NCBI RefSeq assembly: GCF_988243305.1
Contig: NZ_OZ547136.1
Strand: one strand, 5' to 3'
Length of the DNA stretch: 64,000 nt
Positions 1 to 64,000 of the stretch are shown one piece after another (within the stretch, counting starts at the first letter, position 1; each line of letters opens with the position of its first letter). The notes under the pieces are model-generated. The model saw only the letters and a program-made list of their open reading frames with translations, was not told where the DNA came from and did no database searches. The translations under genes and the position numbers were made by a program.

Positions 1-49
1 CCGGTAACGATAGTTTGTGTCAGTACATTGTTGCTCATCACTAACCCCC

Positions 50-3000
50 TTAATACAACGTATCCGGTAAACGGAATTGGCTGAACAGACCACCGGTGAA
101 CGGGTTATCTTCGGTATCCACATGCACCCGATAAACCATCGCGCCGCCGTCCACGTTAAAGCGCACGTTAAAGGTGTCACTGGTCACGTTGGTCAACTGG
201 CCCGCGCCGAACAGGCGGAACTGCGCCCACGGTCCACTGAAAGCGATACTGCGCGGTGCTCCACCGCTGGTGCCAACCAGCGTCAGCTTGCTTTCATTGC
301 CTTCACGCATGTTGTTTGGCCAGACCAGATGGGCGGTATAGTTGCGTCCCTGGCTGTAGTCCACTAACTGGCCGTCCAGGTTAAGTACGCTGCGCCGTTT
401 ATTGCCGGAAAGCGACACCGTTTCCACGGCAAATTGTGTGCCCAGCCCGTTCTGCTGGCTGAAGAAGATGTCGCGGATTTTTTGCGCGGTATCCAGTTGT
501 TGTCGGATATCTTCACGGATCAGCACTCTGCCGTCGTCGCCAAAGGTCAGATCGTTTTCAAGGAACAGTCGCAGGTTGTCCTTATAGAAATTGTCCAGAA
601 TGCCATCCGGTTTAAAGAAACGTTCAAACGCATCCAGTGAGGCATCCTGTGAGGCGCGTGGATTAAACGGATAGTTACCGGCAAGCTGTTCGTTGAAGGG
701 TTTCACTACATTGTCGCGCCAGTCCACTTCCATGTAATGAACAGCTTCCACCATCACCACGTGCCAGGCCTGATCCGCCAGCTTGCCCACCCAGCGGTTA
801 AGCGGTGCAGGCAGGGTTTTTGCCATCTGGCGGGTGGCGAAGATTGGATCGCTGCTGTTTTGATCCAGGCGTAGCTGCACTGCTTTCAGCGCCGATTTTC
901 CCGGCACTGGCGAGTTCTGGATCGCCAGCAGGTAACGGTGCAGCTCGGTCAGTTGCTGGTACACGGCCTGTAGCGTACTCGCCTTGTCCTTTTGCTCCTC
1001 CAGTGCGCTGTTTTCCGGTGCGAACTCATGCCCCAGCCGGGACAACAGGCGGTAATCCATCTCATTTATCACCGCTTCCCGCGCCTTATCGTCCAGTTTG
1101 CCGGAGAGCGTCAGCGCGTGTGTATTATCGCGCAGCGCCGTCAGCGCACGCTGGAATGGCTGATCGCCGCTGATAATCTGCTCCAGCGCGTCGGTCAGCG
1201 CCGGCATGGCCTCATAGTCACGGACGTTGAGATTATCCATTCCGGCACGCCATGTAGCGGTATAGTCACTGAGGTACTGTTCAGTGATATGGCGCTGGAT
1301 CTCTTCACGGTCGGCCTCGCTGTAGGCGACGCTTTGCGTCAGGTTCAGCACCCACGAATCCAGCGCGGTCAACTCAACGAGACCGTCGTGTTGTTTGATA
1401 AAATAGCTTTGCAGGCCATAGCGGGTGAGAAACTGCGGGATCACCAGTTTTTCATCATTACCGGCGACGAACACGTTGTCGAAGGTGGGACCAACCTGGT
1501 CGCGCAAATTCAAATCGGCGGGCAACACGCTTAATGCTTTGGTGCGTAGGGTCTGGTAGACACGCTGGTATATCGGCAGTTTGCTCAGTTCATGTTGCGC
1601 ATTAATGACCGGTTTATCATAGGGTGTCCAGCGGCTGATGGCGTCGCTGTCGCCGCTCTGGCGCTGCGCGTGCCAGTCGGTGTGTTCCAGCGCATAGTCC
1701 AGATGTGCCATCAGTTGCGCCTGAATATCACGCTGGCCGTGAAATTCATTGCTCCAGCGCCGCGCCATGTACTGTTTTACCGCCTCGTTGTTGCGCCCAC
1801 TTTTGTCTTCCATCATGCGCACTACGCGCAGCACGGCGAGTTTTTCTTCACTCTCAGGCGGGGCATTGTTCAGATCCCGGATCAGGCCGTTCATTAACGA
1901 GGGGAGATAACGCTGCTCAAGAAGCTGAATGTAGGTTTGTTCCACATATGGCCCTACGCGGACGCCCTGGTACAATCCCATATCCGCCAGAAAACCGTGA
2001 TCGCGGTAATCGCCGTAGGCGAGGGTGGCATCGCGTACCGGGTTGAGTAACGGCAGTTGCAGATTGCCGAATTCATCCTTTCCCTGCGGTGGTGGTACGT
2101 CCATAAAGGCTTTAGCCTGTGCCAGTACGTTAACGCCGGACTGCCAGTTCTGGTTGTAATAATGGTGCCAGCTTCCGACCAGCAATGCCGCCAGTGCCGC
2201 GCCACAGGCGGAAAAGGCGGTCAGCCTGCGCCGGGAGCTGTTCAGCCAGACGCTGTTTTCACCTGCAAGGTTTGGCTCGGCTAGCAGGACTTCCGGGAAG
2301 AGGCGGCGGGTGAAATACGGCGTTGTTTCCACCAGGGGCCAGGTCGCCAGCGAGCTGTTGCCCAGCCCGTACTGGCGGGCGGCGGACTGCGTGAAAATAT
2401 CATCCACCTGGCCGCGCTGTAGCGAGGATGTGAGCCAGACGCCGCGCAGCATCACATCCATATTCTCGCCGTCCAGCAATGCGGCGAGCAGTGAAGTGAC
2501 GATTTCTCCCGTTCCCTGCATCTGACGGGAGAAGCTGAACACGGCGCTGCGTAGCGCAGCACCGGTCTGCACGAGCATCAGGTCTGACAGGGCCAGGTTC
2601 ATCTGTTGTCCCCAGGTCTGCCAGAAGGTGCTCAGCTCGCTGCGCCAGTCATCGTTTTCATGAGCGCGGCGGGTAAACGTGACGCCGAGGATCGCGTCGC
2701 GGTCTTTTTTATCCAGTGAATGGAACAGCGCGGCAAAGCCGGTCAGTAGATCCAGCCGGGTCAGCACCACATAAACGGGCAACCGGCAGTGCAGGCACTG
2801 GCGAATTTCCTGAAGTTGCTGACGCAGATTTTGTACCAGTGCTTCGCGACGGAGTTTATCCGCCGTCAGCAGTTCGGGAAGATCGAGCGTCAGGATCAGA
2901 CCATTGAGCGGCTGGCGTGCGCGCGTTTCCATCAGCCAGCCCAGCCAGTGTTCGCGCAGGCGGCGGTGGAGCAGATCATCCCCGCCGGGGGAGGTCAGTA

Positions 3001-3577
3001 CGCCGTCAACATCGAAAATTACTGCCTGGTTGCCCACTCGCGGTGTGATCAGCGGATGATATTCCACACCCCGGATGCTTTCCGGCATGTAAATAATGTC
3101 AGACGGAAAGCCCTCGCGCAGCAGCGTGCTTTTGCCGCTACCCGCAGGACCAATGACCATATACCACGGCAACTGCCACAGATAACTGCGGTTATCCAGA
3201 TGGCGGCGCAGGCGCAGCAGCCAGTGATCCAAATATTGCTGCTGGTGGTGGAGTTCCACGGTCAACGGATCTTTTTCTTCCTCCCGCTGCTGTTTCTGCT
3301 GTTTTTCCAGCTTTTGCAGACGCTTCATTACCCGCCAGGTGAGCCAGACCAGAGCGATAAGCCCCCAGACGGCGGTCGCCAGCCAGCGGTTTGCCAGCGG
3401 AGCCAGCCAGTGCTGCTCATAGAGCGTCCATTTTGGACCCTGCCACCAGATCCACACCAGCAGAAAAATCCATGCCAGCGCCAGCAGCCAGGCGGCGGAT
3501 ACCTTGAATCGCGGCATCGCTGGCCTGAGCGCAGATCTCAACGAGCTGAACAGTCGGGATGTGGGAAATTTGAACAC
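50..3577 (-). CDS. tssM: Type VI secretion membrane subunit TssM (IcmF family)
   Basis: 1175-aa ORF; N-terminal hydrophobic helices (AWLLALAWIFLLVWIWW); Walker A-like GPAGSGKST; size and position typical of TssM; last gene of the minus-strand T6SS operon. Confidence 0.9.
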   Translation of the reverse strand: MFKFPTSRLFSSLRSALRPAMPRFKVSAAWLLALAWIFLLVWIWWQGPKWTLYEQHWLAPLANRWLATAVWGLIALVWLTWRVMKRLQKLEKQQKQQREEEKDPLTVELHHQQQYLDHWLLRLRRHLDNRSYLWQLPWYMVIGPAGSGKSTLLREGFPSDIIYMPESIRGVEYHPLITPRVGNQAVIFDVDGVLTSPGGDDLLHRRLREHWLGWLMETRARQPLNGLILTLDLPELLTADKLRREALVQNLRQQLQEIRQCLHCRLPVYVVLTRLDLLTGFAALFHSLDKKDRDAILGVTFTRRAHENDDWRSELSTFWQTWGQQMNLALSDLMLVQTGAALRSAVFSFSRQMQGTGEIVTSLLAALLDGENMDVMLRGVWLTSSLQRGQVDDIFTQSAARQYGLGNSSLATWPLVETTPYFTRRLFPEVLLAEPNLAGENSVWLNSSRRRLTAFSACGAALAALLVGSWHHYYNQNWQSGVNVLAQAKAFMDVPPPQGKDEFGNLQLPLLNPVRDATLAYGDYRDHGFLADMGLYQGVRVGPYVEQTYIQLLEQRYLPSLMNGLIRDLNNAPPESEEKLAVLRVVRMMEDKSGRNNEAVKQYMARRWSNEFHGQRDIQAQLMAHLDYALEHTDWHAQRQSGDSDAISRWTPYDKPVINAQHELSKLPIYQRVYQTLRTKALSVLPADLNLRDQVGPTFDNVFVAGNDEKLVIPQFLTRYGLQSYFIKQHDGLVELTALDSWVLNLTQSVAYSEADREEIQRHITEQYLSDYTATWRAGMDNLNVRDYEAMPALTDALEQIISGDQPFQRALTALRDNTHALTLSGKLDDKAREAVINEMDYRLLSRLGHEFAPENSALEEQKDKASTLQAVYQQLTELHRYLLAIQNSPVPGKSALKAVQLRLDQNSSDPIFATRQMAKTLPAPLNRWVGKLADQAWHVVMVEAVHYMEVDWRDNVVKPFNEQLAGNYPFNPRASQDASLDAFERFFKPDGILDNFYKDNLRLFLENDLTFGDDGRVLIREDIRQQLDTAQKIRDIFFSQQNGLGTQFAVETVSLSGNKRRSVLNLDGQLVDYSQGRNYTAHLVWPNNMREGNESKLTLVGTSGGAPRSIAFSGPWAQFRLFGAGQLTNVTSDTFNVRFNVDGGAMVYRVHVDTEDNPFTGGLFSQFRLPDTLY

Positions 3578-3596
3578 AGTAACTCCTTGTTATCTT

Positions 3597-5039
3597 TTAC
3601 TGTTCTGCCGTGAATTTTTGTTCCAGTGCTTTCAGCAGGGAAGGCTCCCATTCGGGTAGCATCATGTGTAAGCCTGTTTTGAAGAGCATCCGGTACTGCT
3701 GTTGTGCAAGCTGAACCATACCGGCTTCTTCCAGTAACTGCGCGCCGAAAAATTGGCGATGAAACTGGTTACGGGGATCACCTTCGGGCAGGTTTTCCAG
3801 ATACCGCAGCGCGGTTTCCAGCCCGTTCTCATCGAAGCACGCCCTGGCCGCCTGTAATTCTTCATCGGTCTGTACAGCTGCTGCGGTTTGGTTGCCTGAG
3901 CCCGATGGTGCCAGCCACTGTTTCGTCTGTTCGGACACAAACGGAGTGCGGTCGTTAAACAACAGGTTGATCAGTGCGGGCAGGCGAGCAAGAAAACTGG
4001 TAACTTCATCACGGATAGCATCCGCCACCTGTATATAACCAAGGCGCAACGCGGTCTGTGCTGAGAGGTAATGGCCGTCCAGCCAGTACGGGGCCAGCAG
4101 CAGGCTTTTTTCCACCTGCTGCCAAAGCGCCATGTCGGCATTGTTCAGTCGCGCCAGATAGTCATCCATCATATCTACAGGGAAAGCAGCCAGAGGGGTC
4201 CGGCCATCGCTTTCTGCCTGCGGGGTACTGGTGATGGTCTGCCACAGCGCATGGCGGCGCAGGCGGTAACCCAGCGGTGACTCCGGCTGACGTTCACAGA
4301 GAATGGCGGCTACCTTCAACAGGGTGTCGCGCCATGCTTTATCATCGTGGCTGTCCACGGTGACCTGCGGGATTGGAGTGGCTGCAACAGGAGGCTGAGC
4401 GGAAACTGTGTGCGGTAACATATCCGGTGCAGATCCGGTCGTGGCCTGCGGCGCAATGGCGGCGGTTCGTGCAGATGATGGCATTTCAGGCGCTACATCA
4501 CGAAACGCGCGCTGAAACAGAGTAAATAAATCGTCTGTCGCCTTAGCCAGCTCAGGCGCGTTGTGCGCCTGCCAGCACAGTGCCAGTTTTGCCAGCTCTC
4601 CCAGCAAAGCATCGCGCTGTGTTGTCACAGCATTCCCGGCAAAGTCATGAATGGCCGACTCAAAGCGTTTTATCACTTGGGTGGCGAAGCGTTTTTTGTG
4701 GGCCATGTTCTGCGGCGCGGCGCATGTCCAGTAGTGCTCTGTATATTGTGTCAGTATCCTGGAGGCCAGCAGAATATCACCGGCATGTTGCAGGGTACGC
4801 AGCAGGTGGGCCAGCAGGCGAAAATCTTTGGTTTCTGAGGCCAGAAGCATCAGGCCCCGGCGCTGAAGTTCGGGGATATCAAGCTGGCTGTGCGCCAGTG
4901 AACCGAGCTTGACGATTTCGCTGTCGATAAACTCCCAGTCTGCATTGCCATCATCAAGCGCGGCGGACAGCTTATCTTCCGGCAGGTTTTCCAGCAGGTG
5001 TGCAAGCCATATATCAGGATTACGTAAGTCCATTGCCAT
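3597..5039 (-). CDS. tssA: Type VI secretion protein TssA (ImpA family)
   Basis: ORF track gives 3597..5105; preferred start is the ATG at 5039 (MAMDLRNPDIW...), which has an AGGAGA Shine-Dalgarno 8 nt upstream on the minus strand and avoids overlap with the upstream gene; about 480 aa. Confidence 0.8.
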   Translation of the reverse strand: MAMDLRNPDIWLAHLLENLPEDKLSAALDDGNADWEFIDSEIVKLGSLAHSQLDIPELQRRGLMLLASETKDFRLLAHLLRTLQHAGDILLASRILTQYTEHYWTCAAPQNMAHKKRFATQVIKRFESAIHDFAGNAVTTQRDALLGELAKLALCWQAHNAPELAKATDDLFTLFQRAFRDVAPEMPSSARTAAIAPQATTGSAPDMLPHTVSAQPPVAATPIPQVTVDSHDDKAWRDTLLKVAAILCERQPESPLGYRLRRHALWQTITSTPQAESDGRTPLAAFPVDMMDDYLARLNNADMALWQQVEKSLLLAPYWLDGHYLSAQTALRLGYIQVADAIRDEVTSFLARLPALINLLFNDRTPFVSEQTKQWLAPSGSGNQTAAAVQTDEELQAARACFDENGLETALRYLENLPEGDPRNQFHRQFFGAQLLEEAGMVQLAQQQYRMLFKTGLHMMLPEWEPSLLKALEQKFTAEQ

Positions 5040-5043
5040 ATTT

Positions 5044-5787
5044 TTATTCTCCTGCCCAGTGGCAGGCGTCGCGTAGCGGCGCAATAACCCGCGCCAGCCC
5101 GTCAATGTTAAAGGTCAGCTTTCCGGCAGCATTGTCTGTGCCGGTATCAACCGTCAGTGTTTTAGCAGCGAATAGTTGCTTAATTTCATCAATACCGGAT
5201 AACCCCCGGCTGGACTCCAGCAGGGTGCCGTTCTCGCGCACAAACCAGTGGCTGCGCAATGCCCGGCTGTCGGCATTCAGGGTGACGGCGATATCATGGA
5301 CATCCAGAGGATGCATCAGCGCCACCTGCATCCGGGTGATATTGTCCACGCAACTGAACATCAGCACCGGGCGCGGCGGAACATGACCGATAGCCGGGGT
5401 GGTTATCACTACCGTCGGGCGTTCACCCGGCACCTGCGTCACCAGCAGCTCTGTGGTGCTGCCCTGGCGGCGTTTTTCCTGCTCTGTGGCGCGGGTCCAG
5501 GCTTCGCCCACAAAGCTGGCTTTGACCAGTGCGGCGTTGCCGAAGCCGGGCTGTTCCGGTGCAAGAATGCGGTCATAACAGTCAAGCCGCTCCAGCGCCG
5601 CAGATTCCCGCCGACAGGACTGCATGGCCTGTAACGTGGCTGTCGCATCCGGCGGGGGCGTGGTGGCGACGGCGACCGCCGCACCGGCCATTGACGATGT
5701 TTCTGCGGGCGCGGCACTGGCGGGTAAGCCCGCCATCAGGCCCGCGATAAACCATCCTGCCTGCCGGAAAACGCGCAACCTGCTCAT
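5044..5787 (-). CDS. T6SS-associated exported protein (VasI/TagO-like); family assignment tentative
   Basis: 247-aa ORF embedded between clpV and tssA; N-terminal signal-peptide-like segment (FIAGLMAGLPASAAPA); 4-nt overlap with the clpV stop suggests translational coupling. Confidence 0.5.
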   Translation of the reverse strand: MSRLRVFRQAGWFIAGLMAGLPASAAPAETSSMAGAAVAVATTPPPDATATLQAMQSCRRESAALERLDCYDRILAPEQPGFGNAALVKASFVGEAWTRATEQEKRRQGSTTELLVTQVPGERPTVVITTPAIGHVPPRPVLMFSCVDNITRMQVALMHPLDVHDIAVTLNADSRALRSHWFVRENGTLLESSRGLSGIDEIKQLFAAKTLTVDTGTDNAAGKLTFNIDGLARVIAPLRDACHWAGE

Positions 5788-8516
5788 AAAACCGTTTCAT
5801 CCTTTGTGACAAACTCGTCGTCCTGAGCATCTTCCACGTCTGCCGTGAACGCGCCGTCTGCCGCCGACAGGCGGATACGGGCAATCGCCGTGTTGGCTGC
5901 CATTTTCTGCAACAGCAGCAGCGAGAGCGGCGGCAGCATGTCGCCATCGATGACCGATTCCAGCATCCTCGCGCCGTTTTCCGCGCGGGTGACGCGGCTC
6001 ATGATTTCGTCCGTCACTTCCGGCTCAATAATCACGTCCGCGCCAAAGCGGCTGCGCAGCACGTTATCCAGACGGGCCAGTTTCCCGGCAATAATGGTGG
6101 CGAGCGTCTCTTTCGACAGCGGCAGGTATGGCACCACTTCCATACGCGCCAGCAGCGCCGGTTTAAAGAAGTCCGCCAGCACCGGATAGAGCACTTCCTG
6201 CATGGTTTCCGGGTCATCGGCGTGTTCGACAATCACCTGATAACCAAGGTTGGAGGTGAGGAAGAAAACGATGTTTTTACAGTCAATCAGGCGGCCTTCG
6301 CCGTCTGCCATCTCGCCCTTGTCGAACGCCTGGTAGAACAGGTTGAGGACATCCGGGTGCGCTTTTTCCACTTCATCGAGCAGCACCACCGAGTAGGGTT
6401 TCTGGCGGATCGCTTCGGTCAGTACGCCGCCTTCGCCATAGCCGACATAGCCCGGAGGGGAGCCAATCAGCCGCGAGACGGTGTGTTTCTCCTGGAACTC
6501 GGACATATTGATGGTGGTCAGGTACTGGCGACCGCCGTAGAGCAGCTCTGCCAGTTGCAGGACGGTTTCGGTTTTACCCACGCCGCTGGGGCCAGCCAGC
6601 AGGAACGCGCCGAGCGGGCGTCCCGGACGGCGCAGGTCGGCGCGTGCGGTCAGCAGGTGTTTATGCAGGCTGGCAATTGCCAGGTCCTGGCCTTTGATGG
6701 TGTCACCAAGCCACTTCGGCAGGTCGGTGATGACCGACATTTCATTCTGCGACAGGCGGTTAAGCGGTACGCCGGTCCATTCGGCAATCACCGCCGCAAT
6801 CTGTTTTTTATCGACGTGCGGGGAAACCAGCAACCGGTCGTTATGCAGGGCGTCCAGTTCGGCAGTGAGTTGTACTAGCTGCTGCACCGGGGAAACTGTT
6901 TCAGCGGTCTCTTCCGGCTGTGTACTGCCCGCATCATCAGCCGGTGCGGTACCGGTATTATCCTGTTCTGACTCTGGCGGCGTATCCACTACGGCATCTG
7001 TGTCCTCTGTCACACCCAGCAATAGCTGGCGCAGCGCGATAATTTCCCGTACCAGCTTCTGCTGCTGGTGCCAGGCCGCTTCCAGTTCATCCAGCGCCGT
7101 CAGCGTTTCATCGTACTGCACCAGCACCTCAGTCATCCGTGAAGTGTCGGTACGCAGCCCGATGCGAAGCTCGCGCTCAAGCTGGCGAATTTCCGCCTCC
7201 TGCTGGTGGCTCAGGGTGGTCAGCGCCGAGATTTGCTTCGGTGGCGATGACAGGTTGATGGCCACACGGGCGCAGGCGGTATCCAGCACATCAATGGCTT
7301 TGTCCGGCAACTGACGCCCGGAGAGATAACGCTCGCTCAGCGTTGCTGCGGCCTGCAAGGCGTCATCATCAATCAGCACGCCGTGAGACTGTTCATAGAC
7401 CGCCGACAAACCGCGCAGAATAATGGTGGCTTCGGTGGCGTTGGGTTCGCTGATCTTCACTAACTGGAAGCGGCGCGACAAAGCTGCATCTTTCTCGAAG
7501 TATTTTTTGTATTCGCTCCAGGTTGTGGCGGCGATGGTTTTCAGTTCGCCACGCGCCAGCGCCGGTTTGAGCAGGTTGGAGATATCCAGCCCGCCCTGCT
7601 GGTTGCCCGCGCCAATCAGAGTATGTGCTTCGTCGATAAACAGAATGACTGGCACCGGAGAGGAAATGACCTCCGCCATCAGCCCCTTGAAGCGTTTTTC
7701 AAACTCACCTTTCACCGACGCACCGGCCTGTAATGCGCCCAGGTCAAGGGTCATAATATCGGTGTTTTTCAGCTTGTCCGGCACCTGGCCTGAGACAATA
7801 CGCAGCGCCAGCCCTTCGATTAAGGCACTTTTACCCACACCCGCTTCACCCACCACCACCGGATTGTTTTTACGACGGCGGCAGAGAATGTCGATCATCA
7901 GGTCGATTTCATGGTCACGGCACAGTACAGGGTCAAGTTTGCCGTTACGGGCATCTTCGGTCATGTTTTTGGCGTAGCGGGCAAGCCCGCTGTCGCCGGT
8001 TTCAGGCGTGCCGGGTGCCTGTCCGCCAACCTGGTTCACGGATTCGGCGGACTCTTTAGTCCATGACGCGAAATCCTGCTGTAACTGGTCGCGGTTTATG
8101 GCCGTCAGCAGACGGGCAGCAGCGGGTGGAATATAGCGCAGCGGTGAATGCAGCAGAGCCAGCAGCAGCACGCCGCCGCGTAGTTCGCTGTGCTGCATCT
8201 GGGCCGAGGCCAGCAGCCATGACTCCTTGAGCCATTCGACCAGCATCGGGGAGAAGCTGGGATAGCCTTCGGCGGAACGTCCGCTGGGATAACTCTCCAC
8301 GGTCAGCGCCTGGCGTAGCTCCTCCGCACTGATGCCTGTGCGTTCGGTAATTACCCTTACGTCGTTGCGCGGGATAGACAGCATCTGCAACAGCACATGG
8401 GCAACGGTGATCTCACTGGCCTGCTGGCTCATACACTCCGAGGCAGCCATTTCCAGCGCCTGTTTTGCAAAGGGGTTAAGCCGCTTTACCAGCGTGGCTA
8501 AATCAATCTGGATCAT
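5784..8516 (-). CDS. clpV: T6SS AAA+ ATPase ClpV (TssH)
   Basis: 910-aa ORF with two AAA+ modules: Walker A GEAGVGKS and GPSGVGKT; Clp N-domain-like N-terminus. Confidence 0.9.
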   Translation of the reverse strand: MIQIDLATLVKRLNPFAKQALEMAASECMSQQASEITVAHVLLQMLSIPRNDVRVITERTGISAEELRQALTVESYPSGRSAEGYPSFSPMLVEWLKESWLLASAQMQHSELRGGVLLLALLHSPLRYIPPAAARLLTAINRDQLQQDFASWTKESAESVNQVGGQAPGTPETGDSGLARYAKNMTEDARNGKLDPVLCRDHEIDLMIDILCRRRKNNPVVVGEAGVGKSALIEGLALRIVSGQVPDKLKNTDIMTLDLGALQAGASVKGEFEKRFKGLMAEVISSPVPVILFIDEAHTLIGAGNQQGGLDISNLLKPALARGELKTIAATTWSEYKKYFEKDAALSRRFQLVKISEPNATEATIILRGLSAVYEQSHGVLIDDDALQAAATLSERYLSGRQLPDKAIDVLDTACARVAINLSSPPKQISALTTLSHQQEAEIRQLERELRIGLRTDTSRMTEVLVQYDETLTALDELEAAWHQQQKLVREIIALRQLLLGVTEDTDAVVDTPPESEQDNTGTAPADDAGSTQPEETAETVSPVQQLVQLTAELDALHNDRLLVSPHVDKKQIAAVIAEWTGVPLNRLSQNEMSVITDLPKWLGDTIKGQDLAIASLHKHLLTARADLRRPGRPLGAFLLAGPSGVGKTETVLQLAELLYGGRQYLTTINMSEFQEKHTVSRLIGSPPGYVGYGEGGVLTEAIRQKPYSVVLLDEVEKAHPDVLNLFYQAFDKGEMADGEGRLIDCKNIVFFLTSNLGYQVIVEHADDPETMQEVLYPVLADFFKPALLARMEVVPYLPLSKETLATIIAGKLARLDNVLRSRFGADVIIEPEVTDEIMSRVTRAENGARMLESVIDGDMLPPLSLLLLQKMAANTAIARIRLSAADGAFTADVEDAQDDEFVTKDETVL

Positions 8517-8525
8517 AAGATGTCC

Positions 8526-9299
8526 TTATCGGAGTAATTTATTGAGCTGATGCAGAATATCCTGTGTCTGGCTGTCCAGACGCAGCAGATAAAACAGATA
8601 AAATACGGCCAGCACAACAAGACCGCCGCACATTACATGCCTGATGGTCAGCCGCCGGATTAACTGATAACGCCCGCCCTGTATGTTGTTCTTCTGGTGA
8701 AGCAGCGGAAATGGCGCGTCACCGCGCAGTTTGTGCAGGGCATGGTGCAGGCGCTGGTAGATCCGCTCAAATTCATCCTGTTGCTGAATGGCAACCTTGT
8801 AGCGCCCGCGAAAGCCGAGCGAAAAACAGAGATATAAAAATTCCAGCAGATCCTGGTAACGTACCGGCTCCCGGATCAGGCGTTCGAGCAGGATAAACAC
8901 TTTCTCGCCGCCCCAGGCTTCGTTATGAAAATGAACCAGCAGCGACTGTTTGATCCATTCGTTTTTGTTGGACCAGCCGTTGCCCAGCGCCGCTTCGTCA
9001 ATAAACGTGCAGAGAATGTAGCGGAACGAAACAATGACGCCCGGCTCGTAACCCTGCTCCTGGAGTAGTTGTTCCACAGCCTGGACATCGGTTACCACCT
9101 GGGCAAACAGATGTTCCGGCATGGCCTGGCTGTTCATGGTGGACAGACGCATCACCATGCCGAGCAACGGCGTGGCGGCGTCAATCATTGGGTTCAGGCT
9201 GTTGCCGCGAAGGGCGAGACGATACTGACGTCCTGATGTTCCGCTCTCCGGCTCCATGGGAAAAACCGACGGTTCACCCATATCGCTGATATCGCTCAT
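8526..9299 (-). CDS. tssL: T6SS membrane protein TssL (DotU family)
   Basis: 257 aa; C-terminal transmembrane helix (GGLVVLAVFYLFYLL); position between tssK and clpV. Confidence 0.85.
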   Translation of the reverse strand: MSDISDMGEPSVFPMEPESGTSGRQYRLALRGNSLNPMIDAATPLLGMVMRLSTMNSQAMPEHLFAQVVTDVQAVEQLLQEQGYEPGVIVSFRYILCTFIDEAALGNGWSNKNEWIKQSLLVHFHNEAWGGEKVFILLERLIREPVRYQDLLEFLYLCFSLGFRGRYKVAIQQQDEFERIYQRLHHALHKLRGDAPFPLLHQKNNIQGGRYQLIRRLTIRHVMCGGLVVLAVFYLFYLLRLDSQTQDILHQLNKLLR

Positions 9300-9303
9300 T
9301 CAC

Positions 9304-10650
9304 TTATCCCCTTATCGCCCAGAGCTGAAGGTTCAGATCGGGGAAGGTGCCGGAGATATGCAGCGCCAGCGCGCCCGCTTTTATCACGTCCTGCCAGGCT
9401 GGGGTGCCTTTTTCCAGTTCGAAGTAAACATAACCTTCATGCCAGGGCAACTGACGCGGCGCAGCGGTAAGCGTGTGCAGCGGAATACCCGGCACCTGCA
9501 CGCTGACCACGCTGCGGATTTTGTCGGTAGCGGCCACTTTCGACTGCTGGATGAACTGGCGCTGCACCTGGTCGTAGGGCATCCTGGCGCGCACTGCCAG
9601 TACCAGCTTGCAGGACTGCAACAGTGTGGGATCGCTGATGGTGGCGATCCAGGTCCCCTCTGAAAAGAACAGCGGCAGATTCTGCGCACGCGGTACCAGC
9701 ACGGTATTGAGTGCGCGCCGCAGTTCCGGAATTACTGTTCTGGTGAAGGTCGCGGTAAGATCCCGGTGATTATACGGCTCCACGGTGCAGGGCAGGCGAT
9801 TACCTTCGGTGAAGGTCATCAGTTCTCCCAGCAGCCCCACCAGATCCCGGTAGAAGGCTTCCGGATGCAGCGTGTGCAGTTGGGAACGATGCGTGAACTG
9901 CATTTGATGGCGGTTAAGCATCTGCAACATCATAAATTCGGCCACATCGGCGATCCCGCTCTGTTCAGGCGAACCGATGCGCCCGGCCAGGTCGGCGGCG
10001 CGGGTGGCAAGTAGCCCCTGCACCTCGCCGGAGAATGCCCCGAGCAACCCGCTGACACGGACGGCCTGAATGGTGGGAATAAAGGTGTTGTCCAGCACCA
10101 GTGCGCCGGTAGCATTTTTATTGAGGATACGGCACAGGGGGAGGGTCACCATCGCGCTGAGATCATCTGCGCCGCTGACTATCCTGGGGATCAACTGCCC
10201 CAGACCGACCGGCTGTTCGTCGCCTTCGTCAGTGTGAAAATCACGGACGCGGGTATGGGTGAGGCGGTAACGTTCCGTGCCCTGACCGGCGCTGTGCAAC
10301 CCCTGGATTTCATTGATCACGTCGCTGATTACAGGCAGTGCCAGATAAATATTGTGGCTCTCTTTCGATGAAAGGGTTCCCGGCTGGAAAGGTTCCGGCA
10401 GCAGATCCTGGTCGGGAATGCTGAATACGGTGCCGTCAGGCATACAGCCCGCCGCACGGTCAATCATGATTTTGCCCTGGGCAAGCAGTTCGGTATTGAT
10501 GGAGAGTTCTGTAAAGCCCCAGAAAAAATCACCCTGAGCATCCAGACGACGGGTCAGCAGGTACTCGCAGTGACGCTGCTGTTGCTGAAAATGCTGCGGC
10601 AGGGCAAACAGCCCTTCCTGCCAGATCACCTTGTTTTTCATTGTTGCCAT
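9304..10650 (-). CDS. tssK: T6SS baseplate protein TssK
   Basis: 448 aa; N-terminus VIWQEGLFALPQHFQQQ typical of TssK; start could instead be the ATG 9 nt downstream (MKNKV...). Confidence 0.85.
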   Translation of the reverse strand: MATMKNKVIWQEGLFALPQHFQQQQRHCEYLLTRRLDAQGDFFWGFTELSINTELLAQGKIMIDRAAGCMPDGTVFSIPDQDLLPEPFQPGTLSSKESHNIYLALPVISDVINEIQGLHSAGQGTERYRLTHTRVRDFHTDEGDEQPVGLGQLIPRIVSGADDLSAMVTLPLCRILNKNATGALVLDNTFIPTIQAVRVSGLLGAFSGEVQGLLATRAADLAGRIGSPEQSGIADVAEFMMLQMLNRHQMQFTHRSQLHTLHPEAFYRDLVGLLGELMTFTEGNRLPCTVEPYNHRDLTATFTRTVIPELRRALNTVLVPRAQNLPLFFSEGTWIATISDPTLLQSCKLVLAVRARMPYDQVQRQFIQQSKVAATDKIRSVVSVQVPGIPLHTLTAAPRQLPWHEGYVYFELEKGTPAWQDVIKAGALALHISGTFPDLNLQLWAIRG

Positions 10651-10652
10651 CG

Positions 10653-11177
10653 TCAGTTTTCCTCTTTTTTCATCTCAATCGCACTGGCGCGGATATGCAC
10701 CAGCAGGCGATAGTGGTGGCCGATACTTTCTACCGGCTCAATTTGTTTCCATTCTGTGGCCTGATCGTCTGAAAAATAGGCAATGACACCGATATAACCG
10801 GTTTTCTCATCCAGCTTGATCGGCGGCAGTGTTTTTACGGTGTCCGGCAACAGGTTGAAGTCCTGGTGATCGATATAGTTCTTCCCCAGCACGTCGGGCA
10901 GCGCGGTGGTGGCAATCTGATCGTAATCGGCGGCCTGGAATTTGGAGTCGTCGCTCAGATACACCAACTGGACATCCACCGGCGCGGCTTCGCCGTCCGC
11001 CGTCAGGTTGCTGTCCGGCTCGGTCAGCAGCGTGACGGTCAGTTCGGTTGACTGCTCCATCAGCTTTCCGACCTGAATATCCGGATTGCGGATCACTTGG
11101 CTGATTTTTTTCGCTGTTTCACAGCCAGTTAACACAACGCTCATCAGAACGCAGGCCAGAAACGCTTTGCCGTTCAT
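10653..11177 (-). CDS. tssJ: T6SS outer-membrane lipoprotein TssJ
   Basis: 174 aa; signal peptide with lipobox LTGC. Confidence 0.85.
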   Translation of the reverse strand: MNGKAFLACVLMSVVLTGCETAKKISQVIRNPDIQVGKLMEQSTELTVTLLTEPDSNLTADGEAAPVDVQLVYLSDDSKFQAADYDQIATTALPDVLGKNYIDHQDFNLLPDTVKTLPPIKLDEKTGYIGVIAYFSDDQATEWKQIEPVESIGHHYRLLVHIRASAIEMKKEEN

Positions 11178-12466
11178 GCTTCCGGCTCCCGCTGTTTTTC
11201 GCGCAGCACTCGGTCATAGACCTGGGCATAAACTTCATTGAACAGCATTTCAAATCCCTGCTGTCGGCTGGAGGCCAGTTCATCGTAATAGTTGCTGTAC
11301 ATCTGCCATGCCCAGGCGTTGTCCATTTTCTGGCGCAGCTCATGGCTGCGGCGGTATTGCGCAAAGCGGCGCATCAGGTTGCCCGGCGAGAAGGCGTCCA
11401 GCATGACACGCAACGCTTCCACAATCGCCGCCCGGTTGGCCTCTTCATGATGCCGGATGTTGCGCAGGCTTTCGGCGATGGCCGCAGGTGCTGCGAGATG
11501 TACCGGGCTTTTACCCTCGGCGAACATGACGTTCAGCGCGGTGGCATAGTCCATATCAAGGCGCAACGGGTTGTCTTCCAGTGGACGCAGGTGTTTATCC
11601 GACAGGCTGTTCTGTTGTTGTTGCAGACTCAGCAATCCCTTAATGGCGGCCTGCAACGCCCGTCCGGCCTCTTCGAGAAACTCATCCGCATCCTGAGAAT
11701 TGTGCAGCGTCAGCGGACACTCCATACCGCGCAGCAGCGGGGTTACGGCCAGGTGGTACTGCGCCATGGCAGAAAATTCATCGCCGTCCTCATGACGGGC
11801 ATTGCCGGGTGGCAGATCCATAAACGGCGTGTTGATCCCGTTTGCACCTGTCAGATCGGAGGCGGTGGCAACGGGCCGGGAAACGCGTGGGGCGATCGGA
11901 TCATCTGCCACCATCAGGCTTTCCGTCTGGAGTGCCTGGAGCGGATCGCTGGAAAAACCGTGCGCCACCGTGGGGGCAAGCTGATGCTGGAACGGCATTC
12001 CCGGATACGCCGGTTGTCCCTCGGTGGTCAACAGGGTGTCCGCCAGACTGTCGCGGTTCATTACAATCGTTTCCGGGGTCGCCATCCGCTCGTCATAGGT
12101 AACAGCTGCACCGTCATGCAGAAACACTTTCAGCGCCAGTGCGCCGAGCTGGATCTCATCCCCCTGGCGCAGGCGGATGAGCGCATCGGAAGAGACCGGG
12201 GCCAGATTAATCATCAGTCCCGGCGTCAGGCACCGCAGGCAATAGGCTCCGTCGTGCCGGATAACGGTACAGGCACGCGCAGCAATGCTTCCCGCCCGGT
12301 CCTGTACCTGCCAGTGACATTCCGGCGTATGGCCAATATCACCGCCGTTTTCGCTGAACAGGCATTTTGCGGCGCGTCCGCTTTCCAGTTCGTTGCCATT
12401 CATCACCTGTAAAGTCAGTGAGGCCTGGCGGGATTGCTGTTTTTCCTCAGCCATAAGTGGTTCCAT
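11174..12466 (-). CDS. tagH: T6SS-associated FHA-domain protein TagH (Fha)
   Basis: N-terminal FHA-like domain (...IGHTPECHWQVQD...CTVIRHDGAYCLRCL...GDEIQLGALALKV); ORF track start 12616 is probably too far upstream; preferred ATG at 12466 (MEPLMAEEKQQ) lies 5 nt from the tssG stop. Confidence 0.8.
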   Translation of the reverse strand: MEPLMAEEKQQSRQASLTLQVMNGNELESGRAAKCLFSENGGDIGHTPECHWQVQDRAGSIAARACTVIRHDGAYCLRCLTPGLMINLAPVSSDALIRLRQGDEIQLGALALKVFLHDGAAVTYDERMATPETIVMNRDSLADTLLTTEGQPAYPGMPFQHQLAPTVAHGFSSDPLQALQTESLMVADDPIAPRVSRPVATASDLTGANGINTPFMDLPPGNARHEDGDEFSAMAQYHLAVTPLLRGMECPLTLHNSQDADEFLEEAGRALQAAIKGLLSLQQQQNSLSDKHLRPLEDNPLRLDMDYATALNVMFAEGKSPVHLAAPAAIAESLRNIRHHEEANRAAIVEALRVMLDAFSPGNLMRRFAQYRRSHELRQKMDNAWAWQMYSNYYDELASSRQQGFEMLFNEVYAQVYDRVLREKQREPEA

Positions 12467-12470
12467 AGAA

Positions 12471-13520
12471 TTATTCCCTGATTCGGATTGTGATGGCGGG
12501 CGGTACTTTCGGCTGACCAATAAAGCTGGTTCTGCCGAGGCGGGAGCTGGCCGGATCGCCAAGGTGCATCCCTTTAGCCTGCTGTGGTGCCAGGCACAGC
12601 CGTAAATCCCAGGCAAACTGGTCGCGCAGAATAAAGGAAAGGAACATGGTCAGCGGCAGGTGATTTTCGCCATCGGGTAAAAATGAGAGATAACGCTCCC
12701 GCGACAGGCCGCCAATCTGCAACAGGAATTTTCCGCTGCGATCCGGCACCCGTGCGCCGAGGGTAAAATTAACGCCGAGTATGGAGCGTCCCGGAATATG
12801 TCCAGCCGTTTTTCCTTTCGGATTACGTACACCCAGCCGGTTCTGGTGTGCCGGATCAATGGCGACTTTACGCAGTTGCCAGCGTTCAATGGTGACATCC
12901 GGCAAATCAAAACAGTGCGACACAAGATTACAGATGACCTCCGGCGCGCGGCCTGGTGTTGCCAGAATTCCGGCGTAGGCCAGCATTTTGCTGTGGTTAA
13001 TGGCAAGCCTGTCACGCACGCTCTGATTACCCAGCCCGACCAGTGCGTACATGCGCTGTGAAAAGGTGTCAGTACCGCCGTTACGAAAGCAGATGTAGTA
13101 GCGGTATTTGCGCCAGGCATGATAGGCAAACTGTGTCCAGCGGTGGCTGAATAGATCGAGAAATTCTTTCAGGCCGTCTTCGTTCTGTGCGGACTCCTGC
13201 GCCATCTGATCCAGATAATAGCCCGGTAGCGGCGACTGGCTGCCGGAAAAACCCAGGAACCGGGTTTGCAGTACATACTGTCCGTTCTGGCTACGGGAAA
13301 GCGCACTCAGGTCCGTACCCGGAAAACCGATACTGGCGTCAGAGCTGAAACGCACGATCTCCCGGGCAGGCTCGGTACGCAGGGAAATGTCCTGGCCCGG
13401 CGTGCCATACCGACGGTACAGCGCCTCCATTAGCACATAGAAATTGCAGTTGCGCACATCCGCCGGTAACGGCGGTTTTGCCGCTATATCAGGGCGTGCT
13501 GGCCCATTTTCTCCTGCCAT
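12471..13520 (-). CDS. tssG: T6SS baseplate protein TssG
   Basis: 349 aa; operon position between tssF and tagH; the 37-nt overlap with tssF means the true start could be the internal ATG at 13430. Confidence 0.8.
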   Translation of the reverse strand: MAGENGPARPDIAAKPPLPADVRNCNFYVLMEALYRRYGTPGQDISLRTEPAREIVRFSSDASIGFPGTDLSALSRSQNGQYVLQTRFLGFSGSQSPLPGYYLDQMAQESAQNEDGLKEFLDLFSHRWTQFAYHAWRKYRYYICFRNGGTDTFSQRMYALVGLGNQSVRDRLAINHSKMLAYAGILATPGRAPEVICNLVSHCFDLPDVTIERWQLRKVAIDPAHQNRLGVRNPKGKTAGHIPGRSILGVNFTLGARVPDRSGKFLLQIGGLSRERYLSFLPDGENHLPLTMFLSFILRDQFAWDLRLCLAPQQAKGMHLGDPASSRLGRTSFIGQPKVPPAITIRIRE

Positions 13521-15343
13521 TCCCAGGACTCCTGACTTTCCGTGTTAATGATTTTCAGACAGTGATACGAATTGATGCTGGCGTAGAGGGCAAAAAAGTG
13601 CGAGAGCACGGTACCCAGAAGATAAATTTCACCTTCGCAGATAAACGGATCGGGACGTATCCACAGCGTGGTCGCCAGCCCGCGAACCGGTACGCCTTTA
13701 AACAACCTGTCAACAGGTTTGGTTTCGAGTTTTTCTATGGCATCCAGTTTCTGGCGTGACAGTCTGGCCCGCTGCGGATGGTGAGCACCCGGCAGGTCGA
13801 AGGTCCGCAGGATCTGGATCAGTGTCTCCCTGTCCAGCAGGGAGAGGTAGTTCAGGTTCATCGCGGAAATCAGCGACCAGTGCATGTCGCCGTCCGTGAC
13901 CGGCCAGAGCGGTTGTGTCGGGCGCGTAACATTATGAAATGAGGCCACCGCCGGGTTTTTGTTGACGGCCACGCAGATATCGCCGGTATGCAGCCGGGCA
14001 GGGATCATACGGTTGGTACAGATTAATGACGTGGTGATCACATCATCATTAAACCGTGAGCTGTCCGGAATGCTGCCGTCCGCATGGACAAAGGCGATGG
14101 AATGTTCAAGCCCATGGTGAAGCAGGGACGTTTTAGTCCGGTGATGCCAGTAGACGACTTCCCGCTGGCGGCTGTACTCCATCTGGTGCTGGAAACTTTC
14201 AAATTCGGGCCAGACACGCACCTGGCTGCCGGGGCTGGAATCAGTCCCTGAAACTTTGATTTTACTGGTGACTGTGCTGACCTGAAAAATGTCATAGGCG
14301 TCCGGATGCTTATGGCTGGCGCGCAGCGGGTATTCCGCCATCCGCCCATCCGGCCTGACGGGTTCCGCATAATGCGTAAACAGGTTAATGGCTGGCGTAC
14401 AGTGCAGACGCAGCGAATCCTGGCGCAGCTTGATGTCGGCAGGTAATGGGCGGTTAAAGTGCAGGCGCAGCGTAAACGCACTCACCGGGAAATCGTCTGG
14501 TAGCGGCGCAACATCGCGCAGATGGAAAAAGAAGAAGGCTTCGGGATAGCAGAAATACTCCTGAAGCACGCGGTAGCCGTTGTGGACATTTTTCGGCCAC
14601 GGCAGCAGGGCATCCTGGTTGTCAAAACCCGCAGCATCCAGCCACAGATCCGGCAGCGGCAGGCTGTGCTCTCCGGCAATCAGTTCCGCATCCATCAGGC
14701 ATTCGCAAAACCACAGATAAAGCTGGTGTCGGGTATAATCGTCTTCATTACCCAGCCAGAACGTGATTTTGTTCAGGTCAAGCATGGCGGGGGAGACATT
14801 GTTATCTGCGGTAAAACTGATATCTATGATGCCTTCTTTCAGACTGCTGGCGTTGCGGGTGTCGAGAATGCGCAGCGGTTGCAGCCAGATATCGCGCGCC
14901 AGCGTGAAATGGCAGGCTACGGAAGAAACGATTTTATCATGATTGTCAGCCAGCACCTTCTGAGCAGCCGGGGAGGACTTTTCTGATCGGCTTCTGATCA
15001 GTTCATTACGGCAGACCTGAACAGGGACTTTTAACTGATCGGTTTTGGGTTCATAGGCAATAACCGTCATGGCCGGAACCGGGCGTAAATAGTTTGCCCA
15101 CAGCATACGGATCAGCCCATGGGTGAATTCGGGAAATTCGTCTTCAAGTTTCTGGCGCAGGCTACCGGACATAAAGGCAAAGGCTTCCATCAGTCGCTCC
15201 ACATCCGGATCACCCTCTTTCTCGGCCAGAAAATGGGCCAGATGCGGTTTTTCCTGCGCCAACAGTTTGCCAAGCTGGCGCAGATAATCCAGTTCTTCGC
15301 GGTAGTAACGTTCTTCAAAAGCCACAGAGATCACTCCACACAA
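13484..15343 (-). CDS. tssF: T6SS baseplate protein TssF
   Basis: 619 aa; N-terminal EERYYREELDYLRQLG motif typical of TssF. Confidence 0.85.
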   Translation of the reverse strand: MCGVISVAFEERYYREELDYLRQLGKLLAQEKPHLAHFLAEKEGDPDVERLMEAFAFMSGSLRQKLEDEFPEFTHGLIRMLWANYLRPVPAMTVIAYEPKTDQLKVPVQVCRNELIRSRSEKSSPAAQKVLADNHDKIVSSVACHFTLARDIWLQPLRILDTRNASSLKEGIIDISFTADNNVSPAMLDLNKITFWLGNEDDYTRHQLYLWFCECLMDAELIAGEHSLPLPDLWLDAAGFDNQDALLPWPKNVHNGYRVLQEYFCYPEAFFFFHLRDVAPLPDDFPVSAFTLRLHFNRPLPADIKLRQDSLRLHCTPAINLFTHYAEPVRPDGRMAEYPLRASHKHPDAYDIFQVSTVTSKIKVSGTDSSPGSQVRVWPEFESFQHQMEYSRQREVVYWHHRTKTSLLHHGLEHSIAFVHADGSIPDSSRFNDDVITTSLICTNRMIPARLHTGDICVAVNKNPAVASFHNVTRPTQPLWPVTDGDMHWSLISAMNLNYLSLLDRETLIQILRTFDLPGAHHPQRARLSRQKLDAIEKLETKPVDRLFKGVPVRGLATTLWIRPDPFICEGEIYLLGTVLSHFFALYASINSYHCLKIINTESQESWEWQEKMGQHALI

Positions 15344-15756
15344 TAGCGTTGATGGTTGTCCAGCAAAATGTCAAATTCAAACACTCCCCTGGTCTCGCTG
15401 ACATCGATCGTAGCCACAATATGAAAACGCAGTTCCACAGGGGCGTATTCATCCGGTGCCGCAGCCGTAACAACAACATCGGTAATACGAGGTTCGTAAT
15501 GTAAAATGCACTGGCTAATGGACTTACGGATTTCTCGTCTGAAATCGCTGGAGGCCAGCGATTCATCATTTAAATCAGTAATCCCCAGCTCCGGTGAGCC
15601 ATAACAACTGCCGGAGCGGGTATTCAGGACCTGTCGCAGGTTACGTCTGATGGAACGTATCAGTGCTTCTTTTGGATTCTGATATGAAGGCGGATTTGCC
15701 GCCTCACGGATACGTTCAAAAAGACTGCCGGTTGGTCCTGAATCCCGTCTTTGCAC
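15331..15756 (-). CDS. tssE: T6SS baseplate protein TssE (gp25-like)
   Basis: 141 aa; gp25/GPW-like small baseplate protein downstream of tssC. Confidence 0.85.
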   Translation of the reverse strand: MQRRDSGPTGSLFERIREAANPPSYQNPKEALIRSIRRNLRQVLNTRSGSCYGSPELGITDLNDESLASSDFRREIRKSISQCILHYEPRITDVVVTAAAPDEYAPVELRFHIVATIDVSETRGVFEFDILLDNHQRYCVE

Positions 15757-15760
15757 CGGA

Positions 15761-17245
15761 TTATTCCTTATCCAGTCGTCCGACCAGGCTCAGGTCGAAA
15801 CTGGCACCCATGTATTTAAAATGCGGTCTGACAGAAATCGCGACCTGGTACCAGCCCGGCTCACCATCCACATCCAGTACCTCGATCTTAGCCTGACGCA
15901 AAGGCCGGTGGCTGCGGACTTCGGCAGGCGGATTTTCCTGGTCAGCAACATACTGGCGAATCCAGGTGTTCAGCTCACGCTCCAGGTCACTACGTTCTTT
16001 CCATGAGCCAAGCTGTTCGCGCTGAATTACCTTGATGTAATGCGCTAACCTGCTGATAACAAACAAGTATGGCAGCTGGGTGCCGAGTTTATAGTTGGTC
16101 TCCGCAGCCTTGCCTTCGGGGGTTTTGGGGAATGTTTTGGGTTTCTGCACCGAGTTGGCCGAGAAAAAGCACGCATTATCAGACCCTTTACGCATGGTCA
16201 GTGTGATAAAGCCCTCTTCCGCCAGCTCATACTCTCTCCGGTCAGTGATCAACACTTCAGTCGGAATTTTTGCCTGCATTTGCCCCATGGATTCATACAG
16301 ATGCACCGGGAGGTCTTTGACTGCGCCGCCGCTGGAAGGGCCAATAATATTTGGGCACCAGCGATACTTAGCAAAACTTTCCGCCAGGTTGGCGGCCAGT
16401 AAAAACGAGGTATTCCCCCACAGATAAGACTCATGACTCTGGCTGACATCTTCATGGTAACGGAAGGTTTTGACAGGGTTTTCATCCGGTGAGTAAGGGT
16501 GGCGCAGCAGGAACCGGGGGGCGGTCAGGCCCAGGTAACGGGAATCTTCCGATTCACGCAGGGCGCGCCAGCGGGAGTAGGCCGGGCCTTCAAAGATGGC
16601 ACCCGGTTCTTTGATCCCCGGTAACTCTGTCCATGAATCCAGACCGAAAAATTCGGATGATACTGACGACAGGAACGGGCTGTGCGCCATCGCGCTGACC
16701 TGGCTGATATATTTCAGCAACTTCATATCCGGCGTGGTGTTCTTAAAGGCAAAGTTGCCGATTACCGCCGCCACTGGCTCACCGCCAAATTGTCCGTAAC
16801 CGCTTGAATATACATGCTTGTAATACGCAGACTGCGTGATTTCAGGTGCAAATTCGAAATCATCCAGCAGTTCTTCCTGAGTGACATTCAGGAAATGGAC
16901 TTTGATGTTTTCCCGTGTATCCGCGCGTTCAACCAGCAGCTTCAGCGAGCGCAGCAGGGATTCCAGTTCCTGAAACTCCGGGGCATGAATAATGGCATCC
17001 ATCTGCCTGCTGGTTCGGGCATCAATATCAGCAATCATGGCGTCAACGGCCAGGATATTGATAGGTTCAGCGCTACTGTCGCCCTGTAACATGGCGGCAA
17101 TAAAGGCGCTCACGCCCTGGCGGGTGATATCGTAGCTTTCTGATTTAGGCTGGACGCGGGTTTGCGCCATGATTTCATCAAGCAGAGATGGGGGCGCGGC
17201 GGTTTGAGACGCGCTGACGGGAGCAATTTCTTCCTTTACTGACAT
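15761..17245 (-). CDS. tssC: T6SS contractile sheath large subunit TssC (VipB)
   Basis: 494 aa; size and sequence character of TssC; follows tssB. Confidence 0.9.
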   Translation of the reverse strand: MSVKEEIAPVSASQTAAPPSLLDEIMAQTRVQPKSESYDITRQGVSAFIAAMLQGDSSAEPINILAVDAMIADIDARTSRQMDAIIHAPEFQELESLLRSLKLLVERADTRENIKVHFLNVTQEELLDDFEFAPEITQSAYYKHVYSSGYGQFGGEPVAAVIGNFAFKNTTPDMKLLKYISQVSAMAHSPFLSSVSSEFFGLDSWTELPGIKEPGAIFEGPAYSRWRALRESEDSRYLGLTAPRFLLRHPYSPDENPVKTFRYHEDVSQSHESYLWGNTSFLLAANLAESFAKYRWCPNIIGPSSGGAVKDLPVHLYESMGQMQAKIPTEVLITDRREYELAEEGFITLTMRKGSDNACFFSANSVQKPKTFPKTPEGKAAETNYKLGTQLPYLFVISRLAHYIKVIQREQLGSWKERSDLERELNTWIRQYVADQENPPAEVRSHRPLRQAKIEVLDVDGEPGWYQVAISVRPHFKYMGASFDLSLVGRLDKE

Positions 17246-17267
17246 ACTGAAAATCCTTCTGTGAAAA

Positions 17268-17771
17268 TTATTTCTGAACGGCGATACCCAGTTCCTGGAT
17301 CAGCTGCTCGCGGCTGTCTTCGTTTTCCAGTAGCGCCTGAAGTTGTGCGCGGAAGGCCGGAATATTGCCTAGTGGAGACTTAAGTGCGACCAGTGCCTCA
17401 CGCAGCTCCAGCAGGCGCTTTATTTCCGGCACCTGACTGGCAATATGGTCAGGAGAAAGGTCATCCATAGATTTGACTTTCAGGTTGACGTACATTTGCT
17501 CATTGGGAGCGTCACTGAGTTCAGCCGGAACAACAAACTCCCGTTCAATGTCAGCTTCTGAAATGACTGCGTTGAGGTTATAGCGGTTGATAGCAATGGC
17601 AGTTCGCTCATCCAACGGCGTGTTATCTGGTTTCCCTTTCAGATTGCCGGTGATCAATAAATTCAGCGGCAATTCGATATCAGCAGCCACCCCATCAACT
17701 TTTGGTGTATACCGAACGCTGATTCTTTCTTTCGGCGCGACACTGCCGCCATTGTTGTTCATTTTGCTCAT
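17268..17771 (-). CDS. tssB: T6SS contractile sheath small subunit TssB (VipA)
   Basis: ORF track 17268..17822 starts at a TTG; preferred start is the ATG at 17771 (MSKMNNNGGSVAPKERISVRY...), giving about 167 aa; first gene of the operon. Confidence 0.85.
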   Translation of the reverse strand: MSKMNNNGGSVAPKERISVRYTPKVDGVAADIELPLNLLITGNLKGKPDNTPLDERTAIAINRYNLNAVISEADIEREFVVPAELSDAPNEQMYVNLKVKSMDDLSPDHIASQVPEIKRLLELREALVALKSPLGNIPAFRAQLQALLENEDSREQLIQELGIAVQK

Positions 17772-18474
17772 AAAAATGTTCCCGTTCAGGCCATGAGCAC
17801 AGCATTTTCGTACTGCATACAAATACCGACAATACCGTTTCAGTGGCAGTTAGATAATGTAACCTTCTTTCTGTTGTGATCGGTATTCTACTCATGAAAT
17901 AAAATATTAAAAGAACTATTTATATTTTTGAAAGAGATGTATCCTTCATTATTAATACATGATAGTGAAATCAATTTTGGTATTTATAGACTTGGTGAAT
18001 ATAATTTTACGGCCAATAAAGTGCAATAACACATTGATTTATATGTGTTTATTAAATTGATTAATAAGTTTTGTGTATGGTTTTATAAATTAGTTAATTG
18101 CTAGCAATACATCATAAGAAATTCCTTTAAGGAATATCTTAATTGCGTGCAGGAACGATGGTGAAGTAAGTGTTGTAATAATTTATTTTTGACGAAACTG
18201 TAGGTTTTTATGGGGATAAGGATACGTTATGGATAATTCTACTGTTGATGTTGATATATTTTTAGCTTATGTGACCGTGTTCTGAAATTGACTAAAAATA
18301 TATTTAAACACCATAAAAGAGTTTTTCGGTAGGTGCTAATTACGTGTGCCTGTAACTCGAATAAAGAAAAGGGTGTGGTTCCTGATGTGAGCCGCATCAC
18401 ACTCTAACCTGTCGGGGATTAACGACGGGTTGTTCGTAAAAACAGCAGTTGATAATTTCACAAGGAGTTCACAA
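17772..18474. promoter_or_regulatory. AT-rich divergent control region between tssB (minus) and hcp (plus)
   Basis: About 700 bp of non-coding, strongly AT-rich DNA between divergent operon starts; contains two short perfect or near-perfect palindromes at 18097-18108 and 18121-18135. Confidence 0.5.
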
Positions 18475-18993
18475 ATGCCAACCCCATGTTACATTTCTAT
18501 TACGGGCCAGACCCAGGGGAACATCACTGCCGGTGCTTTCACCGCGGATTCTGTCGGCAATATCTACGTGCAGGGGCACGAAGATGAAATGCTGGTGCAG
18601 GAGTTTTTGCACAACGTTACTGTTCCAACCGATCCGCAGTCTGGCCAGCCTTCCGGCCAGCGCGCGCACAAACCGTTCATTTTCACCGTGGCGCTGAACA
18701 AAGCCGTTCCGCTGCTGTACAACGCGCTGGCCTCCGGTGAAATGCTGCCGAAAGTGGAGCTGCACTGGTGGCGTACTTCAGTTGAAGGCAAGCAGGAGCA
18801 CTACTTCACCACACGTCTTACTGACGCGACGATTGTGGACATGAACCTGCACATGCCGCACTGCCAGGACCCTGCACAGCGTGAGTTTACGCAATTGCTC
18901 GCAGTATCACTGGCATACCGTAAGGTTGAGTGGGAGCACATCAAATCCGGTACTTCTGGTGCCGATGACTGGCGTGCACCGCTGGAAGCATAA
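18475..18993 (+). CDS. hcp: T6SS inner tube protein Hcp (TssD)
   Basis: ATG at 18475 (MPTPCYISITGQTQGNITAGAF...) preceded by AAGGAG 7 nt upstream; 172 aa; ORF track start 18430 is an upstream TTG. Confidence 0.9.
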   Translation: MPTPCYISITGQTQGNITAGAFTADSVGNIYVQGHEDEMLVQEFLHNVTVPTDPQSGQPSGQRAHKPFIFTVALNKAVPLLYNALASGEMLPKVELHWWRTSVEGKQEHYFTTRLTDATIVDMNLHMPHCQDPAQREFTQLLAVSLAYRKVEWEHIKSGTSGADDWRAPLEA

Positions 18994-19004
18994 ATCTGAG
19001 TCAA

Positions 19005-19038
19005 CAACATCCTGCCTTCGTGCAGGATGTTGTTTTTG
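19005..19038 (+). terminator. Rho-independent terminator/attenuator between hcp and vgrG
   Basis: 11-bp perfect stem (CAACATCCTGC / GCAGGATGTTG) with a 6-nt loop, followed by TTTTT, 12 nt after the hcp stop. Confidence 0.6.
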
Positions 19039-19213
19039 TACGTGTAAAAAATGAGTGTCAGTAAGGAGTTACGCTTTCATGAGGGAGATGGCGGATGCCG
19101 GAAACCCGGGCGGTAGCGTACCTGAAAATGTAAAGATGAGTGTAACGCTGCACTGGCACCCTTTGCTGCATGGTGAGAATCATTTGGTCCGTGAATAAAT
19201 CAGGGGGGTCATT

Positions 19214-21196
19214 ATGTCCTTAAAAGGTCTGCGCTTTACGCTGGAGGTTGACGGCCAGGAGCCGGACACCTTTGCAGTGGTGAATTTCAGGTTAATCCAG
19301 AACCAGTCATATCCGTTTGTGATGAGTGTGGATGTTGCCAGCGACTCTTTTATGCAGACGGCGGAGATGCTGCTGGAGAAGAAGGCGACACTGACCATCT
19401 GGCAGGGCGCAGTGGCGCAGCGTTATGTCACCGGCGTGGTGGCGGGTTTTGGCATGCAGGAGAATAACGGCTGGCAGATGCGTTATCACCTGCGTATTGA
19501 GCCGCCGTTATGGCGGTGCGGGCTGCGGCAGAACTTCCGTATCTTCCAGCAGCAGGATATCCGGACGATATCGGCCACGTTACTGAACGAGAACGGCGTC
19601 ACGGAGTGGACGCCGCTGTTTTATGAGGACCATCCGGCGCGGGAGTTCTGTGTCCAGTACGGGGAGTCGGACCTGGCGTTTCTGTCCCGGCTGTGGGCGG
19701 AGGAGGGAATTTTCTTCTTTGAGCGGTTTGCGGCGGACAGTCCGGAGCAGAAGCTGACGCTGTGCGACGATGTGGCGGGGCTGTCACAGGCGGGAGAGCT
19801 TCCGTTTAACCCGGACACATCGACAGGAGCGGAGACGGAGTGTGTCAGTATGTTCCGTTATGAGGCGCATGTCCGCCCGTCGTCGGTGCAGAGCCAGGAT
19901 TACACGTTTAAGGTGCCGGACTGGCCGGGGATGTATGAGCAGCAGGGTGAGAACCTGAACGGACAGCTGGCGCAGTATGAGATATTTGATTATCCGGGAA
20001 GGTTCAAGGACGAGCAGCACGGCAAGGATTTCACGCTGTACCAGATGGGCAGCCTGCGCAGTGATGCGGAAAAGGCCACAGGGCAGAGTAATTCACCGAA
20101 GCTGTGGCCGGGAACGCAGTTTACGCTGACGGGGCATCCGCAGAAGATGCTGAACCGTGAATGGCAGGTGGTACAGAGCATACTGTCAGGAAGCCAGCCG
20201 CAGGCGCTGCACGGCAGCCAGGGGAGAGGAACCACGCTGGGAAATCAGTTAGAGGTGATACCGGCAGACCGGACGTGGCGTCCACGGCTGCAAAGCAAAC
20301 CGAAGGTGGACGGGCCACAGAGCGCCATTGTCACCGGGCCTGCGGGAGAGGAAATCTTCTGCGACGAACATGGCCGGGTACGGGTGAAGTTCCACTGGGA
20401 CCGTTATCACGGGATGACGGAGGCGAGTTCATGCTGGGTGCGGGTATCGCAGGCGTGGGCGGGGCCGGGTTTCGGCAATCTGGCGATACCGCGGGTGGGT
20501 CAGGAGGTGATTGTTGATTTCCTGAACGGCGACCCGGACCAGCCGATAATCATGGGACGGACATACCATGAGGACAACCGTTCGCCGGGGAGTCTGCCGG
20601 GGACGAAGACGCAGATGACGATACGGTCGAAGACCTATAAAGGAAGCGGATTTAACGAACTGCGCTTTGAGGACGCCACAGATAAGGAACAGGTCTATAT
20701 TCACGCGCAGAAGAACATGGATACGGAAGTGCTGAATGACCGGACGACGGACGTGAAGCATGACCACACGGAAACCATTGGTAACGACCAGAAGATAACG
20801 GTGGGGTTGGGCCAGACGGTGAATGTGGGGAGCAAAAAGGAAGGTGGTCATGACCAGAAAGTGACGGTAGCGAACGATCAGCATCTCACGATAAAAAATG
20901 ACCGGCACAAGGTTGTAAATAACAACCAGACAAGCAAGGTGACGGGAACTGATACCGAAGAAGTCGTCAAAAAACAGAGTATTAAAATAGGTGATAATTA
21001 CGAACTGAAAGTTGAGCATGGTACAAAAATCATATCTGGGGACAGTATTGAGCTAATTTGTGGGCAGGGAGAGAGCGGGACTTGTTCCATAAAACTGGAG
21101 AAAACAGGAAAGATAATAATACGGGGGACGGAGTTTCTATTTGAGGCTACCGGTCCTGTAGATATTAAAGGAAAAGATATTCATCTGAACGGATAG
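19214..21196 (+). CDS. vgrG: T6SS spike protein VgrG (TssI), no C-terminal effector extension
   Basis: 660 aa; gp27/gp5-like organisation ending in beta-helix repeats; GGGGGG-type ribosome-binding site upstream. Confidence 0.9.
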   Translation: MSLKGLRFTLEVDGQEPDTFAVVNFRLIQNQSYPFVMSVDVASDSFMQTAEMLLEKKATLTIWQGAVAQRYVTGVVAGFGMQENNGWQMRYHLRIEPPLWRCGLRQNFRIFQQQDIRTISATLLNENGVTEWTPLFYEDHPAREFCVQYGESDLAFLSRLWAEEGIFFFERFAADSPEQKLTLCDDVAGLSQAGELPFNPDTSTGAETECVSMFRYEAHVRPSSVQSQDYTFKVPDWPGMYEQQGENLNGQLAQYEIFDYPGRFKDEQHGKDFTLYQMGSLRSDAEKATGQSNSPKLWPGTQFTLTGHPQKMLNREWQVVQSILSGSQPQALHGSQGRGTTLGNQLEVIPADRTWRPRLQSKPKVDGPQSAIVTGPAGEEIFCDEHGRVRVKFHWDRYHGMTEASSCWVRVSQAWAGPGFGNLAIPRVGQEVIVDFLNGDPDQPIIMGRTYHEDNRSPGSLPGTKTQMTIRSKTYKGSGFNELRFEDATDKEQVYIHAQKNMDTEVLNDRTTDVKHDHTETIGNDQKITVGLGQTVNVGSKKEGGHDQKVTVANDQHLTIKNDRHKVVNNNQTSKVTGTDTEEVVKKQSIKIGDNYELKVEHGTKIISGDSIELICGQGESGTCSIKLEKTGKIIIRGTEFLFEATGPVDIKGKDIHLNG

Positions 21197-21302
21197 TGCA
21201 GGATATAAAACATGGTGATTGTATTTGCTTTATACGCCTGTGAATCACCATTTGTGATTGTTTAAATTAATCATAGCATGACTTATTCAGGAATCAATAA
21301 GC

Positions 21303-22349
21303 ATGATAGAAATGAAAAATAACACACCATTTCCTTTGTTGTCATTTGAAAAATATGGTCGTTATGGTCTTTTGTTTGATGTTATTGCTATTAAAATGTC
21401 ATTGCGAATTAAAAATGGATTTTATGCTGATCTTGCTGAGTTTCAAAAAGAATTGTCCATGTCTGATGAATACTATGGGGAGTCTGAAACAAGTAGTCTA
21501 AAATCTGAAACAGACTTAGTTCTTTGTAAAAGAAATACAGATATTCACGTGACAGGTAGTGCTCATGCCCCTCCAGGGGATAAGTCTAAGTGGAAGGCTT
21601 GTGTGAGGGTTAATAGTTTTTCTAAAGAACTGAGTTTATCTGGTGTCCGCTACTTACAATATGAGCGAAATCGTTGGCAGATGAGCTTACCAGATAAAAT
21701 TATTAATGTTCCTCTACGCTATGAGCTTGCTTACGGTGGTATTTGGCAACCAGATGGTATGGAGAAATTGGTTTTTTCAGCAAACCCTGTAGGTTGTGGA
21801 TATTATCCTGATATTTCTCAACTTAATACAAGTTGTCAATATAAACTCCCACAAATAACCAGCTCTGCTTTGTCAGAAAACGCTACCATTTTTAATGGGG
21901 AATCTGACTTTTTTCAAGGTGTTGGCCCTGTATCTCGATGGTGGAAAAGTCGCCTCCAGTATGCAGGAACCTACAATGAAGTATGGCGTGAAAAGCGCTA
22001 TCCCTATTTGCCGGATGATTTTGATGAGCGGTTCTACAATAGTGCTCATCCGGATATGATATACACGGGGTTTCTCTCTGGCGATGAAAACATCTCTCTT
22101 GAAGGTTTTTTTAAATTTGAACAGGTTGTTAAGACAAAATTGCCAGGTATACGACCTGTACTTATATTAAAAACCAAGCATAATACATCACATATGTTCT
22201 TACCTGTTGCGGATACAATGGTTATCGATTTAAGTCGACAGGAAATATACCTTACCTGGAGATTAACAATACCTGATTTTTTTGGAATGAAAGAAGGAGT
22301 GCTGAGTTGTATTATTCCTGAATGTATAGGGAAAAAATATTATGGGTAA
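21303..22349 (+). CDS. T6SS adaptor-like protein (DUF2169-type suspected from context and size)
   Basis: 348-aa AT-rich ORF immediately downstream of vgrG; 8-nt overlap with the following PAAR-like gene; the family call rests on genomic context, not on a motif I can verify. Confidence 0.45.
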   Translation: MIEMKNNTPFPLLSFEKYGRYGLLFDVIAIKMSLRIKNGFYADLAEFQKELSMSDEYYGESETSSLKSETDLVLCKRNTDIHVTGSAHAPPGDKSKWKACVRVNSFSKELSLSGVRYLQYERNRWQMSLPDKIINVPLRYELAYGGIWQPDGMEKLVFSANPVGCGYYPDISQLNTSCQYKLPQITSSALSENATIFNGESDFFQGVGPVSRWWKSRLQYAGTYNEVWREKRYPYLPDDFDERFYNSAHPDMIYTGFLSGDENISLEGFFKFEQVVKTKLPGIRPVLILKTKHNTSHMFLPVADTMVIDLSRQEIYLTWRLTIPDFFGMKEGVLSCIIPECIGKKYYG

Positions 22350-23382
22350 CTATCATATCGGGGATGGTGAATGTAGATTTAGAGTCGTGTGTTCTTCACC
22401 AGATGTATGTGAAGTAGGAGGTTACAAGGTTCCTTTTGACAGTTACCAGACTTTAGATAGTGAAAGACAGTACAGTTCAACGGTATGGGCGCGTGGATGC
22501 AGAGCTTTAAATGTTGGTTCAGTGATTGCTGGAACTCAAAGTAATGCCGGTAAAGGTGTCATATCCGGTACATCTCAAGGAACGGGTGACTGTGTTATTT
22601 TAACGGGAAGTCCGACTGTAACAATAGAAGGGAAACCTGTTGCTTATCATGGTTCAGTTGTTGGGATTAATAACCATAACTGCCTTGGTAAATTGTATAC
22701 CAAAATAAAATCACCAATGATTTCTGTCATTGATAAAACTTTTAGTTATGAAAGGACTGCTGAAGTAATACACGATTTACTGCTTCTGAAGGATCTCCTT
22801 TCTGTTGGGAATATTTTGGGCGGAGATATTTCACCTGAGGTTAAAAATGATTTATTTCAAATAAAAGATCCTGACCAATCATGGGGGGAGTTTTTTTCAA
22901 TAAAGAATATCAGAGAATCTCTCAGGAATGGTATTGAAGGAGATAAATCTCAGATCAGAGAATGGTTTGGAGAGAACACACTTACTCAAATGGGCAATGG
23001 AGCAATCACCACTTTACATGGTGTGGCGGATTTAGCCTTAGTTACATTCGATGCTCTGTTAGATACGGCAACGGCAACGGTTGCTTGCCCGATAGGCGAA
23101 GATGGGTTATGTGAACAGGCAAATATAAATTTAAATGAAAAAGAACAGGCTTTATTTAATATTAGTAATTCATTGATAAATGGGCAAGCATGGGATGCAC
23201 TTAAAAAAATGATAATGGATACAAATAATGGTGATCAGATTGCTCTGGAGCATTTTGCCAGCTTTTTATGGGGCTTTATGATACCCGCAAAAATACCAGA
23301 AGAAAATATCTCTGGGAAAGTATTTGTAGAGCCAGTAGTTTTAGAAGGTGGTGCTGGTGGCAATTGGACAGTATTTGATTAG
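22342..23382 (+). CDS. PAAR-like (DUF4150-type) T6SS spike-tip protein with C-terminal extension
   Basis: N-terminus CRFRVVCSSPDVCEVGGYKVPFDSY...GDCVILTGSPTVTIEGKPVAYHGSVV resembles PAAR-like DUF4150 domains; 346 aa; ends at a TAG that is in frame with the next ORF. Confidence 0.65.
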   Translation: MGNYHIGDGECRFRVVCSSPDVCEVGGYKVPFDSYQTLDSERQYSSTVWARGCRALNVGSVIAGTQSNAGKGVISGTSQGTGDCVILTGSPTVTIEGKPVAYHGSVVGINNHNCLGKLYTKIKSPMISVIDKTFSYERTAEVIHDLLLLKDLLSVGNILGGDISPEVKNDLFQIKDPDQSWGEFFSIKNIRESLRNGIEGDKSQIREWFGENTLTQMGNGAITTLHGVADLALVTFDALLDTATATVACPIGEDGLCEQANINLNEKEQALFNISNSLINGQAWDALKKMIMDTNNGDQIALEHFASFLWGFMIPAKIPEENISGKVFVEPVVLEGGAGGNWTVFD

Positions 23383-23409
23383 GTTTTAGATTCAAATGTA
23401 ATAAAGCAA

Positions 23410-23781
23410 TTGACTTTAACAGGCTGTGGAGCGGCCTGTGGGGAAATGTTGCTTAGGGATAGGTATATTTTTGTCACGCAAAATGTAATTGGAACAGAAT
23501 TAACATCTATGACGTCGCTGGCAAACAAGCTTAATAAATTTGATGTCGGCTGGGAAGGGAATGAAGTGAGCGAATCTAGTTTATATGCCCTCAGTAATAC
23601 TGGTTCATGGGGAGCAATGATGTGGGATTCTGGAAGTAAAGTAGGGCATTGGGTACTTGTTAAGGGTGTTGATGATGCTGGGAATGTGATAATATATGAT
23701 CCATATCAAGGGAGTCGATATCTGATGACTGAACAGGAATTTAAGGAGGTATGGAATGGGCATAGTGTTTACAAACCATAA
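23410..23781 (+). CDS. Papain-fold (C39-like) cysteine peptidase domain, candidate toxin domain; possibly the 3' part of a disrupted PAAR-toxin fusion
   Basis: Candidate catalytic motifs CGAACGEM (Cys), GHWVLVKG (His), IIYDPYQG (Asp); same reading frame as 22342..23382 with only one TAG between them; ORF-track start is a TTG. Confidence 0.5.
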   Translation: MTLTGCGAACGEMLLRDRYIFVTQNVIGTELTSMTSLANKLNKFDVGWEGNEVSESSLYALSNTGSWGAMMWDSGSKVGHWVLVKGVDDAGNVIIYDPYQGSRYLMTEQEFKEVWNGHSVYKP

Positions 23782-24046
23782 TATTGATTTGTTATCGGTT
23801 GAATTTGATGAGATTACAAAAAATTGTAATTACACTTTTAGTGTAGATGGAGAGACGGCTATCTTTACTGCTAGAATATCAATAATAAGAAATATAAAGG
23901 GAATTAAATATAGCGAAGAACTTGATAAATTTATAATGTCAATAATGCCATTGCAGCCTAAAGTATCAAAAATTTTGGGAGGTGTTACTTGGGATTGTAT
24001 TTGTGGTAAGGAAGTTGGATTTCCTGTGAGATTAATTGGTAAGTGA
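23756..24046 (+). CDS. Small protein, candidate cognate immunity protein
   Basis: 96-aa ORF whose ATG overlaps the last 26 nt of the peptidase-domain ORF; no signal peptide; AT-rich. Confidence 0.35.
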   Translation: MGIVFTNHNIDLLSVEFDEITKNCNYTFSVDGETAIFTARISIIRNIKGIKYSEELDKFIMSIMPLQPKVSKILGGVTWDCICGKEVGFPVRLIGK

Positions 24047-24303
24047 AGGGTGGTGAGGTATTTCTATATTTTTTTTCGTGAAAGTCTTTAAAACTAAAAT
24101 TATCTTGTTGGGAGCCCAAGGTGAGATCATAAAACGTATTATTTTATAAATATTGTTATGCAGGGAAAGGTCAAGTAATGCTGCTTTTTTGTACTAAATA
24201 ATTCGCATTTTATGTTCAATAATTGAGGTGTTCCTTATTACCTAAAGCTGTTTTTCATTGCTTATACATGATCAAATACTCATTGCATAATTAAGGGGGC
24301 AAA

Positions 24304-25250
24304 ATGGAACTTAAAAAATTGATGGAACATATTTCTGTTATCCCCGATTACAGGCAAGCCTGGAAAGTGGAACATAAATTGCCAGATATTCTATCTGTTA
24401 ACTATTTGCGCCGTTATTTCTGGTGCATAAGGCTGGGAAGATATAGAGGATTTGGGGAAACACATCTCGATTTTTTGAAGTGATATGGTGATTTTGAAAA
24501 TGGTATTCCTGTTCACGATATCATTGCCAGAGTTGTATCCTGTATCAGTCCTGCAAAATTTTACGAGTGCTTTATTAACTGGATGCGTGACTGTCATTCT
24601 TCAGATGATAAAGACATCATCGCAATTGATGGAAAAACGCTCCGGCACTCTTATGATAAAAGTCGTCAAAAGGGAGCAATTTATGTCATTAAAATCCGTC
24701 TTCATATTGTTTGCATGTCTCTGATGAATTTATTGATTTTACGTTTGAATGGAAAGGGCTGAAGAAATTATGCATGGCAGTCTCATTTCGCTCAATAATA
24801 GCAGAACAAAAGAAAAATCCCGAAATGACGGTCAGATATTATAGCATTTCTGCTGATTTAACCGCAGAGAAGTTCGCCACAGCGAACCGAAATCACTGGC
24901 AAGTGGAGAATAAATTGCACTGGCATCTGGACGTGGTAATGAATAAAGACGACTTCAAAATAAGAAGAGGAAATGCAGCAGAATTATTTTCAGGGATACG
25001 GAAGATCGCTATTAATATTTTAACGAAAGATAAGATAATCAAGGCAGGGGCAAGATGTAAGATGTGAAAAGCAGCTGCGGACAGAGACTACCTCGCGTCA
25101 GTCCTTGCGGGGGCGGGCTTTCGTAATCTTGTTCTGCAAGGGATGATAAAAAGTGCAACTTTATTCCACGCAGCTATTTAGACAGCGTACAGTAAACAAA
25201 CGAAAGTTGTTATTTCAATGGTCAGGGCAAGAGCATGAAGTGTTTACTAC
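24304..25250 (+). mobile_element. Degenerate ISAs1-family (H-repeat) element with disrupted transposase
   Basis: N-terminus [26 protein letters not shown]... and C-terminal fragment ...[27 protein letters not shown]...[17 protein letters not shown]... match the ISAs1/H-repeat transposase from memory; frameshifts and an internal deletion are evident; right boundary approximate. Confidence 0.7.
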
Positions 25251-25295
25251 ACACTATGCTCTTGTCCTGGAGTCAGGTCTTGTCTGGAGGGATAA

Positions 25296-25799
25296 ATGGT
25301 AGATATTGTCGAGGCCGATAAAACGGATATTTATTTCATTCAGGAGAGTGTTTATGGCAAAATCGGGTTGCCAGCTTTGGGTAATACAATAGGACCATCC
25401 GCACAGCAAGTTGTTAAAAAGGTATTCGCTGTCGTTAAAGAACGAGATAAGACACATGCAAAACAGAGATTATTGTTGGAATATAATGGTAACAAACTCT
25501 GGATGAATGCTATTGATGGCAGTGAAGCTATCCTACCAACAGAATTTTCTAAGCGGTACGAACTTTCATTATTCAATACTACTAATTTTGGAGAAGATCC
25601 TTTTCCTGATGTTAATTTATATAATAATATGAAATCAAGTTTTTTTGTAAGGTTTGGTGGAACATCCCATCCCGAGGCTTGGGCTATTTATAATGCAAGT
25701 ACGAAAGAGGTTAAATATATAGAAACTGCAAGAGAAATTGATAAAATATTCAGTGATTTTAACTTGAGTGGTACATTGCCAATTCACATTGGTCAATGA
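25296..25799 (+). CDS. Hypothetical protein (cassette gene 1, unknown function)
   Basis: 167-aa ORF with GGAGGG ribosome-binding site 5-6 nt upstream of the ATG; no signal peptide; AT-rich; flanked by ISAs1 remnants. Confidence 0.4.
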   Translation: MVDIVEADKTDIYFIQESVYGKIGLPALGNTIGPSAQQVVKKVFAVVKERDKTHAKQRLLLEYNGNKLWMNAIDGSEAILPTEFSKRYELSLFNTTNFGEDPFPDVNLYNNMKSSFFVRFGGTSHPEAWAIYNASTKEVKYIETAREIDKIFSDFNLSGTLPIHIGQ

Positions 25800-25864
25800 T
25801 TTTTAAATTGTGTGATTAAATAATTGAACATTAATGATGATTTATAGCATCATTATTCTATAAC

Positions 25865-26377
25865 ATGAATAAACGGATTGAATGTGTTATGTTAAAAATG
25901 AGTTTATACGTAATAATATTGTTATTTTCCTTTCAGATTAGTGCAGCCATTACTAGCAAGGAAAGTGAGGTTGTTTCACCATTATTAATGGATGTTAATT
26001 CTTCACTAACAATGGAAAATATATCTGAATTATCCACATCATCGGAACCATCGCAACAGGGGGTATTTCCTGTAATATGTACTCGACTTCATCCTGGCTC
26101 CGTAATGAAACGCCAGTTATTAACCGGCTGGGGGCCTGTTTTTATAATTGGTGATGATCCTTTTTCTCTGCGCTGGATGAGTGAACATCTGGAGATCCTT
26201 AAATCGCTAAATGCCCTTGGTTTGGTTGTTAATGTTGAATCAGTAGAACGAATGGAGGTATTACAGCAGCGGGCTGATGGGTTATTGTTATTGCCAGTTA
26301 TCTGCGATAATTTCGTGCAAACTCTGCAATTAAATGCTTATCCGGTATTAATCACAGAGATGGAAATATCACAATGA
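25865..26377 (+). CDS. Hypothetical exported protein (cassette gene 2, unknown function)
   Basis: 170-aa ORF; signal-peptide-like segment MSLYVIILLFSFQISAAI; true start may be an internal ATG at 25889 or 25898. Confidence 0.4.
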   Translation: MNKRIECVMLKMSLYVIILLFSFQISAAITSKESEVVSPLLMDVNSSLTMENISELSTSSEPSQQGVFPVICTRLHPGSVMKRQLLTGWGPVFIIGDDPFSLRWMSEHLEILKSLNALGLVVNVESVERMEVLQQRADGLLLLPVICDNFVQTLQLNAYPVLITEMEISQ

Positions 26378-26409
26378 TTAATAACATAATTACTGCAAAT
26401 AATATCGTA

Positions 26410-26612
26410 ATTTTGAAAATGGTAATCCTGTTCACGACACCATAATTAGAGTTATGTCTTGTATCCGTTCAGTATAATTTCACGAATGCTTTATTAACTG
26501 GATGCGAGATTGCCATTCATCAAATGATAAAGACGTCATCGCAATTGATGGAAAAGCGCTTCCACACTCCTATGATAAAAGTGGTCGCAGGAGAGCGGGC
26601 TTTCGTAGTCAT
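26410..26612 (+). mobile_element. Second, shorter ISAs1 (H-repeat) transposase remnant
   Basis: About 180 bp at roughly 85% identity to 24491-24672 (encodes ...FENGNPVHDT...[29 protein letters not shown]...), joined directly to H-repeat 3'-end-like sequence (GGGCTTTCGTA). Confidence 0.6.
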
Positions 26613-26648
26613 ACCCCGACTCTCCCCAGCCCTAAACACAACCCCCAC

Positions 26649-27419
26649 TCACCACAACCTAAACTCATCCGCATCCCGCCATGCCGGAAACTTTTCTCTA
26701 TACTCCCGCAACGCCATCATCGACAGCTCCGCATCAATGCGCGTTGCCTGATGCGCGTCGGCAGTAGCGATAATCTCGCCTTGCGGATTAATCACCCGGC
26801 TGTCACCACGATAATGGCAGCCGTTGCCATCGCTGCCGACGCGATTGCATCCCGCCACATACGCCTGATTCTCAATCGCGCGGGCTGTCAGCAATGCCTG
26901 CCAGTGCAGAGAGCGCGGAGCAGGCCAGTTGGCGACGTACAGGGCGAGGTCATAATCGTTGAGATTGCGCGACCACACCGGAAAACGTAAGTCGTAGCAC
27001 ACCAGCGGCAAAATACGCCAGCCGCGCCATTCCACAATCACTCGCGCATTGCCCGCTTTATAATGTAGATGCTCATCTGCCATGCGGAACAGATGACGCT
27101 TATCATAAAAATGTACCGTGCCGCCCGGCTCAACCAGCAAAAAGCGGTTAACCGAACCAGACTCCGTTTGTAATGCAACACTGCCTGCAATCAGCGCATT
27201 GCACTGCTGCGCTTTGGCTGTCATCCAGTTCACTACGTCATCTTGTGCTAGCGACGAAGCTGCCGCTTCCATGGCAAAGCCGCTGGTAAACATCTCCGGT
27301 AGAACGATCACATCGCGTCCGGTAATACCTTCCAGTTGACGATCAAAATGACGCAGGTTGGCAGGACCATCCATCCACACCAGTGGTTGCTGCAAAAGCG
27401 TAATCTTCAAACCAGGCAC
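26649..27419 (-). CDS. yafV: Omega-amidase (nitrilase-family C-N hydrolase) YafV
   Basis: Protein matches E. coli YafV as recalled; ORF track start 27428; probable start 9 nt downstream. Confidence 0.85.
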
Positions 27420-27572
27420 GGTGTACAACTCCTTTATGCGAAGGGTTTTATAACTTTAACACCTTATCAGGCAGTTGCCTTAGCGCAGAATAAATTGATA
27501 ACAAATGCTGATATTGGAAATATCTGATTTGCAAATTATCGTGTTATCGCCAGGCTTTAGGAGGTTAATAAC

Positions 27573-28046
27573 ATGGGCAGGATAAGCTCGGGAGGAATGA
27601 TGTTTAAGGCAATAACGACAGTCGCCGCTCTGGTCATCGCCACCAGTGCAATGGCGCAGGATGATTTAACCATTAGCAGCCTTGCAAAGGGCGAAACCAC
27701 CAAAGCTGCGTTTAATCAGATGGTGCAAGGGCATAAGCTACCTGCATGGGTGATGAAAGGCGGTACTTATACTCCCGCACAAACCGTAACGTTGGGAGAT
27801 GAGACGTATCAGGTGATGAGCGCGTGCAAACCGCATGACTGTGGCTCGCAACGTATCGCTGTGATGTGGTCCGAGAAATCTAATCAGATGACGGGGCTGT
27901 TCTCGACTATTGATGAGAAAACGTCGCAAGAGAAACTCACCTGGTTGAATGTGAACGATGCGCTTTCGATTGATGGTAAAACGGTGCTGTTCGCGGCGTT
28001 GACCGGCAGCCTGGAAAACCATCCGGATGGCTTTAATTTTAAATAA
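27573..28046 (+). CDS. ivy: Inhibitor of vertebrate lysozyme Ivy
   Basis: 157 aa with signal peptide; matches Ivy (YkfE) as recalled. Confidence 0.85.
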   Translation: MGRISSGGMMFKAITTVAALVIATSAMAQDDLTISSLAKGETTKAAFNQMVQGHKLPAWVMKGGTYTPAQTVTLGDETYQVMSACKPHDCGSQRIAVMWSEKSNQMTGLFSTIDEKTSQEKLTWLNVNDALSIDGKTVLFAALTGSLENHPDGFNFK

Positions 28047-28060
28047 TTAGCGGATAAAGA

Positions 28061-28082
28061 AACGGAGCCTTTCGGCTCCGTT
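28061..28082. terminator. Bidirectional hairpin terminator between convergent ivy and fadE
   Basis: 9-bp perfect stem AACGGAGCC / GGCTCCGTT with TTTC loop between the two stop codons. Confidence 0.55.
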
Positions 28083-28088
28083 ATTCAA

Positions 28089-30533
28089 TTACGCGGCTTC
28101 AACTTTCCGCACTTTCTCCGGCAACTTTACCGGCTTCGTCGCCAGCTCTTCCGGATCAAAGTCATCAACGTTAATACTGCGCAGACGGCTTTCTTCAGCT
28201 TTCACCAGAATAGCGGCTTCATCTTTATCAATCAGCCCCTTCGCCAGCGCGTTATGCGCCAGTTCATCCAGACGGGTAAACGGCAGGTTTTTACCCAGCT
28301 CTTTACAGATCCGCTGATGAATTGGGTCGGCGGCAATCACATCCACCAGCGCCTCTTCCAGTAAGCCAACCGGGTTATGCTCGCTCGGCGTCAGGTACTG
28401 ACCGCGACCAATACGTGAACGGGTGGCGTTCGGCACTTGTAAAATCTTCGCCACCTTATGATCCAGCTTGTCAGAAGGTGCCAGATAATGACGTCCGGTC
28501 GGGAAGATCACCACATTCAGCAGCCCGGCAACCACGCGGTTCGGGAAGTTTTGCAGTAAATCATCCATCGCCTGTTCAGCCTGATACAGCGCATCCTGTA
28601 CGCCCCAGTGCACCAGCGGCAGGTCGGCTTCATTACGGCCTTCGTCGTCATAACGCTTCAGAACGGCAGAGGCGAGGTAAAGCTGGCTTAAAATATCCCC
28701 CAGACGTGCCGAGATACGCTCACGACGTTTCAGGCTGCCGCCCAGCACAGCCATCGAGACATCAGAAAGCAGGGCGAGGTTGGCGCTCAGGCGGTTCAGG
28801 TGCTGATAGTAGCGTTTAGTGGCATCGCCGGTTGGCGTGCTGCTGGTTAAACCGCGCGTCAGGCCCAGCCAGAAGCTGCGAACTTTGTTGCTACCGACGT
28901 GACCGATATGTTTAAACAGGAGTTTATCGAACGCGTTGACGTCATTGTTCTTCGCCGCTTCCATCTCTTCCAGCACGTACGGATGGCAACGAATCGCTCC
29001 TTGTCCGAAGATCATCATGCTGCGGGTCAGAATGTTAGCCCCTTCAACGGTGATGGCAATCGGCGCGCCCTGGTAAGCACGCGCCAGGAAGTTGCTCTGC
29101 CCGAGCATAATGCCTTTGCCACCAGTGATATCCATCGCATCAATAATCGACTGCTGCCCGCGGTGGGTACAGTGATACTTAACGATAGCCGACAGCACGG
29201 CAGGTTTTTCACCGAGCATAATGCCGTAGGTAATCAGCGATGCCGCAGCATCCATTACATAAGCGTTTCCGGCAATACGCGCCAGCGGCTCTTCAATCCC
29301 TTCCATCTTACCAATAGAGATTTTGAACTGACGGCGGATGTGCGCATACGCACCCGTTGCCAGCGCTACCGATTTCACGCCGCCGGTTGAGTTGGAAGGC
29401 AGGGTGATACCGCGGCCTACCGAGAGGCACTCCACCAGCATCCGCCAGCCTTGCCCGGCCATTTTTGGTCCGCCGATAATGTAATCGATCGGTACGAAGA
29501 CATCTTTACCGCGCGTCGGTCCGTTCTGGAACGGCACGTTCAGCGGGAAGTGGCGACGACCAATTTCCACGCCCGGCGTGGTAGTCGGGATCAGCGCACA
29601 GGTAATACCTAAATCTTCTGCACCGCCGAGTAATTTCTCCGGGTCGGAGAGTTTAAACGCCAGCCCAAGCACGGTCGCAATCGGTGCGAGCGTAATGTAA
29701 CGTTTGTTCCAGGTCAGACGCATCCCCAGCACCTGCTGGCCCTGCCATTCCCCCATGCAGACAATCCCGGTGTCCGGAATCGCGCCCGCATCGGAACCCG
29801 CTTCCGGGCTGGTCAGTGCAAAGCAAGGGATTTCCTGACCACGCGCCAGACGCGGCAGATAGTGATCTTTCTGCTCGTCAGTGCCGTAATGTTGCAGTAG
29901 CTCACCCGGGCCTAATGAGTTTGGCACGCCGACGGTAATCGCCAGGATCCCGCTCACGCCGGAGAGTTTTTGCAGCACGCGAGACTGGGCATAAGCCGAG
30001 AACTCCAGCCCGCCGTACTCTTTTTTGATGATCATCGCGAAGAAACGATGCTCTTTAAGGTACGCCCACAACTCCGGCGGCAAATCAGCCAGCTCATGAG
30101 TAATCTGGAAATCATTCGCCATCCGGCAGGCTTCTTCTACCGGGCCGTCGAGAAACGCTTGCTCTTCTGCGGTCAGGCGCGGCTGCGGATAGTTATGCAG
30201 CTTTTTCCAGTCCGGCTTGCCCTGGAACAAGTCGCCCTCCCACCATGTGGTGCCTGCGTCGATCGCTTCTTTCTCAGTGCGCGACATCGGCGGCATCACC
30301 TTACGGAAGCCGCGAAATACCGGCGCGGAAATCATCGACTTACGCATAGGCGCAAAGTTAAATGGCACGAGGATAATGGCCAGAGGCACCAGTACCCACG
30401 CCGACCACAGACCAGCAACGCCGAGGGCGGCTGTCCAGGCGAGCAAAATCAGACTGCTGATAAATAAGCTCACGCGGTGATAGAACAACGCGCCGAGCAG
30501 GACAACCGTAGCGAGAATACTCAAAATCATCAT
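28089..30533 (-). CDS. fadE: Acyl-CoA dehydrogenase FadE
   Basis: ORF track 28089..30611 (840 aa); start at internal ATG 30533 ([11 protein letters not shown]...) gives the 814 aa expected for FadE. Confidence 0.9.
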
Positions 30534-30772
30534 AACGAAAAGCCCCTTACTTGTAGGAGGTCTGACCACTTGTGATGATATGGTTGTAGTGGATGTAAAA
30601 ACATTTAGCAATGTGTTTACAATATAATTACAACAAAGCTCACATTGTTGCTGTTTTTATCCGCACTTCAGGTCAAAAAGTCCTGGTCATAGCACCTGCC
30701 CGTACTTCTCGCTTTTGGCGGTATCCGGTACACTGCATTTTGTCTATTACATTTATGCTGAAGGATATCCTC

Positions 30773-31351
30773 ATGTACCAGGATCTTATTCGTAACGAAC
30801 TGAACGAAGCGGCGGAAACGCTGGCTAACTTTTTAAAAGATGACGCCAATATTCACGCCATTCAGCGCGCGGCGGTCCTGTTAGCAGACAGCTTTAAAGC
30901 CGGTGGCAAAGTGCTTTCCTGCGGCAACGGCGGCTCCCATTGCGACGCTATGCACTTTGCCGAAGAGTTGACCGGTCGCTACCGTGAAAACCGTCCGGGC
31001 TACCCGGCGATTGCCATTTCTGACGTTAGTCATATTTCCTGCGTCGGTAACGATTTTGGTTTCAATGATATTTTCTCCCGTTACGTTGAAGCGGTAGGTC
31101 GCGAAGGCGATGTACTGCTGGGGATCTCCACCTCCGGTAACTCTGCAAACGTGATCAAAGCGATCGCGGCGGCGCGTGAGAAGGGGATGAAAGTGATCAC
31201 CCTGACCGGTAAAGACGGCGGTAAAATGGCTGGCACAGCGGATATCGAAATTCGCGTACCGCACTTTGGTTATGCCGACCGCATTCAGGAGATCCACATT
31301 AAAGTTATCCATATCCTGATCCAGTTAATTGAAAAAGAGATGGTTAAGTAA
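30773..31351 (+). CDS. gmhA: Sedoheptulose-7-phosphate isomerase GmhA (LpcA)
   Basis: ATG at 30773 ([17 protein letters not shown]...) with AAGGA ribosome-binding site; 192 aa; SIS domain. Confidence 0.9.
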
Positions 31352-31455
31352 GTCTGGCGTAGGCCGAATAATGCGTTTACGCCGCATCCGACCTGAAAAT
31401 ACTTAAATCAATCTTCGCCGGGGGCCATGCGCTCCCGCTGTTGTGGAGGTTACCC

Positions 31456-32223
31456 ATGTGCGAATTGCTCGGGATGAGCGCCAACGTCCCTACCGATATC
31501 TGCTTTAGTTTCACCGGTCTGGTGCAGCGTGGTGGTGGAACCGGGCCACATAAAGATGGCTGGGGCATTACCTTTTACGAAGGTAAAGGCTGTCGCACAT
31601 TTAAAGATCCGCAACCCAGCTTTAATTCCCCCATCGCCAAACTTGTCCAGGACTACCCGATAAAATCCTGTTCGGTGGTGGCTCATATTCGCCAGGCGAA
31701 TCGGGGCGAGGTGGCGCTGGAAAATACTCACCCGTTTACCCGCGAGTTATGGGGGCGTAACTGGACTTATGCCCATAACGGACAACTGACGGGGTACAAA
31801 TCACTGGAAACCGGCAACTTCCGCCCGGTCGGTGAAACCGACAGCGAAAAAGCCTTCTGCTGGCTCCTGCATAAATTAACGCAGCGTTACCCGCGCACAC
31901 CGGGCAACATGGCGGCAGTGTTTAAATATATCGCCTCACTGGCGGATGAACTGCGGCAGAAGGGCGTTTTCAACATGCTGCTTTCTGACGGGCGCTATGT
32001 AATGGCGTATTGCTCGACTAATTTACACTGGATCACCCGCCGCGCGCCGTTTGGCGTGGCAACGTTGCTGGATCAGGATGTGGAAATCGACTTCAGCTCG
32101 CAGACCACACCGAATGATGTGGTCACGGTGATTGCGACACAGCCCCTGACGGGCAATGAAACCTGGCAAAAGATTATACCAGGCGAATGGCGCTTATTTT
32201 GCCTCGGGGAGCGTGTAGTTTGA
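31456..32223 (+). CDS. yafJ: Class II glutamine amidotransferase YafJ
   Basis: [15 protein letters not shown]... with Cys2 nucleophile; GGAGG ribosome-binding site upstream; 255 aa. Confidence 0.85.
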
Positions 32224-32934
32224 TGCCAGCTGTGGTTGCACAACTTCGTGGCTTAACGGCTTGCTGACCACGTAACGGCCATTGACCACAGAAACGGTCG
32301 GTGGCTTACGGGTTTGCTCAAAGTAGTCGTAGCCCGGTTTCAGTTGCTCCCAGAAGTCCTTAAAGTTGGAATACTTATGGCGCTTCATATTGGCGTCGGT
32401 CATGCGGAACGGGTAAATACTCACTTGCACGCTCGGCTGACCAAACACCAGCGCACCAGTAACGAACTGGAAGATCTCATCAATACCCTGATTGGTCATC
32501 GCGTAGCAGCCGATGGAAACACAATCGCCGTGGATCATCAGGTATTTCCCTTCATAACCATGCGCACGGTCATAGGCATTGGGGAATCCAATATTAATCG
32601 CTTTGTAGTAACGGCTGTCTGGTTTTAACTGATTACGCTGGACGCTATAAAACCCTTCCGGGCTTTTGAAATCGCCCTGACGCTGTTTTGGCCCTAAACC
32701 GCCGGAATATTTACAGATTTTATAACTGTCGAGCAGCTGATATTGCTCGCCCATTTTGACGTAGAGATCGAGCGTACGTTCTTCCTTGAAGATCTGGATG
32801 TAGACAGGGGATCCCATCAACTGCTGCTTATACTCTTTGCTCACTGGCGTGGTTGAGCTACTGCTGCCCAGCAAACCGGCAAACGAAACGCACGGGATCA
32901 ACAACATCGCAAGAATTAATGCGATTTTACGCAT
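32194..32934 (-). CDS. yafK: L,D-transpeptidase family protein YafK
   Basis: 246 aa; signal peptide; catalytic [12 protein letters not shown] motif of the YkuD family. Confidence 0.85.
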
Positions 32935-33225
32935 ACTGCTTATTCCTTGATAAAACGGTTACACACGCCAGGACGGCAAAATGGATCCCAAATCGGAATA
33001 GTCTGGATTTGGAAGGCTCACATTATCACCAAAAGAGTTTTACGCAAGCCTGTCGGCGCAGGGTTTACAAATTTAGCACAGGGGCAGTTTTCAATAGTCC
33101 GAAAAGCGCATGTATCATTTATTTCCTAAGATTATGAAACCTCAATAGTAATATGCAAATAAGCAATTAATAATTCCGTTTACTCCTCCGGTCTTTTAAA
33201 ATTCTCACCTTCATTCAGCCGGTTT

Positions 33226-33984
33226 ATGTCCTTCATGTCTTCGTTCTTGCTCGGCAGATTTCTGCATCCAGGCGTGTTTTCGTTATGCGTTTTGCTCCCT
33301 TTACTCGCCAGCGCCACCACATCACATATCTCATTCAGCTACGCCGCCCGCCAGCGGATGCAAAACCGTGCGCGTTTATTAAAACAGTACCAAACCCATC
33401 TGAAAAAACAGGCCAGCTATATTGTGGAAGGCAATGCCGAAAGCAGAAAGGCGCTGCGCCAGCACAACCGCGAACAGATAAAACAGCATCCAGAATGGTT
33501 TCCTGCGCCGCTCAAGGCGAGTGACAGACGCTGGCAGGCGCTGGCGGAAAACAACCACTTTTTAAGCAGCGACCATCTGCATAACATCACCGAAGTGGCG
33601 ATCCACCGCCTGGAGCAGCAGCTTGGCAAGCCTTACATCTGGGGCGGCACGCGGCCTGATAAAGGCTTTGACTGTAGCGGGTTGGTTTTTTATGCCTACA
33701 ACAAGATCCTCGAGGCGAAACTCCCACGCACGGCTAATGAGATGTATCACTATCGCCGGGCAACCATTGTGGCGAATAACGACCTGCGCCGGGGAGATTT
33801 GCTGTTTTTTCATATCCACAGCCGCGAGATTGCCGACCATATGGGCGTGTATCTGGGCGATGGACAGTTTATTGAGTCGCCGCGCACCGGGGAAACCATA
33901 CGGGTAAGTCGGTTAGCTGAACCTTTCTGGCAGGATCATTTTTTAGGCGCGCGCAGGATTTTGACGGAAGAGACGATTTTGTAG
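33226..33984 (+). CDS. yafL: NlpC/P60-family lipoprotein YafL
   Basis: 252 aa; NlpC/P60 motif GFDCSGLVFYAY plus downstream His; matches YafL as recalled. Confidence 0.8.
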   Translation: MSFMSSFLLGRFLHPGVFSLCVLLPLLASATTSHISFSYAARQRMQNRARLLKQYQTHLKKQASYIVEGNAESRKALRQHNREQIKQHPEWFPAPLKASDRRWQALAENNHFLSSDHLHNITEVAIHRLEQQLGKPYIWGGTRPDKGFDCSGLVFYAYNKILEAKLPRTANEMYHYRRATIVANNDLRRGDLLFFHIHSREIADHMGVYLGDGQFIESPRTGETIRVSRLAEPFWQDHFLGARRILTEETIL

Positions 33985-34081
33985 GACGGCAATACTGCGA
34001 AAAAGTTAAAGTCGTACACGTTTTTCTCCCTCTCCCCAAAGGGGCGAGGGGACAGTCCGAGACCTTATATAGTCTCCCCCA

Positions 34082-35821
34082 TCAACTCAACGCCCCCATA
34101 ATCTTCAACTCCAGCTCGTCCGGCACTTCGTTATACGACAGCACATGCAGCCCCGGCGCAAACAACCTTGCATAACGCGCCAGCAAAGGACGCAACTGCG
34201 GCGGCACCAGCAGCACCGGGTCTTTCCCCGCCGCTTTCATCTGCTCTTTTACCTGCGGCATCGTACTCTGGAACTGGTTGAGCATATTCGGATCGACCGG
34301 CACGCTGTCGAGCATCACTTTCCCGCCCTGTTGCGCCTGATTCACCACGTTGGTCAGCAGATTTTCCAGTTCATTATTCAGCGTATACACCGCCAGCTCC
34401 TGCTTGCGAACGAACGGATGGGTAATGCTGCGCCGCAATGCCAGGCGCACATCGGCCGCCAGCAGGATATGATCTTTGGTCACTGTGCTACTGGCGACCA
34501 GCACGGTGGCGATGGTGACGATATCGCGCAGGGAAACGCCTTCGGTCAGCAGCGCCCGGTACACTTTCAACAACTGGCTGTAATTGAGTGCCGCGCTCAA
34601 ATCTTCCGCCAGCCGTGGTGCCATCGATGACAGGCGATTGTGTAACTGCGTGATGTCGTCATAGTTAAACAAATCAGGAATATAGCTGCGCACAATCTTG
34701 TTCACATGGGTGGCAATCACGCTGGCGCTGTCGATCACCTGATACCCCATATTCAGCGCCTTCGCCTTCTGCGCGGGCTGGATCCAGGTGACCGGCATCC
34801 CGTACGCCGGGTCGTTCCCCAGCACGCCGTCTATCTCGCCGTAGGTTTCGCTGGAGGGCAGCGCCATCAGTTTATCCGCCGGAATATCCGCTTCATCGGC
34901 CTTAATGCCGTTGATGAATATGGCGTACTGGCTGGGCTTGAGGCGGAAGTTTTCCCGAATGCGGATCTCCGGCAGCAGCACGCCGTTGCCGTCAGAAATC
35001 ACCTGCCGCACGCCGCGAATTCGCTGGGTGAGCGGGTTGCCCTGTGCTTTGTCCACCAACGCCACCAGCTTGTAGCCGAGACTTAAACTGATAGGCTCGA
35101 TCAGCGGAATGGTTTCCCAACTGACCTGTTGCTCGCTGGTTTCGGTGATAGTCCGGGTCAGCGTTTCGAGGCTTTTCTCTTCTGCCTCCGCCGCCTGCGG
35201 GCGTTTGCTCATCCGCCAGCCGGTAAAACCCAACAGGGCGCTGAACAGCAAAAACGGCAGATGCGGCATCCCCGGCACCACCGCCAGCACAAACATGATC
35301 CCGGTGGCGGTGTAGAGCACCGACGGGCTTGCCAGCAGCTGGTGGCGCACGTCATGGGCGATATCGCCGTTGTCGCTGACGCGGGTGACGATAATTGCCG
35401 CCGCGGTGGAGAGCAGCAGGGACGGGATCTGCGCCACCAGGCCGTCGCCGATGGTCATCAGCACATATTGCTGGAAGGCGGCATCGGCGCTCAGGTTGTA
35501 TTTGAAGATCCCGATACAGACGCCGCCGATCAGGTTGATCGCCAGAATCATCATCCCGGCGATGGCGTCCCCGCGCACAAACTTCGATGCCCCGTCCATT
35601 GCGCCGTAGAAATCAGCCTCGCTGGCAACATCTTTACGCCGGGTTTGCGCCTGCGCCTGGTTGATCAACCCGGCGTTAAGATCGGCGTCAATCGCCATCT
35701 GTTTGCCGGGCATCGCGTCCAGGGTAAAGCGGGCAGAAACCTCGGAAATACGCTCGGCCCCTTTGGTGACGACAATAAAGTTGATTGTCAACAGCGTCAG
35801 TAAATCCGAGCGTGAAAGCAT
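34082..35821 (-). pseudogene. lfhA: lfhA: 5'-truncated Flag-2 flhA homologue (promoterless fragment)
   Basis: 579-aa ORF homologous to FlhA from about residue 110 onward (...FIVVTKGAERISEVSARFTLDAMPGKQMAIDADLNAG...); lacks the FlhA N-terminal transmembrane region. Confidence 0.75.
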
Positions 35822-35825
35822 TATC

Positions 35826-36551
35826 GCCGCGCTGCACGGGCAGTCGATTTTTAACGGTGGCGGGCTGTCGCCGTTAAATAAAATCAGCCCGTCTCATCCG
35901 CCAAAACCTGCCACCGTGGCGGTGCCGGAAGAGACGGAGAAAAAAGCGCGTGACGTCAACGAGAAAACGGCGCTGCTGAAGAAGAAATCCGCTACTGAGC
36001 TTGGCGAGCTGGCGACCAGTATCAACACCATCGCCCGTGATGCACATATGGAAGCGAATCTGGAGATGGAGATTGTTCCCCAGGGACTGCGCGTGCTGAT
36101 TAAAGATGACCAGAACCGCAATATGTTTGAACGCGGCAGCGCGCAGATTATGCCGTTCTTTAAAACTTTGCTGGTGGAGTTAGCACTGGTTTTTGATTCG
36201 CTCGACAATAAGATCATCATCACCGGGCATACCGATGCGATGGCCTACAAAAACAATATTTACAACAACTGGAACCTTTCGGGCGATCGCGCGCTTTCGG
36301 CCCGTCGGGTGCTGGAAGAGGCCGGAATGCCGGAAGATAAAGTGATGCAGGTAAGCGCAATGGCGGACCAGATGCTGCTGGATGCCAAAAATCCGCAAAG
36401 CGCGGGCAACCGGCGCATTGAGATTATGGTGCTGACCAAAAGTGCGTCCGATACGCTGTATCAATACTTTGGTCAGCATGGGGATAAAGTGGTGCAGCCG
36501 CTGGTGCAAAAGCTGGATAAGCAGCAGGTGCTTTCGCAGCGAACGCGTTAA
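35826..36551 (+). pseudogene. lafU: lafU: 5'-truncated Flag-2 MotB-like gene (C-terminal OmpA-like domain only)
   Basis: C-terminal MotB/OmpA-like region (...NWNLSGDRALSARRVLEEAGMPEDKV...GNRRIEIMVL); N-terminal membrane anchor absent; 5' boundary approximate (ORF track 35661..36551 overlaps lfhA). Confidence 0.6.
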
Positions 36552-36621
36552 ATGCTGAATCTTTACGCATTTCTCAAACTCTGAAATCACTGTATACTTT
36601 ACCAGTGTTGAGAGGTGAGCA

Positions 36622-37677
36622 ATGCGTAAAATCATTCATGTGGATATGGACTGCTTTTTCGCCGCAGTGGAGATGCGCGACAATCCCGCCCTGCGCGATA
36701 TCCCTATTGCTATTGGCGGCAGCCGCGAACGTCGGGGGGTGATCAGCACCGCCAATTATCCCGCGCGTAAATTTGGCGTACGTAGCGCTATGCCTACTGG
36801 GATGGCGCTCAAATTATGCCCACATCTCACCTTGCTTCCGGGGCGCTTTGACGCTTACAAAGAAGCCTCAAATCATATCCGTGAAATCTTCTCGCGCTAC
36901 ACCTCGCGCATTGAACCGTTGTCACTGGATGAGGCCTATCTCGATGTCACTGATAGCGTCCATTGCCACGGTTCTGCGACCCTCATCGCCCAGGAAATCC
37001 GCCAGACAATCTTCAACGAGCTGCAACTGACGGCGTCTGCGGGCGTGGCACCAGTAAAGTTTCTCGCTAAAATCGCCTCCGACATGAATAAACCCAACGG
37101 CCAGTTTGTGATTACGCCGGCAGAAGTTCCGGCATTTCTGCAAACCTTACCGCTGGCAAAAATTCCCGGCGTCGGCAAAGTCTCGGCGGCAAAACTGGAA
37201 GCGATGGGGCTGCGGACCTGCGGTGATGTGCAAAAGTGTGATCTGGTGACTCTGCTCAAACGTTTTGGCAAATTTGGCCGCATTTTGTGGGAGCGTAGTC
37301 AGGGGATTGACGAGCGCGACGTTAACAGCGAACGGTTACGAAAATCCGTCGGCGTGGAACGCACGATGGCGGAAGATATTCATCACTGGTCTGAATGTGA
37401 AGCGATTATCGAGCGGCTGTATCCGGAACTTGAACGCCGTCTGGCAAAGGTGAAACCTGATTTACTGATTGCTCGCCAGGGGGTGAAATTAAAGTTCGAC
37501 GATTTTCAGCAAACCACTCAGGAGCACGTCTGGCCGCGGCTGAATAAAGCTGACTTAATTGCCACCGCGCGTAAAACCTGGGATGAACGTCGCGGCGGGC
37601 GCGGTGTGCGGCTGGTGGGGCTGCATGTGACGTTGCTTGACCCGCAAATGGAAAGACAACTGGTGCTGGGATTATGA
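36622..37677 (+). CDS. dinB: DNA polymerase IV DinB
   Basis: 351 aa; [26 protein letters not shown]... Y-family polymerase. Confidence 0.9.
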
Positions 37678-37728
37678 TGTATACTATTATGTCTATTCTG
37701 GTGTGCATTATTATGAGGGGATCACTGT

Positions 37729-38022
37729 ATGCATCGAATTCTCGCTGAAAAATCGGTCAATATCACTGAGTTACGTAAAAACCCAGCTAAATACTTTATT
37801 GATCAACCGGTTGCGGTTCTTTCTAATAATCGCCCCGCAGGATATCTCTTAAGTGCCAGCGCATTCGAAGCGTTAATGGACATGCTTGCAGAACAAGAGG
37901 AGAAAAAACTGGTGAAGGCGCGCTTCCGTCCGAGTGCCGCAAGATTAGAGGAAATTACACGCCGCGCTGAACAATATCTTAATGATATGACGGATGATGA
38001 TTTCAATGACTTTAAGGAATAA
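37729..38022 (+). CDS. yafN: Antitoxin YafN
   Basis: 97 aa; matches YafN as recalled; immediately upstream of yafO. Confidence 0.85.
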   Translation: MHRILAEKSVNITELRKNPAKYFIDQPVAVLSNNRPAGYLLSASAFEALMDMLAEQEEKKLVKARFRPSAARLEEITRRAEQYLNDMTDDDFNDFKE

Positions 38023-38024
38023 GG

Positions 38025-38423
38025 ATGCGGGTATTCAAAACAAAACTTATTCGCCTGCAACTTACAGCAGAGGAACTTGATGCGTTAACGGCGGATTTTA
38101 TTTCCTATAAGCGTGACGGTATTTTGCCAGATATATTTGGTCGCGATGCACTCTACGACGACTCGTTTACCTGGCCATTAATCAAATTTGAGCGAGTTGC
38201 TCATATTCATCTGGCAAATGTGAATAATCCATTTCCGCCACAGTTGCGCCAATTCAGCAGAACGAATGACGAAGCGCATTTGGTATATTGTCAGGGGGCG
38301 TTTGATGAGCAAGCATGGTTGCTCATTGCCATTCTGAAGCCTGAACCTCATAAACTGGCTCGAGATAACAACCAAATGCATAAAATTGGAAAAATGGCAG
38401 AAGCGTTTCGCATGCGTTTTTGA
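38025..38423 (+). CDS. yafO: Toxin YafO
   Basis: 132 aa; matches YafO as recalled; starts 3 nt after the yafN stop. Confidence 0.85.
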   Translation: MRVFKTKLIRLQLTAEELDALTADFISYKRDGILPDIFGRDALYDDSFTWPLIKFERVAHIHLANVNNPFPPQLRQFSRTNDEAHLVYCQGAFDEQAWLLIAILKPEPHKLARDNNQMHKIGKMAEAFRMRF

Positions 38424-38432
38424 ATTTATATT

Positions 38433-38846
38433 ATGAATAACATACAAATAAGAGATTATCAGCCTGGCGATTTTCAGCAACTATGCGCTATTTTCATTAG
38501 AGCGGTTACGATGACCGCCAGTCAGCATTATTCACCACAACAAATTGCCGCCTGGGCGCAGATTGACGAATCTCGCTGGAAGGAGAAACTCGCGAAATCA
38601 CAAGTGCGGGTTGCAGTCATTAATGCAAAACTGGTCGGCTTTATTACCTGCGTTGAACACTATATCGATATGTTATTTGTTGACCCTGAATACACCCGCC
38701 GTGGGGTTGCCAGCGCTTTGTTAAAACCTTTGATTAAGTCTGAATCCGAACTTACAGTGGACGCCAGCATAACCGCAAAACCCTTTTTTGAACGTTATGG
38801 TTTTCAGACAGTTAAGCAGCAGCGCGTTGAATGCAGGGGAGCGTGA
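38433..38846 (+). CDS. yafP: GNAT-family acetyltransferase YafP, apparently truncated by 13 codons
   Basis: 137-aa ORF ends at TGA (38844-38846); the next 12 in-frame sense codons (FTNFYMRYKPQH) then TAA would restore a 150-aa protein. Confidence 0.8.
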   Translation: MNNIQIRDYQPGDFQQLCAIFIRAVTMTASQHYSPQQIAAWAQIDESRWKEKLAKSQVRVAVINAKLVGFITCVEHYIDMLFVDPEYTRRGVASALLKPLIKSESELTVDASITAKPFFERYGFQTVKQQRVECRGA

Positions 38847-39129
38847 TTTACTAATTTTTATATGCGATATAAACCGCAACATTAAATTCAGCTTGCAATG
38901 AAAATAACACCCGCCTGGTATGTGCGCGTTTTCTTATTCCACAAACTGCAAGGAGGTAAATCATGACAAATCCTTTATCAATGACTCTTTGCAGACCTTT
39001 CCAGGATTAATTCTTTTTTCTTGCCCTGGATTCGTCTGCCATTTCCTGATTTTTATATTTATATACTCTAAATAATTCGAGTCGCAGTACATGCAACTTG
39101 AAGTATGACGAGTATAAATGGAATGATAC

Positions 39130-39684
39130 ATGGGCAAATATATTCGTCCCTTATCCGATGCGGTATTTACCATCGCATCTGATGACCTGTGGATCGAGAG
39201 TTTAGCGATTCAACAATTACACACCACGGCAAATTTACCCAACATGCAGCGCGTAGTAGGGATGCCAGATTTACACCCCGGACGCGGCTACCCGATTGGC
39301 GCAGCGTTATTCTCTGTTGGTCGTTTTTACCCGGCAAGACGTCGCGGTAACGGTGCTGGAAACAGAAACGGGCCGCTACTCTGACACGCTGCGTTCGGCG
39401 CTGATTTCTCTGGATGGCGATAACGCATGGGCATTAAGCGAAAGTTGGTGCGGCACTATTCAGTGGATTTGTCCGAGTCCGTATCGGCCTCATCATGGGC
39501 GCAAAAACTTGTTTCTGGGCATGCTAACAAGCGGCTGGCGCGATTGCTGATTGCCTGGAAGCTGGAACAACAGCAACAGGAAAATAGCGCGGTGCTGAAA
39601 TCGCGGCGGCGAATGTTCCATCACCAGATTGAACGTGGCAACCCGAGACGGACATTTACAGGGATGGCTTTTATCGAAGGATAA
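39130..39684 (+). pseudogene. ykfJ'/prfH' remnant: RtcB N-terminal fragment followed by fragmented release-factor-H homologue
   Basis: Three short overlapping ORFs in different frames: RtcB-like N-terminus (...[25 protein letters not shown]) and PrfH-like pieces (...[48 protein letters not shown]). Confidence 0.5.
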
Positions 39685-39740
39685 TGAAGGATGAAACTGC
39701 CGGAAGGCGATTAAACGCCATCCGGCAGCAAATCAAATAA

Positions 39741-41198
39741 TTACTTCGCCGGAATTTCTTTCAGCAGCTCAGTCAGCAGTGTCCAGTAATGACCTACGCT
39801 TTCGATGTGAACTTGCTCATCCGGAGAGTGTGGACCGGTGATTGTTGGCCCGATAGAAACCATGTCCATTTCCGGATACGGTTTTTTGAACAGACCACAT
39901 TCCAGGCCCGCGTGGATAATCTGGATGTTCGGCGTCTTGTTGAACAGACGCTGATAAGTTTCACGTACCAGATGCATCACCGGAGAATTAGCGTCCGGCT
40001 GCCAGCCAGGATATGCGCCTTTCGCTTCGGTTTTCGCGCCAGCCAGTTTACCCAGCGAATCCAGCATGCTCACCACGTAGTCTTTACCGCTGTCGATCAG
40101 AGAACGGATCAGGCAGTGAATTTCTACGTTATTGTCAGTCATGGTCACCACACCGACGTTCAGGGAGGTTTCGACCACACCTTTTGCCACGTCGGAGTTG
40201 CGGATCACACCGTTCGGGGTGGCGTTCAGCAGACGAATAAAGGTATCGCGAGATTTCGCAATCAGAGCTGCTTTATCGTTCGCTACAGAGTCCAGCAACA
40301 AGGCCAGATTCTTCTCTTTCTCTGCCAGCTCGTTTTTCAGGATCTCCTGATAGGTATTCACCAGAGATTTCAGGGCGTCGACTTTATCAGCTGCGACAGC
40401 AATGGTCGCAAAGGCTTCACGCGGGATGGCGTTACGCAGTGTGCCGCCGTTGAAATCAATAAGACGCAGGTCCAGTTCTTCTGCATGACCCGCCAGGAAG
40501 CGCACCAGCAGTTTGTTCGCGTTACCCAGGCCAACGTGGATTTCACCGCCGGAGTGACCGCCTTTCAGACCTTTTAAGGTTAACTTGAAGGTTTCAAAAC
40601 CAGCTGGAACTGCTTCACGATCTAAATGCAGGTTGGAGGTGAAGTCGATACCCCCCGCGCAACCCATGTAGATTTCACCTTCTTCTTCGGAGTCGGTGTT
40701 AATCAGAATATCAGCCTGCAACCAGTTGCTTTGTAAGCCAAAAGCACCGTCCATACCGGCTTCTTCGGTCATGGTCAGCAGCACTTCCAGCGGGCCGTGA
40801 ACCACGTTTTCGTCAGCCAGAACCGCCAGTGCAGAGGCCATACCAATGCCGTTATCCGCACCCAGCGTGGTGCCGCGCGCTTTAACCCATTCGCCATCAA
40901 TATAAGGCTGGATAGGATCTTTCGTGAAGTCATGCACGGTGTCGTTATTTTTCTGCGGCACCATATCGAGGTGGGCCTGCAAGACGACCGGTTTACGATT
41001 TTCCATACCTGCGGTAGCAGGTTTACGAATCAGGATATTACCTACCTGATCGCGTTCGACATGGAAACCTTTCTCTTTTGCCCAACCAACAATGTATTCA
41101 GCGAGTTGCTCTTCATGATAGGACGGGTGAGGAATAGAACAGATTTTGGCAAAAATATCCCACAGCGGCTGTGGAGATAATTGAGACAGTTCAGACAC
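39741..41198 (-). CDS. pepD: Cytosol non-specific dipeptidase PepD
   Basis: 485 aa; M20-family dipeptidase matching PepD. Confidence 0.9.
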   Translation of the reverse strand: MSELSQLSPQPLWDIFAKICSIPHPSYHEEQLAEYIVGWAKEKGFHVERDQVGNILIRKPATAGMENRKPVVLQAHLDMVPQKNNDTVHDFTKDPIQPYIDGEWVKARGTTLGADNGIGMASALAVLADENVVHGPLEVLLTMTEEAGMDGAFGLQSNWLQADILINTDSEEEGEIYMGCAGGIDFTSNLHLDREAVPAGFETFKLTLKGLKGGHSGGEIHVGLGNANKLLVRFLAGHAEELDLRLIDFNGGTLRNAIPREAFATIAVAADKVDALKSLVNTYQEILKNELAEKEKNLALLLDSVANDKAALIAKSRDTFIRLLNATPNGVIRNSDVAKGVVETSLNVGVVTMTDNNVEIHCLIRSLIDSGKDYVVSMLDSLGKLAGAKTEAKGAYPGWQPDANSPVMHLVRETYQRLFNKTPNIQIIHAGLECGLFKKPYPEMDMVSIGPTITGPHSPDEQVHIESVGHYWTLLTELLKEIPAK

Positions 41199-41458
41199 GT
41201 TAAGTCTCCTTGTCGATCACCCGCAAAACAGTATTGCAGGTCACAGGGTTAGCAGAAAATGTTGTCAACACAAGATAGGCTTGCGAGATATGTTTGAGAA
41301 TACCACTTTATCCCGCGTCAGGGAGAGGCAGTGCGTAAAAAGACGCGGACTCATGTGAAATACTGGTTTTTAGTGCGCCAGATCTCTATAATCTCGCGCA
41401 ACCTATTTTCCCCTCGAACACTTTTTAAGCCGTAGATAAACAGGCTGGGACACTTCAC

Positions 41459-41917
41459 ATGAGCGAAAAATACATCGTCACCTGGGACATGTTGCAGATC
41501 CATGCACGTAAACTCGCAAGCCGACTGATGCCTTCTGAACAATGGAAAGGCATTATTGCCGTAAGCCGTGGCGGTCTGGTACCGGGTGCGTTACTGGCGC
41601 GTGAACTGGGTATTCGTCATGTCGATACCGTTTGTATTTCCAGCTATGATCACGACAACCAGCGCGAGCTTAAAGTGCTGAAACGCGCAGAAGGCGATGG
41701 CGAAGGCTTCATCGTTATTGATGACCTGGTGGATACCGGTGGCACTGCGGTTGCGATTCGTGAAATGTATCCAAAAGCGCACTTTGTCACCATCTTCGCA
41801 AAACCGGCTGGTCGTCCGCTGGTTGATGATTATGTTGTTGATATCCCGCAAGATACCTGGATCGAACAACCGTGGGATATGGGCGTCGTATTCGTCCCGC
41901 CAATCTCCGGTCGCTAA
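41459..41917 (+). CDS. gpt: Xanthine-guanine phosphoribosyltransferase Gpt
   Basis: 152 aa; PRTase motif [11 protein letters not shown]. Confidence 0.9.
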
Positions 41918-42008
41918 TCTTTTCAACGCCTGGCACTGCCGGGCGTTGTTCTTTTTAACTTCAGGCGGGTTACAATAGTTTCCAGTAAGTATTCTGGAGG
42001 CTGCATCC

Positions 42009-43253
42009 ATGACACAGGCAAACCTGAGCGAAACCCTGTTCAAACCCCGCTTTAAACATCCTGAAACCTCGACGCTAGTCCGCCGCTTTAATCACGGCGC
42101 ACAACCGCCTGTGCAGTCGGCCCTTGATGGTAAAACCATCCCTCACTGGTATCGCATGATTAACCGTCTGATGTGGATCTGGCGCGGCATTGACCCACGT
42201 GAAATCCTCGACGTCCAGGCACGTATTGTGATGAGCGATGCCGAACGTACCGACGATGATTTATACGATACGGTGATTGGCTACCGTGGTGGCAACTGGA
42301 TTTATGAGTGGGCCACCCAGGCGATGGTGTGGCAACAAAAAGCCTGTGCGGAAGAAGATCCGCAACTCAGTGGTCGTCACTGGCTGCATGCGGCTACGTT
42401 GTACAACATTGCCGCCTATCCTCATCTGAAAGGAGATGACCTGGCCGAGCAAGCGCAGGCTTTGTCAAACCGCGCCTATGAAGAGGCCGCTCAGCGTCTG
42501 CCGGGCACCATGCGGCAGATGGAGTTTACCGTACCCGGCGGTGCGCCCATCACCGGCTTTTTGCATATGCCGAAAGGCGATGGCCCGTTCCCGACAGTAT
42601 TAATGTGTGGTGGTCTGGATGCGATGCAGACGGACTATTACAGCCTGTATGAACGTTATTTTGCGCCGCGCGGCATTGCGATGCTGACTATTGATATGCC
42701 GTCGGTGGGCTTTTCTTCAAAATGGAAGCTCACCCAGGACTCCAGCCTGTTGCATCAGCACGTCTTAAAGGCGCTGCCTAACGTACCGTGGGTAGATCAC
42801 ACTCGCGTCGCGGCCTTTGGTTTCCGTTTCGGCGCTAACGTTGCCGTACGTCTGGCATACCTTGAATCGCCGCGTCTGAAAGCGGTTGCCTGTCTTGGTC
42901 CGGTAGTTCATACCCTGTTGAGTGATTTTAAGTGCCAGCAACAGGTGCCGGAAATGTATCTTGACGTTCTGGCGAGTCGTTTGGGGATGCATGATGCTTC
43001 CGACGAAGCGTTACGCGTGGAGTTGAATCGCTATTCATTAAAAGTGCAAGGATTGCTGGGACGTCGTTGCCCAACGCCAATGTTATCAGGCTACTGGAAG
43101 AACGATCCGTTCAGCCCGGAAGAGGACTCACGCTTAATCACCTCATCATCTGCTGACGGTAAATTGTTAGAGATCCCATTTAACCCGGTGTATCGGAATT
43201 TTGACAAAGGTCTTCAGGAAATCACCGACTGGATCGAAAAACGATTGTGTTAA
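42009..43253 (+). CDS. frsA: Esterase FrsA (fermentation/respiration switch protein)
   Basis: 414 aa; alpha/beta hydrolase matching FrsA. Confidence 0.85.
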
Positions 43254-43712
<459 letters not shown>

Positions 43713-43721
43713 GTGAAATGT

Positions 43722-43742
43722 GCCGGATGCATCACATCCGGC
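43722..43742. terminator. Bidirectional hairpin between convergent crl and phoE
   Basis: 8-bp perfect stem GCCGGATG / CATCCGGC with 5-nt loop, between the two stop codons. Confidence 0.5.
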
Positions 43743-43750
43743 AATATCCA

Positions 43751-44806
43751 TTAAAACTGATAGGTCATGCCAACCGCGACAATATCATCATTATTGATGT
43801 TCAGCTTATTATCGCTATCCAGTTGGTTTATTTTATAATCAACAAATGCCGACATATTTTTGTTGAAATAATACGTAGCACCAACATCGATATAATTGAC
43901 CAGATCTTCATCACCGATGCCTTCAATATCTTTCCCTTTCGATAAGACATAACCCAGCGACGGACGCAGACCAAAGTCAAACTGGTATTGGGCGACCGCT
44001 TCAAAGTTCTGTGTCTTATTGGCAAAGCCGCCAGTTATTGGCGTCATTTTGCGTGTTTCAGAATAGAAAGTTGCCAGATAAATATTATTGGCATCGTATT
44101 TCAGACCTGTTGCCCATGCTTCTGCACGCTTGCCTGTGCCACGGCTTTGCAGGTTCTGCTCGTTAGTGCGATCGGAGTTGGTATAGGCCCCACTGATGGC
44201 GAAATCGCTGCCACCAAAGTCATATGTCAATGACGTACCGAAGCCATCGCCGTTTTGCTTTTTAACGTCGCGGTTTTCGTTTTTCCCTTGATATTGCAGG
44301 GTTAAGTTCAGGCCATCGATAACGCCGAAGAAGTCAGTGTTACGGTAAGTGGCCAGACCGCTGGCGCGTTTGGTCATAAAGTTGTCGGTCTGCGCCGAGG
44401 AGTCGCCACCAAATTCCGGGAACATATCGGTCCAGGCTTCCACGTCATACAGCGCGCCCAGGTTACGACCATAATCGAAAGAACCCAAATCTTTATATTT
44501 CAACCCGGCAAAAGCGAGACGCGTTTTTTGCTGTGCAGTATCACTCTCCGCTTTATTATCGGCAAACTCCGCTTCCCACCGACCATAACCCGTCAGTTGA
44601 TCGTTAATTTGTGTTTCGCCTTTAAAACCAAAACGGATATAACTCTGGTCGCCATCTTTACTGTCGTTATCACTCATATAATGCATGGCTTTAACTTTGC
44701 CATAGACATCCAGTTTATTACCGTCTTTGTTATATATTTCTGCGGCCTGTACGGATGCAGATGCCACAATGCCCATCACCACTAATGCCAGAGTGCTCTT
44801 TTTCAT
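43751..44806 (-). CDS. phoE: Outer membrane phosphoporin PhoE
   Basis: ORF track 43751..44812; start at [21 protein letters not shown] gives 351 aa; porin C-terminal F. Confidence 0.9.
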
Positions 44807-45093
44807 TTTCATTCCTGATTTTAATTAACGCGCGAATATTCAGCGGGAGAGTCCCGTTGAAAACAGGAAAGTTTTTAACCTGAGATTGTTAAAGATATAT
44901 TACAGATTAATAATATTCTTAAAATGTGGTAATTTATTAAATCTGTAATAAAAGCGTAAACAACTGCCGCTACGCTTGCTGATCCCGCGCAACAAAACAC
45001 CATGCTTTGCTCGCAGATGGTTGGCAACCGACGACAGTCCTGCTAAAACGTTCGTTTGATATCATTTTTCCTAAAATTGAATGGCAGAGAATC

Positions 45094-46197
45094 ATGAGTG
45101 ACAGCCAGACGCTGGTGGTAAAACTCGGCACCAGTGTGCTAACAGGCGGATCGCGCCGCCTGAACCGTGCCCATATCGTTGAACTTGTTCGCCAGTGCGC
45201 GCAGTTACATGCCGCCGGGCATCGGATTGTTATTGTGACGTCGGGCGCGATCGCCGCCGGACGTGAGCACCTGGGTTACCCGGAACTGCCAGCGACTATC
45301 GCCTCGAAACAACTGCTGGCGGCGGTAGGGCAGAGTCGACTGATTCAACTGTGGGAACAGCTGTTTTCGATTTATGGCATTCACGTCGGGCAGATGCTGC
45401 TGACCCGTGCTGATATGGAAGACCGTGAACGCTTCCTGAACGCCCGCGACACCCTGCGTGCGTTGCTCGATAACAATATCGTTCCGGTAATCAATGAGAA
45501 CGATGCTGTCGCTACTGCAGAGATTAAGGTCGGCGATAACGATAACCTTTCTGCGCTGGCGGCGATTCTGGCGGGTGCCGATAAACTGTTGCTGCTGACC
45601 GATCAAAAAGGTTTGTACACCGCTGACCCGCGCAGCAATCCGCAGGCAGAACTGATTAAAGATGTTTACGGCATTGATGACGCACTGCGCGCGATTGCTG
45701 GCGACAGCGTTTCAGGCCTCGGAACTGGCGGCATGAGTACCAAATTGCAGGCCGCAGACGTGGCTTGCCGTGCGGGTATCGACACCATTATTGCCGCGGG
45801 CAGCAAGCCGGGCGTTATTGGTGATGTGATGGAAGGCATTTCCGTCGGTACGCTGTTCCATGCCCAGGCGACTCCGCTTGAAAACCGTAAACGCTGGATT
45901 TTCGGTGCGCCACCGGCGGGTGAAATCACGGTAGATGAAGGGGCAACCGCCGCCATTCTTGAACGCGGTAGCTCCCTGTTGCCGAAAGGCATTAAGAGCG
46001 TAACTGGCAACTTCTCGCGTGGTGAAGTCATCCGCATTTGTAACCTCGAAGGTCGCGATATCGCCCACGGCGTCAGTCGTTATAACAGCGATGCATTACG
46101 CCGTATTGCCGGACACCACTCGCAAGAAATTGATGCAATACTGGGATATGAATACGGCCCGGTTGCCGTTCACCGTGATGACATGATTACCCGTTAA
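45094..46197 (+). CDS. proB: Glutamate 5-kinase ProB
   Basis: Start at ATG 45094 ([16 protein letters not shown]...) gives 367 aa; ORF track start 45007 is upstream. Confidence 0.9.
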
Positions 46198-46208
46198 GGA
46201 GCTGGCCG

Positions 46209-47462
46209 ATGCTGGAACAAATGGGCATTGCCGCGAAGCAAGCCTCGTATAAATTAGCGCAACTCTCCAGCCGCGAAAAAAATCGCGTGCTGGAAAAAAT
46301 CGCCGATGAACTGGAAGCACAAAGCGAAATCATCCTCAACGCTAACGCCCAGGATGTTGCTGACGCGCGTGCCAATGGCCTTAGCGAAGCGATGCTTGAC
46401 CGTCTGGCACTGACGCCCGCACGGCTGAAAGGCATCGCCGACGATGTGCGTCAGGTGTGTAATCTCGCCGATCCGGTGGGGCAGGTAATCGATGGCGGCG
46501 TACTGGACAGTGGTCTGCGTCTGGAGCGCCGTCGCGTGCCGCTGGGGGTGATTGGCGTGATTTATGAAGCGCGCCCGAACGTGACGGTAGATGTCGCTTC
46601 GCTGTGCCTGAAAACAGGTAACGCGGTGATCCTGCGCGGCGGCAAAGAAACGTGTCGCACTAACGCTGCAACGGTGGCGGTGATTCAGGACGCCCTGAAA
46701 TCCTGCGGCTTACCGGCGGGTGCCGTGCAGGCGATTGATAATCCTGACCGTGCGCTGGTCAGTGAAATGCTGCGTATGGATAAATACATCGACATGCTGA
46801 TCCCGCGTGGTGGCGCTGGCCTGCATAAACTGTGCCGCGAACAGTCGACGATCCCGGTGATCACAGGTGGTATAGGCGTATGCCATATTTATGTTGATGA
46901 AAGTGCAGAGATCGCTGAAGCCCTGAAAGTAATCGTCAACGCGAAAACTCAGCGTCCGAGCACATGTAATACGGTAGAAACGTTGCTGGTGAATAAAAAC
47001 ATCGCCGATAGCTTCCTGCCAGCATTAAGCAAGCAAATGGCGGAAAGCGGCGTGACATTACACGCAGATATAGCTGCGCTGGCGCAGTTGCAGGCAGGCC
47101 CCGCGAAGGTGGTGGCTGTTAAAGCCGAAGAGTATGACGATGAGTTTCTGTCATTAGATTTGAACGTCAAAATCGTCAGCGATCTTGACGATGCCATCGC
47201 CCATATTCGTGAACACGGCACGCAACACTCCGATGCGATCCTGACCCGCGATATGCGCAACGCCCAGCGTTTTGTTAACGAAGTGGATTCGTCCGCTGTT
47301 TACGTTAACGCCTCTACGCGTTTTACCGACGGCGGCCAGTTTGGACTGGGTGCGGAAGTGGCGGTAAGCACACAAAAACTCCACGCGCGTGGCCCAATGG
47401 GGCTGGAAGCACTGACCACTTACAAGTGGATCGGCATTGGTGATTACACCATTCGTGCGTAA
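46209..47462 (+). CDS. proA: Gamma-glutamyl phosphate reductase ProA
   Basis: 417 aa; starts 12 nt after the proB stop. Confidence 0.9.
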
Positions 47463-47576
47463 ATAAAACCGGGTGATGCAAAAGTAGCCATTTGATTCAC
47501 AAGGCCATTGACGCATCGCCCGGTTAGTTTTAACCTTGTCCACCGTGATTCACGTTCGTGAACATGTCCTTTCAGG

Positions 47577-47652
47577 GCCGATATAGCTCAGTTGGTAGAG
47601 CAGCGCATTCGTAATGCGAAGGTCGTAGGTTCGACTCCTATTATCGGCACCA
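47577..47652 (+). tRNA. thrW: tRNA-Thr (anticodon CGU)
   Basis: 76-nt sequence GCCGATATAGCTCAGTTGGTAGAGCAGCGCATTCGTAATGCGAAGGTCGTAGGTTCGACTCCTATTATCGGCACCA with D-loop, CGT anticodon in ATTCGTAAT loop, T-loop GGTTCGACTCC and encoded CCA. Confidence 0.9.
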
Positions 47653-47665
47653 TTAAATCAATAAG

Positions 47666-47830
47666 TTACACATAATTAGTACCTTCCTTTTTTTTTGACT
47701 GGGACAAATTTGGGACCGATGGGTTCAGGACTGAGTCTATTTGCCGTGCGTGTTCGGTAAGGTGATTAGGCGCGAGGTGAGCATATCGACGAACCATTTC
47801 GATAGACTCCCAGCCTCCCATTTCTGAAAA
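47666..47830 (-). pseudogene. 3'-terminal remnant of a tyrosine-recombinase (phage/island integrase) gene
   Basis: Only about 55 C-terminal codons with integrase-like ...[28 protein letters not shown]...; stop is 14 nt from the thrW 3' end; upstream boundary approximate. Confidence 0.65.
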
Positions 47831-47836
47831 TGCAAG

Positions 47837-48388
47837 TTGGATGTCACAGACCGACAGTCCATGGCAGATTTCGTGCAAGCAGCGCTGGATAGCTGGGGGC
47901 GAGTTGATGTTCTTATCAATAATGCGGGCGTTATGCCGCTTTCACCGCTTGCAGCAGGAAAACAAGATGAATGGGAACTCACTATTGACGTGAATATCAA
48001 AGGCGTACTTTGGGGAATTGGCGCTGTACTTCCGGTGATGGAAGCACAGGGTTCCGGTCAGATAATCAATCTTGGTTCTATTGGTGCCCTTTCTGTTGTG
48101 CCCACAGGCGCAGTCTATTGTGCATCAAAATTTGCAGTACGGGCTATTTCGGATGGCTTACGGCAGGAAAGCTCGAAAATCCGTGTGACCTGCGTAAATC
48201 CTGGGGTTGTAGAAAGTGAACTGGCTTCAACCATTACCCATGTGGAAACCATGAAGTCAATGGACGCCTACCGTTCTGTTGCACTTCAACCCGCGGATAT
48301 TGCCCGTGCTGTAAGGCATATTATTGAGTCTCCCGAAAGCGTTGATACAACCGAAATTACCATCAGACCTACTGCATCTGCAAACTGA
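47837..48388 (+). pseudogene. 5'-truncated short-chain dehydrogenase/reductase (SDR) gene
   Basis: Homology starts within the SDR fold (...DVLINNAGV...; catalytic YCASK) but the N-terminal Rossmann TGxxxGIG segment is absent; overlaps the integrase remnant at a probable deletion junction. Confidence 0.6.
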
Positions 48389-48603
48389 AGAATAACTTTT
48401 ATATTCACGTTTTATTAAATAGGTCGGAAGGAAAATTTATATCCACTGTTTTGAATAGCAAGATGCATTATATTATGCATTGCTCACTCCGAAGGAGATG
48501 AAGGTTTAATTACAGTAAGATTATTTTCACAGGGAGTAAACATGACTCATATTTAATGCCTTTGTATATAAAACTCATCCTCTCAATTGTCAGGAGAATT
48601 AGC

Positions 48604-48834
48604 GTGAATACTATCTGTTCTTTAATTGTTGTTGTTACACTGTCTTTATTATCATTCAGTAGCGTCGCCAAAACGATTACTGCCGTCGGTTCAACCATCG
48701 ACAGCACTGAAAAAGAAATTTCTTTACAGGCAGCAAAACAAGGAAAATCATATAAAATTCTGGGCGCGTTTTTTAAGAACAGAGTTTATATGATAGCAAA
48801 GTTAATACCAGTCAGTAAAAATGATGCTTCGTAA
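48604..48834 (+). CDS. Small exported protein, DUF1471 (YdgH/BhsA/McbA)-like
   Basis: GTG at 48604 with AGGAGA 6 nt upstream; signal-peptide-like N-terminus followed by ...ITAVGSTIDSTEKEISLQAAKQGKSYKILGA...; about 76 aa; family call tentative. Confidence 0.45.
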   Translation: MNTICSLIVVVTLSLLSFSSVAKTITAVGSTIDSTEKEISLQAAKQGKSYKILGAFFKNRVYMIAKLIPVSKNDAS

Positions 48835-49535
48835 GGCTCATGGTCTAATTTTTAAGACATGATCAAGAAGCATGTCTATTGATTCAAAATTGTCATTATT
48901 ATGGCAATGGAATGCCCGACAAATGACGCTATACCATCCTTCTGTACCAGTCGTCCTGCTAATCCCACCGATGCTTCGGTCTGGAGTGGTAAATTAATAT
49001 TGGACACAGTTTTATTTTCTCTCTTTTTCGAGGGGGGGATATCAACAGGAAGAATACATCCCTAAGCGGTTAATGCTGGCGTAATCAATAGACCAACATT
49101 AATCACGGATGATTACCAATCAGACTGAAATGGTTAAATCGTCGAATTCATATTTAATACGTTTTCTTTCGCCGCTGAACAACTTGAAAAGGATACATAT
49201 TTTAAATATCAGTGAAGTGAACAGTTTATTGCCATTATTAATAGAGATGGAGGAATAAATACGCGTATTCGACTATTGCAACAAAAACAACGATGATGAT
49301 CAGTTTTCATAATGAAGTAACCTGACAGATATAAAAATGTTGATTGAGGCTAAATGCCCGGATGAAGGTTGTCGAGGGAGCCAGGTGGTTTTTTCTTTTG
49401 GGTGATCTCCATTGCTGGATAGTCCCCTTGTACAGATAAGCCTGCTCTTTCTCGCTCAAAGCAGACCCTGGAATTGAACGCAGAGGGACTACCTGACACA
49501 ATTTTGCACAGTGAAGAGTCGGTCGTTATTAACGT

Positions 49536-50420
49536 TCAGATTTTCAATGTATCAATGACCATCCGCAGGGCGGGGGAGACGTTGCGATGAGGGTAATAGA
49601 GAAACAATCCCTCCATTCGCAGGCTGTAACGCTGCAACACCCTGATAAGCTTACCGTGTTCTAAATCATCCGCGACCAGTTCAACAGGAACATAGGCCAA
49701 TCCGAGGCCCAGCCGGGCGGCTTCTGCTTCCATATAGCTGTCGGATAGGGCCCATTGCCCTTCAGGGCGATGAGTGATTTTTTTATCATCCTGATTGAGT
49801 TCCCACTGGTATACGCTGCCGTCGGCAAACTGATAGGCGATACAGGGATGCGCCTTTAAATCCGCCGGGGTTTGCGGAAAACCATAGCGACGAAAATGTT
49901 CCGGAGTCCCCACAATTGCCATCTCCATATCGGGCGTGATGCGTACCGCGACCATACCCTGGCCGACTTCAGGCCCCAGGCGGACACCTGCATCGAATCT
50001 TTCCTCGATGATATCGACGAACCGGCTCTCATTTATCAGTTCAAGCCGGATATCAGGATATCTCTGTTTAAATACCGCCAGCTTTGGCAGCAGGCATTTA
50101 TCAATCGCGTGCTGGCTGGCATTGATACGCACCGTGCCGGAGGGCGTCTCTCGATAGTGCGCCAGCGTGGCAAGCCCAAGATCTAACATTTCAAATCCAG
50201 ATGCCGTCTTCTGGTAGAGCTGCTCGCCTGCTTGTGTCAGCGACAGTTTACGCGTGGTGCGCACTAGCAGCTGGACGCCCAGCCTTTCTTCAAGCTCGCG
50301 AACAGAACGGCTGACTCCTGACTGAGCAAGACCCAGCCGCTGAGCCGCTGCGGTAAAGCTGCCTTCCCGCACCACCTGCATAAACAGGTACAGCTCGTTG
50401 TAGTTCTCCCTTTTCGCCAT
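49536..50420 (-). CDS. LysR-family transcriptional regulator
   Basis: 294 aa; N-terminal helix-turn-helix FTAAAQRLGLAQSGVSRSVRELEERLGVQLL; divergent from the hydrolase gene. Confidence 0.8.
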   Translation of the reverse strand: MAKRENYNELYLFMQVVREGSFTAAAQRLGLAQSGVSRSVRELEERLGVQLLVRTTRKLSLTQAGEQLYQKTASGFEMLDLGLATLAHYRETPSGTVRINASQHAIDKCLLPKLAVFKQRYPDIRLELINESRFVDIIEERFDAGVRLGPEVGQGMVAVRITPDMEMAIVGTPEHFRRYGFPQTPADLKAHPCIAYQFADGSVYQWELNQDDKKITHRPEGQWALSDSYMEAEAARLGLGLAYVPVELVADDLEHGKLIRVLQRYSLRMEGLFLYYPHRNVSPALRMVIDTLKI

Positions 50421-50606
50421 TGAAACATCCCCCCTTCATGCCGGCAATCTCCGCATTAATTTATAACAATATGGTATTAATCTTAGCATTAATCGCCCCC
50501 TAATCAGCACTAATTCTGCTCACTATAATGACCCCATCAAAGTAAAGCACCGCAGCGTTGTCCGTCGGAAACCTGTATCTCTCTGTTGTTTTTTATGGGG
50601 ATTTTT

Positions 50607-51743
50607 ATGAAAGCCTTCACCCGCACGCTAAAAACCGCGATGCCGACCATGCTGCTTTTCGCATCATTAAGTGGAGTCACGACAATGAGTTATGCTGATT
50701 CAACCAATCCTAATGCCCCTGTGTCCATGACAGATAAATGGGATAAAACGTTCGCCGAGAGCCAGAAAGTCGATCACCGTAAAGTCTCGTTCCCGAACCG
50801 ATATGGCATCACCTTAGTGGGCGATCTTTACCTGCCTAAAGACCGTGGCGATCGCAAGCTGGCGGCGATTGCGGTCAGTGGGCCATTTGGCGCGGTGAAA
50901 GAGCAATCCAGCGGCTTGTATGCGCAGACGCTGGCGGAACGAGGGTTTGTTACCCTGGCGTTCGATCCTTCTTACACCGGGGAAAGCGGCGGCTATCCGC
51001 GAAACGTCGCCTCACCGGATATCAACACTGAAGATTTCAGCGCGGCGGTGGATTTCTTAGGGCTGCAAAAAGAGGTAGATCGCAACCGTATCGGGCTGCT
51101 CGGTATTTGTGGCTGGGGCGGCATGGCGCTGAACGACGTGGCGATGGATACCCGCGTTAAAGCGGTAGCTACCAGCGTGATGTATGACATGAGCCGGGCG
51201 ATGGGTCATGGTGTGGGGGATGGCAAAGACCGTTATTCTACCGCCGACCGTCGTGCCGTTCTGCAATATCTGAATGAACAGCGCTGGCAGGATGCGCAGA
51301 GCGGAACGTTCGCTCACGGTGGTCATGATATTAATGTCGATAGCAACGGCAAGGTCAGTGCGGGCGAGCGCATTCTGCCAGAAACGCTGCCGGCAAATCC
51401 TCATCCGGTACTGAAAGAGTTCTTTGACTACTATCGCATGCCGCGCGGCTTCCACGAACGTTCCGTTAACTCTACCGGGGCGTGGACGGCAACGATGCCG
51501 CTGTCATTTATGAATATGCCGCTGTTGAGCTACGCCAGTGAAATCACCATTCCGACGCTGATTGTGACCGGTGAGAAAGCACATTCACGCTATTTTGCTG
51601 AAGATGCTTACAAGGCGGTTGGCAGTAAAGACAAAGAGTTGGTGGTGGTACCAGGGGCAAATCACGTGGACCTGTACGATAACGTGGCCGGAAAAATACC
51701 TTTCGCGAAGTTCGAACAATTTTTCCAGACCAAACTGAAATAA
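50607..51743 (+). CDS. Secreted alpha/beta hydrolase (dienelactone-hydrolase-like)
   Basis: ORF track 50586..51743; start at ATG 50607 (MKAFTRTLK...) preceded by GGGGA; signal peptide; nucleophile-elbow-like GICGWGG. Confidence 0.65.
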   Translation: MKAFTRTLKTAMPTMLLFASLSGVTTMSYADSTNPNAPVSMTDKWDKTFAESQKVDHRKVSFPNRYGITLVGDLYLPKDRGDRKLAAIAVSGPFGAVKEQSSGLYAQTLAERGFVTLAFDPSYTGESGGYPRNVASPDINTEDFSAAVDFLGLQKEVDRNRIGLLGICGWGGMALNDVAMDTRVKAVATSVMYDMSRAMGHGVGDGKDRYSTADRRAVLQYLNEQRWQDAQSGTFAHGGHDINVDSNGKVSAGERILPETLPANPHPVLKEFFDYYRMPRGFHERSVNSTGAWTATMPLSFMNMPLLSYASEITIPTLIVTGEKAHSRYFAEDAYKAVGSKDKELVVVPGANHVDLYDNVAGKIPFAKFEQFFQTKLK

Positions 51744-51818
51744 AACCTCTCCTGAATTGATGCAAAGCCACCGGCCATAGGCTGGTGGCTTTTATCCTGA
51801 TCTTTGTGAAATTTCACT

Positions 51819-53012
51819 ATGTCGACACTAAGCCAAACACTATCACCTCATCATCAGCGCGCATACTGGGGCGGTATTTTTGCCATGACCCTGTGCGTGT
51901 TTGTGCTGATTGCTTCTGAATTTATGCCCGTCAGCCTGCTCACGCCGATTACCCGCGATTTAGGCGTGACGGAGGGGCTTGCAGGGCAGGGGATTGCTAT
52001 CTCCGGCGCGCTGGCGGTTCTGACCAGCCTGACGCTTTCAACGCTAGCTGGAAAGATGAATCGTAAGTTCCTGCTGCTGGGGATGACGGTTCTGATGGCC
52101 GTATCGGGGCTTATTATTGCGCTGGCTTCCAGTTATCTGATGTATATGGTCGGTCGTGCGATGATTGGTGTGGCTATTGGCGGATTCTGGTCGATGTCAG
52201 CGGCAACGGCGATTCGTCTGGTGCCGCAGCATCAGGTCACGCGTGCGCTGGCAATTTTCAACGCCGGTAATGCGCTGGCGACGGTCGTGGCCGCACCGCT
52301 GGGAAGCTATCTGGGGGCTACGGTCGGATGGCGAGGCGCTTTCTTGTGCCTGGTGCCCATCGCGGTTGTCGCCTTTATCTGGCAGTGCATCAGCCTGCCA
52401 AGCATGGATGCGAATAAAAGCCACACTTCATGTGGCGCGGTATTCCGCTTATTTAGCCGCCGCATGGTTGTGGTCGGCATGATAGCTTGTGGCCTGTTTT
52501 TCATGGGGCAGTTTGCGCTATTCACCTATGTGCGCCCGTTTCTGGAGTCGGTGACACGGGTTAATTCCTTAGGCTTGTCGTCGATTTTGCTGATTATCGG
52601 CGTGGCCGGTTTTATTGGCACGCTGGTTGTTTCGGCATTTCTCAACAGAAAATTCTACCCCACGCTGATGGCCATACCCGGACTGATGGCCGTCATTGCC
52701 ATCGGTCTGATGCTTACCGGGCATCACGTCTGGACGGTCTCGCTGCTGTTAGGACTCTGGGGCATGCTGGCCACCGCCGCGCCAACCGGATGGTGGACAT
52801 GGATTGCGCGTACGTTGCCTGACAACGCCGAAGCTGGAGGCGGGCTCATGGTCGCGGTGATTCAGCTCGCCATCGCCCTTGGATCAACGGCAGGAGGCAT
52901 TGTGTTTGACCGCCTTGGCTGGCAGAGCACGTTTGCTATGAGTAGCGTGCTGCTCCTTTGCGCTGGCGTACTGACCTTTGTTACCGCACGCCAGAAGGCC
53001 GGTGCGCTTTAG
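51819..53012 (+). CDS. MFS-family transporter
   Basis: 397 aa; about 12 predicted hydrophobic helices. Confidence 0.75.
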   Translation: MSTLSQTLSPHHQRAYWGGIFAMTLCVFVLIASEFMPVSLLTPITRDLGVTEGLAGQGIAISGALAVLTSLTLSTLAGKMNRKFLLLGMTVLMAVSGLIIALASSYLMYMVGRAMIGVAIGGFWSMSAATAIRLVPQHQVTRALAIFNAGNALATVVAAPLGSYLGATVGWRGAFLCLVPIAVVAFIWQCISLPSMDANKSHTSCGAVFRLFSRRMVVVGMIACGLFFMGQFALFTYVRPFLESVTRVNSLGLSSILLIIGVAGFIGTLVVSAFLNRKFYPTLMAIPGLMAVIAIGLMLTGHHVWTVSLLLGLWGMLATAAPTGWWTWIARTLPDNAEAGGGLMVAVIQLAIALGSTAGGIVFDRLGWQSTFAMSSVLLLCAGVLTFVTARQKAGAL

Positions 53013-53055
53013 TCCGGCGAGGGCGCGCGTTGCTGAATAAGTTACACAAGGCGAT

Positions 53056-53088
53056 GAGCGCCCACTATGGGTTGGGCGCTCTTTTAAA
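53056..53088 (+). terminator. Rho-independent terminator after the MFS transporter gene
   Basis: 9-bp stem GAGCGCCCA / TGGGCGCTC with 8-nt loop, followed by TTTTAAA. Confidence 0.55.
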
Positions 53089-53192
53089 CGATTTAGGTGA
53101 TTTTCTAAAACGGCTACTGCAGATTTTTTCTCTTAATTTATGGGTATTTCCCCCGGAGGCGAGAAAGCGCTCTCCACGCCCGGCCGCAAGGA

Positions 53193-54149
53193 TCAGGACG
53201 ACGGGGGCAGGCATGAATCCTCATCCTGATGGAGACGTACAGAGGCGACTTCTGCCAGCACGGAGAGTGCCAGAGTATGCGCATCCCGGGCTTTGGGGAA
53301 TATCCCGACGGGTGCCCGGATTTGCGCTGTCTCCTCCCTGGACCATCCCAGCTCGTGGAGCTTTTGCAGACGTAAAGTGTGGGTTCGATAGCTGCCCAAT
53401 GCGCCGAGATAAAAGGGTTTTGCTTCTCGCGCGGCCTGCAACACTGGCAGCTCCCGGTTGAGATCATGGCACAGCAAAATGACCGCCGTATCGGTATCGA
53501 TCTGAGCGCTGGCTGAGGCCGGAAAAAGATCGAAGATATGGCTGTCATAGCCTGTGGCTGCTGCAAGACTCGCGGTTGCCTGCGCTTCAAGAGAACGTCC
53601 GTAAATCATCAGCCTGACGCATGGCCTGAACCCCACCTCAAAGCCATTGAGATTCCAGCCCGTCCGGGTTTGCGTGGGCAGGCACACCAGCGATTGAGCT
53701 TGCGGATCGTAGCGCAGACCCGCCGGTTTTCTCTGTTCCAGGCGGTTCAGCACGGCGAGCAGAGGCTGTGCCGAGCGTAGTTTATGGAGCGTCAGCGTGA
53801 TCCCACCGCCGCAGGGCAGAACGATGTCAAACCACGGCGAACCTTCGCCATAGCGAATTTCGCGATCGCGGTCTGAGCCCATCATCTCCAGCGCTTCAAA
53901 AGCGGCAGCGGCCTCCACGCAGCCGCCAGAGACAAAACCGCAATAACGACCATCTTCGCGCACCACCATCTGTGCCCCGAGCGGGCGCGCCGCGCCGCCG
54001 CGTATTTCCACCAGCGTCACCAGCACCGCTCCTTTACCGGACATTAGCGCCTCTACGGCGAAGCGCAGAATGGTCCGGTGGTCATCGGTGAGAAACGCCT
54101 GCTCTGGCTTATGCCAGTGCTCGTCTTTGTCAAAAAGCGAGTATGACAT
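53193..54149 (-). CDS. paoD: Molybdenum cofactor insertion chaperone PaoD (XdhC family)
   Basis: 318 aa; matches YagQ/PaoD as recalled. Confidence 0.85.
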   Translation of the reverse strand: MSYSLFDKDEHWHKPEQAFLTDDHRTILRFAVEALMSGKGAVLVTLVEIRGGAARPLGAQMVVREDGRYCGFVSGGCVEAAAAFEALEMMGSDRDREIRYGEGSPWFDIVLPCGGGITLTLHKLRSAQPLLAVLNRLEQRKPAGLRYDPQAQSLVCLPTQTRTGWNLNGFEVGFRPCVRLMIYGRSLEAQATASLAAATGYDSHIFDLFPASASAQIDTDTAVILLCHDLNRELPVLQAAREAKPFYLGALGSYRTHTLRLQKLHELGWSREETAQIRAPVGIFPKARDAHTLALSVLAEVASVRLHQDEDSCLPPSS

Positions 54150-54158
54150 TGTTCCTCC

Positions 54159-56357
54159 TTAAACCACATCCGGCAGTTTATCGAGCAGCTTATCCAGAGT
54201 GATGGGATAATCCCGTACCCGAATACCGGTGGCGTTATACACCGCGTTGGCGATAGCCGCGCTCACGCCGCACAGGCCCAGCTCACCGACACCTTTGGCC
54301 TTCATCGGGGAGGATATGGGGTCGGTATCATCCAGGAAAATCACCTCCTGTTTTGGGATATCCGCATGGACCGGCACCTCATACCCCGCCATATCGTGAT
54401 TAACGAAGTAGCCCAAACGGTCATCTACCGCCAGCTCCTCCATCAGTGCCGCGCCCATGCCCATAGTCATCGCGCCAATGACCTGGCTGCGTGCAGTTTT
54501 CGGATTCAGGATGCGTCCTGCAGCACACACAGCGAGCATACGCCGGACCCGAACTTCTCCCGTCGCGCTATGCACGCCGACCTCCACAAAATGCCCGGCA
54601 AAGGTCGATTGCTGGTACTCCTTGCTCAGTGTTCCGAATTCAATGCTCTCTTCCGCTGTCAGTCTGCCGCCTGCGGTGGCCTCATGTAGCATGGCGCTTC
54701 GGGTACCGTTGGTAATCTTGCCGTCGGCAAACTGCGACTGCTCAGGATCAAACCCGACTGCCGAGGCAATCATTTCGCGAAGCTTCACACAGGCGGCGTA
54801 AACGCCGGAGGTGGAGGTATTCGCGCCCCATTGTCCACCAGAACCCGCAGAAACCGGGAAACTGGAATCGCCGAGGTGAACCGCAACCTGCTCCAGCGGT
54901 ACGCCAAGCATTTCCGCTGCCGTCTGGGCCAGAATGGTGTAGCTGCCAGTGCCAATATCGGTCATGTCCGTTTCCACGGTAACGGTGCCGTTTTGTTCTA
55001 GGTGAACCCGCGCACCCGATTTTTCCAGCAGATTATTGCGAAAGCCCGCCGCAACACCGTGGCCGACTAGCCACTCCCCGTCGCGTACCTGTCCGGGTGT
55101 GGCGTTGCGCAGCTTCCAGCCAAATTTATCCGCTCCGGTGCGCAAGCACTCGATAAGCTGACGGCGAGAGAAGCGGCGCGTCGGGTCGGCGGGGTCAACC
55201 TGAGTGTCATTCAGGATGCGAAACTCGACGGGATCGATGCCCGCTTTTTCCGCCAGTTCGTCGATCGCGATTTCGAGCGCCATCAGACCGGGGGCTTCGC
55301 CGGGCGCACGCATGGCGTTCCCTTCCGGCAAATCAAGCGTGGCGAGCCGCAGGCCGGTATGACGATTCGCCCCTGCGTAAAGAAATTCGCTTTGCTGTAC
55401 CGCCGTTTCCGGCGTGCCGCCGGGCAGGTTTCCGGACCAGCTTTCATGTGAGATAGCGGTGATTTTCCCGCTCTGGTCGGCACCGATACGCAGGTGCTGA
55501 AGGGTGGCGGGGCGGTGCGTGGTGTTATTGGGAATAGTGGGGCGGGGGAGCATCACTTTAACCGGACGTTTCACCGCACGGGCGGCGAGGGCCGCCAGCA
55601 GCGCATCGCTTCTCAGGAACAGCTTGCCGCCAAACCCTCCACCGATATACGGGGAGATAATACGCACATTCTCCACGGGCACTTTCAGCGTTTTTGCCAG
55701 ATCGGTGCGGCACCAGTCAATCATCTGATTTGAGGTCCAGAGGGTAAGCTTATTTCCATCCCAGACGGCCATCGAGGCATGCGGCTCCATCGCCATATGG
55801 CTCTGGTCCGGGGTCGTGTAGGTAGCATCAATCTTCACCGCAGCGGAGGTGAAAGCCCCGTCAAAGTCACCAACATTTTTATCGGGCGTGTCTTCCGGCG
55901 GCTGACTGACGGCCTGTTTCTCGTCCGCCAGGGAGTAAGCTCCTTTATTACGGCGATAGTGCGCCTGCACCAGCGAGGCCGCCGCTCGCGCCTGTTCGAA
56001 GGTCTCGGCCACTACCAGCGCAATGGCCTGATGATAGTGCTCAATAGTGGGGCCGGCTAACAGCCTGGCGGTGTTTTTGTCGCCTTTGCCGAGTGCCCCA
56101 GCGTTACTGGCGGTAATGACAGCCAGTACGCCCGGCGCTTTTTGCGCGGCGTCCGTATCAAGGGCGGTGAGGCGTCCTTTGGCAATGGCAGAACTGACGA
56201 TATAACCATAGGCGGCGTTGGGGGCTTCTTCATGCCATTCGTAGGCGTAGCGTGCCGTGCCGGTAGTTTTCAGCGGTCCGTCGATGCGGTCATGGGGACG
56301 ACCGACAACCTTCAGCTGATCGATCGGGTTTTCCCCTGCGGGTTTATCAAATTTCAT
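54159..56357 (-). CDS. paoC: Periplasmic aldehyde oxidoreductase molybdopterin subunit PaoC
   Basis: 732 aa; xanthine-dehydrogenase-family molybdopterin subunit. Confidence 0.9.
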
Positions 56358-57310
56358 GCCTGTGCCCTCGCTTCAGCCAGTACGGAGGCAAGCGTTCGCT
56401 TCGCCAACAGGAGTTTAAAGGTGTTTTCAGCGGTGGGATGGGCGCTGGCGAACAGCGCGTCATACACGGCCTGCGCCCCCTGGGATAGCTGAGCATCCGC
56501 AGCCTCAATGCGCCAGGGCTTATGTGCTACTCCGCCCAGCGCGACGCGCCCGCTGCCGTCAGGCTGAATAATCGCCGCGACCGATACCAGGGCAAAGGCG
56601 TAGGAGGCGCGATCGCGCACCTTGCGGTAGATATGTTTTCCGCCGAGCGGCGGAGGTAACGTCACCGCAACGATAAGCTCACCGGGAAGCAGGGCGGTTT
56701 CAATGTGCGGCGTTTTTCCCGGAGGGTGATAAAAATCAGCCAGTGTGATACTGCGAGTCTTTCCCTCCGGCGTGATGGTTTCCACCACCGCATCCAGCAA
56801 CCGCATTGCGACCGCCATATCGCTCGGATGGGTGGCAATGCAGGCTTCGCTTACGCCTACCACCGCGTGCTGACGGCTAAAGCCTTCAAGTGCCGCGCAG
56901 CCGCTCCCGGGCAGGCGCTTATTGCAGGGCTGATTGGTGTCGTAAAAATAGGGGCAGCGCGTGCGCTGGAGCAGATTACCTGCGGTGGTTGCCTGATTAC
57001 GTAACTGACCAGACGCGCCAGCGAGCAGGGCGCGGGAGAGTACCGCGTAATCACGACGAACGCGCTCGTGAGCTGCCAGGTCGGTGTTCCGTACCAGTGC
57101 GCCGATGCGCAGCCCACCCGCGTCGGTCACTTCAATCTTATCGAGCCCGAGCCCGTTCACATCGATAAGGTGGGTTGGCGTTTCAATTTCCAGCTTCATC
57201 AGGTCCAGCAGATTGGTCCCGCCCGCGATAAATTTTGCGCCGGGTACGCGCTGAGCGCTAAGTGCCGCCTCGGCAGGGGTGTTCACACGTTCATAGGTAA
57301 ACGCCTTCAT
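56354..57310 (-). CDS. paoB: Aldehyde oxidoreductase FAD-binding subunit PaoB
   Basis: 318 aa; overlaps paoC start by 4 nt. Confidence 0.9.
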
Positions 57311-57996
57311 GATTTTATCTCCCCCGCAGCGTCTTCAATGGCGGCAAGGATGTTAGCGTATGCACCACAGCGACAGATGTTGCCGCTCATACGTTCACGG
57401 ATCTCATCGGCAGTTCTTTCTGGAGGGGAAACCAAATCGACCGTGACGTGACTGGGAATGCCGTCCTGAATCTCTTTTAGCACCGCTACTGATGAGCAAA
57501 TTTGCCCGGAGGTGCAGTAGCCGCACTGGAAGCCATCATGCTTGATAAAGGCCGCCTGCATGGGGTGAAGATTCTCTGGTGAACCCAGGCCTTCAATGGT
57601 GGTGATCTCGGCCCCCTGATGCATGACTGCAAGCGTCAGGCAGGCATTAAGCCTGCGACCATTGACCAGCACGGTACAGGCTCCGCACTGCCCGTGATCG
57701 CAACCTTTCTTGGTACCGATCAGATGCAGATTTTCACGCAAAGCGTCCAGTAGCGTGGTTCGGGTATCAACGTCCAACTGCTCGGTTTTGCCGTTCACCT
57801 TAAGTGTCAGGGGCATTATCTCTGGCGCGGGTGTAGCTGCCGGAACGCTTGCTGCAAGCGTAGAATGAGGATAAACCACGGCGGTCGCCGCCGTTGCGGC
57901 GCTGACTTTAATCAGATCGCGACGGGTCAAACTAAAATCGTGCGGCTCGTGCTTCCCAACCCGATTATCTTCGGGGTATTCGCCTTGGTTGCTCAT
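57307..57996 (-). CDS. paoA: Aldehyde oxidoreductase 2Fe-2S subunit PaoA (Tat-exported)
   Basis: 229 aa; twin-arginine signal ([18 protein letters not shown]); ferredoxin-type Cys clusters. Confidence 0.9.
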
Positions 57997-58402
57997 ACCA
58001 GGCCTCCGGTATTCTAAAGGGGAAAATAAGAGAGCGTTGCGAGAGTTCTGATGCTTTTTTAAACGTTAAGCATAGTCGGTGAGAGCAGGAGGATTATTCT
58101 TAAAACGCGAATGCAGCTATGAGCCCGGCTAATTAATTCATATTCGCCGATGACGGGAGCTCGTTTATTGCTTTAGTTGTGCGATGCAAAAACCGATAAG
58201 GAAACCTGTGATTGTCAGCTCAGCATCACCCTACAAATCTTTGTCACTTTTAACATAAAAATAGGGAGAAATGATGGTGCTTATATTCATTGGCGATTAG
58301 GAAACTATTTTGTTATACAAAACAATACAGTTCTTTACATTTGTCTTGTTTTATGAATACTCCTGAAGAGGTGTATAACATAATGGTACAAGCAGGGTAG
58401 AT

Positions 58403-59017
58403 ATGAATATATTTGAACAAACTCCACCGAACCGCAGACGTTATGGTCTTGCTGCATTCATTGGGCTGATTGCTGGCGTTGTTTCCGCATTTGTGAAGTG
58501 GGGGGCTGAAGTTCCATTGCCGCCACGTAGCCCGGTGGATATGTTTAATGCAGCGTGTGGCCCGGAATCATTAATCAGGGCTGCTGGGCAAATTGATTGC
58601 TCCCGTAATTTTCTCAATCCTCCGTATATTTTTCTTCGAGACTGGCTAGGGCTGACAGATCCCAATGCGGCTGTTTATACCTTTGCCGGGCATGTCTTTA
58701 ACTGGGTTGGCGTTACGCACATTATCTTTTCGATAGTGTTTGCCGTTGGTTACTGTGTGGTCGCTGAAGTATTTCCAAAAATTAAACTCTGGCAGGGCTT
58801 ACTGGCAGGTGCTTTAGCCCAACTTTTTGTTCATATGATTTCATTCCCTCTCATGGGACTGACGCCACCTCTGTTTGATCTCCCTTGGTATGAGAATGTT
58901 TCTGAAATTTTTGGACATTTAGTCTGGTTCTGGTCCATTGAAATTATTCGCAGAGATTTACGAAACAGAATTACTCATGAGCCAGACCCTGAGATCCCTT
59001 TAGGCTCAAACAGATAA
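58403..59017 (+). CDS. yagU: Inner membrane protein YagU (DUF1440)
   Basis: 204 aa; matches YagU as recalled. Confidence 0.85.
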
Positions 59018-59265
59018 TGCATTGAATAATAAAAATGGCGCAAATGCAGCGCCATTTTTATAGGTTAAAAACATTGCTTTTTACTTTCTGAAGCAGATAG
59101 CCAGTGAGTACATCACGCTACTTCAGGATGCTGTAGATCCGGAGAACACTATAGAGGAAGAGGCATTGTTGCTGGCAGATGGAAGAAGTTTCGGGTTTTG
59201 TTATCCCTGAAAAACGAAGCCCCGCGATTATAGCTGGCGGGGCAGTGCAATTAATTATTGCATAT

Positions 59266-59595
59266 TTATAACGGTGTCAGCCCGTATTTAGCTCTTGCAC
59301 GATTGCAAGCCTCATTGACGACTCCGTTCTCACCAGACATGGCGAATTCTCTGCACGTGGACGATCGATTTTTATATATCGTGCAGCAGGCATTTTTGCC
59401 CGGTGTTCCTGCAAGGGCAATACATCGGGGATTTTTCTGATTGGTACCGCTCATGCATCGGTGAAAAGGGGATATTTGTTCAGTGAGCCTGGCGGGAATG
59501 GTACCGCCAGCATCGTCGGCTTCGGCCCAGTAAAAAGAGACGCGGAAAAATGCACAACAGGCACCACACGTCATGCATGGATTCAGATTGCTCAT
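59266..59595 (-). CDS. ykgJ: Cys-rich YkgJ-family protein
   Basis: 109 aa; [11 protein letters not shown] motif. Confidence 0.8.
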
Positions 59596-59908
59596 AATTC
59601 ACCAGTACAGCTTTAAATCGTAAAGAGAACAGCGGTACATCGTATGTAAGAACGTACCGCGGTTGGCTGGTGTACTTTCGATAGTGTGAGTATTGAATGA
59701 TTTCCAGCCTTTACCGATTTTACGTACTAATTCGTGAATAAACCACTCGTTAGCAGGCTGCCTGGTACCTTTCCGTGTCTCCTGAACACTATGGTGTGCA
59801 TATGAGAAAGCCCATCGTTACAGGTGATATTGACGATCGCGTCCACATCATTTAAACGATTATTTGAGTCTCTGAGGTGGAGTTCTTCCCTCGACCGATG
59901 GATAAGTC

Positions 59909-60619
59909 TTAGTCCGCCGAAGGGGGCTTAGCCGGACAGGAATCGCTAATCTTAATGAATTTGTCGTTATAGACCAGATAATGATTCCCCGGCTGACGTA
60001 ACTCAGGCTGATGAACAACGTCTCCCGGACGTAGGTACCAGGCATCGCCTTCCTCTTCGGTCGAATCACATCCTGGCTTAATCAGTAGCTTAAACCATGT
60101 GTTGCCAGTGTTACTTACCGTTCCTGTCACCTGGTCGAAGGACCATTTAAACTGAACCTGACGTGGTCGTACTACCAGAATGGTATCCATCACCACCACC
60201 GGCTCCGTGCTGACCTCGCCGCCGGTTGGGCTGCGTCTTGTCTGGTTGCGAGTGGGGACCTCGCGAAATGAGACCCGGTAGTAGCGCTCGCGGTTATCCT
60301 GTGGACCATGATAGTAAAATTTAAAATACTCGCTCTCACCAGCCTGCAACGCCAGCTGGCGGGGGGCGAAAAGCAGTTCACCATCCACCGGTCGGGTGCG
60401 TAATTCACTGCTGCCCGGGCTATCGATAGCACTGATGGCAATACGGTATATCCGCGCGCTTTTGTTGTTATTCACTACACGTTTGCTGACAAAGTCAGTC
60501 TCGGACGGCAGCGAAAATGTCAGATTGCCGACCGAAATCGCCTGTGTCAAAGGTGCCGCCAGCATACAGACCGCTGTCAGCAGGGCCTTAGTTAATGTTA
60601 CGCCACGTCGCCTGAACAT
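59909..60619 (-). CDS. ecpE: E. coli common pilus chaperone EcpE
   Basis: ORF track 59909..60664; start at [14 protein letters not shown]... gives 236 aa with signal peptide. Confidence 0.8.
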
Positions 60620-62231
60620 GAATTTCTCCTGAAGCGCTGACTTCGCCAAACCAGCCGTTATCATCTACCGTACGCAGCGAAATGGCGTTATCCATTGGAA
60701 TCGAAAATTTGACTGTGGTCTTATCCATCTGCCCCACTTCGCCAGAGATATCAGTCCACGGTGTGGTCAGCCACAGCGCATCGGTCATATCCCGCCAGCT
60801 ATCATCGCACCCGGCATCGTAGGTTTTTGTAGCTCCGTTGCGGGTAATAAAGGAAAGTGTCGCCGGGAACGGTACTTTCGCCTTACCGTCATCGGAGCTG
60901 AAGACACAATAGGAGCGCCCGCCAATCACCTGCGCGGGTCCGGTCACCTTGATCAGCACTTCGTCGGCAGCTGTTTTACCGCTGGTGGTTACGATATAGC
61001 CGAAATCGAGTGCCGACTCGCCGCTGCCAACATATCCCTCCCGCGACGGTGTCTGAGTATATTCATCGGAGATAATACTGATGCTGAAATCACGGGGTTT
61101 GATAATCAGCGTGTTGGAGGTAGAAAATTCATACCAGCCAGACTCCGGTGATGTGGTGTTCTGAAAGCGAAAGTTGAATAGATCTTTAGTGTTGATATCG
61201 CTGATCCCGAGGTTCACCATCTGCTTAAAGAAGTTGCTCGAGAAGAAAACATAGATCGAGTCTGCGCTCTTCATCTCGTTGAAGGTGTAGTAATAGGCAG
61301 TATTGCTCACCGGTTTCCATGAACTGCCATTCAGACTGAACTGCATATCGTACGCCCCGACGGCCGAGGCTAACGACGAGTTGGCGATCGCCGGGAATAT
61401 ATGGATTGAGGTGTTGCTGAGTCCGTTTGTTTGCAGGGTATAGTTAACCATCTTACAACTTAATCCTGAACGGCTGCCGATGGTTTGCGTCCGGCAGTCG
61501 GCGTTCCCTTCGCCCAGAGTCGGTACTCCGTCGCTGTTGATAAACACCTCCGCCAGCGAGTGGGTATTTATCAACCGTAGATTTGCTGCTTTCGTATGGG
61601 TGACGTTGCGAACATACCAGTTGCCGGAGGCCTGATCCTTACAGCGTGCGCCGCTGCTGGCGTCATAGTTCACAGAGGTCTGGCAGGCATTGATGGTCAT
61701 TGTAAAGCTGCTGCCGACGGGCATTTGTTGCAGATACTGGTAAAACGCGTCTGACAACATGCCGTGCATCCACTTCGCGCCGCCGCTGGTCACCGTCGCG
61801 CCATAAAATCCACTGGCGTCGGTGGTTTGCGGCAGGATAAGACTGGTGGTCATATTACACCCAGCGTACCAGTTGATGCAGCGCAAGCCAGTTAAAGGAG
61901 ATGAAACTGGTGAATTTTCCAGCCACATATCAAACTTCCAGTTGGTATAAAGGCCGGTGTTGTAACCGTTATCAATGTAGCCGAGGCTTTGCTGATAGAT
62001 GGTTCCTGAACCATTGTATTTTAAACCGGTCCAGCGGTTGGCACCGGTCAGGCGCGGATCCAGCGCCCCGCCAGGAGTGACGAAAAAGTTGTCGTCTGAG
62101 TTGTTTTCGACAAACACAAACTCGCGTGCCGGAGCATCCGCCCAGGTTGTTTTGCTCACTGCCGCTCTGAGCGCGGTTGCAGGCCAGATTAGCGCAAAGA
62201 TTATCATCGCTATCAGTAGGTTAACTCTCAT
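60588..62231 (-). CDS. ecpD: E. coli common pilus tip adhesin EcpD
   Basis: 547 aa with signal peptide; matches EcpD/YagW. Confidence 0.8.
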
Positions 62232-64000
62232 TCTCTTCTCCTGTCTGCGTCACCGCCGCCCACGATGAGAGGCCGCTGCAGACCACATCACCGACCCAGA
62301 CGGCACCGCGCGCCTGGTTGAGTTCCAGTGCCACTTCGCAGGTTTTATTGCCACTGTAGCGAAAATCGATAGTGGGGTATTTCTTATCTACGTCCATGAC
62401 AAACTCGCCGTTTTCATCGGTTCGGGTTCGGCCGATATGGTTGTTAATCCGTGCGTTAGCCAGCAGTGTGCCGTCTTCCGCACGGATACGACCGGAGACG
62501 GTAACCATCTGCTTCACCTCTGGCTCAATGACAGCGACATTGCCTGGATAGAGAGTCAGATGGCTTTTGCGACCGCTGACGATATCGTAACTGTCGAGTG
62601 AGTTTTTGCTGTTCTGCAACTCCACCTCATATCTTCCATAGGGAGAGAGCGGGAGATAGTTACGCTTGCCGTTAAGCGTGAAAATCCGCCCGTTGATTTT
62701 GGCGCTGATCTGACCATCGTTCTCCAGGCCAGTGTCGAATATCACCCCAGCGTTGCCATCGGTCCGCCCGCTGGCAGCGATGTTTTTACCCTGCCAGCCG
62801 ACGCTGCCGTTGGCGGTCAAATTGGTATTGATGTAGCCGTCCGCCGCGCTATTAACGTTCAGCGTTCCGCTGGCGTAACGAGCGTCGAACTGTGCATACG
62901 CCCCACCGCTGAGGGTTTTGTCATCACCGGTATCGCCGGAGATGGCTCGTGACAGATTGGCACCAACAGTGCGAATGGTCCCTTCATCAAACTGCTTGCG
63001 TGCTGACAGGTTTGCCATGGTGTAGCCGTTTTGATGAGTCATCCCTGCGCTAAACCAGTTGCCCAGTGGTAGCGAGAGATCGAGAGCGATATATTTCCCT
63101 GTATTGGCGTTGCTGTCGCCGTTGTTATAGCGCTGAATACCGGCCCGCAGGCCAAGCGAACCAAAGGTACCGCTGTAGACATTTTGATAGTAATCTGCCG
63201 TGTAATAATGGCTGTTGTAACGGCGGTCATCATTGTAGCTGATGCTGAATGTGCCCAGCTTCGACCACAGTGAGTTCAGGTTGAGTGTGCCGCCGATAGC
63301 ACGGTTGTCGGCATCGCTACGTCGCAATTGATTGCCAATGCGGGTTTTTTCCTGGTTAACCCACAGCGAACTAAAGCCTCCCGGTAGAGTGGCGCTGATG
63401 CTGCCGATGCTGCTCCATGAGCTGTCACTGGCCAGCATATTTTGCAGGTTAACGTTGATCGCCCCCCCAAGCGGCAGCGTCAGACGGGTTTCACCCACCG
63501 CCTGATTATCGTATCCATATCCCGTTGCCGCCCAGCTAAACGTACTCAGTGAGCCGGAGGTCGAGGCACCTGCCAGCCAACTCTCTTTAGCTGGTCGCGT
63601 CTTTTTCCCGTTTTCCGACCAGCGATCCATATGAAAGCTACCGCCCCATATCTGCCACGCCAGTGGTGCACCGACGCCGCGCCCCCGGCTAAACAGCTTA
63701 TTGACCCGTTGAGTGCGTTTGCTGATCACGCGACCGTTAACGATGACCTCAACTTCCACATCGTAAATACCGTACGGTAGACCCCGGGTATCCACTTCAT
63801 GATTGCCCATGGTGAAGTTCTGAACGCTTAGTAGCCGCCCATCACGGGTGAGATGTACTTCGCCCGCCGCCGGTAAAAAGGCGATCACTGGCGTGGCTGA
63901 ATGGCTGCTGTCGAAGATGGTGGAGCTGGCCTGGTTTCCCCAGGAAAGGCCGTAAATCTTCCCTGCTGAAATGGCGGTCATCGGCCCTAAGGACTGCAAG
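62221..64000 (-). CDS. ecpC: E. coli common pilus usher EcpC (partial; 5' end beyond window)
   Basis: 592 codons of an open frame running to the window edge; C-terminal portion of an outer-membrane usher. Confidence 0.8.

Follow-up and report, generated by a model that had tools for sequence, protein, structure and literature searches.

An Escherichia coli T6SS2 (subclass i1) main cluster in the presumed aspV-yafV variable region, with a structurally intact gene set and an amber-interrupted cpe1 effector gene

The window analyzed here is a 64,000-nucleotide stretch of DNA (GCF_988243305.1; NZ_OZ547136.1). Positions 50-21196 hold the 13 core genes of a type VI secretion system (T6SS), tssA-M (including hcp, clpV and vgrG), together with tagH and vasI. 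On the minus strand lie, in order of coordinate, tssM (50-3577; an IcmF-like inner-membrane subunit with the Walker A motif GPAGSGKS; TIGR03348, 946 bits), tssA (3597-5039; ImpA_N and VasJ domains; TIGR03362), the accessory gene vasI (5044-5787; TIGR03360), tssH/clpV (5784-8516; an AAA+ ATPase with two Walker A and two Walker B motifs; TIGR03345, 1122 bits), tssL (DotU; 8526-9281), the baseplate subunit gene tssK (9304-10650), tssJ (10653-11177; an outer-membrane lipoprotein with the lipobox LTGC), tagH (11174-12454; an FHA-domain accessory protein; TIGR03354), the baseplate subunit genes tssG (12471-13520), tssF (13484-15325) and tssE (15331-15756; gp25-like), and the genes of the large and small sheath subunits, tssC (15761-17245) and tssB (17268-17771). 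A 703-nt spacer of lower GC content (17772-18474; about 45%), the presumed divergent promoter region, is followed on the plus strand by hcp (tssD, tube protein; 18475-18993) and by an intact vgrG (tssI, 660-aa spike; 19214-21196). Each ORF of this segment gave a strong Pfam match, and TssM, TssA, VasI, TssH, TssL, TssK, TssJ, TagH, TssG, TssF, TssE, TssC, TssB, Hcp and VgrG all scored above the curated NCBIfam cut-offs. The initial annotation had listed 13 core components, TagH and a VasI-like protein here, and Pfam and NCBIfam place every one of them at the positions just given.

All genes from tssM to tssB, as well as the start of vasL, are encoded on the minus strand. Using RefSeq-style starts, the junctions from tssM to tssB measure 19, 4, -4, 9, 22, 2, -4, 16, -37, 5, 4 and 22 nt. 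Eight of the 12 are thus 10 nt or less or overlapping, in agreement with the tight packing described earlier, and spacing and orientation suggest that the minus-strand genes are organized as an operon. The hcp-vgrG pair had been called divergent, and indeed both genes lie on the plus strand, separated from tssB by the spacer. Promoter-like matches in the spacer were found by consensus only; a consensus promoter and terminator scan of 17.6-27.6 kb returned counts near the shuffled expectation, none of them interpretable. No structured RNA in 1-31 kb was matched by Rfam at its gathering thresholds.

Downstream of vgrG, the plus strand continues into effector cargo. A DUF2169 accessory (adaptor/chaperone) gene (21303-22349; PF09937, 2e-71) stands directly upstream of a Tox-PAAR-like effector gene, which it overlaps by 8 nt; as a member of its family, the DUF2169 product would act as a chaperone for a PAAR-like (DUF4150) effector. 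The effector gene is cpe1 (also named tsap; 22342-23781; PF13665, 5e-12), which specifies a PAAR-like domain, a linker and a papain-like (C39-like) cysteine protease toxin, and which is interrupted by an amber codon. It is followed by an intact immunity gene, cpi1 (23756-24046), whose product is identical to Cpi1 of ATCC 11775 (96/96 residues) and matches chain C of PDB 9L5U. RefSeq names the S88 orthologues of this pair cpe1 and cpi1. Beyond cpi1, again on the plus strand, are an ISAs1-family (H-repeat) transposase pseudogene (24304-25125), the 3′ end of which (24848-25125) is homologous to K-12 yafF; a 167-aa ORF (25296-25799) with no match to a family or structure in Pfam, NCBIfam or PDB; a gene for a DUF2859/PFL_4695-family “integrating conjugative element” protein (25865-26377; RefSeq start 25889); and a second ISAs1 fragment (26397-26596), a direct repeat (82%) of 24478-24677 that marks the right end of the island. 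The first backbone gene is yafV (26649-27419, minus strand), whose product has 100% amino acid identity to that of ATCC 11775.

These features require the borders of the island to be corrected. At its left edge (1-38, minus strand) the window holds the 5′ end of vasL, the first 12 codons at 3-38 (MSNNVLTQTIVT), and both the gene and the operon extend beyond the window. In strain NY1601, whose island is nearly identical, a VasL domain protein is annotated directly downstream of tssM, and the genes left of tssM are vasL, a second hcp, a yafT-like gene and the tRNA-Asp gene aspV. The full vasL and the second hcp are thus known from the genomes of relatives. The second Hcp has the same length, 159 aa, as the product of K-12 ykfM. 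From aspV, both NY1601 and ATCC 11775 continue with a hypothetical gene, hcp, vasL, tssM and so on to yafV-ivy-fadE; the aspV flank is seen in these two genomes, and yafV-ivy-fadE, the right flank, lies inside the window. The earlier description of a complete island spanning 50-21196 accordingly stands for the gene set but not for the borders, as vasL runs off the left edge and the cargo continues on the right to about 26.6 kb. Likewise, yafV-ivy-fadE is the correct flank but does not directly adjoin the T6SS genes: about 5.4 kb of low-GC DNA (36-38% GC) intervenes between vgrG and about 26.6 kb, containing the DUF2169 adaptor gene, cpe1, cpi1, ISAs1 debris and two small ORFs.

The absence of the cluster from K-12, as stated earlier, was confirmed. 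The MG1655 site consists only of aspV-yafT-ykfM-yafU(pseudo)-yafF(pseudo)-yafV; the yafF fragment (H-repeat/ISAs1) is the sole K-12 match inside the island (window 24848-25125, 89.6%), and K-12 backbone homology returns at window position 26590. K-12 ykfM and yafU were considered as remnants of hcp and vasL and rejected, as neither BLASTP nor sensitive BLASTN detected homology. No integrase is annotated between aspV and yafV in NY1601 or ATCC 11775, and no aspV-derived direct repeat longer than 13 nt was found at the right border within 21-28 kb; neither of the two marks of an integrase-borne, tRNA-linked genomic island, an integrase and a tRNA 3′-end repeat, was found in these comparisons.

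Comparison with ATCC 11775 allowed the integrity of the cluster to be assessed against a functional reference. The T6SS of this strain is active: in a Δhns derivative, the deletion being required for activity of the system, it killed MG1655 in a Cpe1-dependent manner (PMC12136450). Each of the 15 proteins aligns colinearly with its ATCC 11775 orthologue over the whole length, at 92.9-100% identity, and TssC and Hcp are identical to theirs. The sole length change among the 15 is in ClpV (910 versus 919 aa), owing to in-frame indels. Internal frameshifts, which had been named as the finding that would overturn completeness, are absent from the structural cluster, as are internal stops, and the ATPase motifs and the TssJ lipobox are intact. 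As read from its genes, then, the secretion apparatus is genetically intact. Completeness holds for the structural genes but fails for the cargo toxin gene cpe1, which has a premature stop. It is conceivable, yet improbable, that the cluster is a decaying, non-functional T6SS remnant despite its complete look. The nonsense mutation in cpe1, the splitting of vgrG by ISEc31 in the closest relative, NY1601, the ISAs1 debris within the island and the incomplete i1 systems found in several lineages by a large survey (PMC12282107) would all fit such decay. Against it stand the full length of all 15 structural and accessory ORFs, the preserved catalytic and lipidation motifs, the intact vgrG of the window and the complete identity of TssC and Hcp to those of an active system.

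The amber codon occupies 23380-23382 (GAG to TAG, E347*; alignment column 1039). It falls at the carrier/toxin junction, where the linker gives way to the toxin domain, and precedes the catalytic Cys362 by 15 codons. The ORF ahead of it specifies 346 aa that are 98.8% identical to the N-terminal part of Cpe1; the intact 479-aa effector is not encoded. The downstream toxin part is in frame and matches the crystallized domain (PDB 9L5U, chain A) at 131 of 132 residues. Among 332 complete genomes bearing cpe1, the gene is uninterrupted in 330 and the T allele occurs in two. In RS218, tsap is required in T6SS-dependent competition, and toxicity resides only in the C39 part, bp 1041-1437 (PMC10434152). 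At the sequence level, the cpe1 of the window is a pseudogene or truncated allele of the Cpe1 family.

Two readings would grant the interrupted gene more than this. One, which we regard as speculative and unlikely, is that E347* represents more than a fresh pseudogene, because the amber sits at the carrier/toxin junction, the toxin part is undamaged and cpi1 is perfectly conserved; the truncated product might act as a “blank-firing”, toxin-less PAAR-like cap with which the spike still assembles and delivers other, orphan effectors, or low-level amber read-through might yield small amounts of the full-length toxin. The other, for which we see very little chance, is that the amber is harmless, whether as a sequence error, through read-through, or as a split carrier and free toxin that still intoxicate. 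The same in-frame, nearly unchanged toxin part and conserved cpi1 speak for it, but the T at 23380 is not an error, since two independently assembled complete genomes have it, and nearly all cpe1 genes are uninterrupted. Moreover, no route is known by which a toxin domain devoid of the PAAR-like carrier would reach VgrG, and the downstream ORF called by RefSeq begins at Met369 and so excludes Cys362. Reinitiation at a TTG at 23410 would keep Cys362 while omitting the carrier domain and may offer a route to toxin, but direct reading of the sequence revealed no obvious ribosome-binding site there.

Pfam and NCBIfam matches alone do not discriminate among T6SS-i subclasses, because all of them have the same 13 core families. 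The closest solved structures are more informative: TssC is nearest to V. cholerae VipB (783 bits) and TssB to V. cholerae VipA (159 bits), whereas the next-weakest sheath entry for TssC, 5N8N, which we take to be P. aeruginosa TssC1, scored 353 bits. TssK matched the EAEC TssK entries in PDB (5M30 and 6GIY, presumably of Sci-1, subclass i2) weakly, at 118 bits. Further, tagH, vasI and vasL occur in V. cholerae-like order (vasL as 12 codons in the window and as a whole gene in NY1601). Judged by these relatives and by its locus, the cluster is assigned to E. coli T6SS2, subclass i1 (V. cholerae-like), following the naming in which T6SS2 corresponds to i1 (PMC12282107).

The T6SS2 clusters at aspV in ATCC 11775, NMEC RS218, S88, UTI89, 536 and APEC (“T6SS2”) share gene content, order and orientation with the window and, most likely, the chromosomal site. 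At the DNA level the match is 96.1% over 21.2 kb and 98.3% in the cargo region, protein identity is 92.9-100%, and the same DUF2169-cpe1-cpi1 module and ISAs1 debris are present. Differences from ATCC 11775 are E347* in cpe1, the small in-frame indels in ClpV, and the tssM-tssK half, where the window has a less common allele that diverges by 4-9% in DNA sequence. The described Cpe1-Cpi1 (Tsap) pair also has DUF2169 upstream and vgrG further upstream (PMC12136450, PMC10434152, PDB 9L5U), as here, except that the effector ORF of the window is split by the amber codon. The RS218 cluster, which carries the tsap/cpe1 effector, is equated with APEC T6SS2 in the literature (PMC4224132). That the cluster instead belongs to another E. 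coli family, T6SS1 (i2, EAEC Sci-1-like) or T6SS3 (i4b), can draw on the 13 shared core families and is hardly credible given the weak TssK match to EAEC, the far stronger TssC match to VipB than to 5N8N, 96% DNA identity to the aspV-linked cluster of 536, UTI89, S88 and ATCC 11775, and the tsap/cpe1 link through RS218 to APEC T6SS2.

With EAEC Sci-1 (T6SS1, i2) the system has the 13 core families and the general mechanism in common, but sequence similarity is distant; Sci-1 occupies another locus and has another gene order and other accessory genes. The large cluster of V. cholerae (VipA/VipB, VasA-VasL) shares TagH/Fha, VasI and VasL with the system described here, and its order, tssB-tssC-tssE-tssF-tssG-fha-tssJ-tssK-tssL-clpV-vasI-tssA-tssM-vasL, is the one seen here. 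It differs in carrying vasH, a sigma-54 activator, which is absent here between clpV and vasI, these two genes overlapping by 4 nt; its effectors are also different, and in E. coli hcp and vgrG are divergent and adjoin the cluster.

The roles of the components are those of established T6SS biology. TssJ, TssL and TssM would form the envelope-spanning complex, and TssE, TssF, TssG and TssK, with the VgrG spike, the baseplate. Hcp would polymerize as the inner tube within a TssB/TssC sheath, coordinated by TssA; contraction of the sheath would shoot tube and spike into a neighboring cell, after which ClpV would recycle the contracted sheath. TagH, VasI and VasL would serve as accessory proteins. 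The plus-strand arm (hcp, vgrG, the DUF2169 adaptor gene and cpe1) would supply the projectile and its cargo, with VgrG capped by the N-terminal PAAR-like domain of Cpe1, GyrB and ParE of the target cell cleaved by its C-terminal papain-like protease, and the producer protected by Cpi1. In this strain, the G-to-T change, by creating an amber at codon 347, would leave a PAAR-like carrier without toxin while immunity is retained; the cluster’s own toxin has probably been disarmed and its immunity kept.

Window positions 50-21196 represent the already known T6SS-2 of E. coli, an ordinary accessory island and no new system. We are highly confident that the segment is the T6SS2 main cluster (i1, V. 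cholerae-like) of the aspV-yafV variable region, with an intact machine and with its own effector most likely inactive. As a textbook accessory island whose machine and effector-immunity pair have already been characterized, its value lies mainly in annotation, and the rare cpe1 nonsense allele of this lineage, beside a kept immunity gene, captures a stage at which the effector is lost and its immunity retained.

Roughly half of the complete E. coli genomes contain a homologue of the cluster; tssA-tssH at an identity of at least 99% was found in only 3 of 5426. Over 33-57 kb of the window, no complete genome reached 99% identity. NY1601 and Z1323HEC0462 match the island near-perfectly, differing from it in the backbone and around vgrG, where NY1601 has its ISEc31 insertion and Z1323HEC0462 a second vgrG module ahead of vgrG. 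The near-identical island haplotype is carried by strains whose flanking backbones diverge by 1-4%, a pattern consistent with exchange of the region among strains by recombination.

All parts of this T6SS locus are already known: the machine, assigned here to E. coli T6SS2/i1, the DUF2169 adaptor and the Cpe1-Cpi1 pair. What the present analysis adds is limited to a correction of the island borders and a rare nonsense allele in the toxin gene. ORF listing together with Pfam and NCBIfam scans placed tssM (50-3577), tssA (3597-5039), vasI (5044-5787), tssH/clpV (5784-8516), tssL (8526-9281), tssK (9304-10650), tssJ (10653-11177), tagH (11174-12454), tssG (12471-13520), tssF (13484-15325), tssE (15331-15756), tssC (15761-17245) and tssB (17268-17771) on the minus strand, parted by a 703-nt spacer from hcp (18475-18993) and vgrG (19214-21196) on the plus strand. 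Pfam matches were unambiguous and all 15 proteins exceeded the curated NCBIfam cut-off for a T6SS family, bearing out the gene list of the initial annotation, whose interpretation was essentially right. From tssM to tssB, the minus-strand junctions measured 19, 4, -4, 9, 22, 2, -4, 16, -37, 5, 4 and 22 nt, a spacing that fits a single transcription unit.

End-to-end alignment to the orthologues of E. coli ATCC 11775 gave 92.9-100% identity for all 15 proteins and revealed no stops or frameshifts in any of them, which upholds the completeness initially claimed for the cluster. ClpV is 910 aa long vs 919 aa in ATCC 11775, with small in-frame indels: seven residues (DDVASLP) are missing near alignment columns 505-511 and three (TPQ) close to the C terminus (columns 911-913), and there is one additional His. 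The two Walker A and two Walker B motifs of ClpV are retained, as are the Walker A motif of TssM and the lipobox of TssJ. The ATCC 11775 T6SS is active in a delta-hns background, with Cpe1-dependent killing of MG1655 (PMC12136450).

The T6SS genes do occupy 50-21196, but the island that was initially given these borders extends beyond them on both sides. At the left end, the N-terminal 12 residues of VasL are encoded on the minus strand at window 3-38, and in NY1601 the genes that come next are vasL, another hcp, a gene resembling yafT, and aspV; therefore, the operon runs past the left edge of the window. On the right, vgrG is followed by a block of 36-38% GC, vs 55-60% in the structural genes, that contains a DUF2169 gene (21303-22349), cpe1 (22342-23781), cpi1 (23756-24046), an ISAs1 pseudogene (24304-25125), an orphan ORF of 167 aa for which no relatives were detected (25296-25799), a gene for a DUF2859/PFL_4695 "integrating conjugative element" (ICE) protein (25865-26377) and a second ISAs1 fragment (26397-26596) that directly repeats 24478-24677. 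yafV does not start until 26649, and the cluster, described as adjacent to yafV-ivy-fadE, thus lies in the same region but is separated from it by this low-GC block. No boundary marks of the integrase type were found, neither an integrase (in NY1601 and ATCC 11775) nor an aspV-derived repeat.

Gene order in MG1655 (aspV-yafT-ykfM-yafU-yafF-yafV-ivy-fadE, yafU and yafF being pseudogenes) and BLASTN agreed with the initial view that K-12 lacks the cluster and has small ORFs and an H-repeat pseudogene beside yafV. Homology to the K-12 backbone begins again at window 26590 (97.9% identity), and the only island sequence kept in K-12 is yafF, an 89.6% match to 24848-25125, where the ISAs1/H-repeat pseudogene has its 3' end. 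K-12 ykfM and yafU were considered as kin of the island hcp and vasL and rejected as unrelated in sequence comparison. The ISAs1 fragments at 24478-24677 and 26397-26596 form an 82% direct repeat flanking the ORFs at 25296-25799 and 25865-26377. K-12 yafF corresponds to the first copy, and an 18-nt stretch of the K-12 locus (L004 3861-3878) matches both junctions; derivation of the K-12 arrangement by deletion would fit this match. The T6SS island is common in E. coli: megablast detected a tssA-vasI-tssH homologue in about 2866 of 5426 complete genomes, and 575 contained 80% or more of the full 21-kb segment.

E. coli clusters fall into subclasses i1, i2 and i4b, the field's "T6SS2" being i1 (2025 survey, PMC12282107). 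We assign the cluster to T6SS2/i1 from sequence and structure matches, locus and literature naming, because its locus is of the 536/ATCC 11775 type, it matches VipB and VipA, its match to EAEC TssK is weak, and it shares an effector with RS218. Over 21.2 kb, the segment shares 96.1% identity with the strain 536 cluster at about 245-266 kb and 99.9-100% with two other genomes, those of NY1601 and Z1323HEC0462; the adjoining cargo region is matched at 98.3% by UTI89, S88 and other phylogroup-B2-type strains (about 266-272 kb). In NY1601 and ATCC 11775 the cluster is located between tRNA-Asp (aspV) and yafV. The closest solved structures to TssC and TssB are V. cholerae VipB (783 bits) and VipA (159 bits), and TssK matched the EAEC TssK entries in PDB, which we take to be Sci-1 (i2), weakly (118 bits). 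Gene order follows that of the V. cholerae vipA-vasL cluster, but with vasH lacking between clpV and vasI. The RS218 cluster, which has the same downstream effector gene, is equated in the literature with APEC T6SS2 (PMC4224132).

The three closest strains differ precisely at vgrG. In the window, vgrG is intact and present once, with neither the ISEc31 insertion that splits the gene in NY1601 (L001 29556-30769) nor the additional hcp-proximal vgrG-DUF4123-effector-PAAR module of Z1323HEC0462 (L003 1355-6999). Across 20.5 kb of the island (0-25 kb), NY1601 shows 8 mismatches; beyond about 28 kb (28000-36000, from fadE on), the backbone diverges by 1-4% from both NY1601 and Z1323HEC0462, and over 33-57 kb none of the complete genomes reached 99% identity. 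These profiles suggest a recombinational exchange of either the island or its flank. Divergence from ATCC 11775 (window 1000-24000) is mosaic, at 4-9% in tssM-tssK (41-92 mismatches per kb), about 0.1% in tssC (1 per kb) and 0.2-0.8% in DUF2169-cpe1-cpi1 (2-8 per kb). The pattern across island and backbone agrees with recombinational exchange of the kind that is usual in E. coli. Further along the backbone, a roughly 0.9-kb ATCC 11775 segment (L005 32908-33802, vs window 33989-34087) with the REP-associated transposase gene rayT is missing from the window, and the gap adjoins the truncated Flag-2 flhA' - lafU scar.

The S88 orthologues of the cargo genes are annotated in RefSeq as "cysteine protease effector Cpe1" (479 aa) and "immunity protein Cpi1". 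Cpe1 consists of a PAAR-like carrier (Tox-PAAR-like, PF13665), a linker and a papain-like protease that cleaves GyrB and ParE, with Cys362 as catalytic residue (PMC12136450). The RS218 copy of this gene, tsap, is needed for T6SS-dependent competition, and toxicity is confined to bp 1041-1437, the C39 part (PMC10434152). Here, a TAG at 23380-23382 splits the carrier and protease parts, which share one frame; alignment with S88 identified a single G-to-T change at codon 347 (GAG to TAG, E347*, amber). When complete E. coli genomes were probed with 61 nt centred on the mutated site, cpe1 was found in 332 and the T allele in two of these, NY1601 and Z1323HEC0462; therefore, the mutation is real, recent and lineage-specific. 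From this allele, a PAAR-like carrier of 346 aa with no toxin is predicted. The toxin part downstream of the TAG is identical at 131/132 residues to the crystallised domain (PDB 9L5U chain A), and the downstream ORF called by RefSeq begins at Met369, without Cys362. cpi1 is intact: its product is identical to Cpi1 of ATCC 11775 and matches PDB 9L5U chain C. We infer that the cluster's own effector would be inactive and its immunity kept.

Follow-up and report, generated by a model that had tools for sequence, protein, structure and literature searches.

VasI, encoded between clpV and tssA in an Escherichia coli type VI secretion cluster, as a candidate Sec-exported periplasmic accessory protein

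The gene between clpV and tssA at positions 5044-5787 of the DNA analyzed here is vasI (synonym tagO), and its product is a genuine VasI family member. [quoted passage not shown] What is newly described is that signal-peptide-like N-termini and four invariant cysteines are found throughout the VasI family, and that relatives of only 25-35% identity retain the gene order vasI-tssA-tssM. On balance we lean slightly towards a reading in which VasI is a Sec-exported, disulfide-stabilised periplasmic accessory protein that would raise the efficiency of delivery, probably while docked on the TssJLM membrane complex; of the two parts of this reading, export stands on much firmer ground than docking.

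The stretch analyzed, referred to below as the window, comprises 64,000 nucleotides of contig NZ_OZ547136.1. The features that matter for the argument all lie on the minus strand and are the following:

50..3487, minus strand: tssM, the next gene of the vasI-tssA-tssM block (TIGR03348, 946 bits; RefSeq coordinates mapped)
3597..5039, minus strand: tssA of the ImpA_N and VasJ type, downstream neighbour of vasI (TIGR03362, 452 bits; PF16989)
5044..5787, minus strand: vasI (tagO) coding sequence (open reading frame; TIGR03360 and PF11319 matches; RefSeq vasI, WP_072647992.1)
5056..5616, minus strand: conserved VasI domain, aa 58-244
5647..5712, minus strand: low-complexity Ala/Pro/Thr linker, approximately aa 26-47 (pLDDT 56-62, no predicted secondary structure)
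5713..5787, minus strand: predicted Sec signal peptide, aa 1-25 (sequence and hydropathy)
5784..5787, minus strand: ATGA overlap of the tssH/clpV stop codon and the vasI start codon (junction sequence)
5784..8516, minus strand: tssH/clpV, 910 aa, upstream neighbour of vasI (TIGR03345, 1122 bits; RefSeq tssH)

The original prediction had described a 247-aa protein with a signal-peptide-like N-terminus, placed between clpV and tssA, without giving its strand. Exactly such an open reading frame is present in the list of reading frames, running on the minus strand from ATG to TAA over 247 codons. The ATG shares four nucleotides (ATGA) with the TGA of the 910-aa ClpV/TssH reading frame, an AGGA sequence is found approximately 12 nucleotides upstream of this junction, and translational coupling between clpV and vasI is a reasonable inference from the 4-nt overlap. 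At the other end the vasI TAA is followed by only 4 nucleotides before the ATG of tssA, whose start was taken from the RefSeq (PGAP) annotation and the junction sequence, and the GGAG ribosome-binding site of tssA is located inside the 3' end of vasI. The placement between the two core genes thus stands on both sides.

The gene has a GC content of 62% (69% at third codon positions) against 52% for the whole window, and the plus-strand reading frames that run across it (5000-5386, 5248-5634 and others) were taken as shadow frames of a GC-rich gene. Compared with the allele of E. coli GN02350, vasI has a dN/dS of 0.16, and the values for tssH and tssA are 0.14 and 0.23, respectively; vasI is thus under ordinary purifying selection, similar to that on its two neighbours. 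Together the profile scores given below and this dN/dS value rule out a chance reading frame. The internal start codons Met18 and Met33 were also considered and dropped, as the full N-terminus including the signal peptide is kept in relatives and RefSeq uses Met1.

The assignment to the family, originally made as VasI/TagO-like from context and size only, is now carried by full-length profile matches. The NCBIfam equivalog model TIGR03360 (VasI) scored 262.8 bits against a cutoff of 124.2 and was matched over positions 1-187 of 187, and the Pfam model PF11319 (VasI, EvfG, VC_A0118; formerly DUF3121) scored 183 bits against a cutoff of 26.5 (E=5.6e-54), with aa 58-244 covering profile positions 2-184 of 184. 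These are the matches to T6SS accessory families that had been proposed as a check on the call. In a 100%-identical E. coli chromosome RefSeq names the gene vasI, and close relatives are called either VasI or TagO by NCBI; the two names are therefore synonyms.

The family is small, with 285 representatives at E<=0.001 in a HMMER scan of 1.84 billion cluster representatives. Within the species the gene is found in about half of the complete genomes (2834 of 5426), and all matches listed are annotated vasI. The allele of the window is uncommon in E. coli, being present at 99% identity or more in 3 genomes, while the bulk of the alleles are 90-95% identical. A similar distribution was seen for the 5.1-kb stretch tssA-vasI-tssH, for which the complete E. 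coli genomes comprised 3 with at least 99% identity, 25 with 95-99% and 2815 with 80-95%. The dS between the T6SS-1 allele of the window and a common allele is approximately 0.14-0.23. Because this allele is rare among complete E. coli genomes, the comparison suggests that the T6SS-1 cluster (core genes, window 1-17822) came from a divergent Escherichia lineage through recombination. Among the named VasI proteins from outside E. coli, those of E. albertii (89%) and Pseudocitrobacter faecalis (88%) are the closest.

Several E. coli proteins (P0034-P0036, P0050, P0053 and P0057) have the first 200-215 residues of VasI fused to IcmF_C, IcmF-related or VasL domains, IcmF_C being the C-terminus of tssM. 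Because the gene order is vasI-tssA-tssM-vasL, these fusions have the appearance of internal deletions in which tssA and the greater part of tssM were lost; in that case the T6SS-1 clusters of some strains would have decayed.

The genes around vasI are T6SS core genes. The order in the window is tssB-C-E-F-G, tagH, tssJ-K-L, tssH, vasI, tssA and tssM, where tagH encodes an FHA protein, and this block is followed by divergently transcribed hcp and vgrG genes. In the 100%-identical E. coli genome the cluster continues with a gene for a VasL-domain protein and a second hcp gene, and it adjoins dnaQ and tRNA-Asp. We take the cluster to be the aspV-associated “T6SS-1” of E. coli, organised like the vas cluster of V. 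cholerae.

The linkage of vasI to its downstream neighbours was followed in five distant loci, these being the relatives (25-35% identity) whose contigs showed a downstream neighbour; one further distant homologue was left out, its contig being too short for this. In all five, vasI is located directly upstream of a tssA gene of the ImpA_N and VasJ type. In three of them tssM comes after tssA, and in the other two the end of the contig cuts the next gene. The upstream side is more variable, with the sigma-54 activator gene vasH directly upstream of vasI in three of the five loci and clpV, as in E. coli, in one. E. coli thus differs from most of these VasI/TagO loci in having no vasH between clpV and vasI, so that vasI overlaps clpV directly. 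The members of the VasI/TagO family, to which V. cholerae VCA0118 belongs, resemble the protein of the window in size class, in the signal peptide and the four invariant cysteines, and in their position before tssA and tssM.

Some further observations concern the surroundings of the gene. The tssL gene (8526-9299, minus strand) encodes the short, DotU-only form of the protein without an OmpA-like peptidoglycan-binding extension, and the NCBIfam/PGAP label “type IVB secretion system protein IcmH/DotU” is slightly misleading for a T6SS TssL. Beyond the core genes, the cargo module differs between the window and an otherwise near-identical (99.9%) strain, in which vasI is unchanged. A reading frame at 25865-26377 (plus strand) gave a match to PFL_4695 (TIGR03765, DUF2859), a family of proteins from integrating conjugative elements. 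It has the T6SS cargo region on one side and the core genes ivy, fadE-like, gmhA-like (SIS), yafJ-like and yafK-like on the other; the reading frames at 25296-25799 and 26502-26990 (plus strand) gave no family match. Judged from these reading frames, the segment 25296-26990 may be what is left of a mobile element at the border of the island.

The evidence for export comes from the N-terminus and from the cysteines. The protein begins with MSRLRVFRQ-AGWFIAGLMAGL-PASA, followed by AP. Three arginines (R3, R5 and R8) make up the n-region, AGWFIAGLMAGL is a 12-residue hydrophobic core, and the c-region P-A-S-A points to a cut after A25 (A-S-A/A). These elements agree with the signal-peptide-like N-terminus of the original prediction when judged by a heuristic rule, and inspection of the N-terminal sequence revealed neither a lipobox cysteine nor a twin-arginine motif. 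The feature extends through the family, since a crude signal-peptide rule was passed by 72 of 85 diverse members and most members have an obvious Ala-X-Ala site before the first conserved cysteine. An alignment of 85 full-length members, 23-91% identical to the query, contains nine invariant residues that are all present in the query, namely Cys58, Cys70, Cys146, Cys242, Arg67, Asp72, Trp181, Gly195 and Trp244. The region before the first conserved cysteine varies from approximately 18 to 72 residues and the linker varies in length with it, the enterobacterial clade having a longer Ala/Pro/Thr linker after the signal peptide than other relatives. Four invariant cysteines are typical of oxidised periplasmic proteins, and together with the family-wide signal-peptide-like N-termini they back the view that VasI is exported.

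An AlphaFold2 model built from the same alignment had a mean pLDDT of 86.1 and a pTM of 0.70. The signal peptide and the linker (aa 1-47) were modelled with low confidence and are followed by three helices (48-58, 64-75 and 95-105), a beta-sandwich of about ten strands (115-227; the sandwich region as a whole is roughly aa 115-241) and a short C-terminal helix. The first two helices contain Cys58 and Cys70, a strand contains Cys146, and Cys242 comes just after the C-terminal helix, a placement that makes the disulfide pairings C58-C70 and C146-C242 plausible in the model.

When the model was compared with known structures using Foldseek, six chains of 3dtd, the invasion-associated locus B protein (IalB) of Bartonella, ranked first with probabilities of 0.99-1.0 and a target TM-score of approximately 0.6, and the rest of the list was noise. 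The match is a moderate one (10-14% identity over 119-121 aligned residues), and the beta-sandwich of VasI is IalB-like at the level of the fold only. IalB is without the N-terminal helical region of VasI and is not encoded in T6SS clusters. No PDB sequence matched either the VasI protein or the 85-member profile at E<=10, and in a Pfam scan of the 85 members at E<=1 the only domain found was VasI, with no IalB, OmpA-like, LysM, other peptidoglycan-binding or enzymatic domain. Since there is no sequence-level link between the two, membership of VasI in the IalB family was rejected. The mechanism and location of IalB are themselves disputed, with reports of part of the protein at the cell surface or in supernatants (PMC6299047), and therefore the likeness in fold transfers little function to VasI.

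A second fold relative is chain 8z5n_A, a 270-residue chain from the LPHT ring of the Vibrio polar flagellum. Going by the chain length alone, it is probably MotY, and the likeness would then be to the MotY N-terminal domain. MotY has an additional OmpA-like, peptidoglycan-binding C-terminal domain, as seen in its crystal structure, whereas VasI is without such a domain and has no sequence similarity to MotY. The N-terminal domain of MotY forms a head-to-tail polymer that is wedged between FlgI and FlgT in a periplasmic ring (bioRxiv 10.64898/2025.12.04.692373).

The literature on VasI, VCA0118, TagO, DUF3121, PF11319 and TIGR03360, most of it judged by title or abstract, contained a single study of function (PMC3166118) and a set of proteomics data (PMC6565705); a further paper merely names vasI (PMC5371669), and the rest looked like mentions in gene lists or annotations. 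In V. cholerae V52, loss of VCA0118 changed neither the expression nor the secretion of Hcp, and VgrG-1 was likewise secreted at wild-type level, and yet the mutant was avirulent to Dictyostelium, showed weaker actin cross-linking in macrophages, and was attenuated in the killing of E. coli approximately to the level of a clpV mutant (PMC3166118). Targeted proteomics of V. cholerae 2740-80 showed that VasI is stable after a translation block (PMC6565705). The same study gave approximately 1200 copies of VasI per cell, compared with 1100-1290 for TssL, 1500-1630 for TssJ and 2100-2290 for TssM; the baseplate proteins TssE, TssF and TssG, with 150-590 copies, are well below VasI (PMC6565705). 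The copy number of VasI is thus suggestively close to those of the membrane-complex proteins. All of these phenotype data are from V. cholerae, whose protein is in the range of 24-35% identity to E. coli VasI.

The V. cholerae results bear directly on how the gene should be assayed. The original prediction had named the effect of a deletion on Hcp secretion as a check, and this is the wrong assay for VasI, because deletion of VCA0118 keeps Hcp and VgrG-1 secretion and loses killing. Hcp release would be expected to be normal in a vasI mutant, and therefore a negative Hcp result would not refute a role in the T6SS.

Putting these elements together, we propose that the VasI precursor is exported through Sec and cut after Ala25, and that the mature periplasmic protein of approximately 22 kDa consists of a short helical region and a beta-sandwich like those of IalB and the MotY N-terminal domain, with the four invariant cysteines joined in two stabilising disulfides. 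Being present in numbers similar to those of TssJ, TssL and TssM, it would act as a periplasmic accessory outside the minimal firing machine. From the V. cholerae data and the fold, the most likely arrangement is that VasI is docked to TssJLM from the periplasmic side, or to the cell-wall surroundings of this membrane complex. A docked VasI would raise the efficiency of effector delivery into targets per firing, and not the expulsion of the tube as such, and VasI would not itself be a toxin. Docking of this kind would account for the signal peptide, the position in a structural operon, the copy number, the phenotype of a mutant that secretes Hcp and kills poorly, and the fold relatives.

A more specific proposal is that VasI is a stoichiometric periplasmic subunit, which braces TssJLM against the envelope by means of its domain resembling IalB and the MotY N-terminal domain, and which replaces the peptidoglycan anchors or TagL-like partners apparently missing from these clusters. 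Neither profile matches nor annotation revealed TagL-, TagN- or TagP-like genes in the T6SS cluster, and the TssL of the window is of the short, DotU-only type (approximately 250-270 aa), as is the TssL of 262-269 aa in both related loci where it was seen. We regard this bracing role as tentative, with perhaps one chance in several of being right.

The same exported protein could instead provide a periplasmic sensor or regulatory input on when or where the machine assembles, in a role comparable to that of the Pseudomonas TagQRST proteins, to which the likeness would be one of role and not of sequence. The position of vasI directly after vasH in most relatives (3 of 5 loci) would fit such a function, as would the FHA protein TagH encoded in the cluster and a phenotype of reduced efficacy and not of lost secretion (PMC3166118). 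On the other hand, VasI is without a transmembrane segment beyond its signal peptide, and the cluster encodes no kinase or transducer partner; E. coli retains vasI even though there is no vasH at that position, Hcp expression was unchanged in the V. cholerae mutant (PMC3166118), and some 1200 copies per cell is a high number for a sensor (PMC6565705). We therefore consider a sensor unlikely.

Somewhat less likely still is a role of VasI on target cells, either as an effector secreted by the T6SS or as an adhesin at the surface. The V. cholerae study of 2011 made this suggestion, calling VCA0118 a “putative effector” and noting that it is predicted to be exported, the authors leaving its role open (PMC3166118). 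A mutant that keeps Hcp and VgrG-1 secretion and loses killing does show the classical effector-like phenotype (PMC3166118), and the closest fold is that of the invasion-associated IalB, part of which has been reported at the cell surface or in supernatants (PMC6299047). However, T6SS cargo leaves from the cytoplasm without a Sec signal, whereas almost all VasI relatives carry a signal peptide, and vasI is located in the structural operon beside tssA and tssM and not beside vgrG, hcp, PAAR, adaptor or immunity genes. The Pfam and NCBIfam scans revealed neither a toxin nor an enzyme domain, and the deletion impairs the killing of amoebae as well as of bacteria (PMC3166118), a breadth that one toxin alone would not be expected to produce. 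With its signal peptide, its position among structural genes and no toxin domain, VasI was not placed in the class of T6SS effectors.

Finally, a function of VasI in periplasmic immunity or self-protection against periplasm-acting effectors of the cell itself or of sister cells seems very improbable to us: many T6SS immunity proteins are small, exported, periplasmic and beta-rich, and VasI is likewise taken to be exported, but immunity genes travel with their effector beside vgrG or PAAR and vary between strains, whereas the position of vasI is fixed across distant taxa, the gene is unchanged between 99.9%-identical strains that have swapped the cargo module, and the V. cholerae mutant loses prey killing with no self-killing phenotype reported (PMC3166118).

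Returning to VasI as a periplasmic accessory that docks on TssJLM, the practical consequence is that Hcp in the supernatant, which is the common read-out, is unsuited to this gene, and that killing or competition assays and imaging of the sheath would fit it. VasI is one of the conserved genes in the core operons of the V. cholerae and E. coli type of T6SS. If the bracing role were true, the folds of VasI, IalB and the MotY N-terminal domain would belong to a single ancient family of modules by which envelope machines are docked in the periplasm. Collectively, the fold link to IalB and (probably) to the MotY N-terminal domain, the invariant cysteines, the linkage of vasI to tssA and the copy number turn this gene into the subject of a testable hypothesis, in which VasI would be a periplasmic docking subunit of the T6SS.

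Follow-up and report, generated by a model that had tools for sequence, protein, structure and literature searches.

A TagH protein with a substituted phosphothreonine pocket in an Escherichia coli type VI secretion cluster devoid of the threonine-phosphorylation module

[quoted passage not shown] This system is devoid of the whole threonine-phosphorylation module, namely the kinase, the PP2C phosphatase, TagF, the threonine motif in the tail of TssL and the phosphothreonine (pThr) pocket of TagH, and for this reason TagH is most likely to act independently of phosphorylation.

The product of 11174-12466 is a genuine TagH. It matches the NCBIfam model TIGR03354 end to end (model positions 1-420 of 420) with 423 bits against a cutoff of 120, and the Pfam model of the C-terminal domain of the family, T6SS_FHA_C (PF20232), with 141 bits. 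The score with the Pfam FHA model (PF00498) reaches only 23.9 bits for a cutoff of 20.7, and close relatives have no precomputed PF00498 match. With the full-length model match, the N-terminal FHA fold, the C-terminal T6SS_FHA_C domain and the location in a T6SS cluster, it shows the features of the TagH/Fha family (TIGR03354, COG3456). Three starts are possible for the minus-strand open reading frame that ends at 11174: TTG 12616, ATG 12466 and ATG 12454. The start of the original prediction, ATG 12466, is preceded by an AGGGA Shine-Dalgarno sequence about 8 nt upstream, lies 4 nt past the tssG stop and gives a protein of 430 residues; RefSeq uses the next ATG, at 12454, for a product of 426 residues. 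Either start is acceptable, and residues are numbered here according to the 426-residue form.

With tssG and tssJ as its neighbours, tagH is part of a 13-gene operon (tssB, C, E, F, G, tagH, tssJ, K, L, tssH, vasI, tssA and tssM) in which every gene from tssB (17268-17771) to tssM (50-3487) encodes a recognised T6SS component. All are on the minus strand. The upstream part of the operon, tssF, tssE, tssC and tssB (13484-17771), was identified from the RefSeq annotation of a collinear locus, and tssG (12471-13520; TIGR03347, 350 bits) stops 4 nt upstream of ATG 12466. Downstream of tagH are tssJ (10653-11177; TIGR03352, 142 bits), tssK (9304-10650; TIGR03353, 417 bits), tssL in its short DotU form (8526-9299; PF09850, 197 bits), tssH/clpV (5784-8516), vasI (5044-5787) and tssA (3597-5039), the last three assigned from TIGR and Pfam models together with RefSeq. 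tssM (TIGR03348, 946 bits) is the last core gene inside the window, and hcp and vgrG are found to the right of the operon and divergent from it. The ATG of tssJ overlaps the stop codon of tagH (ATGA), an arrangement that suggests translational coupling. At this same junction, one NCBI genome encodes a 600-residue TagH-TssJ fusion (P0002; PF20232 and PF12790) that is 99% identical to the TagH described here and probably arose by read-through or frameshift at the ATGA overlap.

The cluster is the aspV T6SS island of the E. coli chromosome, which has been described in EAEC 042 and in many ExPEC strains (PMC2808357). Two E. coli chromosomes match the tagH DNA with 100% identity, and the gene, which RefSeq names tagH, is carried by 578 of 5,426 complete E. 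coli genomes, always on the chromosome and at full length (at least 80% of the query covered) in all but two of the 578. In a genome 99.93% identical over window positions 1-20719, the DNA to the left of tssM contains a VasL/ImpA_N gene, hcp, a hypothetical gene that matches no Pfam model, tRNA-Asp (aspV), dnaQ and rnhA. The other border of the island is yafV, and the core E. coli genes that run from there to ecpC are collinear with window positions 27000-64000.

Absence of a kinase and a phosphatase between tssB and tssM, as the original prediction had it, was borne out by family models, regular expressions, HMMs, Pfam and the RefSeq annotation. Indeed, neither a Ser/Thr kinase nor a PP2C phosphatase nor TagF could be found anywhere in the 64-kb window by regular expressions, HMMs, Pfam or the RefSeq annotation of collinear genomes. 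Neither the window nor any of 83 related loci matched a PROSITE-type kinase pattern or a PP2C motif; since the kinase pattern missed one of three true kinases, HMMs were relied on instead. Initial kinase and PP2C models, built from three close sequences, were too narrow, and models were rebuilt from 8, 6 and 4 diverse sequences of T6SS-linked kinases, PP2Cs and TagFs, respectively. Searched against 13,505 open reading frames from 100 sources, the window included, the rebuilt models recovered all their training sequences and nothing further at E <= 1. Kinase positive controls were found in the 8 loci with a canonical pocket described below, while the sensitivity of the PP2C model is limited, as it missed a divergent 667-residue PP2C annotated in Azospirillum. 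TagF (DUF2094) had no HMM match and is not annotated, and a Pfam scan of the unannotated open reading frames of the island revealed no kinase, PP2C or TagF.

The flank of the 99.93%-identical genome bears on the possibility that a dedicated ppkA/pppA pair lies next to tssM just outside the window, with TagH acting as a normal phosphothreonine reader. This was one of the two outcomes envisaged by the original prediction, and it has a basis in the fact that canonical clusters often do have PP2C and kinase genes directly after tssM. The 99.93%-identical genome shows no such pair at this position, where it has the VasL gene, hcp, the hypothetical gene and tRNA-Asp, and neither a kinase nor ppkA, pppA or tagF is present in its flank; the other border is yafV. 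As the pocket residues of TagH are gone too, we consider this explanation practically untenable.

The architecture of TagH comprises an FHA-fold domain (residues 10-116; 12107-12427), a linker predicted to be disordered (residues 117-224; 11783-12106) and the C-terminal helical domain T6SS_FHA_C (residues 225-423; 11186-11782). An AlphaFold2 model computed from an 85-sequence family alignment shows a beta-sandwich at residues 11-114 with pLDDT values of 96-98 and a helical domain at residues 225-422 with values of about 90; in the linker, values fall below 50 at residues 143-167 and 179-217. Between genera, the linker is the least and the C-terminal domain the most conserved part of the protein. 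The best PDB matches include no non-FHA structure.

While the fold of the FHA domain is kept, its pThr pocket is lost. Canonical members of the family read GGTIGR ... VSSLHA ... DESTNG, which yields a pThr site of the form R/S/x/H/T/N. The corresponding columns of the E. coli protein, aligned by hmmalign and anchored on canonical relatives, are His42, Ala58, Ala59, Ala61, Thr77 and Pro78, so that 'R-S-x-H...T-N' has become 'H-A-A-A...T-P'. Only Thr77 is kept. The Arg that follows Gly in the beta3-beta4 loop (Rad53 R70, Fha1 R32) is replaced by His42 (12329-12331), the Ser of the S-x-x-H motif (Fha1 S48) by Ala58 (12281-12283), the His of the same motif by Ala61 (12272-12274) and the Asn of the T/S-N-G loop by Pro78 (12221-12223), the four codons spanning 12221-12331 on the minus strand. 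As a check of the column mapping, the family profile was aligned with the solved structure of Mycobacterium tuberculosis FhaA (3po8; E 9e-5), and the family consensus has Ser opposite the Arg of 'IGR' and Gly opposite the Asn of 'TNG'. The columns also reproduce the published correspondence of Fha1 R32 with V. cholerae S38 and of Fha1 S48 with V. cholerae K54 (PMC8993066). A single-sequence PDB search with E. coli TagH retrieved no FHA domain and only chance ankyrin matches, which marks its FHA domain as divergent. Judging from these substitutions, E. coli TagH is probably unable to bind pThr. Type III secretion provides examples of FHA folds that lack a phosphate pocket, such as MxiG-N (PMC3162421).

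Loss of the pocket did not relieve the domain of constraint. In comparisons of orthologues that are 53-98% identical, where dS is not saturated, dN/dS is 0.12-0.24 for the FHA domain and 0.05-0.07 for the C-terminal domain, and the FHA domain is thus still under purifying selection rather than decaying. G41, W48, N83 and D99 are invariant across the 85 aligned family members, canonical or not. Trp48 (12311-12313) is placed six residues after the canonical Arg position; FhaA has Phe there, so the Trp is no general feature of FHA domains, and it may mark a contact surface specific to TagH.

The state of the pocket was then compared with the presence of the phosphorylation module among relatives, with pocket class assigned from aligned residues throughout. 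(Prediction of the class from the half of a canonical TagH that aligned with plasmid DNA in tblastn failed for Leisingera, which is canonical.) Among the 84 representatives nearest to the query, taken from clusters at 50% identity, a canonical pocket is found in only 4, and the four that bear the Arg are the same four that have the full tetrad. Three of these metagenomic canonical loci have the order tagH-tssJKLM-PP2C-kinase-x-tssA, and the fourth lies on a contig too short for a judgement. Canonical loci are also carried by plasmids or chromids of Azospirillum, Bradyrhizobium, Paraburkholderia, Pseudoalteromonas and Leisingera, with an annotated Ser/Thr kinase in all five, PP2C in four and TagF in four. 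Hence a Ser/Thr kinase is part of the cluster in 8/8 canonical loci with readable context, most of which also have PP2C and TagF. In contrast, kinase, PP2C and TagF are missing from all of the pocket-less loci with a complete cluster visible (E. coli, Bartonella, V. scophthalmi and Rahnella), a score of 0/4. For 8/8 against 0/4, our own arithmetic gives a Fisher p of about 0.002, a value that overstates the independence of loci that are phylogenetically clustered. Likewise, none of the three was found, as far as tssM, in 84 partial pocket-less loci (80 genome loci and four further ones). The 80 genome loci, from the 80 nearest relatives among Enterobacterales and Pasteurellaceae, include no canonical one; they cover 10 kb on either side of tagH, end inside tssM and thus give partial context only. 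E. coli has no PP2C and kinase genes after tssM.

The TssL protein follows the same division. Its N-terminal tail contains the motif x-T-V-[VIL] in 8/8 canonical loci, and T-V-[VIL] is absent from the E. coli tail and from 88 of 89 pocket-less loci. The motif is that of the A. tumefaciens PpkA site pT14, DLPTVVEI (PMC3953482). A phospho-acceptor Thr may also be located on Fha itself (T362 in P. aeruginosa); the counterpart of this residue would fall in the linker of TagH, a part that does not align. In the Azospirillum ramasamyi plasmid locus (L092, 11383), the conserved ERTVLMPTPGGRR tail motif was recovered in frame just upstream of the annotated tssL Met; the annotated start is probably too far downstream. 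Taken together, kinase, PP2C, TagF, the TssL T-V-[VIL] motif and the Arg/Ser/His/Asn pocket of TagH seem rather likely to form one evolutionary unit, in which case the FHA domains of vas-type systems (E. coli, Salmonella, Vibrio, Yersinia, Photorhabdus and Pasteurellaceae) would be pseudo-FHA domains that do not read pThr.

The closest known counterpart of the system described here is the vas cluster of V. cholerae, a member of sub-group I of Boyer 2009, which encodes VasC/TagH (VCA0112) and has the same gene order around tagH. The E. coli order, tssBCEFG-tagH-tssJKL-clpV-vasI-tssA-tssM-vasL, is that of vas except for the missing vasH, the sigma-54 activator present in V. cholerae. Both clusters are without ppkA, pppA and tagF, and both TagH proteins combine FHA with T6SS_FHA_C and have other residues in place of the canonical Arg and Ser of the pocket. 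The E. coli pocket (H/A/A/P) is nevertheless more degenerate, whereas Vibrio-type relatives keep the His (S/K/.../H). The Fha proteins of the PpkA/PppA/TagF systems of P. aeruginosa (Fha1), S. marcescens and A. tumefaciens belong to the same family and share the two-domain layout and the position near tssJ, tssK and tssL. Unlike E. coli TagH, they keep the Arg and Ser (R32 and S48 in Fha1, R30 and S46 in A. tumefaciens) and are accompanied by a kinase, a PP2C and, in most cases, TagF, none of which occurs in the E. coli cluster. The cytoplasmic FHA folds of the T3SS inner-ring proteins MxiG-N, YscD and PrgH have no homology to TagH at the sequence level; these are membrane-anchored ring proteins of another machine, without T6SS_FHA_C.

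How TagH would operate in such a system can be outlined as follows. Coupled translation would keep synthesis of the protein in step with that of TssG and TssJ, and TagH would serve as a constitutive adaptor, independent of phosphorylation. Its conserved C-terminal helical domain, together with a phospho-independent surface of the selected FHA beta-sandwich, may help the membrane complex and the baseplate to assemble. Firing would then be controlled by transcription rather than by a kinase/phosphatase switch. Precedents exist for several of these elements. In V. cholerae, Hcp secretion depends on TagH, of which no phosphorylated form has been detected, and the genome has no ppkA/pppA (PMC8993066, PMC10482370). 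Recruitment of Fha in P. aeruginosa and A. tumefaciens also has a phosphorylation-independent route (PMC5995506). One observation points the other way: in V. cholerae, the substitutions S38A and K54A, at the canonical Arg and Ser positions, lower Hcp secretion, and the authors favour a phosphorylated partner (PMC8993066). The effect indicates that the same loops still matter.

The main surviving rival to the adaptor reading involves a remote kinase. A kinase encoded elsewhere in E. coli (for example YegI, YeaG or SrkA) could mark a T6SS component that TagH reads with a non-canonical pocket, a scheme put forward for V. cholerae TagH. E. coli does have several Ser/Thr kinases, for example YegI (bioRxiv 10.1101/819920), the option is left open by a 2023 review (PMC10482370), and the reduced Hcp secretion of S38A and K54A would fit. 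Against it stand the replacement of all four pocket-building residues by His, Ala, Ala and Pro, the absence of the TssL acceptor motif and the failure to detect phosphorylated TagH in V. cholerae; moreover, E. coli has H/A where V. cholerae has S/K, so that no alternative pocket is conserved between the two. On balance we regard a remote kinase as unlikely. Still less probable is that the FHA domain is in decay and has no function left, or that tagH as a whole is dispensable. The near-threshold Pfam FHA score and the lost pocket might be taken in this sense, but the low dN/dS across genera, the well-packed AlphaFold2 fold, the four residues invariant in 85 family members, the full-length gene in 576 of 578 E. 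coli genomes and the requirement for tagH in Hcp secretion by V. cholerae speak strongly against it. The adaptor reading also corresponds to the second outcome foreseen by the original prediction, phosphorylation-independent use of TagH: we infer it from the degenerate pocket, the absence of kinase, phosphatase and TagF, and the lack of the TssL motif.

There are earlier descriptions of T6SS clusters that contain an FHA protein and no kinase, and the present locus is one more ordinary, annotated example. Absence of PpkA/PppA from FHA-containing clusters was reported for the V. cholerae sub-group (Boyer 2009; PMC2660368) and for Salmonella SPI-19 (Blondel 2009; PMC2907695), and E. coli O157 and Y. 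pestis have been named in the same context (Wang 2022; PMC8993066). With such clusters on record since 2009 and a canonical pocket in so few of the nearest representatives, the view that TagH is normally the partner of a PpkA/PppA pair is too strong. Two points are added here that the literature searched, itself incomplete, does not state: the pocket is lost completely, and its state co-varies with the kinase and the TssL motif. This is a refinement and not a new kind of system. If the one-unit interpretation is true, S38 and K54 of V. cholerae TagH, which Wang 2022 calls 'conserved phosphopeptide binding residues' (PMC8993066), need to be re-interpreted. The hunt for a hidden kinase of vas-type T6SSs is probably futile, and TagH would there be better studied as a phospho-independent assembly factor. 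The Arg of the TagH 'IGR' motif together with T-V-[VIL] in the TssL tail offers a sequence rule for post-translational switching of T6SSs.

Several minor features of the window and of related genomes were also recorded. The segment 22000-26000 has a GC content of 36-37%, compared with 55-58% in the T6SS core, and a strongly positive GC skew. It contains vgrG-linked cargo (DUF2169, a Tox-PAAR-like protein, a small C39-peptidase-like open reading frame, small hypotheticals and a DUF2859 protein) as well as remnants of an ISAs1 transposase, and looks like a putative exchangeable effector/immunity cassette. Further to the right is a tRNA-Thr gene with a CGT anticodon (47577-47652); just downstream of it, the collinear genome has a fragment of an integrase gene and a truncated SDR gene, apparently left over from an element that had inserted at that tRNA. 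A tagH only 60-80% identical to the present one occurs in 29 E. coli genomes, which points to a second vas-type T6SS lineage in this species. Two divergent copies of tagH are present in each of C. youngae ATCC 29220 and Citrobacter sp. wls619.

What the first reader, a model, noticed from the sequence alone, without database searches (positions are those of the whole stretch)
18097..18135. Two short palindromes in the divergent tssB/hcp control region
ATTGCTAGCAAT (18097-18108) is a perfect 12-bp palindrome. ATTCCTTTAAGGAAT (18121-18135) is a 7-1-7 inverted repeat. They lie 12 bp apart in the middle of the ~700 bp AT-rich region between the two T6SS operon starts, a plausible operator arrangement for a dimeric regulator in a region likely also bound by nucleoid proteins.
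Basis: seen in the sequence. Interest (0 to 1): 0.45.

Follow-up and report, generated by a model that had tools for sequence, protein, structure and literature searches.

The report
Conserved RcsB-like box between T6SS operons
One of the two small palindromes is a strain-specific accident; the other is the junction of two inverted copies of a 14-base box, conserved at the centre of the control region of E. coli's commonest type VI secretion gene clusters, that looks like a binding site for the envelope-stress regulator RcsB.

Summary
This is the aspV-island type VI secretion cluster of E. coli ("T6SS2" of APEC/NMEC).

As a pair they are no more than chance gives (P about 0.19).

Palindrome 1 (ATTGCTAGCAAT) is perfect in 2 of about 550 E. 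coli genomes that carry this region. It is imperfect in every other haplotype sampled, so it is not an operator.

Palindrome 2 is real but was read too narrowly. It is the core of a 27-bp dyad (18115-18141, 13-1-13, one mismatch; 0.5% of shuffles).

The conserved unit is its right half, the 14-mer TAAGGAATATCTTA (18128-18141). That box recurs at the same position and orientation in otherwise unalignable intergenic regions:
- the other aspV T6SS allele (PCN033, O157:H7; 2236 of 5426 genomes);
- Citrobacter koseri, where two copies form a perfect 31-bp palindrome;
- one Salmonella lineage.

Read on the minus strand, the box is an exact match to the published low-affinity RcsB box. Both of its half-sites equal those of the Salmonella flhD RcsB site.

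RcsB binding is inferred, not shown. Verdict: a probable new member of a known kind of operator, of moderate interest.

The parts
17268..17770 (-). tssB (vipA) coding sequence, first gene of the structural T6SS operon
   Evidence: ORF list; annotated tssB in the 99.7%-identical E. coli locus L001; Pfam T6SS_VipA in orthologues
17771..18475 (.). 705-bp AT-rich divergent intergenic control region
   Evidence: present in 552 of 5426 complete E. coli genomes at 93-99.7% identity
18097..18108 (.). Palindrome 1, ATTGCTAGCAAT: lineage-specific, not conserved, judged non-functional
   Evidence: the exact 34-mer around it occurs in 2 of 5426 genomes
18121..18135 (.). Palindrome 2, ATTCCTTTAAGGAAT: core of the dyad and junction of the two boxes
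   Evidence: invariant in all E. coli haplotypes and E. whittamii, with one change in L016; the two exact 34-mer haplotypes together cover 539 of about 550 carrier genomes
18115..18141 (.). Extended 27-bp dyad TAAGAAATTCCTT-T-AAGGAATATCTTA (13-1-13, one mismatch)
   Evidence: 19 of 4000 shuffles; only one other dyad of this quality in the 64-kb window
18128..18141 (-). Conserved 14-bp box; plus strand TAAGGAATATCTTA, minus strand TAAGATATTCCTTA; candidate RcsB box
   Evidence: same place and orientation in the PCN033/O157 allele, C. koseri and Salmonella P0015; exact match to TN(G/A)GAN4(A/C)CTNA as defined in PMC7913699
18115..18128 (+). Second, inverted box copy TAAGAAATTCCTTT, specific to the T6SS2 lineage (7 of 8 specified positions of the low-affinity RcsB box)
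   Evidence: kept in E. coli, E. whittamii and L016
18476..18993 (+). hcp (hcp2B) coding sequence, first gene of the hcp-vgrG operon
   Evidence: primers of PMC6534853 map to this locus

Best explanation
The feature that matters is a 14-bp box, TAAGGAATATCTTA (18128-18141). It is a protein-binding site at the centre of the divergent tssB/hcp control region.

In this T6SS lineage a second, inverted copy (18115-18128) abuts the first. Palindrome 2 is simply the junction of the two copies. Palindrome 1 is a chance palindrome created by point changes in one rare lineage.

The most likely binding protein is RcsB, the response regulator of the Rcs envelope-stress phosphorelay, acting as a homodimer or with a partner such as RcsA or BglJ. 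One dimer would bind per box.

From about 240 bp upstream of the tssB core promoter and more than 230 bp upstream of the hcp leader, it would raise transcription of both operons. The probable route is opposing H-NS silencing of the AT-rich region.

What is shown: the dyad, the conservation, the fixed position and the consensus match. What is inferred: the identity of the protein, the direction of regulation and the anti-silencing mechanism.

My confidence is about 0.8 that the box is a selected protein-binding element and about 0.45 that the protein is RcsB.
For: 1. Footprint within the lineage. AATTCCTTTAAGGA (18120-18133) is the longest invariant run in the poorly conserved centre (17950-18260, only 46% invariant columns). 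This holds across E. coli haplotypes, E. whittamii and the 79%-identical contig L016.

2. Conservation between lineages whose centres cannot be aligned. The box reads TAAGGAATATCTCA in PCN033 and O157:H7, TAAGGAATATCTGA plus an inverted copy (a perfect 31-bp palindrome) in C. koseri, and TAAGGAAAATCTGA in Salmonella P0015. In all of them the box starts 357-370 bp from the tssB ATG, in the same orientation. A match with at most 2 mismatches within 30 bp of the centre occurs in only 0.07-0.2% of shuffles per region.

3. The variable positions are the unspecified ones of the RcsB box: position 2 and the N4 spacer.

4. The minus-strand reading TAAGATATTCCTTA is an exact match to TN(G/A)GAN4(A/C)CTNA (PMC7913699). 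It is the only such match in this intergenic region and one of 2 in 64 kb. The half-sites TGAGA/CCTTA of PCN033 equal those of the Salmonella flhD box TGAGATTCGCCTTA in Table 2 of that paper. The box shares 11 of 14 bases with the E. coli K-12 flhDC box TAAGATTTTTCCTA.

5. Positive control. The only exact strict RcsB box in the window lies 46 bp upstream of ivy, a known Rcs regulon gene.

6. Precedent. RcsB footprints 418-438 nt upstream of the vgrG ATG of the Serratia T6SS. RcsB-dependent T6SS activity has been reported in porcine ExPEC, the pathotype to which PCN033 belongs (citing Hu et al. 2021), and the PCN033 intergenic region contains this box as its only RcsB-like site.
Against: - The strict high-affinity RcsB box is met at only 7 of 8 positions. 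Read that way, the GGA and TCT cores are 3 bp apart rather than 4.
- Matches of this quality are not enriched in the window (45 found against 58 expected with at most 1 mismatch; 2 against 4.3 for exact low-affinity matches). The consensus match alone is therefore weak, and I tested RcsB only after seeing the sequence.
- TTCCTTA is more strictly invariant than RcsB's weak read-out requires, which fits a partner protein or a different regulator.
- Seven of thirteen lineages lack the box: Pseudocitrobacter, three Salmonella lineages, Superficieibacter, one metagenomic lineage and Buttiauxella.
- The site is far from both start codons, and no transcription start is mapped.
- In Klebsiella, RcsB acts on the T6SS negatively and indirectly through PhoPQ.
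- The paper on PCN033 could not be read.
- A 2026 study of the O157 promoter predicted sites for ArgP, CysB, CytR, Fis, LeuO and NarL/NarP, but not RcsB.
Confidence: 0.5

Rival explanations
1. The box is an operator for a different dimeric regulator. Candidates are another LuxR/FixJ-type protein with similar half-sites, or a LysR-type regulator (palindrome 2 fits the generic T-N11-A pattern). RcsB would play no direct part.
For: The anatomy and conservation point to a protein site but not to a particular protein. The TTCCTTA half is invariant beyond what the RcsB consensus needs. The strict RcsB spacing is off by one.
Against: None of about 20 other consensus sequences I tried (written from memory) fits the dyad better than shuffles. 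The PmrA direct repeat has the wrong spacing (N6 instead of N5) and its second hexamer is not conserved in PCN033 or C. koseri. The cluster encodes no regulator of its own, so a core enterobacterial factor is needed.
Confidence: 0.25
2. The dyad is a nucleation, bending or structural site for nucleoid proteins (H-NS, IHF, Fis), or a cruciform-prone sequence. It would organise the silenced AT-rich region rather than bind a specific regulator.
For: The region is 27-32% G+C. The sister cluster is H-NS-repressed. The dyad is AT-rich and lies at the exact midpoint of the region.
Against: The best matches of the dyad to the H-NS high-affinity motif, IHF and Fis are at or below shuffle level. Nucleoid proteins read shape, which would not keep G/C positions (GG, CC, TC) fixed while letting spacer positions vary. 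Lineages with a single box cannot form a cruciform.
Confidence: 0.1
3. Both palindromes are chance products of an AT-rich sequence, and the apparent conservation reflects shared ancestry only.
For: The count of short palindromes is as expected by chance. This is my conclusion for palindrome 1. The box is absent from seven lineages.
Against: Three independent lineages (the PCN033/O157 allele, C. koseri and Salmonella P0015) keep the 14-mer within 13 bp of the same position, in regions whose centres are otherwise unalignable. This occurs in 0.07-0.2% of shuffles per region. The 27-bp dyad occurs in 0.5% of shuffles.
Confidence: 0.07
4. The dyad acts as an RNA hairpin in a long 5' leader of hcp or tssB.
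For: The 71-nt stretch 18090-18160 folds at -19.3 kcal/mol, z = -4.2 against shuffles. A sigma-70-like promoter match lies upstream at 17977-18005.
Against: That promoter match is not conserved even in E. whittamii or L016, and such matches are at chance level. Lineages with a single box have no hairpin, yet they keep the sequence. Changes in the arms are not compensatory. There are no Rfam hits. By contrast, the real hcp leader hairpins further downstream do show covariation.
Confidence: 0.03

Closest known systems
RcsB box of the flhDC promoter (E. coli K-12 TAAGATTTTTCCTA; Salmonella TGAGATTCGCCTTA), the DNA in the RcsB co-crystal structures (PMC5829831, PMC7913699)
   Same: Both are 14-bp pseudo-palindromes with TNRGA and (T/C)C(T/C)NA half-sites. 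The PCN033 version of the T6SS box has both half-sites identical to the Salmonella flhD box. The window's box shares 11 of 14 bases with the K-12 box.
   Different: The flhDC box lies just downstream of the transcription start and represses. The T6SS box lies hundreds of bp upstream of both genes. It fits the low-affinity variant, not the strict box, and it comes as two abutting inverted copies.
RcsB site of the Serratia marcescens T6SS promoter (PMC5565961)
   Same: It is a direct RcsB site far upstream (418-438 nt from the vgrG ATG) of a T6SS cluster. It is conserved across strains and links envelope damage to T6SS firing.
   Different: The T6SS cluster and gene order differ (vgrG first, a single transcription unit). 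Its sequence appears only in a figure, so I could not compare it. Binding there is shown by footprint; here it is only inferred.
RcsB-dependent T6SS regulation in porcine ExPEC (Hu et al. 2021, Gene 768:145289, as cited in PMC10482370)
   Same: PCN033 is a porcine ExPEC strain whose T6SS sits at the same aspV site with the same gene order and a 696-bp tssB/hcp region. That region carries the same box as its only RcsB-like site.
   Different: It is a different allele (TssB about 63% identical). The paper is not held, so I do not know which strain it used, whether a binding site was mapped, or where.
CpxR site in the hcp2B promoter of APEC T6SS2 (PMC6534853)
   Same: It lies in the same intergenic region of the same cluster and concerns an envelope-stress response regulator acting on hcp.
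   Different: The CpxR interval is window 18264-18287, about 130 bp downstream of the dyad. The reporter and EMSA fragments used there start at 18264 and so exclude both palindromes. CpxR affected only the hcp operon.
BglJ-RcsB anti-silencing sites at bgl and leuO (PMC3950696)
   Same: These are RcsB-containing complexes bound upstream of H-NS-repressed, AT-rich promoters. One half-site resembles the RcsAB right half tatTCctA; the box has TATTCCT.
   Different: The BglJ-RcsB motif is asymmetric. There is no evidence that BglJ is involved here.

Membership tests
RcsB box (RcsB homodimer operator) | Strict consensus TN(G/A)GAN4TC(T/C)NA (PMC7913699) | tested here: not met
   18128-18141 TAAGGAATATCTTA matches 7 of 8 specified positions (G instead of A at position 5). 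Matches at this level are not enriched (45 found against 58 expected in the window).
RcsB box (RcsB homodimer operator) | Low-affinity variant TN(G/A)GAN4(A/C)CTNA (PMC7913699) | tested here: met
   The minus-strand TAAGATATTCCTTA is an exact match. The same holds for TGAGATATTCCTTA (PCN033/O157), TCAGATATTCCTTA (C. koseri) and TCAGATTTTCCTTA (Salmonella P0015). L016 has 1 mismatch.
RcsB box (RcsB homodimer operator) | Sequence variation confined to the unspecified positions (position 2 and the N4 spacer) | tested here: met
   Position 2 is A, G or C and the spacer reads TATT, CATT, CACT or TTTT, while positions 3, 4 and 9-13 are invariant. The number of independent lineages is small.
RcsB box (RcsB homodimer operator) | Bound by RcsB, with expression dependent on rcsB | not testable with these tools
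   Needs EMSA or footprinting, ChIP, and reporters in rcsB mutants. The only related report (Hu et al. 2021) is not held.
RcsAB box (RcsA-RcsB heteromer) | Consensus TaAGaa|tatTCctA (cited in PMC3950696) | tested here: inconclusive
   In register, 9 of 14 positions match. TAAGA and TATTCCT are both present but one base closer together. The best alignment has 4 mismatches, which equals the shuffle median.
Operator for a dimeric regulator (generic) | Dyad symmetry beyond chance | tested here: met
The 27-bp dyad occurs in 19 of 4000 shuffles.
Operator for a dimeric regulator (generic) | Conserved in orthologous control regions | tested here: met
   Met for the box around palindrome 2. Not met for palindrome 1.
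   The best overlaps have 7-8 of 19 mismatches for Fur and 4-5 of 10 for CRP, no better than shuffles. The consensus strings were written from memory.
Sigma-54 promoter (considered for the TTGC of palindrome 1) | GG and GC elements separated as in TGGCAC-N5-TTGC, plus a VasH-type activator in the cluster | tested here: not met
   By inspection, the nearest GG is 20-21 bp from the GC on either strand. No enhancer-binding protein is annotated in the cluster.

The most novel reading that the evidence does not exclude
A single, previously undescribed central operator, built from one or two RcsB boxes about 240 bp upstream of the tssB core promoter, is the missing activation input of the aspV-island T6SS found in about half of all E. 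coli. That includes O157:H7, whose T6SS has resisted every attempt at activation in vitro. Rcs signalling (being attacked, polymyxin, peptidoglycan damage) would relieve H-NS silencing of both divergent operons at once. The number and orientation of boxes (one; two facing inward; two facing outward) would tune the response between lineages.
Probability: 0.3. Interest if true: 0.6.

Novelty: new member of a known kind. Interest (0 to 1): 0.45.

Why it matters
The two allelic aspV T6SS clusters that carry this box occur in 552 and 2236 of 5426 complete E. coli genomes. These include ExPEC, APEC, NMEC and O157:H7 strains.

Their shared "bidirectional promoter" is still called unknown in a 2026 study. 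That study could not find a condition that switches the O157 system on, even without H-NS.

A conserved, precisely located candidate RcsB site gives a concrete and cheap hypothesis to test: activate Rcs and mutate three bases. It would link these clusters to the envelope-damage logic already shown for Serratia.

It also shows that the published Phcp2B reporter and EMSA fragments (which start at window 18264) leave out the most conserved upstream element.

If the box turns out not to bind RcsB, it remains a well-defined bait for identifying the regulator.

Tried and rejected
- **Short-palindrome count.** The count is at chance level, so the pair as such carries no signal.
- **Promoter and terminator scan.** Three promoter-like sites were found against 3.4 expected, and none is conserved.
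- **Rfam.** Only a meaningless miRNA match at E = 0.25.
- **RNA hairpin reading.** z = -4.2, but rejected because single-box lineages keep the sequence without a hairpin and arm changes are not compensatory.
- **Other consensus sequences.** I compared Fur, CRP, FNR, ArcA, IHF, SlyA, PhoP, CpxR, NarL, PmrA, LexA, TrpR, PurR, Cra, LacI/GalR, OxyR, MetR, Lrp, Fis, EvgA and the H-NS motif at both palindromes. None beats shuffles. These consensus strings came from memory, so this was a screen, not a proof.
- **PmrA (YTTAAK-N5-YTTAAK).** TTTAAG and CTTAAT are 12 bp apart rather than 11, and the second hexamer is not conserved.
- **Sigma-54 promoter at palindrome 1.** The spacing is wrong and the cluster has no activator gene.
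- **Genome-contig scan with TssB.** It returned only 3 loci, because the peptide patterns were too specific.
- **Metagenome-contig scan with a conserved anchor.** Of 80 loci, only E. coli-like copies at 94-97% identity were relevant, so it added no new divergence.
- **Hu et al. 2021.** I tried to read it, but it is not held.
- **Window-wide enrichment of RcsB-like boxes.** There is none.

Full report
**Where this is.**
The window carries a type VI secretion cluster inserted next to yafV-ivy-fadE, the aspV island. The order is tssB-tssC-tssE-F-G-tagH-tssJ-K-L-H-vasI-tssA-tssM-vasL-hcp on the minus strand, with hcp-vgrG and further genes on the plus strand.

The 705-bp region between the tssB ATG (17770) and the hcp ATG (18476) occurs in 552 of 5426 complete E. 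coli genomes at 93-99.7% identity. IHE3034, UM146 and APEC strains are among them. Only 2 genomes are at least 99% identical to the window.

The primers used for "Phcp2B" and "vipA" of APEC T6SS2 in PMC6534853 map here. So this is the cluster called T6SS2 in the APEC/NMEC literature.

**The observation.**
Both palindromes exist exactly as described, 12 bp apart, in the middle of the region. The region is 32% G+C overall and 27% in its core.

Counted as short inverted repeats they are unremarkable. Dinucleotide-preserving shuffles give 1.2 repeats with arms of at least 6 and 0.34 with arms of at least 7. Both together appear in 19% of shuffles. Only their closeness is unusual (2%), and that criterion was chosen after seeing them.

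**Palindrome 1 fails the conservation test.**
I aligned 18 E. coli-like copies (genomes and metagenome contigs), E. whittamii and an unidentified 79%-identical contig, L016. ATTGCTAGCAAT is perfect only in the window and its near-identical relative.
- Other E. coli haplotypes read ATTGCTAGAAAT, ATTGCAAGAAAT or ATTGCTGGCAAT.
- E. whittamii reads ATTCCTGTTTAT.
- L016 reads TGTTTTACCAAT.

The exact 34-mer around palindrome 1 is found in 2 of 5426 genomes. I conclude it is an accident of that lineage.

**Palindrome 2 is real but was read too narrowly.**
It is invariant in all E. coli haplotypes and in E. whittamii, and it has one change in L016. The two 34-mer haplotypes that contain it account for 342 + 197 = 539 of about 550 carrier genomes.

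The run AATTCCTTTAAGGA (18120-18133) is the longest invariant stretch in the centre of the region (17950-18260). There only 46% of columns are invariant and identity to L016 is 58%.

The symmetry also extends outward. TAAGAAATTCCTT-T-AAGGAATATCTTA (18115-18141) is a 13-1-13 dyad with one mismatch. It is seen in 19 of 4000 shuffles and has only one rival in the 64-kb window.

**The unit under selection is a 14-mer.**
I collected tssB-hcp regions from more distant clusters. All have the same divergent layout and are 642-706 bp long. Their centres cannot be aligned with the window.

Even so, the right half of the dyad recurs in three independent lineages:
- **The other T6SS allele at the aspV site.** It reads TAAGGAATATCTCA in PCN033 and identically in O157:H7 and two other strains. 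That region is in 2236 of 5426 genomes.
- **Citrobacter koseri.** It reads TAAGGAATATCTGA, where a second inverted copy makes a perfect 31-bp palindrome, TTTAAGGAATATCTGACAGATATTCCTTAAA.
- **One Salmonella lineage** (TssB P0015). It reads TAAGGAAAATCTGA.

In every case the box starts 357-370 bp from the tssB ATG and has the same orientation. It also lies 239-245 bp from a conserved -10-like motif of the tssB promoter.

A match with at most 2 mismatches within 30 bp of the centre turns up in 0.07-0.2% of shuffles of each region. Three independent hits among ten lineages is far beyond chance.

Seven lineages lack the box: Pseudocitrobacter, three Salmonella, Superficieibacter, one metagenomic lineage and Buttiauxella. 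The element is therefore widespread but not universal.

PCN033 and Salmonella P0015 have a single box and no palindrome 2. C. koseri has two boxes joined the other way round. So palindrome 2 of the window is a by-product of how two boxes abut, not the selected feature.

**What binds it.**
The box is itself a pseudo-palindrome. Across lineages the variable positions are position 2 and the four-base spacer, while the flanking pentamers stay fixed. This is the signature of a dimeric helix-turn-helix site.

Read on the minus strand, TAAGATATTCCTTA is an exact match to the low-affinity RcsB box TN(G/A)GAN4(A/C)CTNA, defined from crystal structures and EMSA in PMC7913699. It is the only such match in the region and one of two in the window.
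- The PCN033 form TGAGATATTCCTTA has both half-sites identical to the Salmonella flhD box TGAGATTCGCCTTA listed in that paper.
- The window's box shares 11 of 14 bases with the E. coli K-12 flhDC box TAAGATTTTTCCTA.

As an internal control, the only exact strict RcsB box in the whole window (TTGGAAATATCTGA, 27514-27527) lies 46 bp upstream of ivy. Ivy belongs to the Rcs regulon (PMC10139938).

Precedents exist:
- RcsB footprints 418-438 nt upstream of vgrG in the Serratia T6SS.
- A review cites RcsB-dependent T6SS activity in porcine ExPEC, the pathotype to which PCN033 belongs.

**Cautions.**
- The strict box is met at only 7 of 8 positions.
- Matches at this level are not enriched in the window.
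- I turned to RcsB only after looking at the sequence.
- The PCN033 paper could not be read.
- In Klebsiella, RcsB acts on the T6SS indirectly and negatively.
- No other consensus I tried fits, but those were written from memory.

I therefore put about 0.8 on "selected protein-binding box" and about 0.45 on "RcsB, alone or with a partner".

**How it probably works (inference).**
The region is AT-rich, and the sister cluster is H-NS-repressed. The tssB core promoter elements and the structured hcp leader lie near the two ends. The box sits midway between them, on the same helical face relative to the tssB -10-like motif in all box-bearing lineages.

The simplest model has Rcs-activated RcsB dimers bind one or two boxes and counteract silencing of both operons, as BglJ-RcsB does at bgl and leuO. 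The direction of regulation is not known.

**Comparison with what is known, and novelty.**
The only mapped input in this region is a CpxR site in 18264-18287. The fragments used to study it begin at 18264 and so exclude the dyad.

The 2026 O157 study calls the bidirectional promoter unknown. It predicts ArgP, CysB, CytR, Fis, LeuO and NarL/NarP sites, but not RcsB.

I found no description of this box. Because one relevant paper is unread, and because RcsB control of T6SS is an established theme, I class it as a new member of a known kind.

It led to a better-defined element than the one described.

Noticed in passing
window 27514-27527: The only exact strict RcsB box in the 64-kb window (TTGGAAATATCTGA) lies in the yafV-ivy intergenic region, 46 bp upstream of the ivy ATG (27573). 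Ivy is a known Rcs regulon member, so this is probably its real RcsB site. The sequence is identical in L001 and PCN033.
   Followed up: partly
window 18374-18431: The hcp leader contains two hairpins (18374-18380 pairing with 18390-18396, and 18406-13 pairing with 18424-31). They are conserved in 13 lineages, with compensatory changes in 8 of 15 pairs. This suggests a structured 5' UTR of unknown function and puts the hcp transcription start upstream of about 18374.
   Followed up: partly
window 18386-18401: TGTGAGCCGCATCACA is the only perfect CRP core (TGTGA-N6-TCACA) in the window (0.04 expected), 82 bp upstream of the hcp ATG. It overlaps the 3' arm of the first leader hairpin. Its second half is not conserved outside the close relatives, so it may be a coincidence of the RNA structure.
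   Followed up: partly
window 17885-17945: A tssB-proximal module is conserved in all 13 lineages at fixed spacing. It consists of GCATT[CT]TAC (a -10-like TAGAAT on the tssB strand), a dyad TTAAAAG-N2-3-CTTTTT 24 bp further on, and AAAGAG(G/A)(G/T)GTATCCT 46 bp further on. It is probably the core promoter plus sites for an unknown, universally conserved regulator, and it is conserved more broadly than the central box.
   Followed up: partly
window 18074-18084: TGTATGGTTTT is an 11-bp invariant run in the otherwise variable centre. It is recognisable in Pseudocitrobacter (GTGTATGGGTT) and in weaker form in more distant lineages.
   Followed up: no
window 18264-18287: This interval holds the reported CpxR site of APEC Phcp2B and is polymorphic. 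APEC and IHE3034 have GTAATC where the window and most E. coli haplotypes have GTGACC. CpxR control may therefore differ between lineages.
   Followed up: no
window 51764-51792: AAAGCCACCGGCC-ATA-GGCTGGTGGCTTT is the only other 13-bp-arm dyad in the window. It is G+C-rich with flanking A and T runs, like a bidirectional intrinsic terminator.
   Followed up: no
L104 25390-27183 (E. coli PCN033): In the RefSeq annotation of PCN033, tssG is split by an IS200C insertion, although the literature describes this strain's T6SS as functional.
   Followed up: no
all tssB-hcp loci (L002-L016, L104-L107): The length of the divergent intergenic region stays at 642-706 bp across genera, although most of its centre is unalignable. 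This suggests a constraint on spacing or architecture.
   Followed up: no

Follow-up and report, generated by a model that had tools for sequence, protein, structure and literature searches.

The closest described system is the hcp3-vgrG3 intergenic region of EHEC EDL933, named h3R (Vazquez-Lopez et al., Microbiol Spectr 2026; PMC13141884). It comprises region I, a predicted terminator formed by a 32-base hairpin with 14 base interactions at +8 of the hcp3 3' UTR; region II, a predicted promoter with transcription-factor sites; and region III, the vgrG3 5' UTR. In wild-type EHEC, separate hcp3 and vgrG3 amplicons were obtained by RT-PCR and no product spanned the junction, from which the authors concluded that the two genes are separate operons. 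A Tac/Trc promoter placed upstream of intact h3R yielded no VgrG3. Deletion of region I increased junction RNA and reduced hcp3 mRNA to 6%, the largest effect measured, with Hcp3 protein falling to ~50% (plasmid) or 85% (chromosome), and in a gfp-h3R-mCherry reporter removal of region I, alone or together with II, reduced GFP by half and raised mCherry twofold. Region II represses vgrG in EHEC as well; both regions had to be removed for clear VgrG3 expression. These tests were whole-region deletions, with no point mutations in the stem or U-tract, and the authors did not exclude other causes; promoter activity of h3R was not demonstrated, and the conditions tested shifted the reporter less than twofold (PMC13141884).

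A hairpin downstream of hcp has also been studied in the T6SS4 of Yersinia pseudotuberculosis (PLoS Pathog 2025), where mutation of the hcp4 hairpin lowered the hcp4 transcript only and left the downstream genes unchanged; the authors regard it as a protective 3' loop following endonucleolytic cleavage and not as a terminator (PMC12503267). Differential expression from a hairpin located between a high- and a low-copy gene of one functional unit is exemplified by partial terminators (PMC4824070) and by the intercistronic stem-loop of puf (cited in PMC12503267). The placement of such hairpins relative to translation has been addressed by Li et al., who found that tR2 is almost fully repressed a few bp past a stop codon, with maximal termination attained only at distances above ~27–30 nt; the trailing ribosome blocks folding of the terminator hairpin, and terminators less than ~27 nt from the stop are partly repressed (PMC4824070). 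Each T6SS apparatus contains 3 VgrG versus up to a thousand Hcp, and the spike proteins are among the least abundant components and limit the number of assembled machines (PMC6565705).

The window analyzed here (the whole stretch of DNA under study, 64,000 nt from contig NZ_OZ547136.1 of assembly GCF_988243305.1) is E. coli chromosome containing an ExPEC-type (UTI89-like) T6SS cluster. Positions 18300–19400 match NZ_CP148331 at 100% identity and UTI89 at 97%. In this cluster tssB and the structural genes are oriented leftward, and hcp, vgrG, and then the cargo genes rightward; the features discussed below are listed in Table 1.

Table 1. Features of the hcp-vgrG region and adjacent cargo genes, in coordinates of the window
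Feature	Position	Strand	Basis or remark
hcp, T6SS tube protein, 172 aa	18475-18993	+	ORF list; RefSeq WP_001142963.1 (identical sequence), Hcp family protein
hcp stop codon TAA	18991-18993	+	ORF list
Predicted terminator hairpin, perfect 13-bp stem	19003-19034	+	RNA fold; covariation in 26 loci
Hairpin 5' arm, full 13 nt, AACAACATCCTGC	19003-19015	+	
G-C-closed core, 11 bp	19005-19032	+	5' arm CAACATCCTGC 19005-19015; 3' arm GCAGGATGTTG 19022-19032
Hairpin loop CTTCGT, 6 nt	19016-19021	+	
Hairpin 3' arm, full 13 nt, GCAGGATGTTGTT	19022-19034	+	
U-tract TTTTTGT	19033-19039	+	directly 3' of last G-C pair; first two T can also close the stem
Conserved ~95-nt block	19055-19150	+	nhmmer; matches EHEC h3R region II by position and order
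Small ORF, 39 aa from ATG	19079-19198	+	AAGGAG before start
vgrG ribosome-binding site GGGGGG	19203-19208	+	read from sequence; aligns with CAGGGAGG in relatives
vgrG, 660 aa	19214-21196	+	ORF list; UTI89 and NZ_CP148331 annotation; blastn mapping
DUF2169 cargo gene	21303-22349	+	3' of vgrG; ORF list, UTI89/NZ_CP148331 annotation, blastn mapping
PAAR-like cargo gene	22342-23382	+	after DUF2169; ORF list, UTI89/NZ_CP148331 annotation, blastn mapping

The cargo region differs among close relatives. NZ_CP148331, otherwise 99.9% identical, contains a 5.66-kb island (vgrG C-terminus, DUF4123, two hypothetical genes, and PAAR) that is absent from the window, and the arrangement of UTI89 at this site is that of the window. 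The island junction consists of 1.5 kb of vgrG 5' sequence (window 19212–20719; L001 14913–16420 and 20576–22083), 99.9% and 99.95% identical to the window. Because this junction sequence is common to two vgrG paralogs, it suggests that cargo modules may be gained or lost via vgrG-vgrG recombination. Frameshifted or partial remnants of ISAs1-family transposases (~24305–25068 and ~26404–26598, mapped from the L001 annotation) occur 3' of the cargo genes, directly before yafV and ivy, and mark the island edge. One record among the loci collected for comparison (NZ_CP026085.1, 4.83 Mb), labeled E. coli DH5alpha, encodes a T6SS cluster comprised of tssB, tssC, tssE, tssF, hcp, vgrG, and an Rhs core, with T6SS protein accessions that are those of E. 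coli W. K-12 derivatives are not known to carry this cluster, so the strain label of this record is probably wrong.

The earlier note, made from the sequence of the window, had described a hairpin with an 11-bp GC-containing stem and a T-run 12 nt after the hcp stop, and precisely this structure is present. All 11 pairs of the core are Watson-Crick, six of them G-C, and two outer A-U pairs (19003–19004 with 19033–19034) can lengthen the stem to 13 bp; the distance from the hcp stop to the stem is thus 9–11 nt, 19005 being the 12th base past the stop. The RNA fold has a predicted ΔG of -20.3 kcal/mol (z = -4.47) and was equaled by one of 200 shuffles. The hcp sense RNA accordingly contains the parts of an intrinsic terminator: a stable G-C-containing stem (11–13 bp, where at least ~5 bp is expected) with a 6-nt loop (3–8 nt expected), a U-rich tract following it, and a location past the hcp TAA in the same orientation as hcp (+). 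The structure is equally that of a decay barrier, in which a stable stem-loop closes the 3' end of the mRNA segment that is more abundant. A generic terminator scan made no call at the window hairpin because it extended the stem by the two A-U pairs and counted too few T in the tail (only 4 in 8 bases); with the last G-C pair as starting point the tail has 6 T in 8, and the W/O157 allele was called by the same scan with 14 pairs. An Rfam scan of 17800–19400 at a permissive E-value returned only chance-level matches, of which the best over the hairpin (mir-338 and STnc370) were far below their gathering scores; the conserved block has no Rfam match.

For comparison with h3R we used O157:H7 and W sequences, with EDL933 represented by its published description, which they match in having a hairpin, AACAGCATCCGGCTATCAGGCCGGATGCTGTT, at +8 (PMC13141884). 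Since the W/O157 hairpin aligns with that of the window column for column, differing in only two compensated pairs and the loop, the window hairpin is, by alignment, a diverged allele and the ortholog of EHEC h3R region I. Both are 32 nt long (at +9 in the window and +8 in O157/W) with stem columns 85% identical, and in the window the hairpin is likewise followed by a region II-type block and then by vgrG. The resemblance extends to the surroundings: the hairpin occurs 8–9 nt past the stop of a 94%-identical Hcp, ends in the same T-run (TTTTTGTA), and precedes the same conserved block, with vgrG ~220 nt past the hcp stop, in the same divergent tssB/hcp cluster layout. The alleles differ in that two stem pairs are exchanged from G-C to A-U and the loop is altered, the spacer is only ~76% identical, the block of the window contains an 8-nt insertion, and the cargo is DUF2169 and PAAR-like in the window versus Rhs in W. 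We infer that the window allele behaves like the EHEC allele; however, termination efficiency is not transferable between them because the predicted stem of the window is weaker (-19.7 versus -25.2 kcal/mol for EHEC/W) and A-U rich in its lower half. The hairpin is therefore already known as a kind, its ortholog in E. coli (EHEC) having been described experimentally in 2026 (PMC13141884).

We collected 80 hcp loci, using one genome per species, and the hairpin was alignable in 26 Enterobacteriaceae sequences. In this alignment 94.4% of cells are paired, compared to 34–62% when the partner is slid by 1–3 columns, and eight of the 13 stem pairs have changed on both sides; none of 500 shuffles reached the observed covariation on any of five measures. 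Mean pairwise identity among 22 loci rises from 51% at hcp 4-fold sites and 54% in the hairpin loop to 79% in the stem and 94.5% in the U-tract. The loop thus drifts at the neutral rate, while the stem is maintained by compensatory substitutions. The alignment also contains 29 G.U cells, which are valid only in + strand RNA and would mispair on the other strand, locating the structure in the + strand RNA. The hairpin pattern occurs once in the window, where chance predicts 0 copies. Of 5,426 complete E. coli genomes, 551 carry it, each in exactly one copy and always after hcp. Among the four ExPEC-type alleles aligned (window, UTI89, A32, and Ec-FL1-1X) polymorphism in the hairpin is confined to one loop base, and the one divergent E. 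coli variant, in SCU-124, comes from a record in which both hcp and vgrG are frameshifted.

These data bear directly on whether the element might instead function at the DNA level, as a protein operator or recombination site, or be a REP-like dispersed repeat or a chance inverted repeat without RNA function. Such an origin might be suggested by the hairpin being a perfect inverted repeat, and in the W allele the upper part of the stem (CATCCGGC...GCCGGATG) bears a superficial likeness to REP sequence. However, the half-sites covary rather than stay conserved, with both sides changed in 8 of 13 pairs, the loop is neutral, and in a DNA cruciform or on the other strand the 29 G.U cells would turn into A.C mismatches; a chance repeat is further opposed by the single shuffle in 200 that folds as well. 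A dispersed palindrome of the REP/BIME type was rejected based on the one copy in the window and the one place per genome in the 551 genomes. We regard all of these possibilities as extremely improbable, and the covariation, the selection gradient, the population data, and the generality of the hairpin confirm that it is no chance palindrome.

The most conserved part of the hairpin element is the U-tract. All 26 Enterobacteriaceae family members have at least 5 T among the 8 nt that follow the last G-C pair, and the sequence past the run diverges. The terminator anatomy that had been proposed for the hcp sense strand is upheld by both the compensatory stem changes and the conserved U-tract, the latter being the feature that distinguishes a terminator from a pure decay barrier. 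If the element were only a decay barrier, hcp and vgrG would be co-transcribed without significant termination and the stem-loop would stop 3'-to-5' exonucleases after endonucleolytic cleavage, resulting in segmental mRNA stability, a mechanism suggested for Yersinia hcp4 and for the puf operon. An exonuclease barrier needs no U-tract, let alone one that is 94.5% identical; moreover, loss of region I in EHEC brought more junction transcript and a twofold rise in the downstream reporter, and with the region intact the Tac/Trc promoter failed to drive VgrG3 (PMC13141884). On the other hand, hcp3 mRNA level was the largest EHEC effect, mutation of the Yersinia hairpin reduced the hcp4 transcript alone (PMC12503267), and, as described below, hcp hairpins of other genera mostly lack a U-tract and eight relatives have hcp-vgrG gaps so short that vgrG is probably transcribed through the hairpin. 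Weighing these observations, we consider it improbable that the hairpin is a decay barrier only.

Hairpins directly downstream of hcp are not restricted to the Enterobacteriaceae. In 83 loci from many gammaproteobacterial genera, the best hairpin within ~110 nt of the hcp stop has a median ΔG of -21.8 kcal/mol, versus -12.4 kcal/mol in locus-matched random windows (n = 249; Mann-Whitney p = 2e-26), and restricting the comparison to the 53 loci with a same-strand vgrG downstream gave a similar result. Outside the Enterobacteriaceae these hairpins are not homologous, and only 19% are followed by at least 6 T in 9. Because most of them lack a U-tract, the function common to genera is perhaps stabilization by the stem-loop itself, and the comparison suggests that termination is a property of the enterobacterial family. 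The Yersinia hcp4 hairpin is similar in its stability, in its location directly past hcp, and in favoring the hcp transcript over those of the T6SS genes downstream, but it is not homologous, the next gene there is tssE4 rather than vgrG, and the window family has a conserved U-tract. Likeness to the puf stem-loop and to partial terminators is an analogy of mechanism only, and read-through would be just one candidate source of downstream expression here.

A second spacer architecture occurs in eight relatives (L015, L022, L025, L026, L028, L029, L035, and L036) belonging to Lelliottia, Enterobacter, Rahnella, Citrobacter, and Buttiauxella, in which the hcp-vgrG gap is only 66–81 nt. These gaps contain a hairpin and a ribosome-binding site without the conserved block, and a good U-tract is found in only two of the eight; in Enterobacter asburiae the hairpin is followed by T8 and, 14 nt on, by the ribosome-binding site. 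Since 66–81 nt accommodates little beyond these two elements, vgrG in the short-gap relatives is probably reached by polymerases that have passed the hairpin, barring a promoter inside hcp.

Termination at the hairpin is probably incomplete. The stem is only 9–11 nt past the stop (5–18 nt across the family, median 9), within the range in which ribosomes repress terminators (PMC4824070); the EHEC reporter changed only twofold; and the eight short-gap relatives presumably need transcription through their hairpins. By analogy with the tR2 results, read-through would be coupled to the ribosome. The model of the EHEC authors is instead one of full insulation, in which termination is near complete, a regulated promoter of their own in the 180-nt spacer is the sole source of vgrG and cargo-gene transcripts, and the hairpin separates two regulons and sets no ratio. 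The negative wild-type junction RT-PCR, with separate amplicons positive, accords with this model, as do the promoter and transcription-factor sites that the authors predicted in region II (PMC13141884) and the presence of a strongly conserved block within the spacer. Yet a sigma-70 promoter scan of the spacer found no + strand site at 9 of 12 matches in either the window or the W allele, h3R promoter activity was not demonstrated and the tested conditions gave less than a twofold change in the reporter, and the downstream reporter only doubled without the hairpin region (PMC13141884). The position of the hairpin close behind the stop, where ribosomes suppress termination, and the short-spacer relatives without room for a promoter also argue against it. 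A TGGCAC...TTGC-like string at 19165–19181 was considered as a sigma-54 site and rejected, as by eye its spacing is wrong and it is not conserved. Full insulation thus seems to us possible yet rather doubtful. vgrG mRNA may derive either from read-through or from its own promoter; the EHEC wild type shows no junction transcript and its authors conclude that the operons are separate, so read-through is a candidate source only.

Based on the structure, its conservation, and the EHEC results, we consider it probable that the hairpin and U-tract form an intrinsic (Rho-independent) terminator that also stabilizes the hcp message. Most transcripts from the hcp promoter would end at the hairpin, giving a short monocistronic hcp mRNA whose 3' stem-loop would shield it from 3'-to-5' exonucleases and so provide abundant tube protein, and fewer polymerases would reach vgrG and the cargo genes, the products of which are needed in few copies. 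A ribosome finishing hcp close behind the polymerase would occlude the 5' arm of the hairpin, making termination incomplete, and the output of vgrG would be determined past the hairpin, in the conserved 95-nt block and the vgrG leader. That the element alters hcp and vgrG expression was demonstrated by others, for the EHEC ortholog only. The EHEC effects agree in direction with the earlier proposal of high Hcp output and attenuated vgrG, as region I raises upstream and lowers downstream expression; that proposal omitted stabilization of hcp mRNA, and the read-through it invoked is a candidate source of vgrG mRNA only. The hairpin does not by itself set the stoichiometry, because additional repression of vgrG maps 3' of it, to region II in EHEC and, correspondingly, the conserved block in the window.

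This block, rather than the hairpin, is the most interesting feature nearby. An HMM built from the aligned spacer retrieved 22 distinct loci with nhmmer (E = 8e-21 for the block in the window), in all of which the block sits 62–79 nt past the stop of hcp, in the hcp orientation and as a single copy. Across about ten enterobacterial genera the identity of its core is 87%, compared to 51% at neutral sites and 95% at hcp codon positions 1+2. By position and order, the block would be the counterpart of h3R region II. A candidate fold consists of an outer GTTACG/CGTAAC stem around a GCCGG...CCGGC hairpin and is 92% paired, versus 33–49% in slid registers; two of the pairs are mostly G.U and sequence variation is low, and covariation did not exceed that of shuffles, as the sequence varies too little.

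The block overlaps a small ORF. Similar small ORFs are annotated in some records, such as EDL933_0238 (PMC13141884), and one frame within the block (REMADAGNFGGSVPE) is open in 21 of 21 sequences. A conserved leader peptide was nonetheless rejected as the main reason for the conservation: the start codon is missing in most relatives, length and C-terminus vary, synonymous and non-synonymous counts differ little between frames, with a synonymous excess in none, and 3-nt periodicity is absent. In the window the frame is shifted by the 8-nt insertion and the flanking nucleotides are still conserved. This insertion (AAAATGTA, 19125–19132) is found only in the window, in the other ExPEC-type alleles aligned (UTI89, A32, and Ec-FL1-1X), and in E. 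whittamii. The small ORF is probably no conserved gene, and the block, as judged from its conservation, is a strongly constrained noncoding element.

The vgrG leader itself may contribute to regulation. Many relatives (L002, L008, L009, L011, L013, L016, and L019) contain a short CCUG...CAGG(G)AGG hairpin ~10–30 nt before the vgrG ATG that is able to engage the first half of the vgrG Shine-Dalgarno sequence in base pairs, and at 19166–19209 in the window the G-run of the ribosome-binding site has a predicted pairing partner in a more distant CACCCUUUG segment. Such pairing would fit translational repression of vgrG. A second terminator-like hairpin directly before the vgrG ribosome-binding site was rejected, as region III folds no better than shuffles (z -1.0 to +1.2).

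Taken with the conserved block, the hairpin could be the first part of a composite, as yet unclassified hcp-vgrG leader module in which the block is a new cis-regulatory RNA gating vgrG, a reading that we put forward only tentatively and hold to be on the unlikely side. Within such a module the block may serve, for example, as a platform for an RNA-binding protein or small RNA. If this hypothesis is correct, the block would gate vgrG translation or stability, and hence the number of T6SS assemblies, independently of hcp.

The covariation, selection gradient, U-tract conservation, two spacer architectures, and cross-genus generality reported here are new, and they extend the EHEC study to a design rule for this T6SS family, in which the element has undergone compensatory evolution across the Enterobacteriaceae, the U-tract is under greater constraint than the stem, and unrelated hairpins occupy the same post-hcp position across Gammaproteobacteria. 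Promoter replacement to activate silent T6SS clusters must reckon with both the hairpin and the conserved block. A terminator-stabilizer located between hcp and vgrG would be a simple, DNA-encoded route to the asymmetry between Hcp and VgrG.
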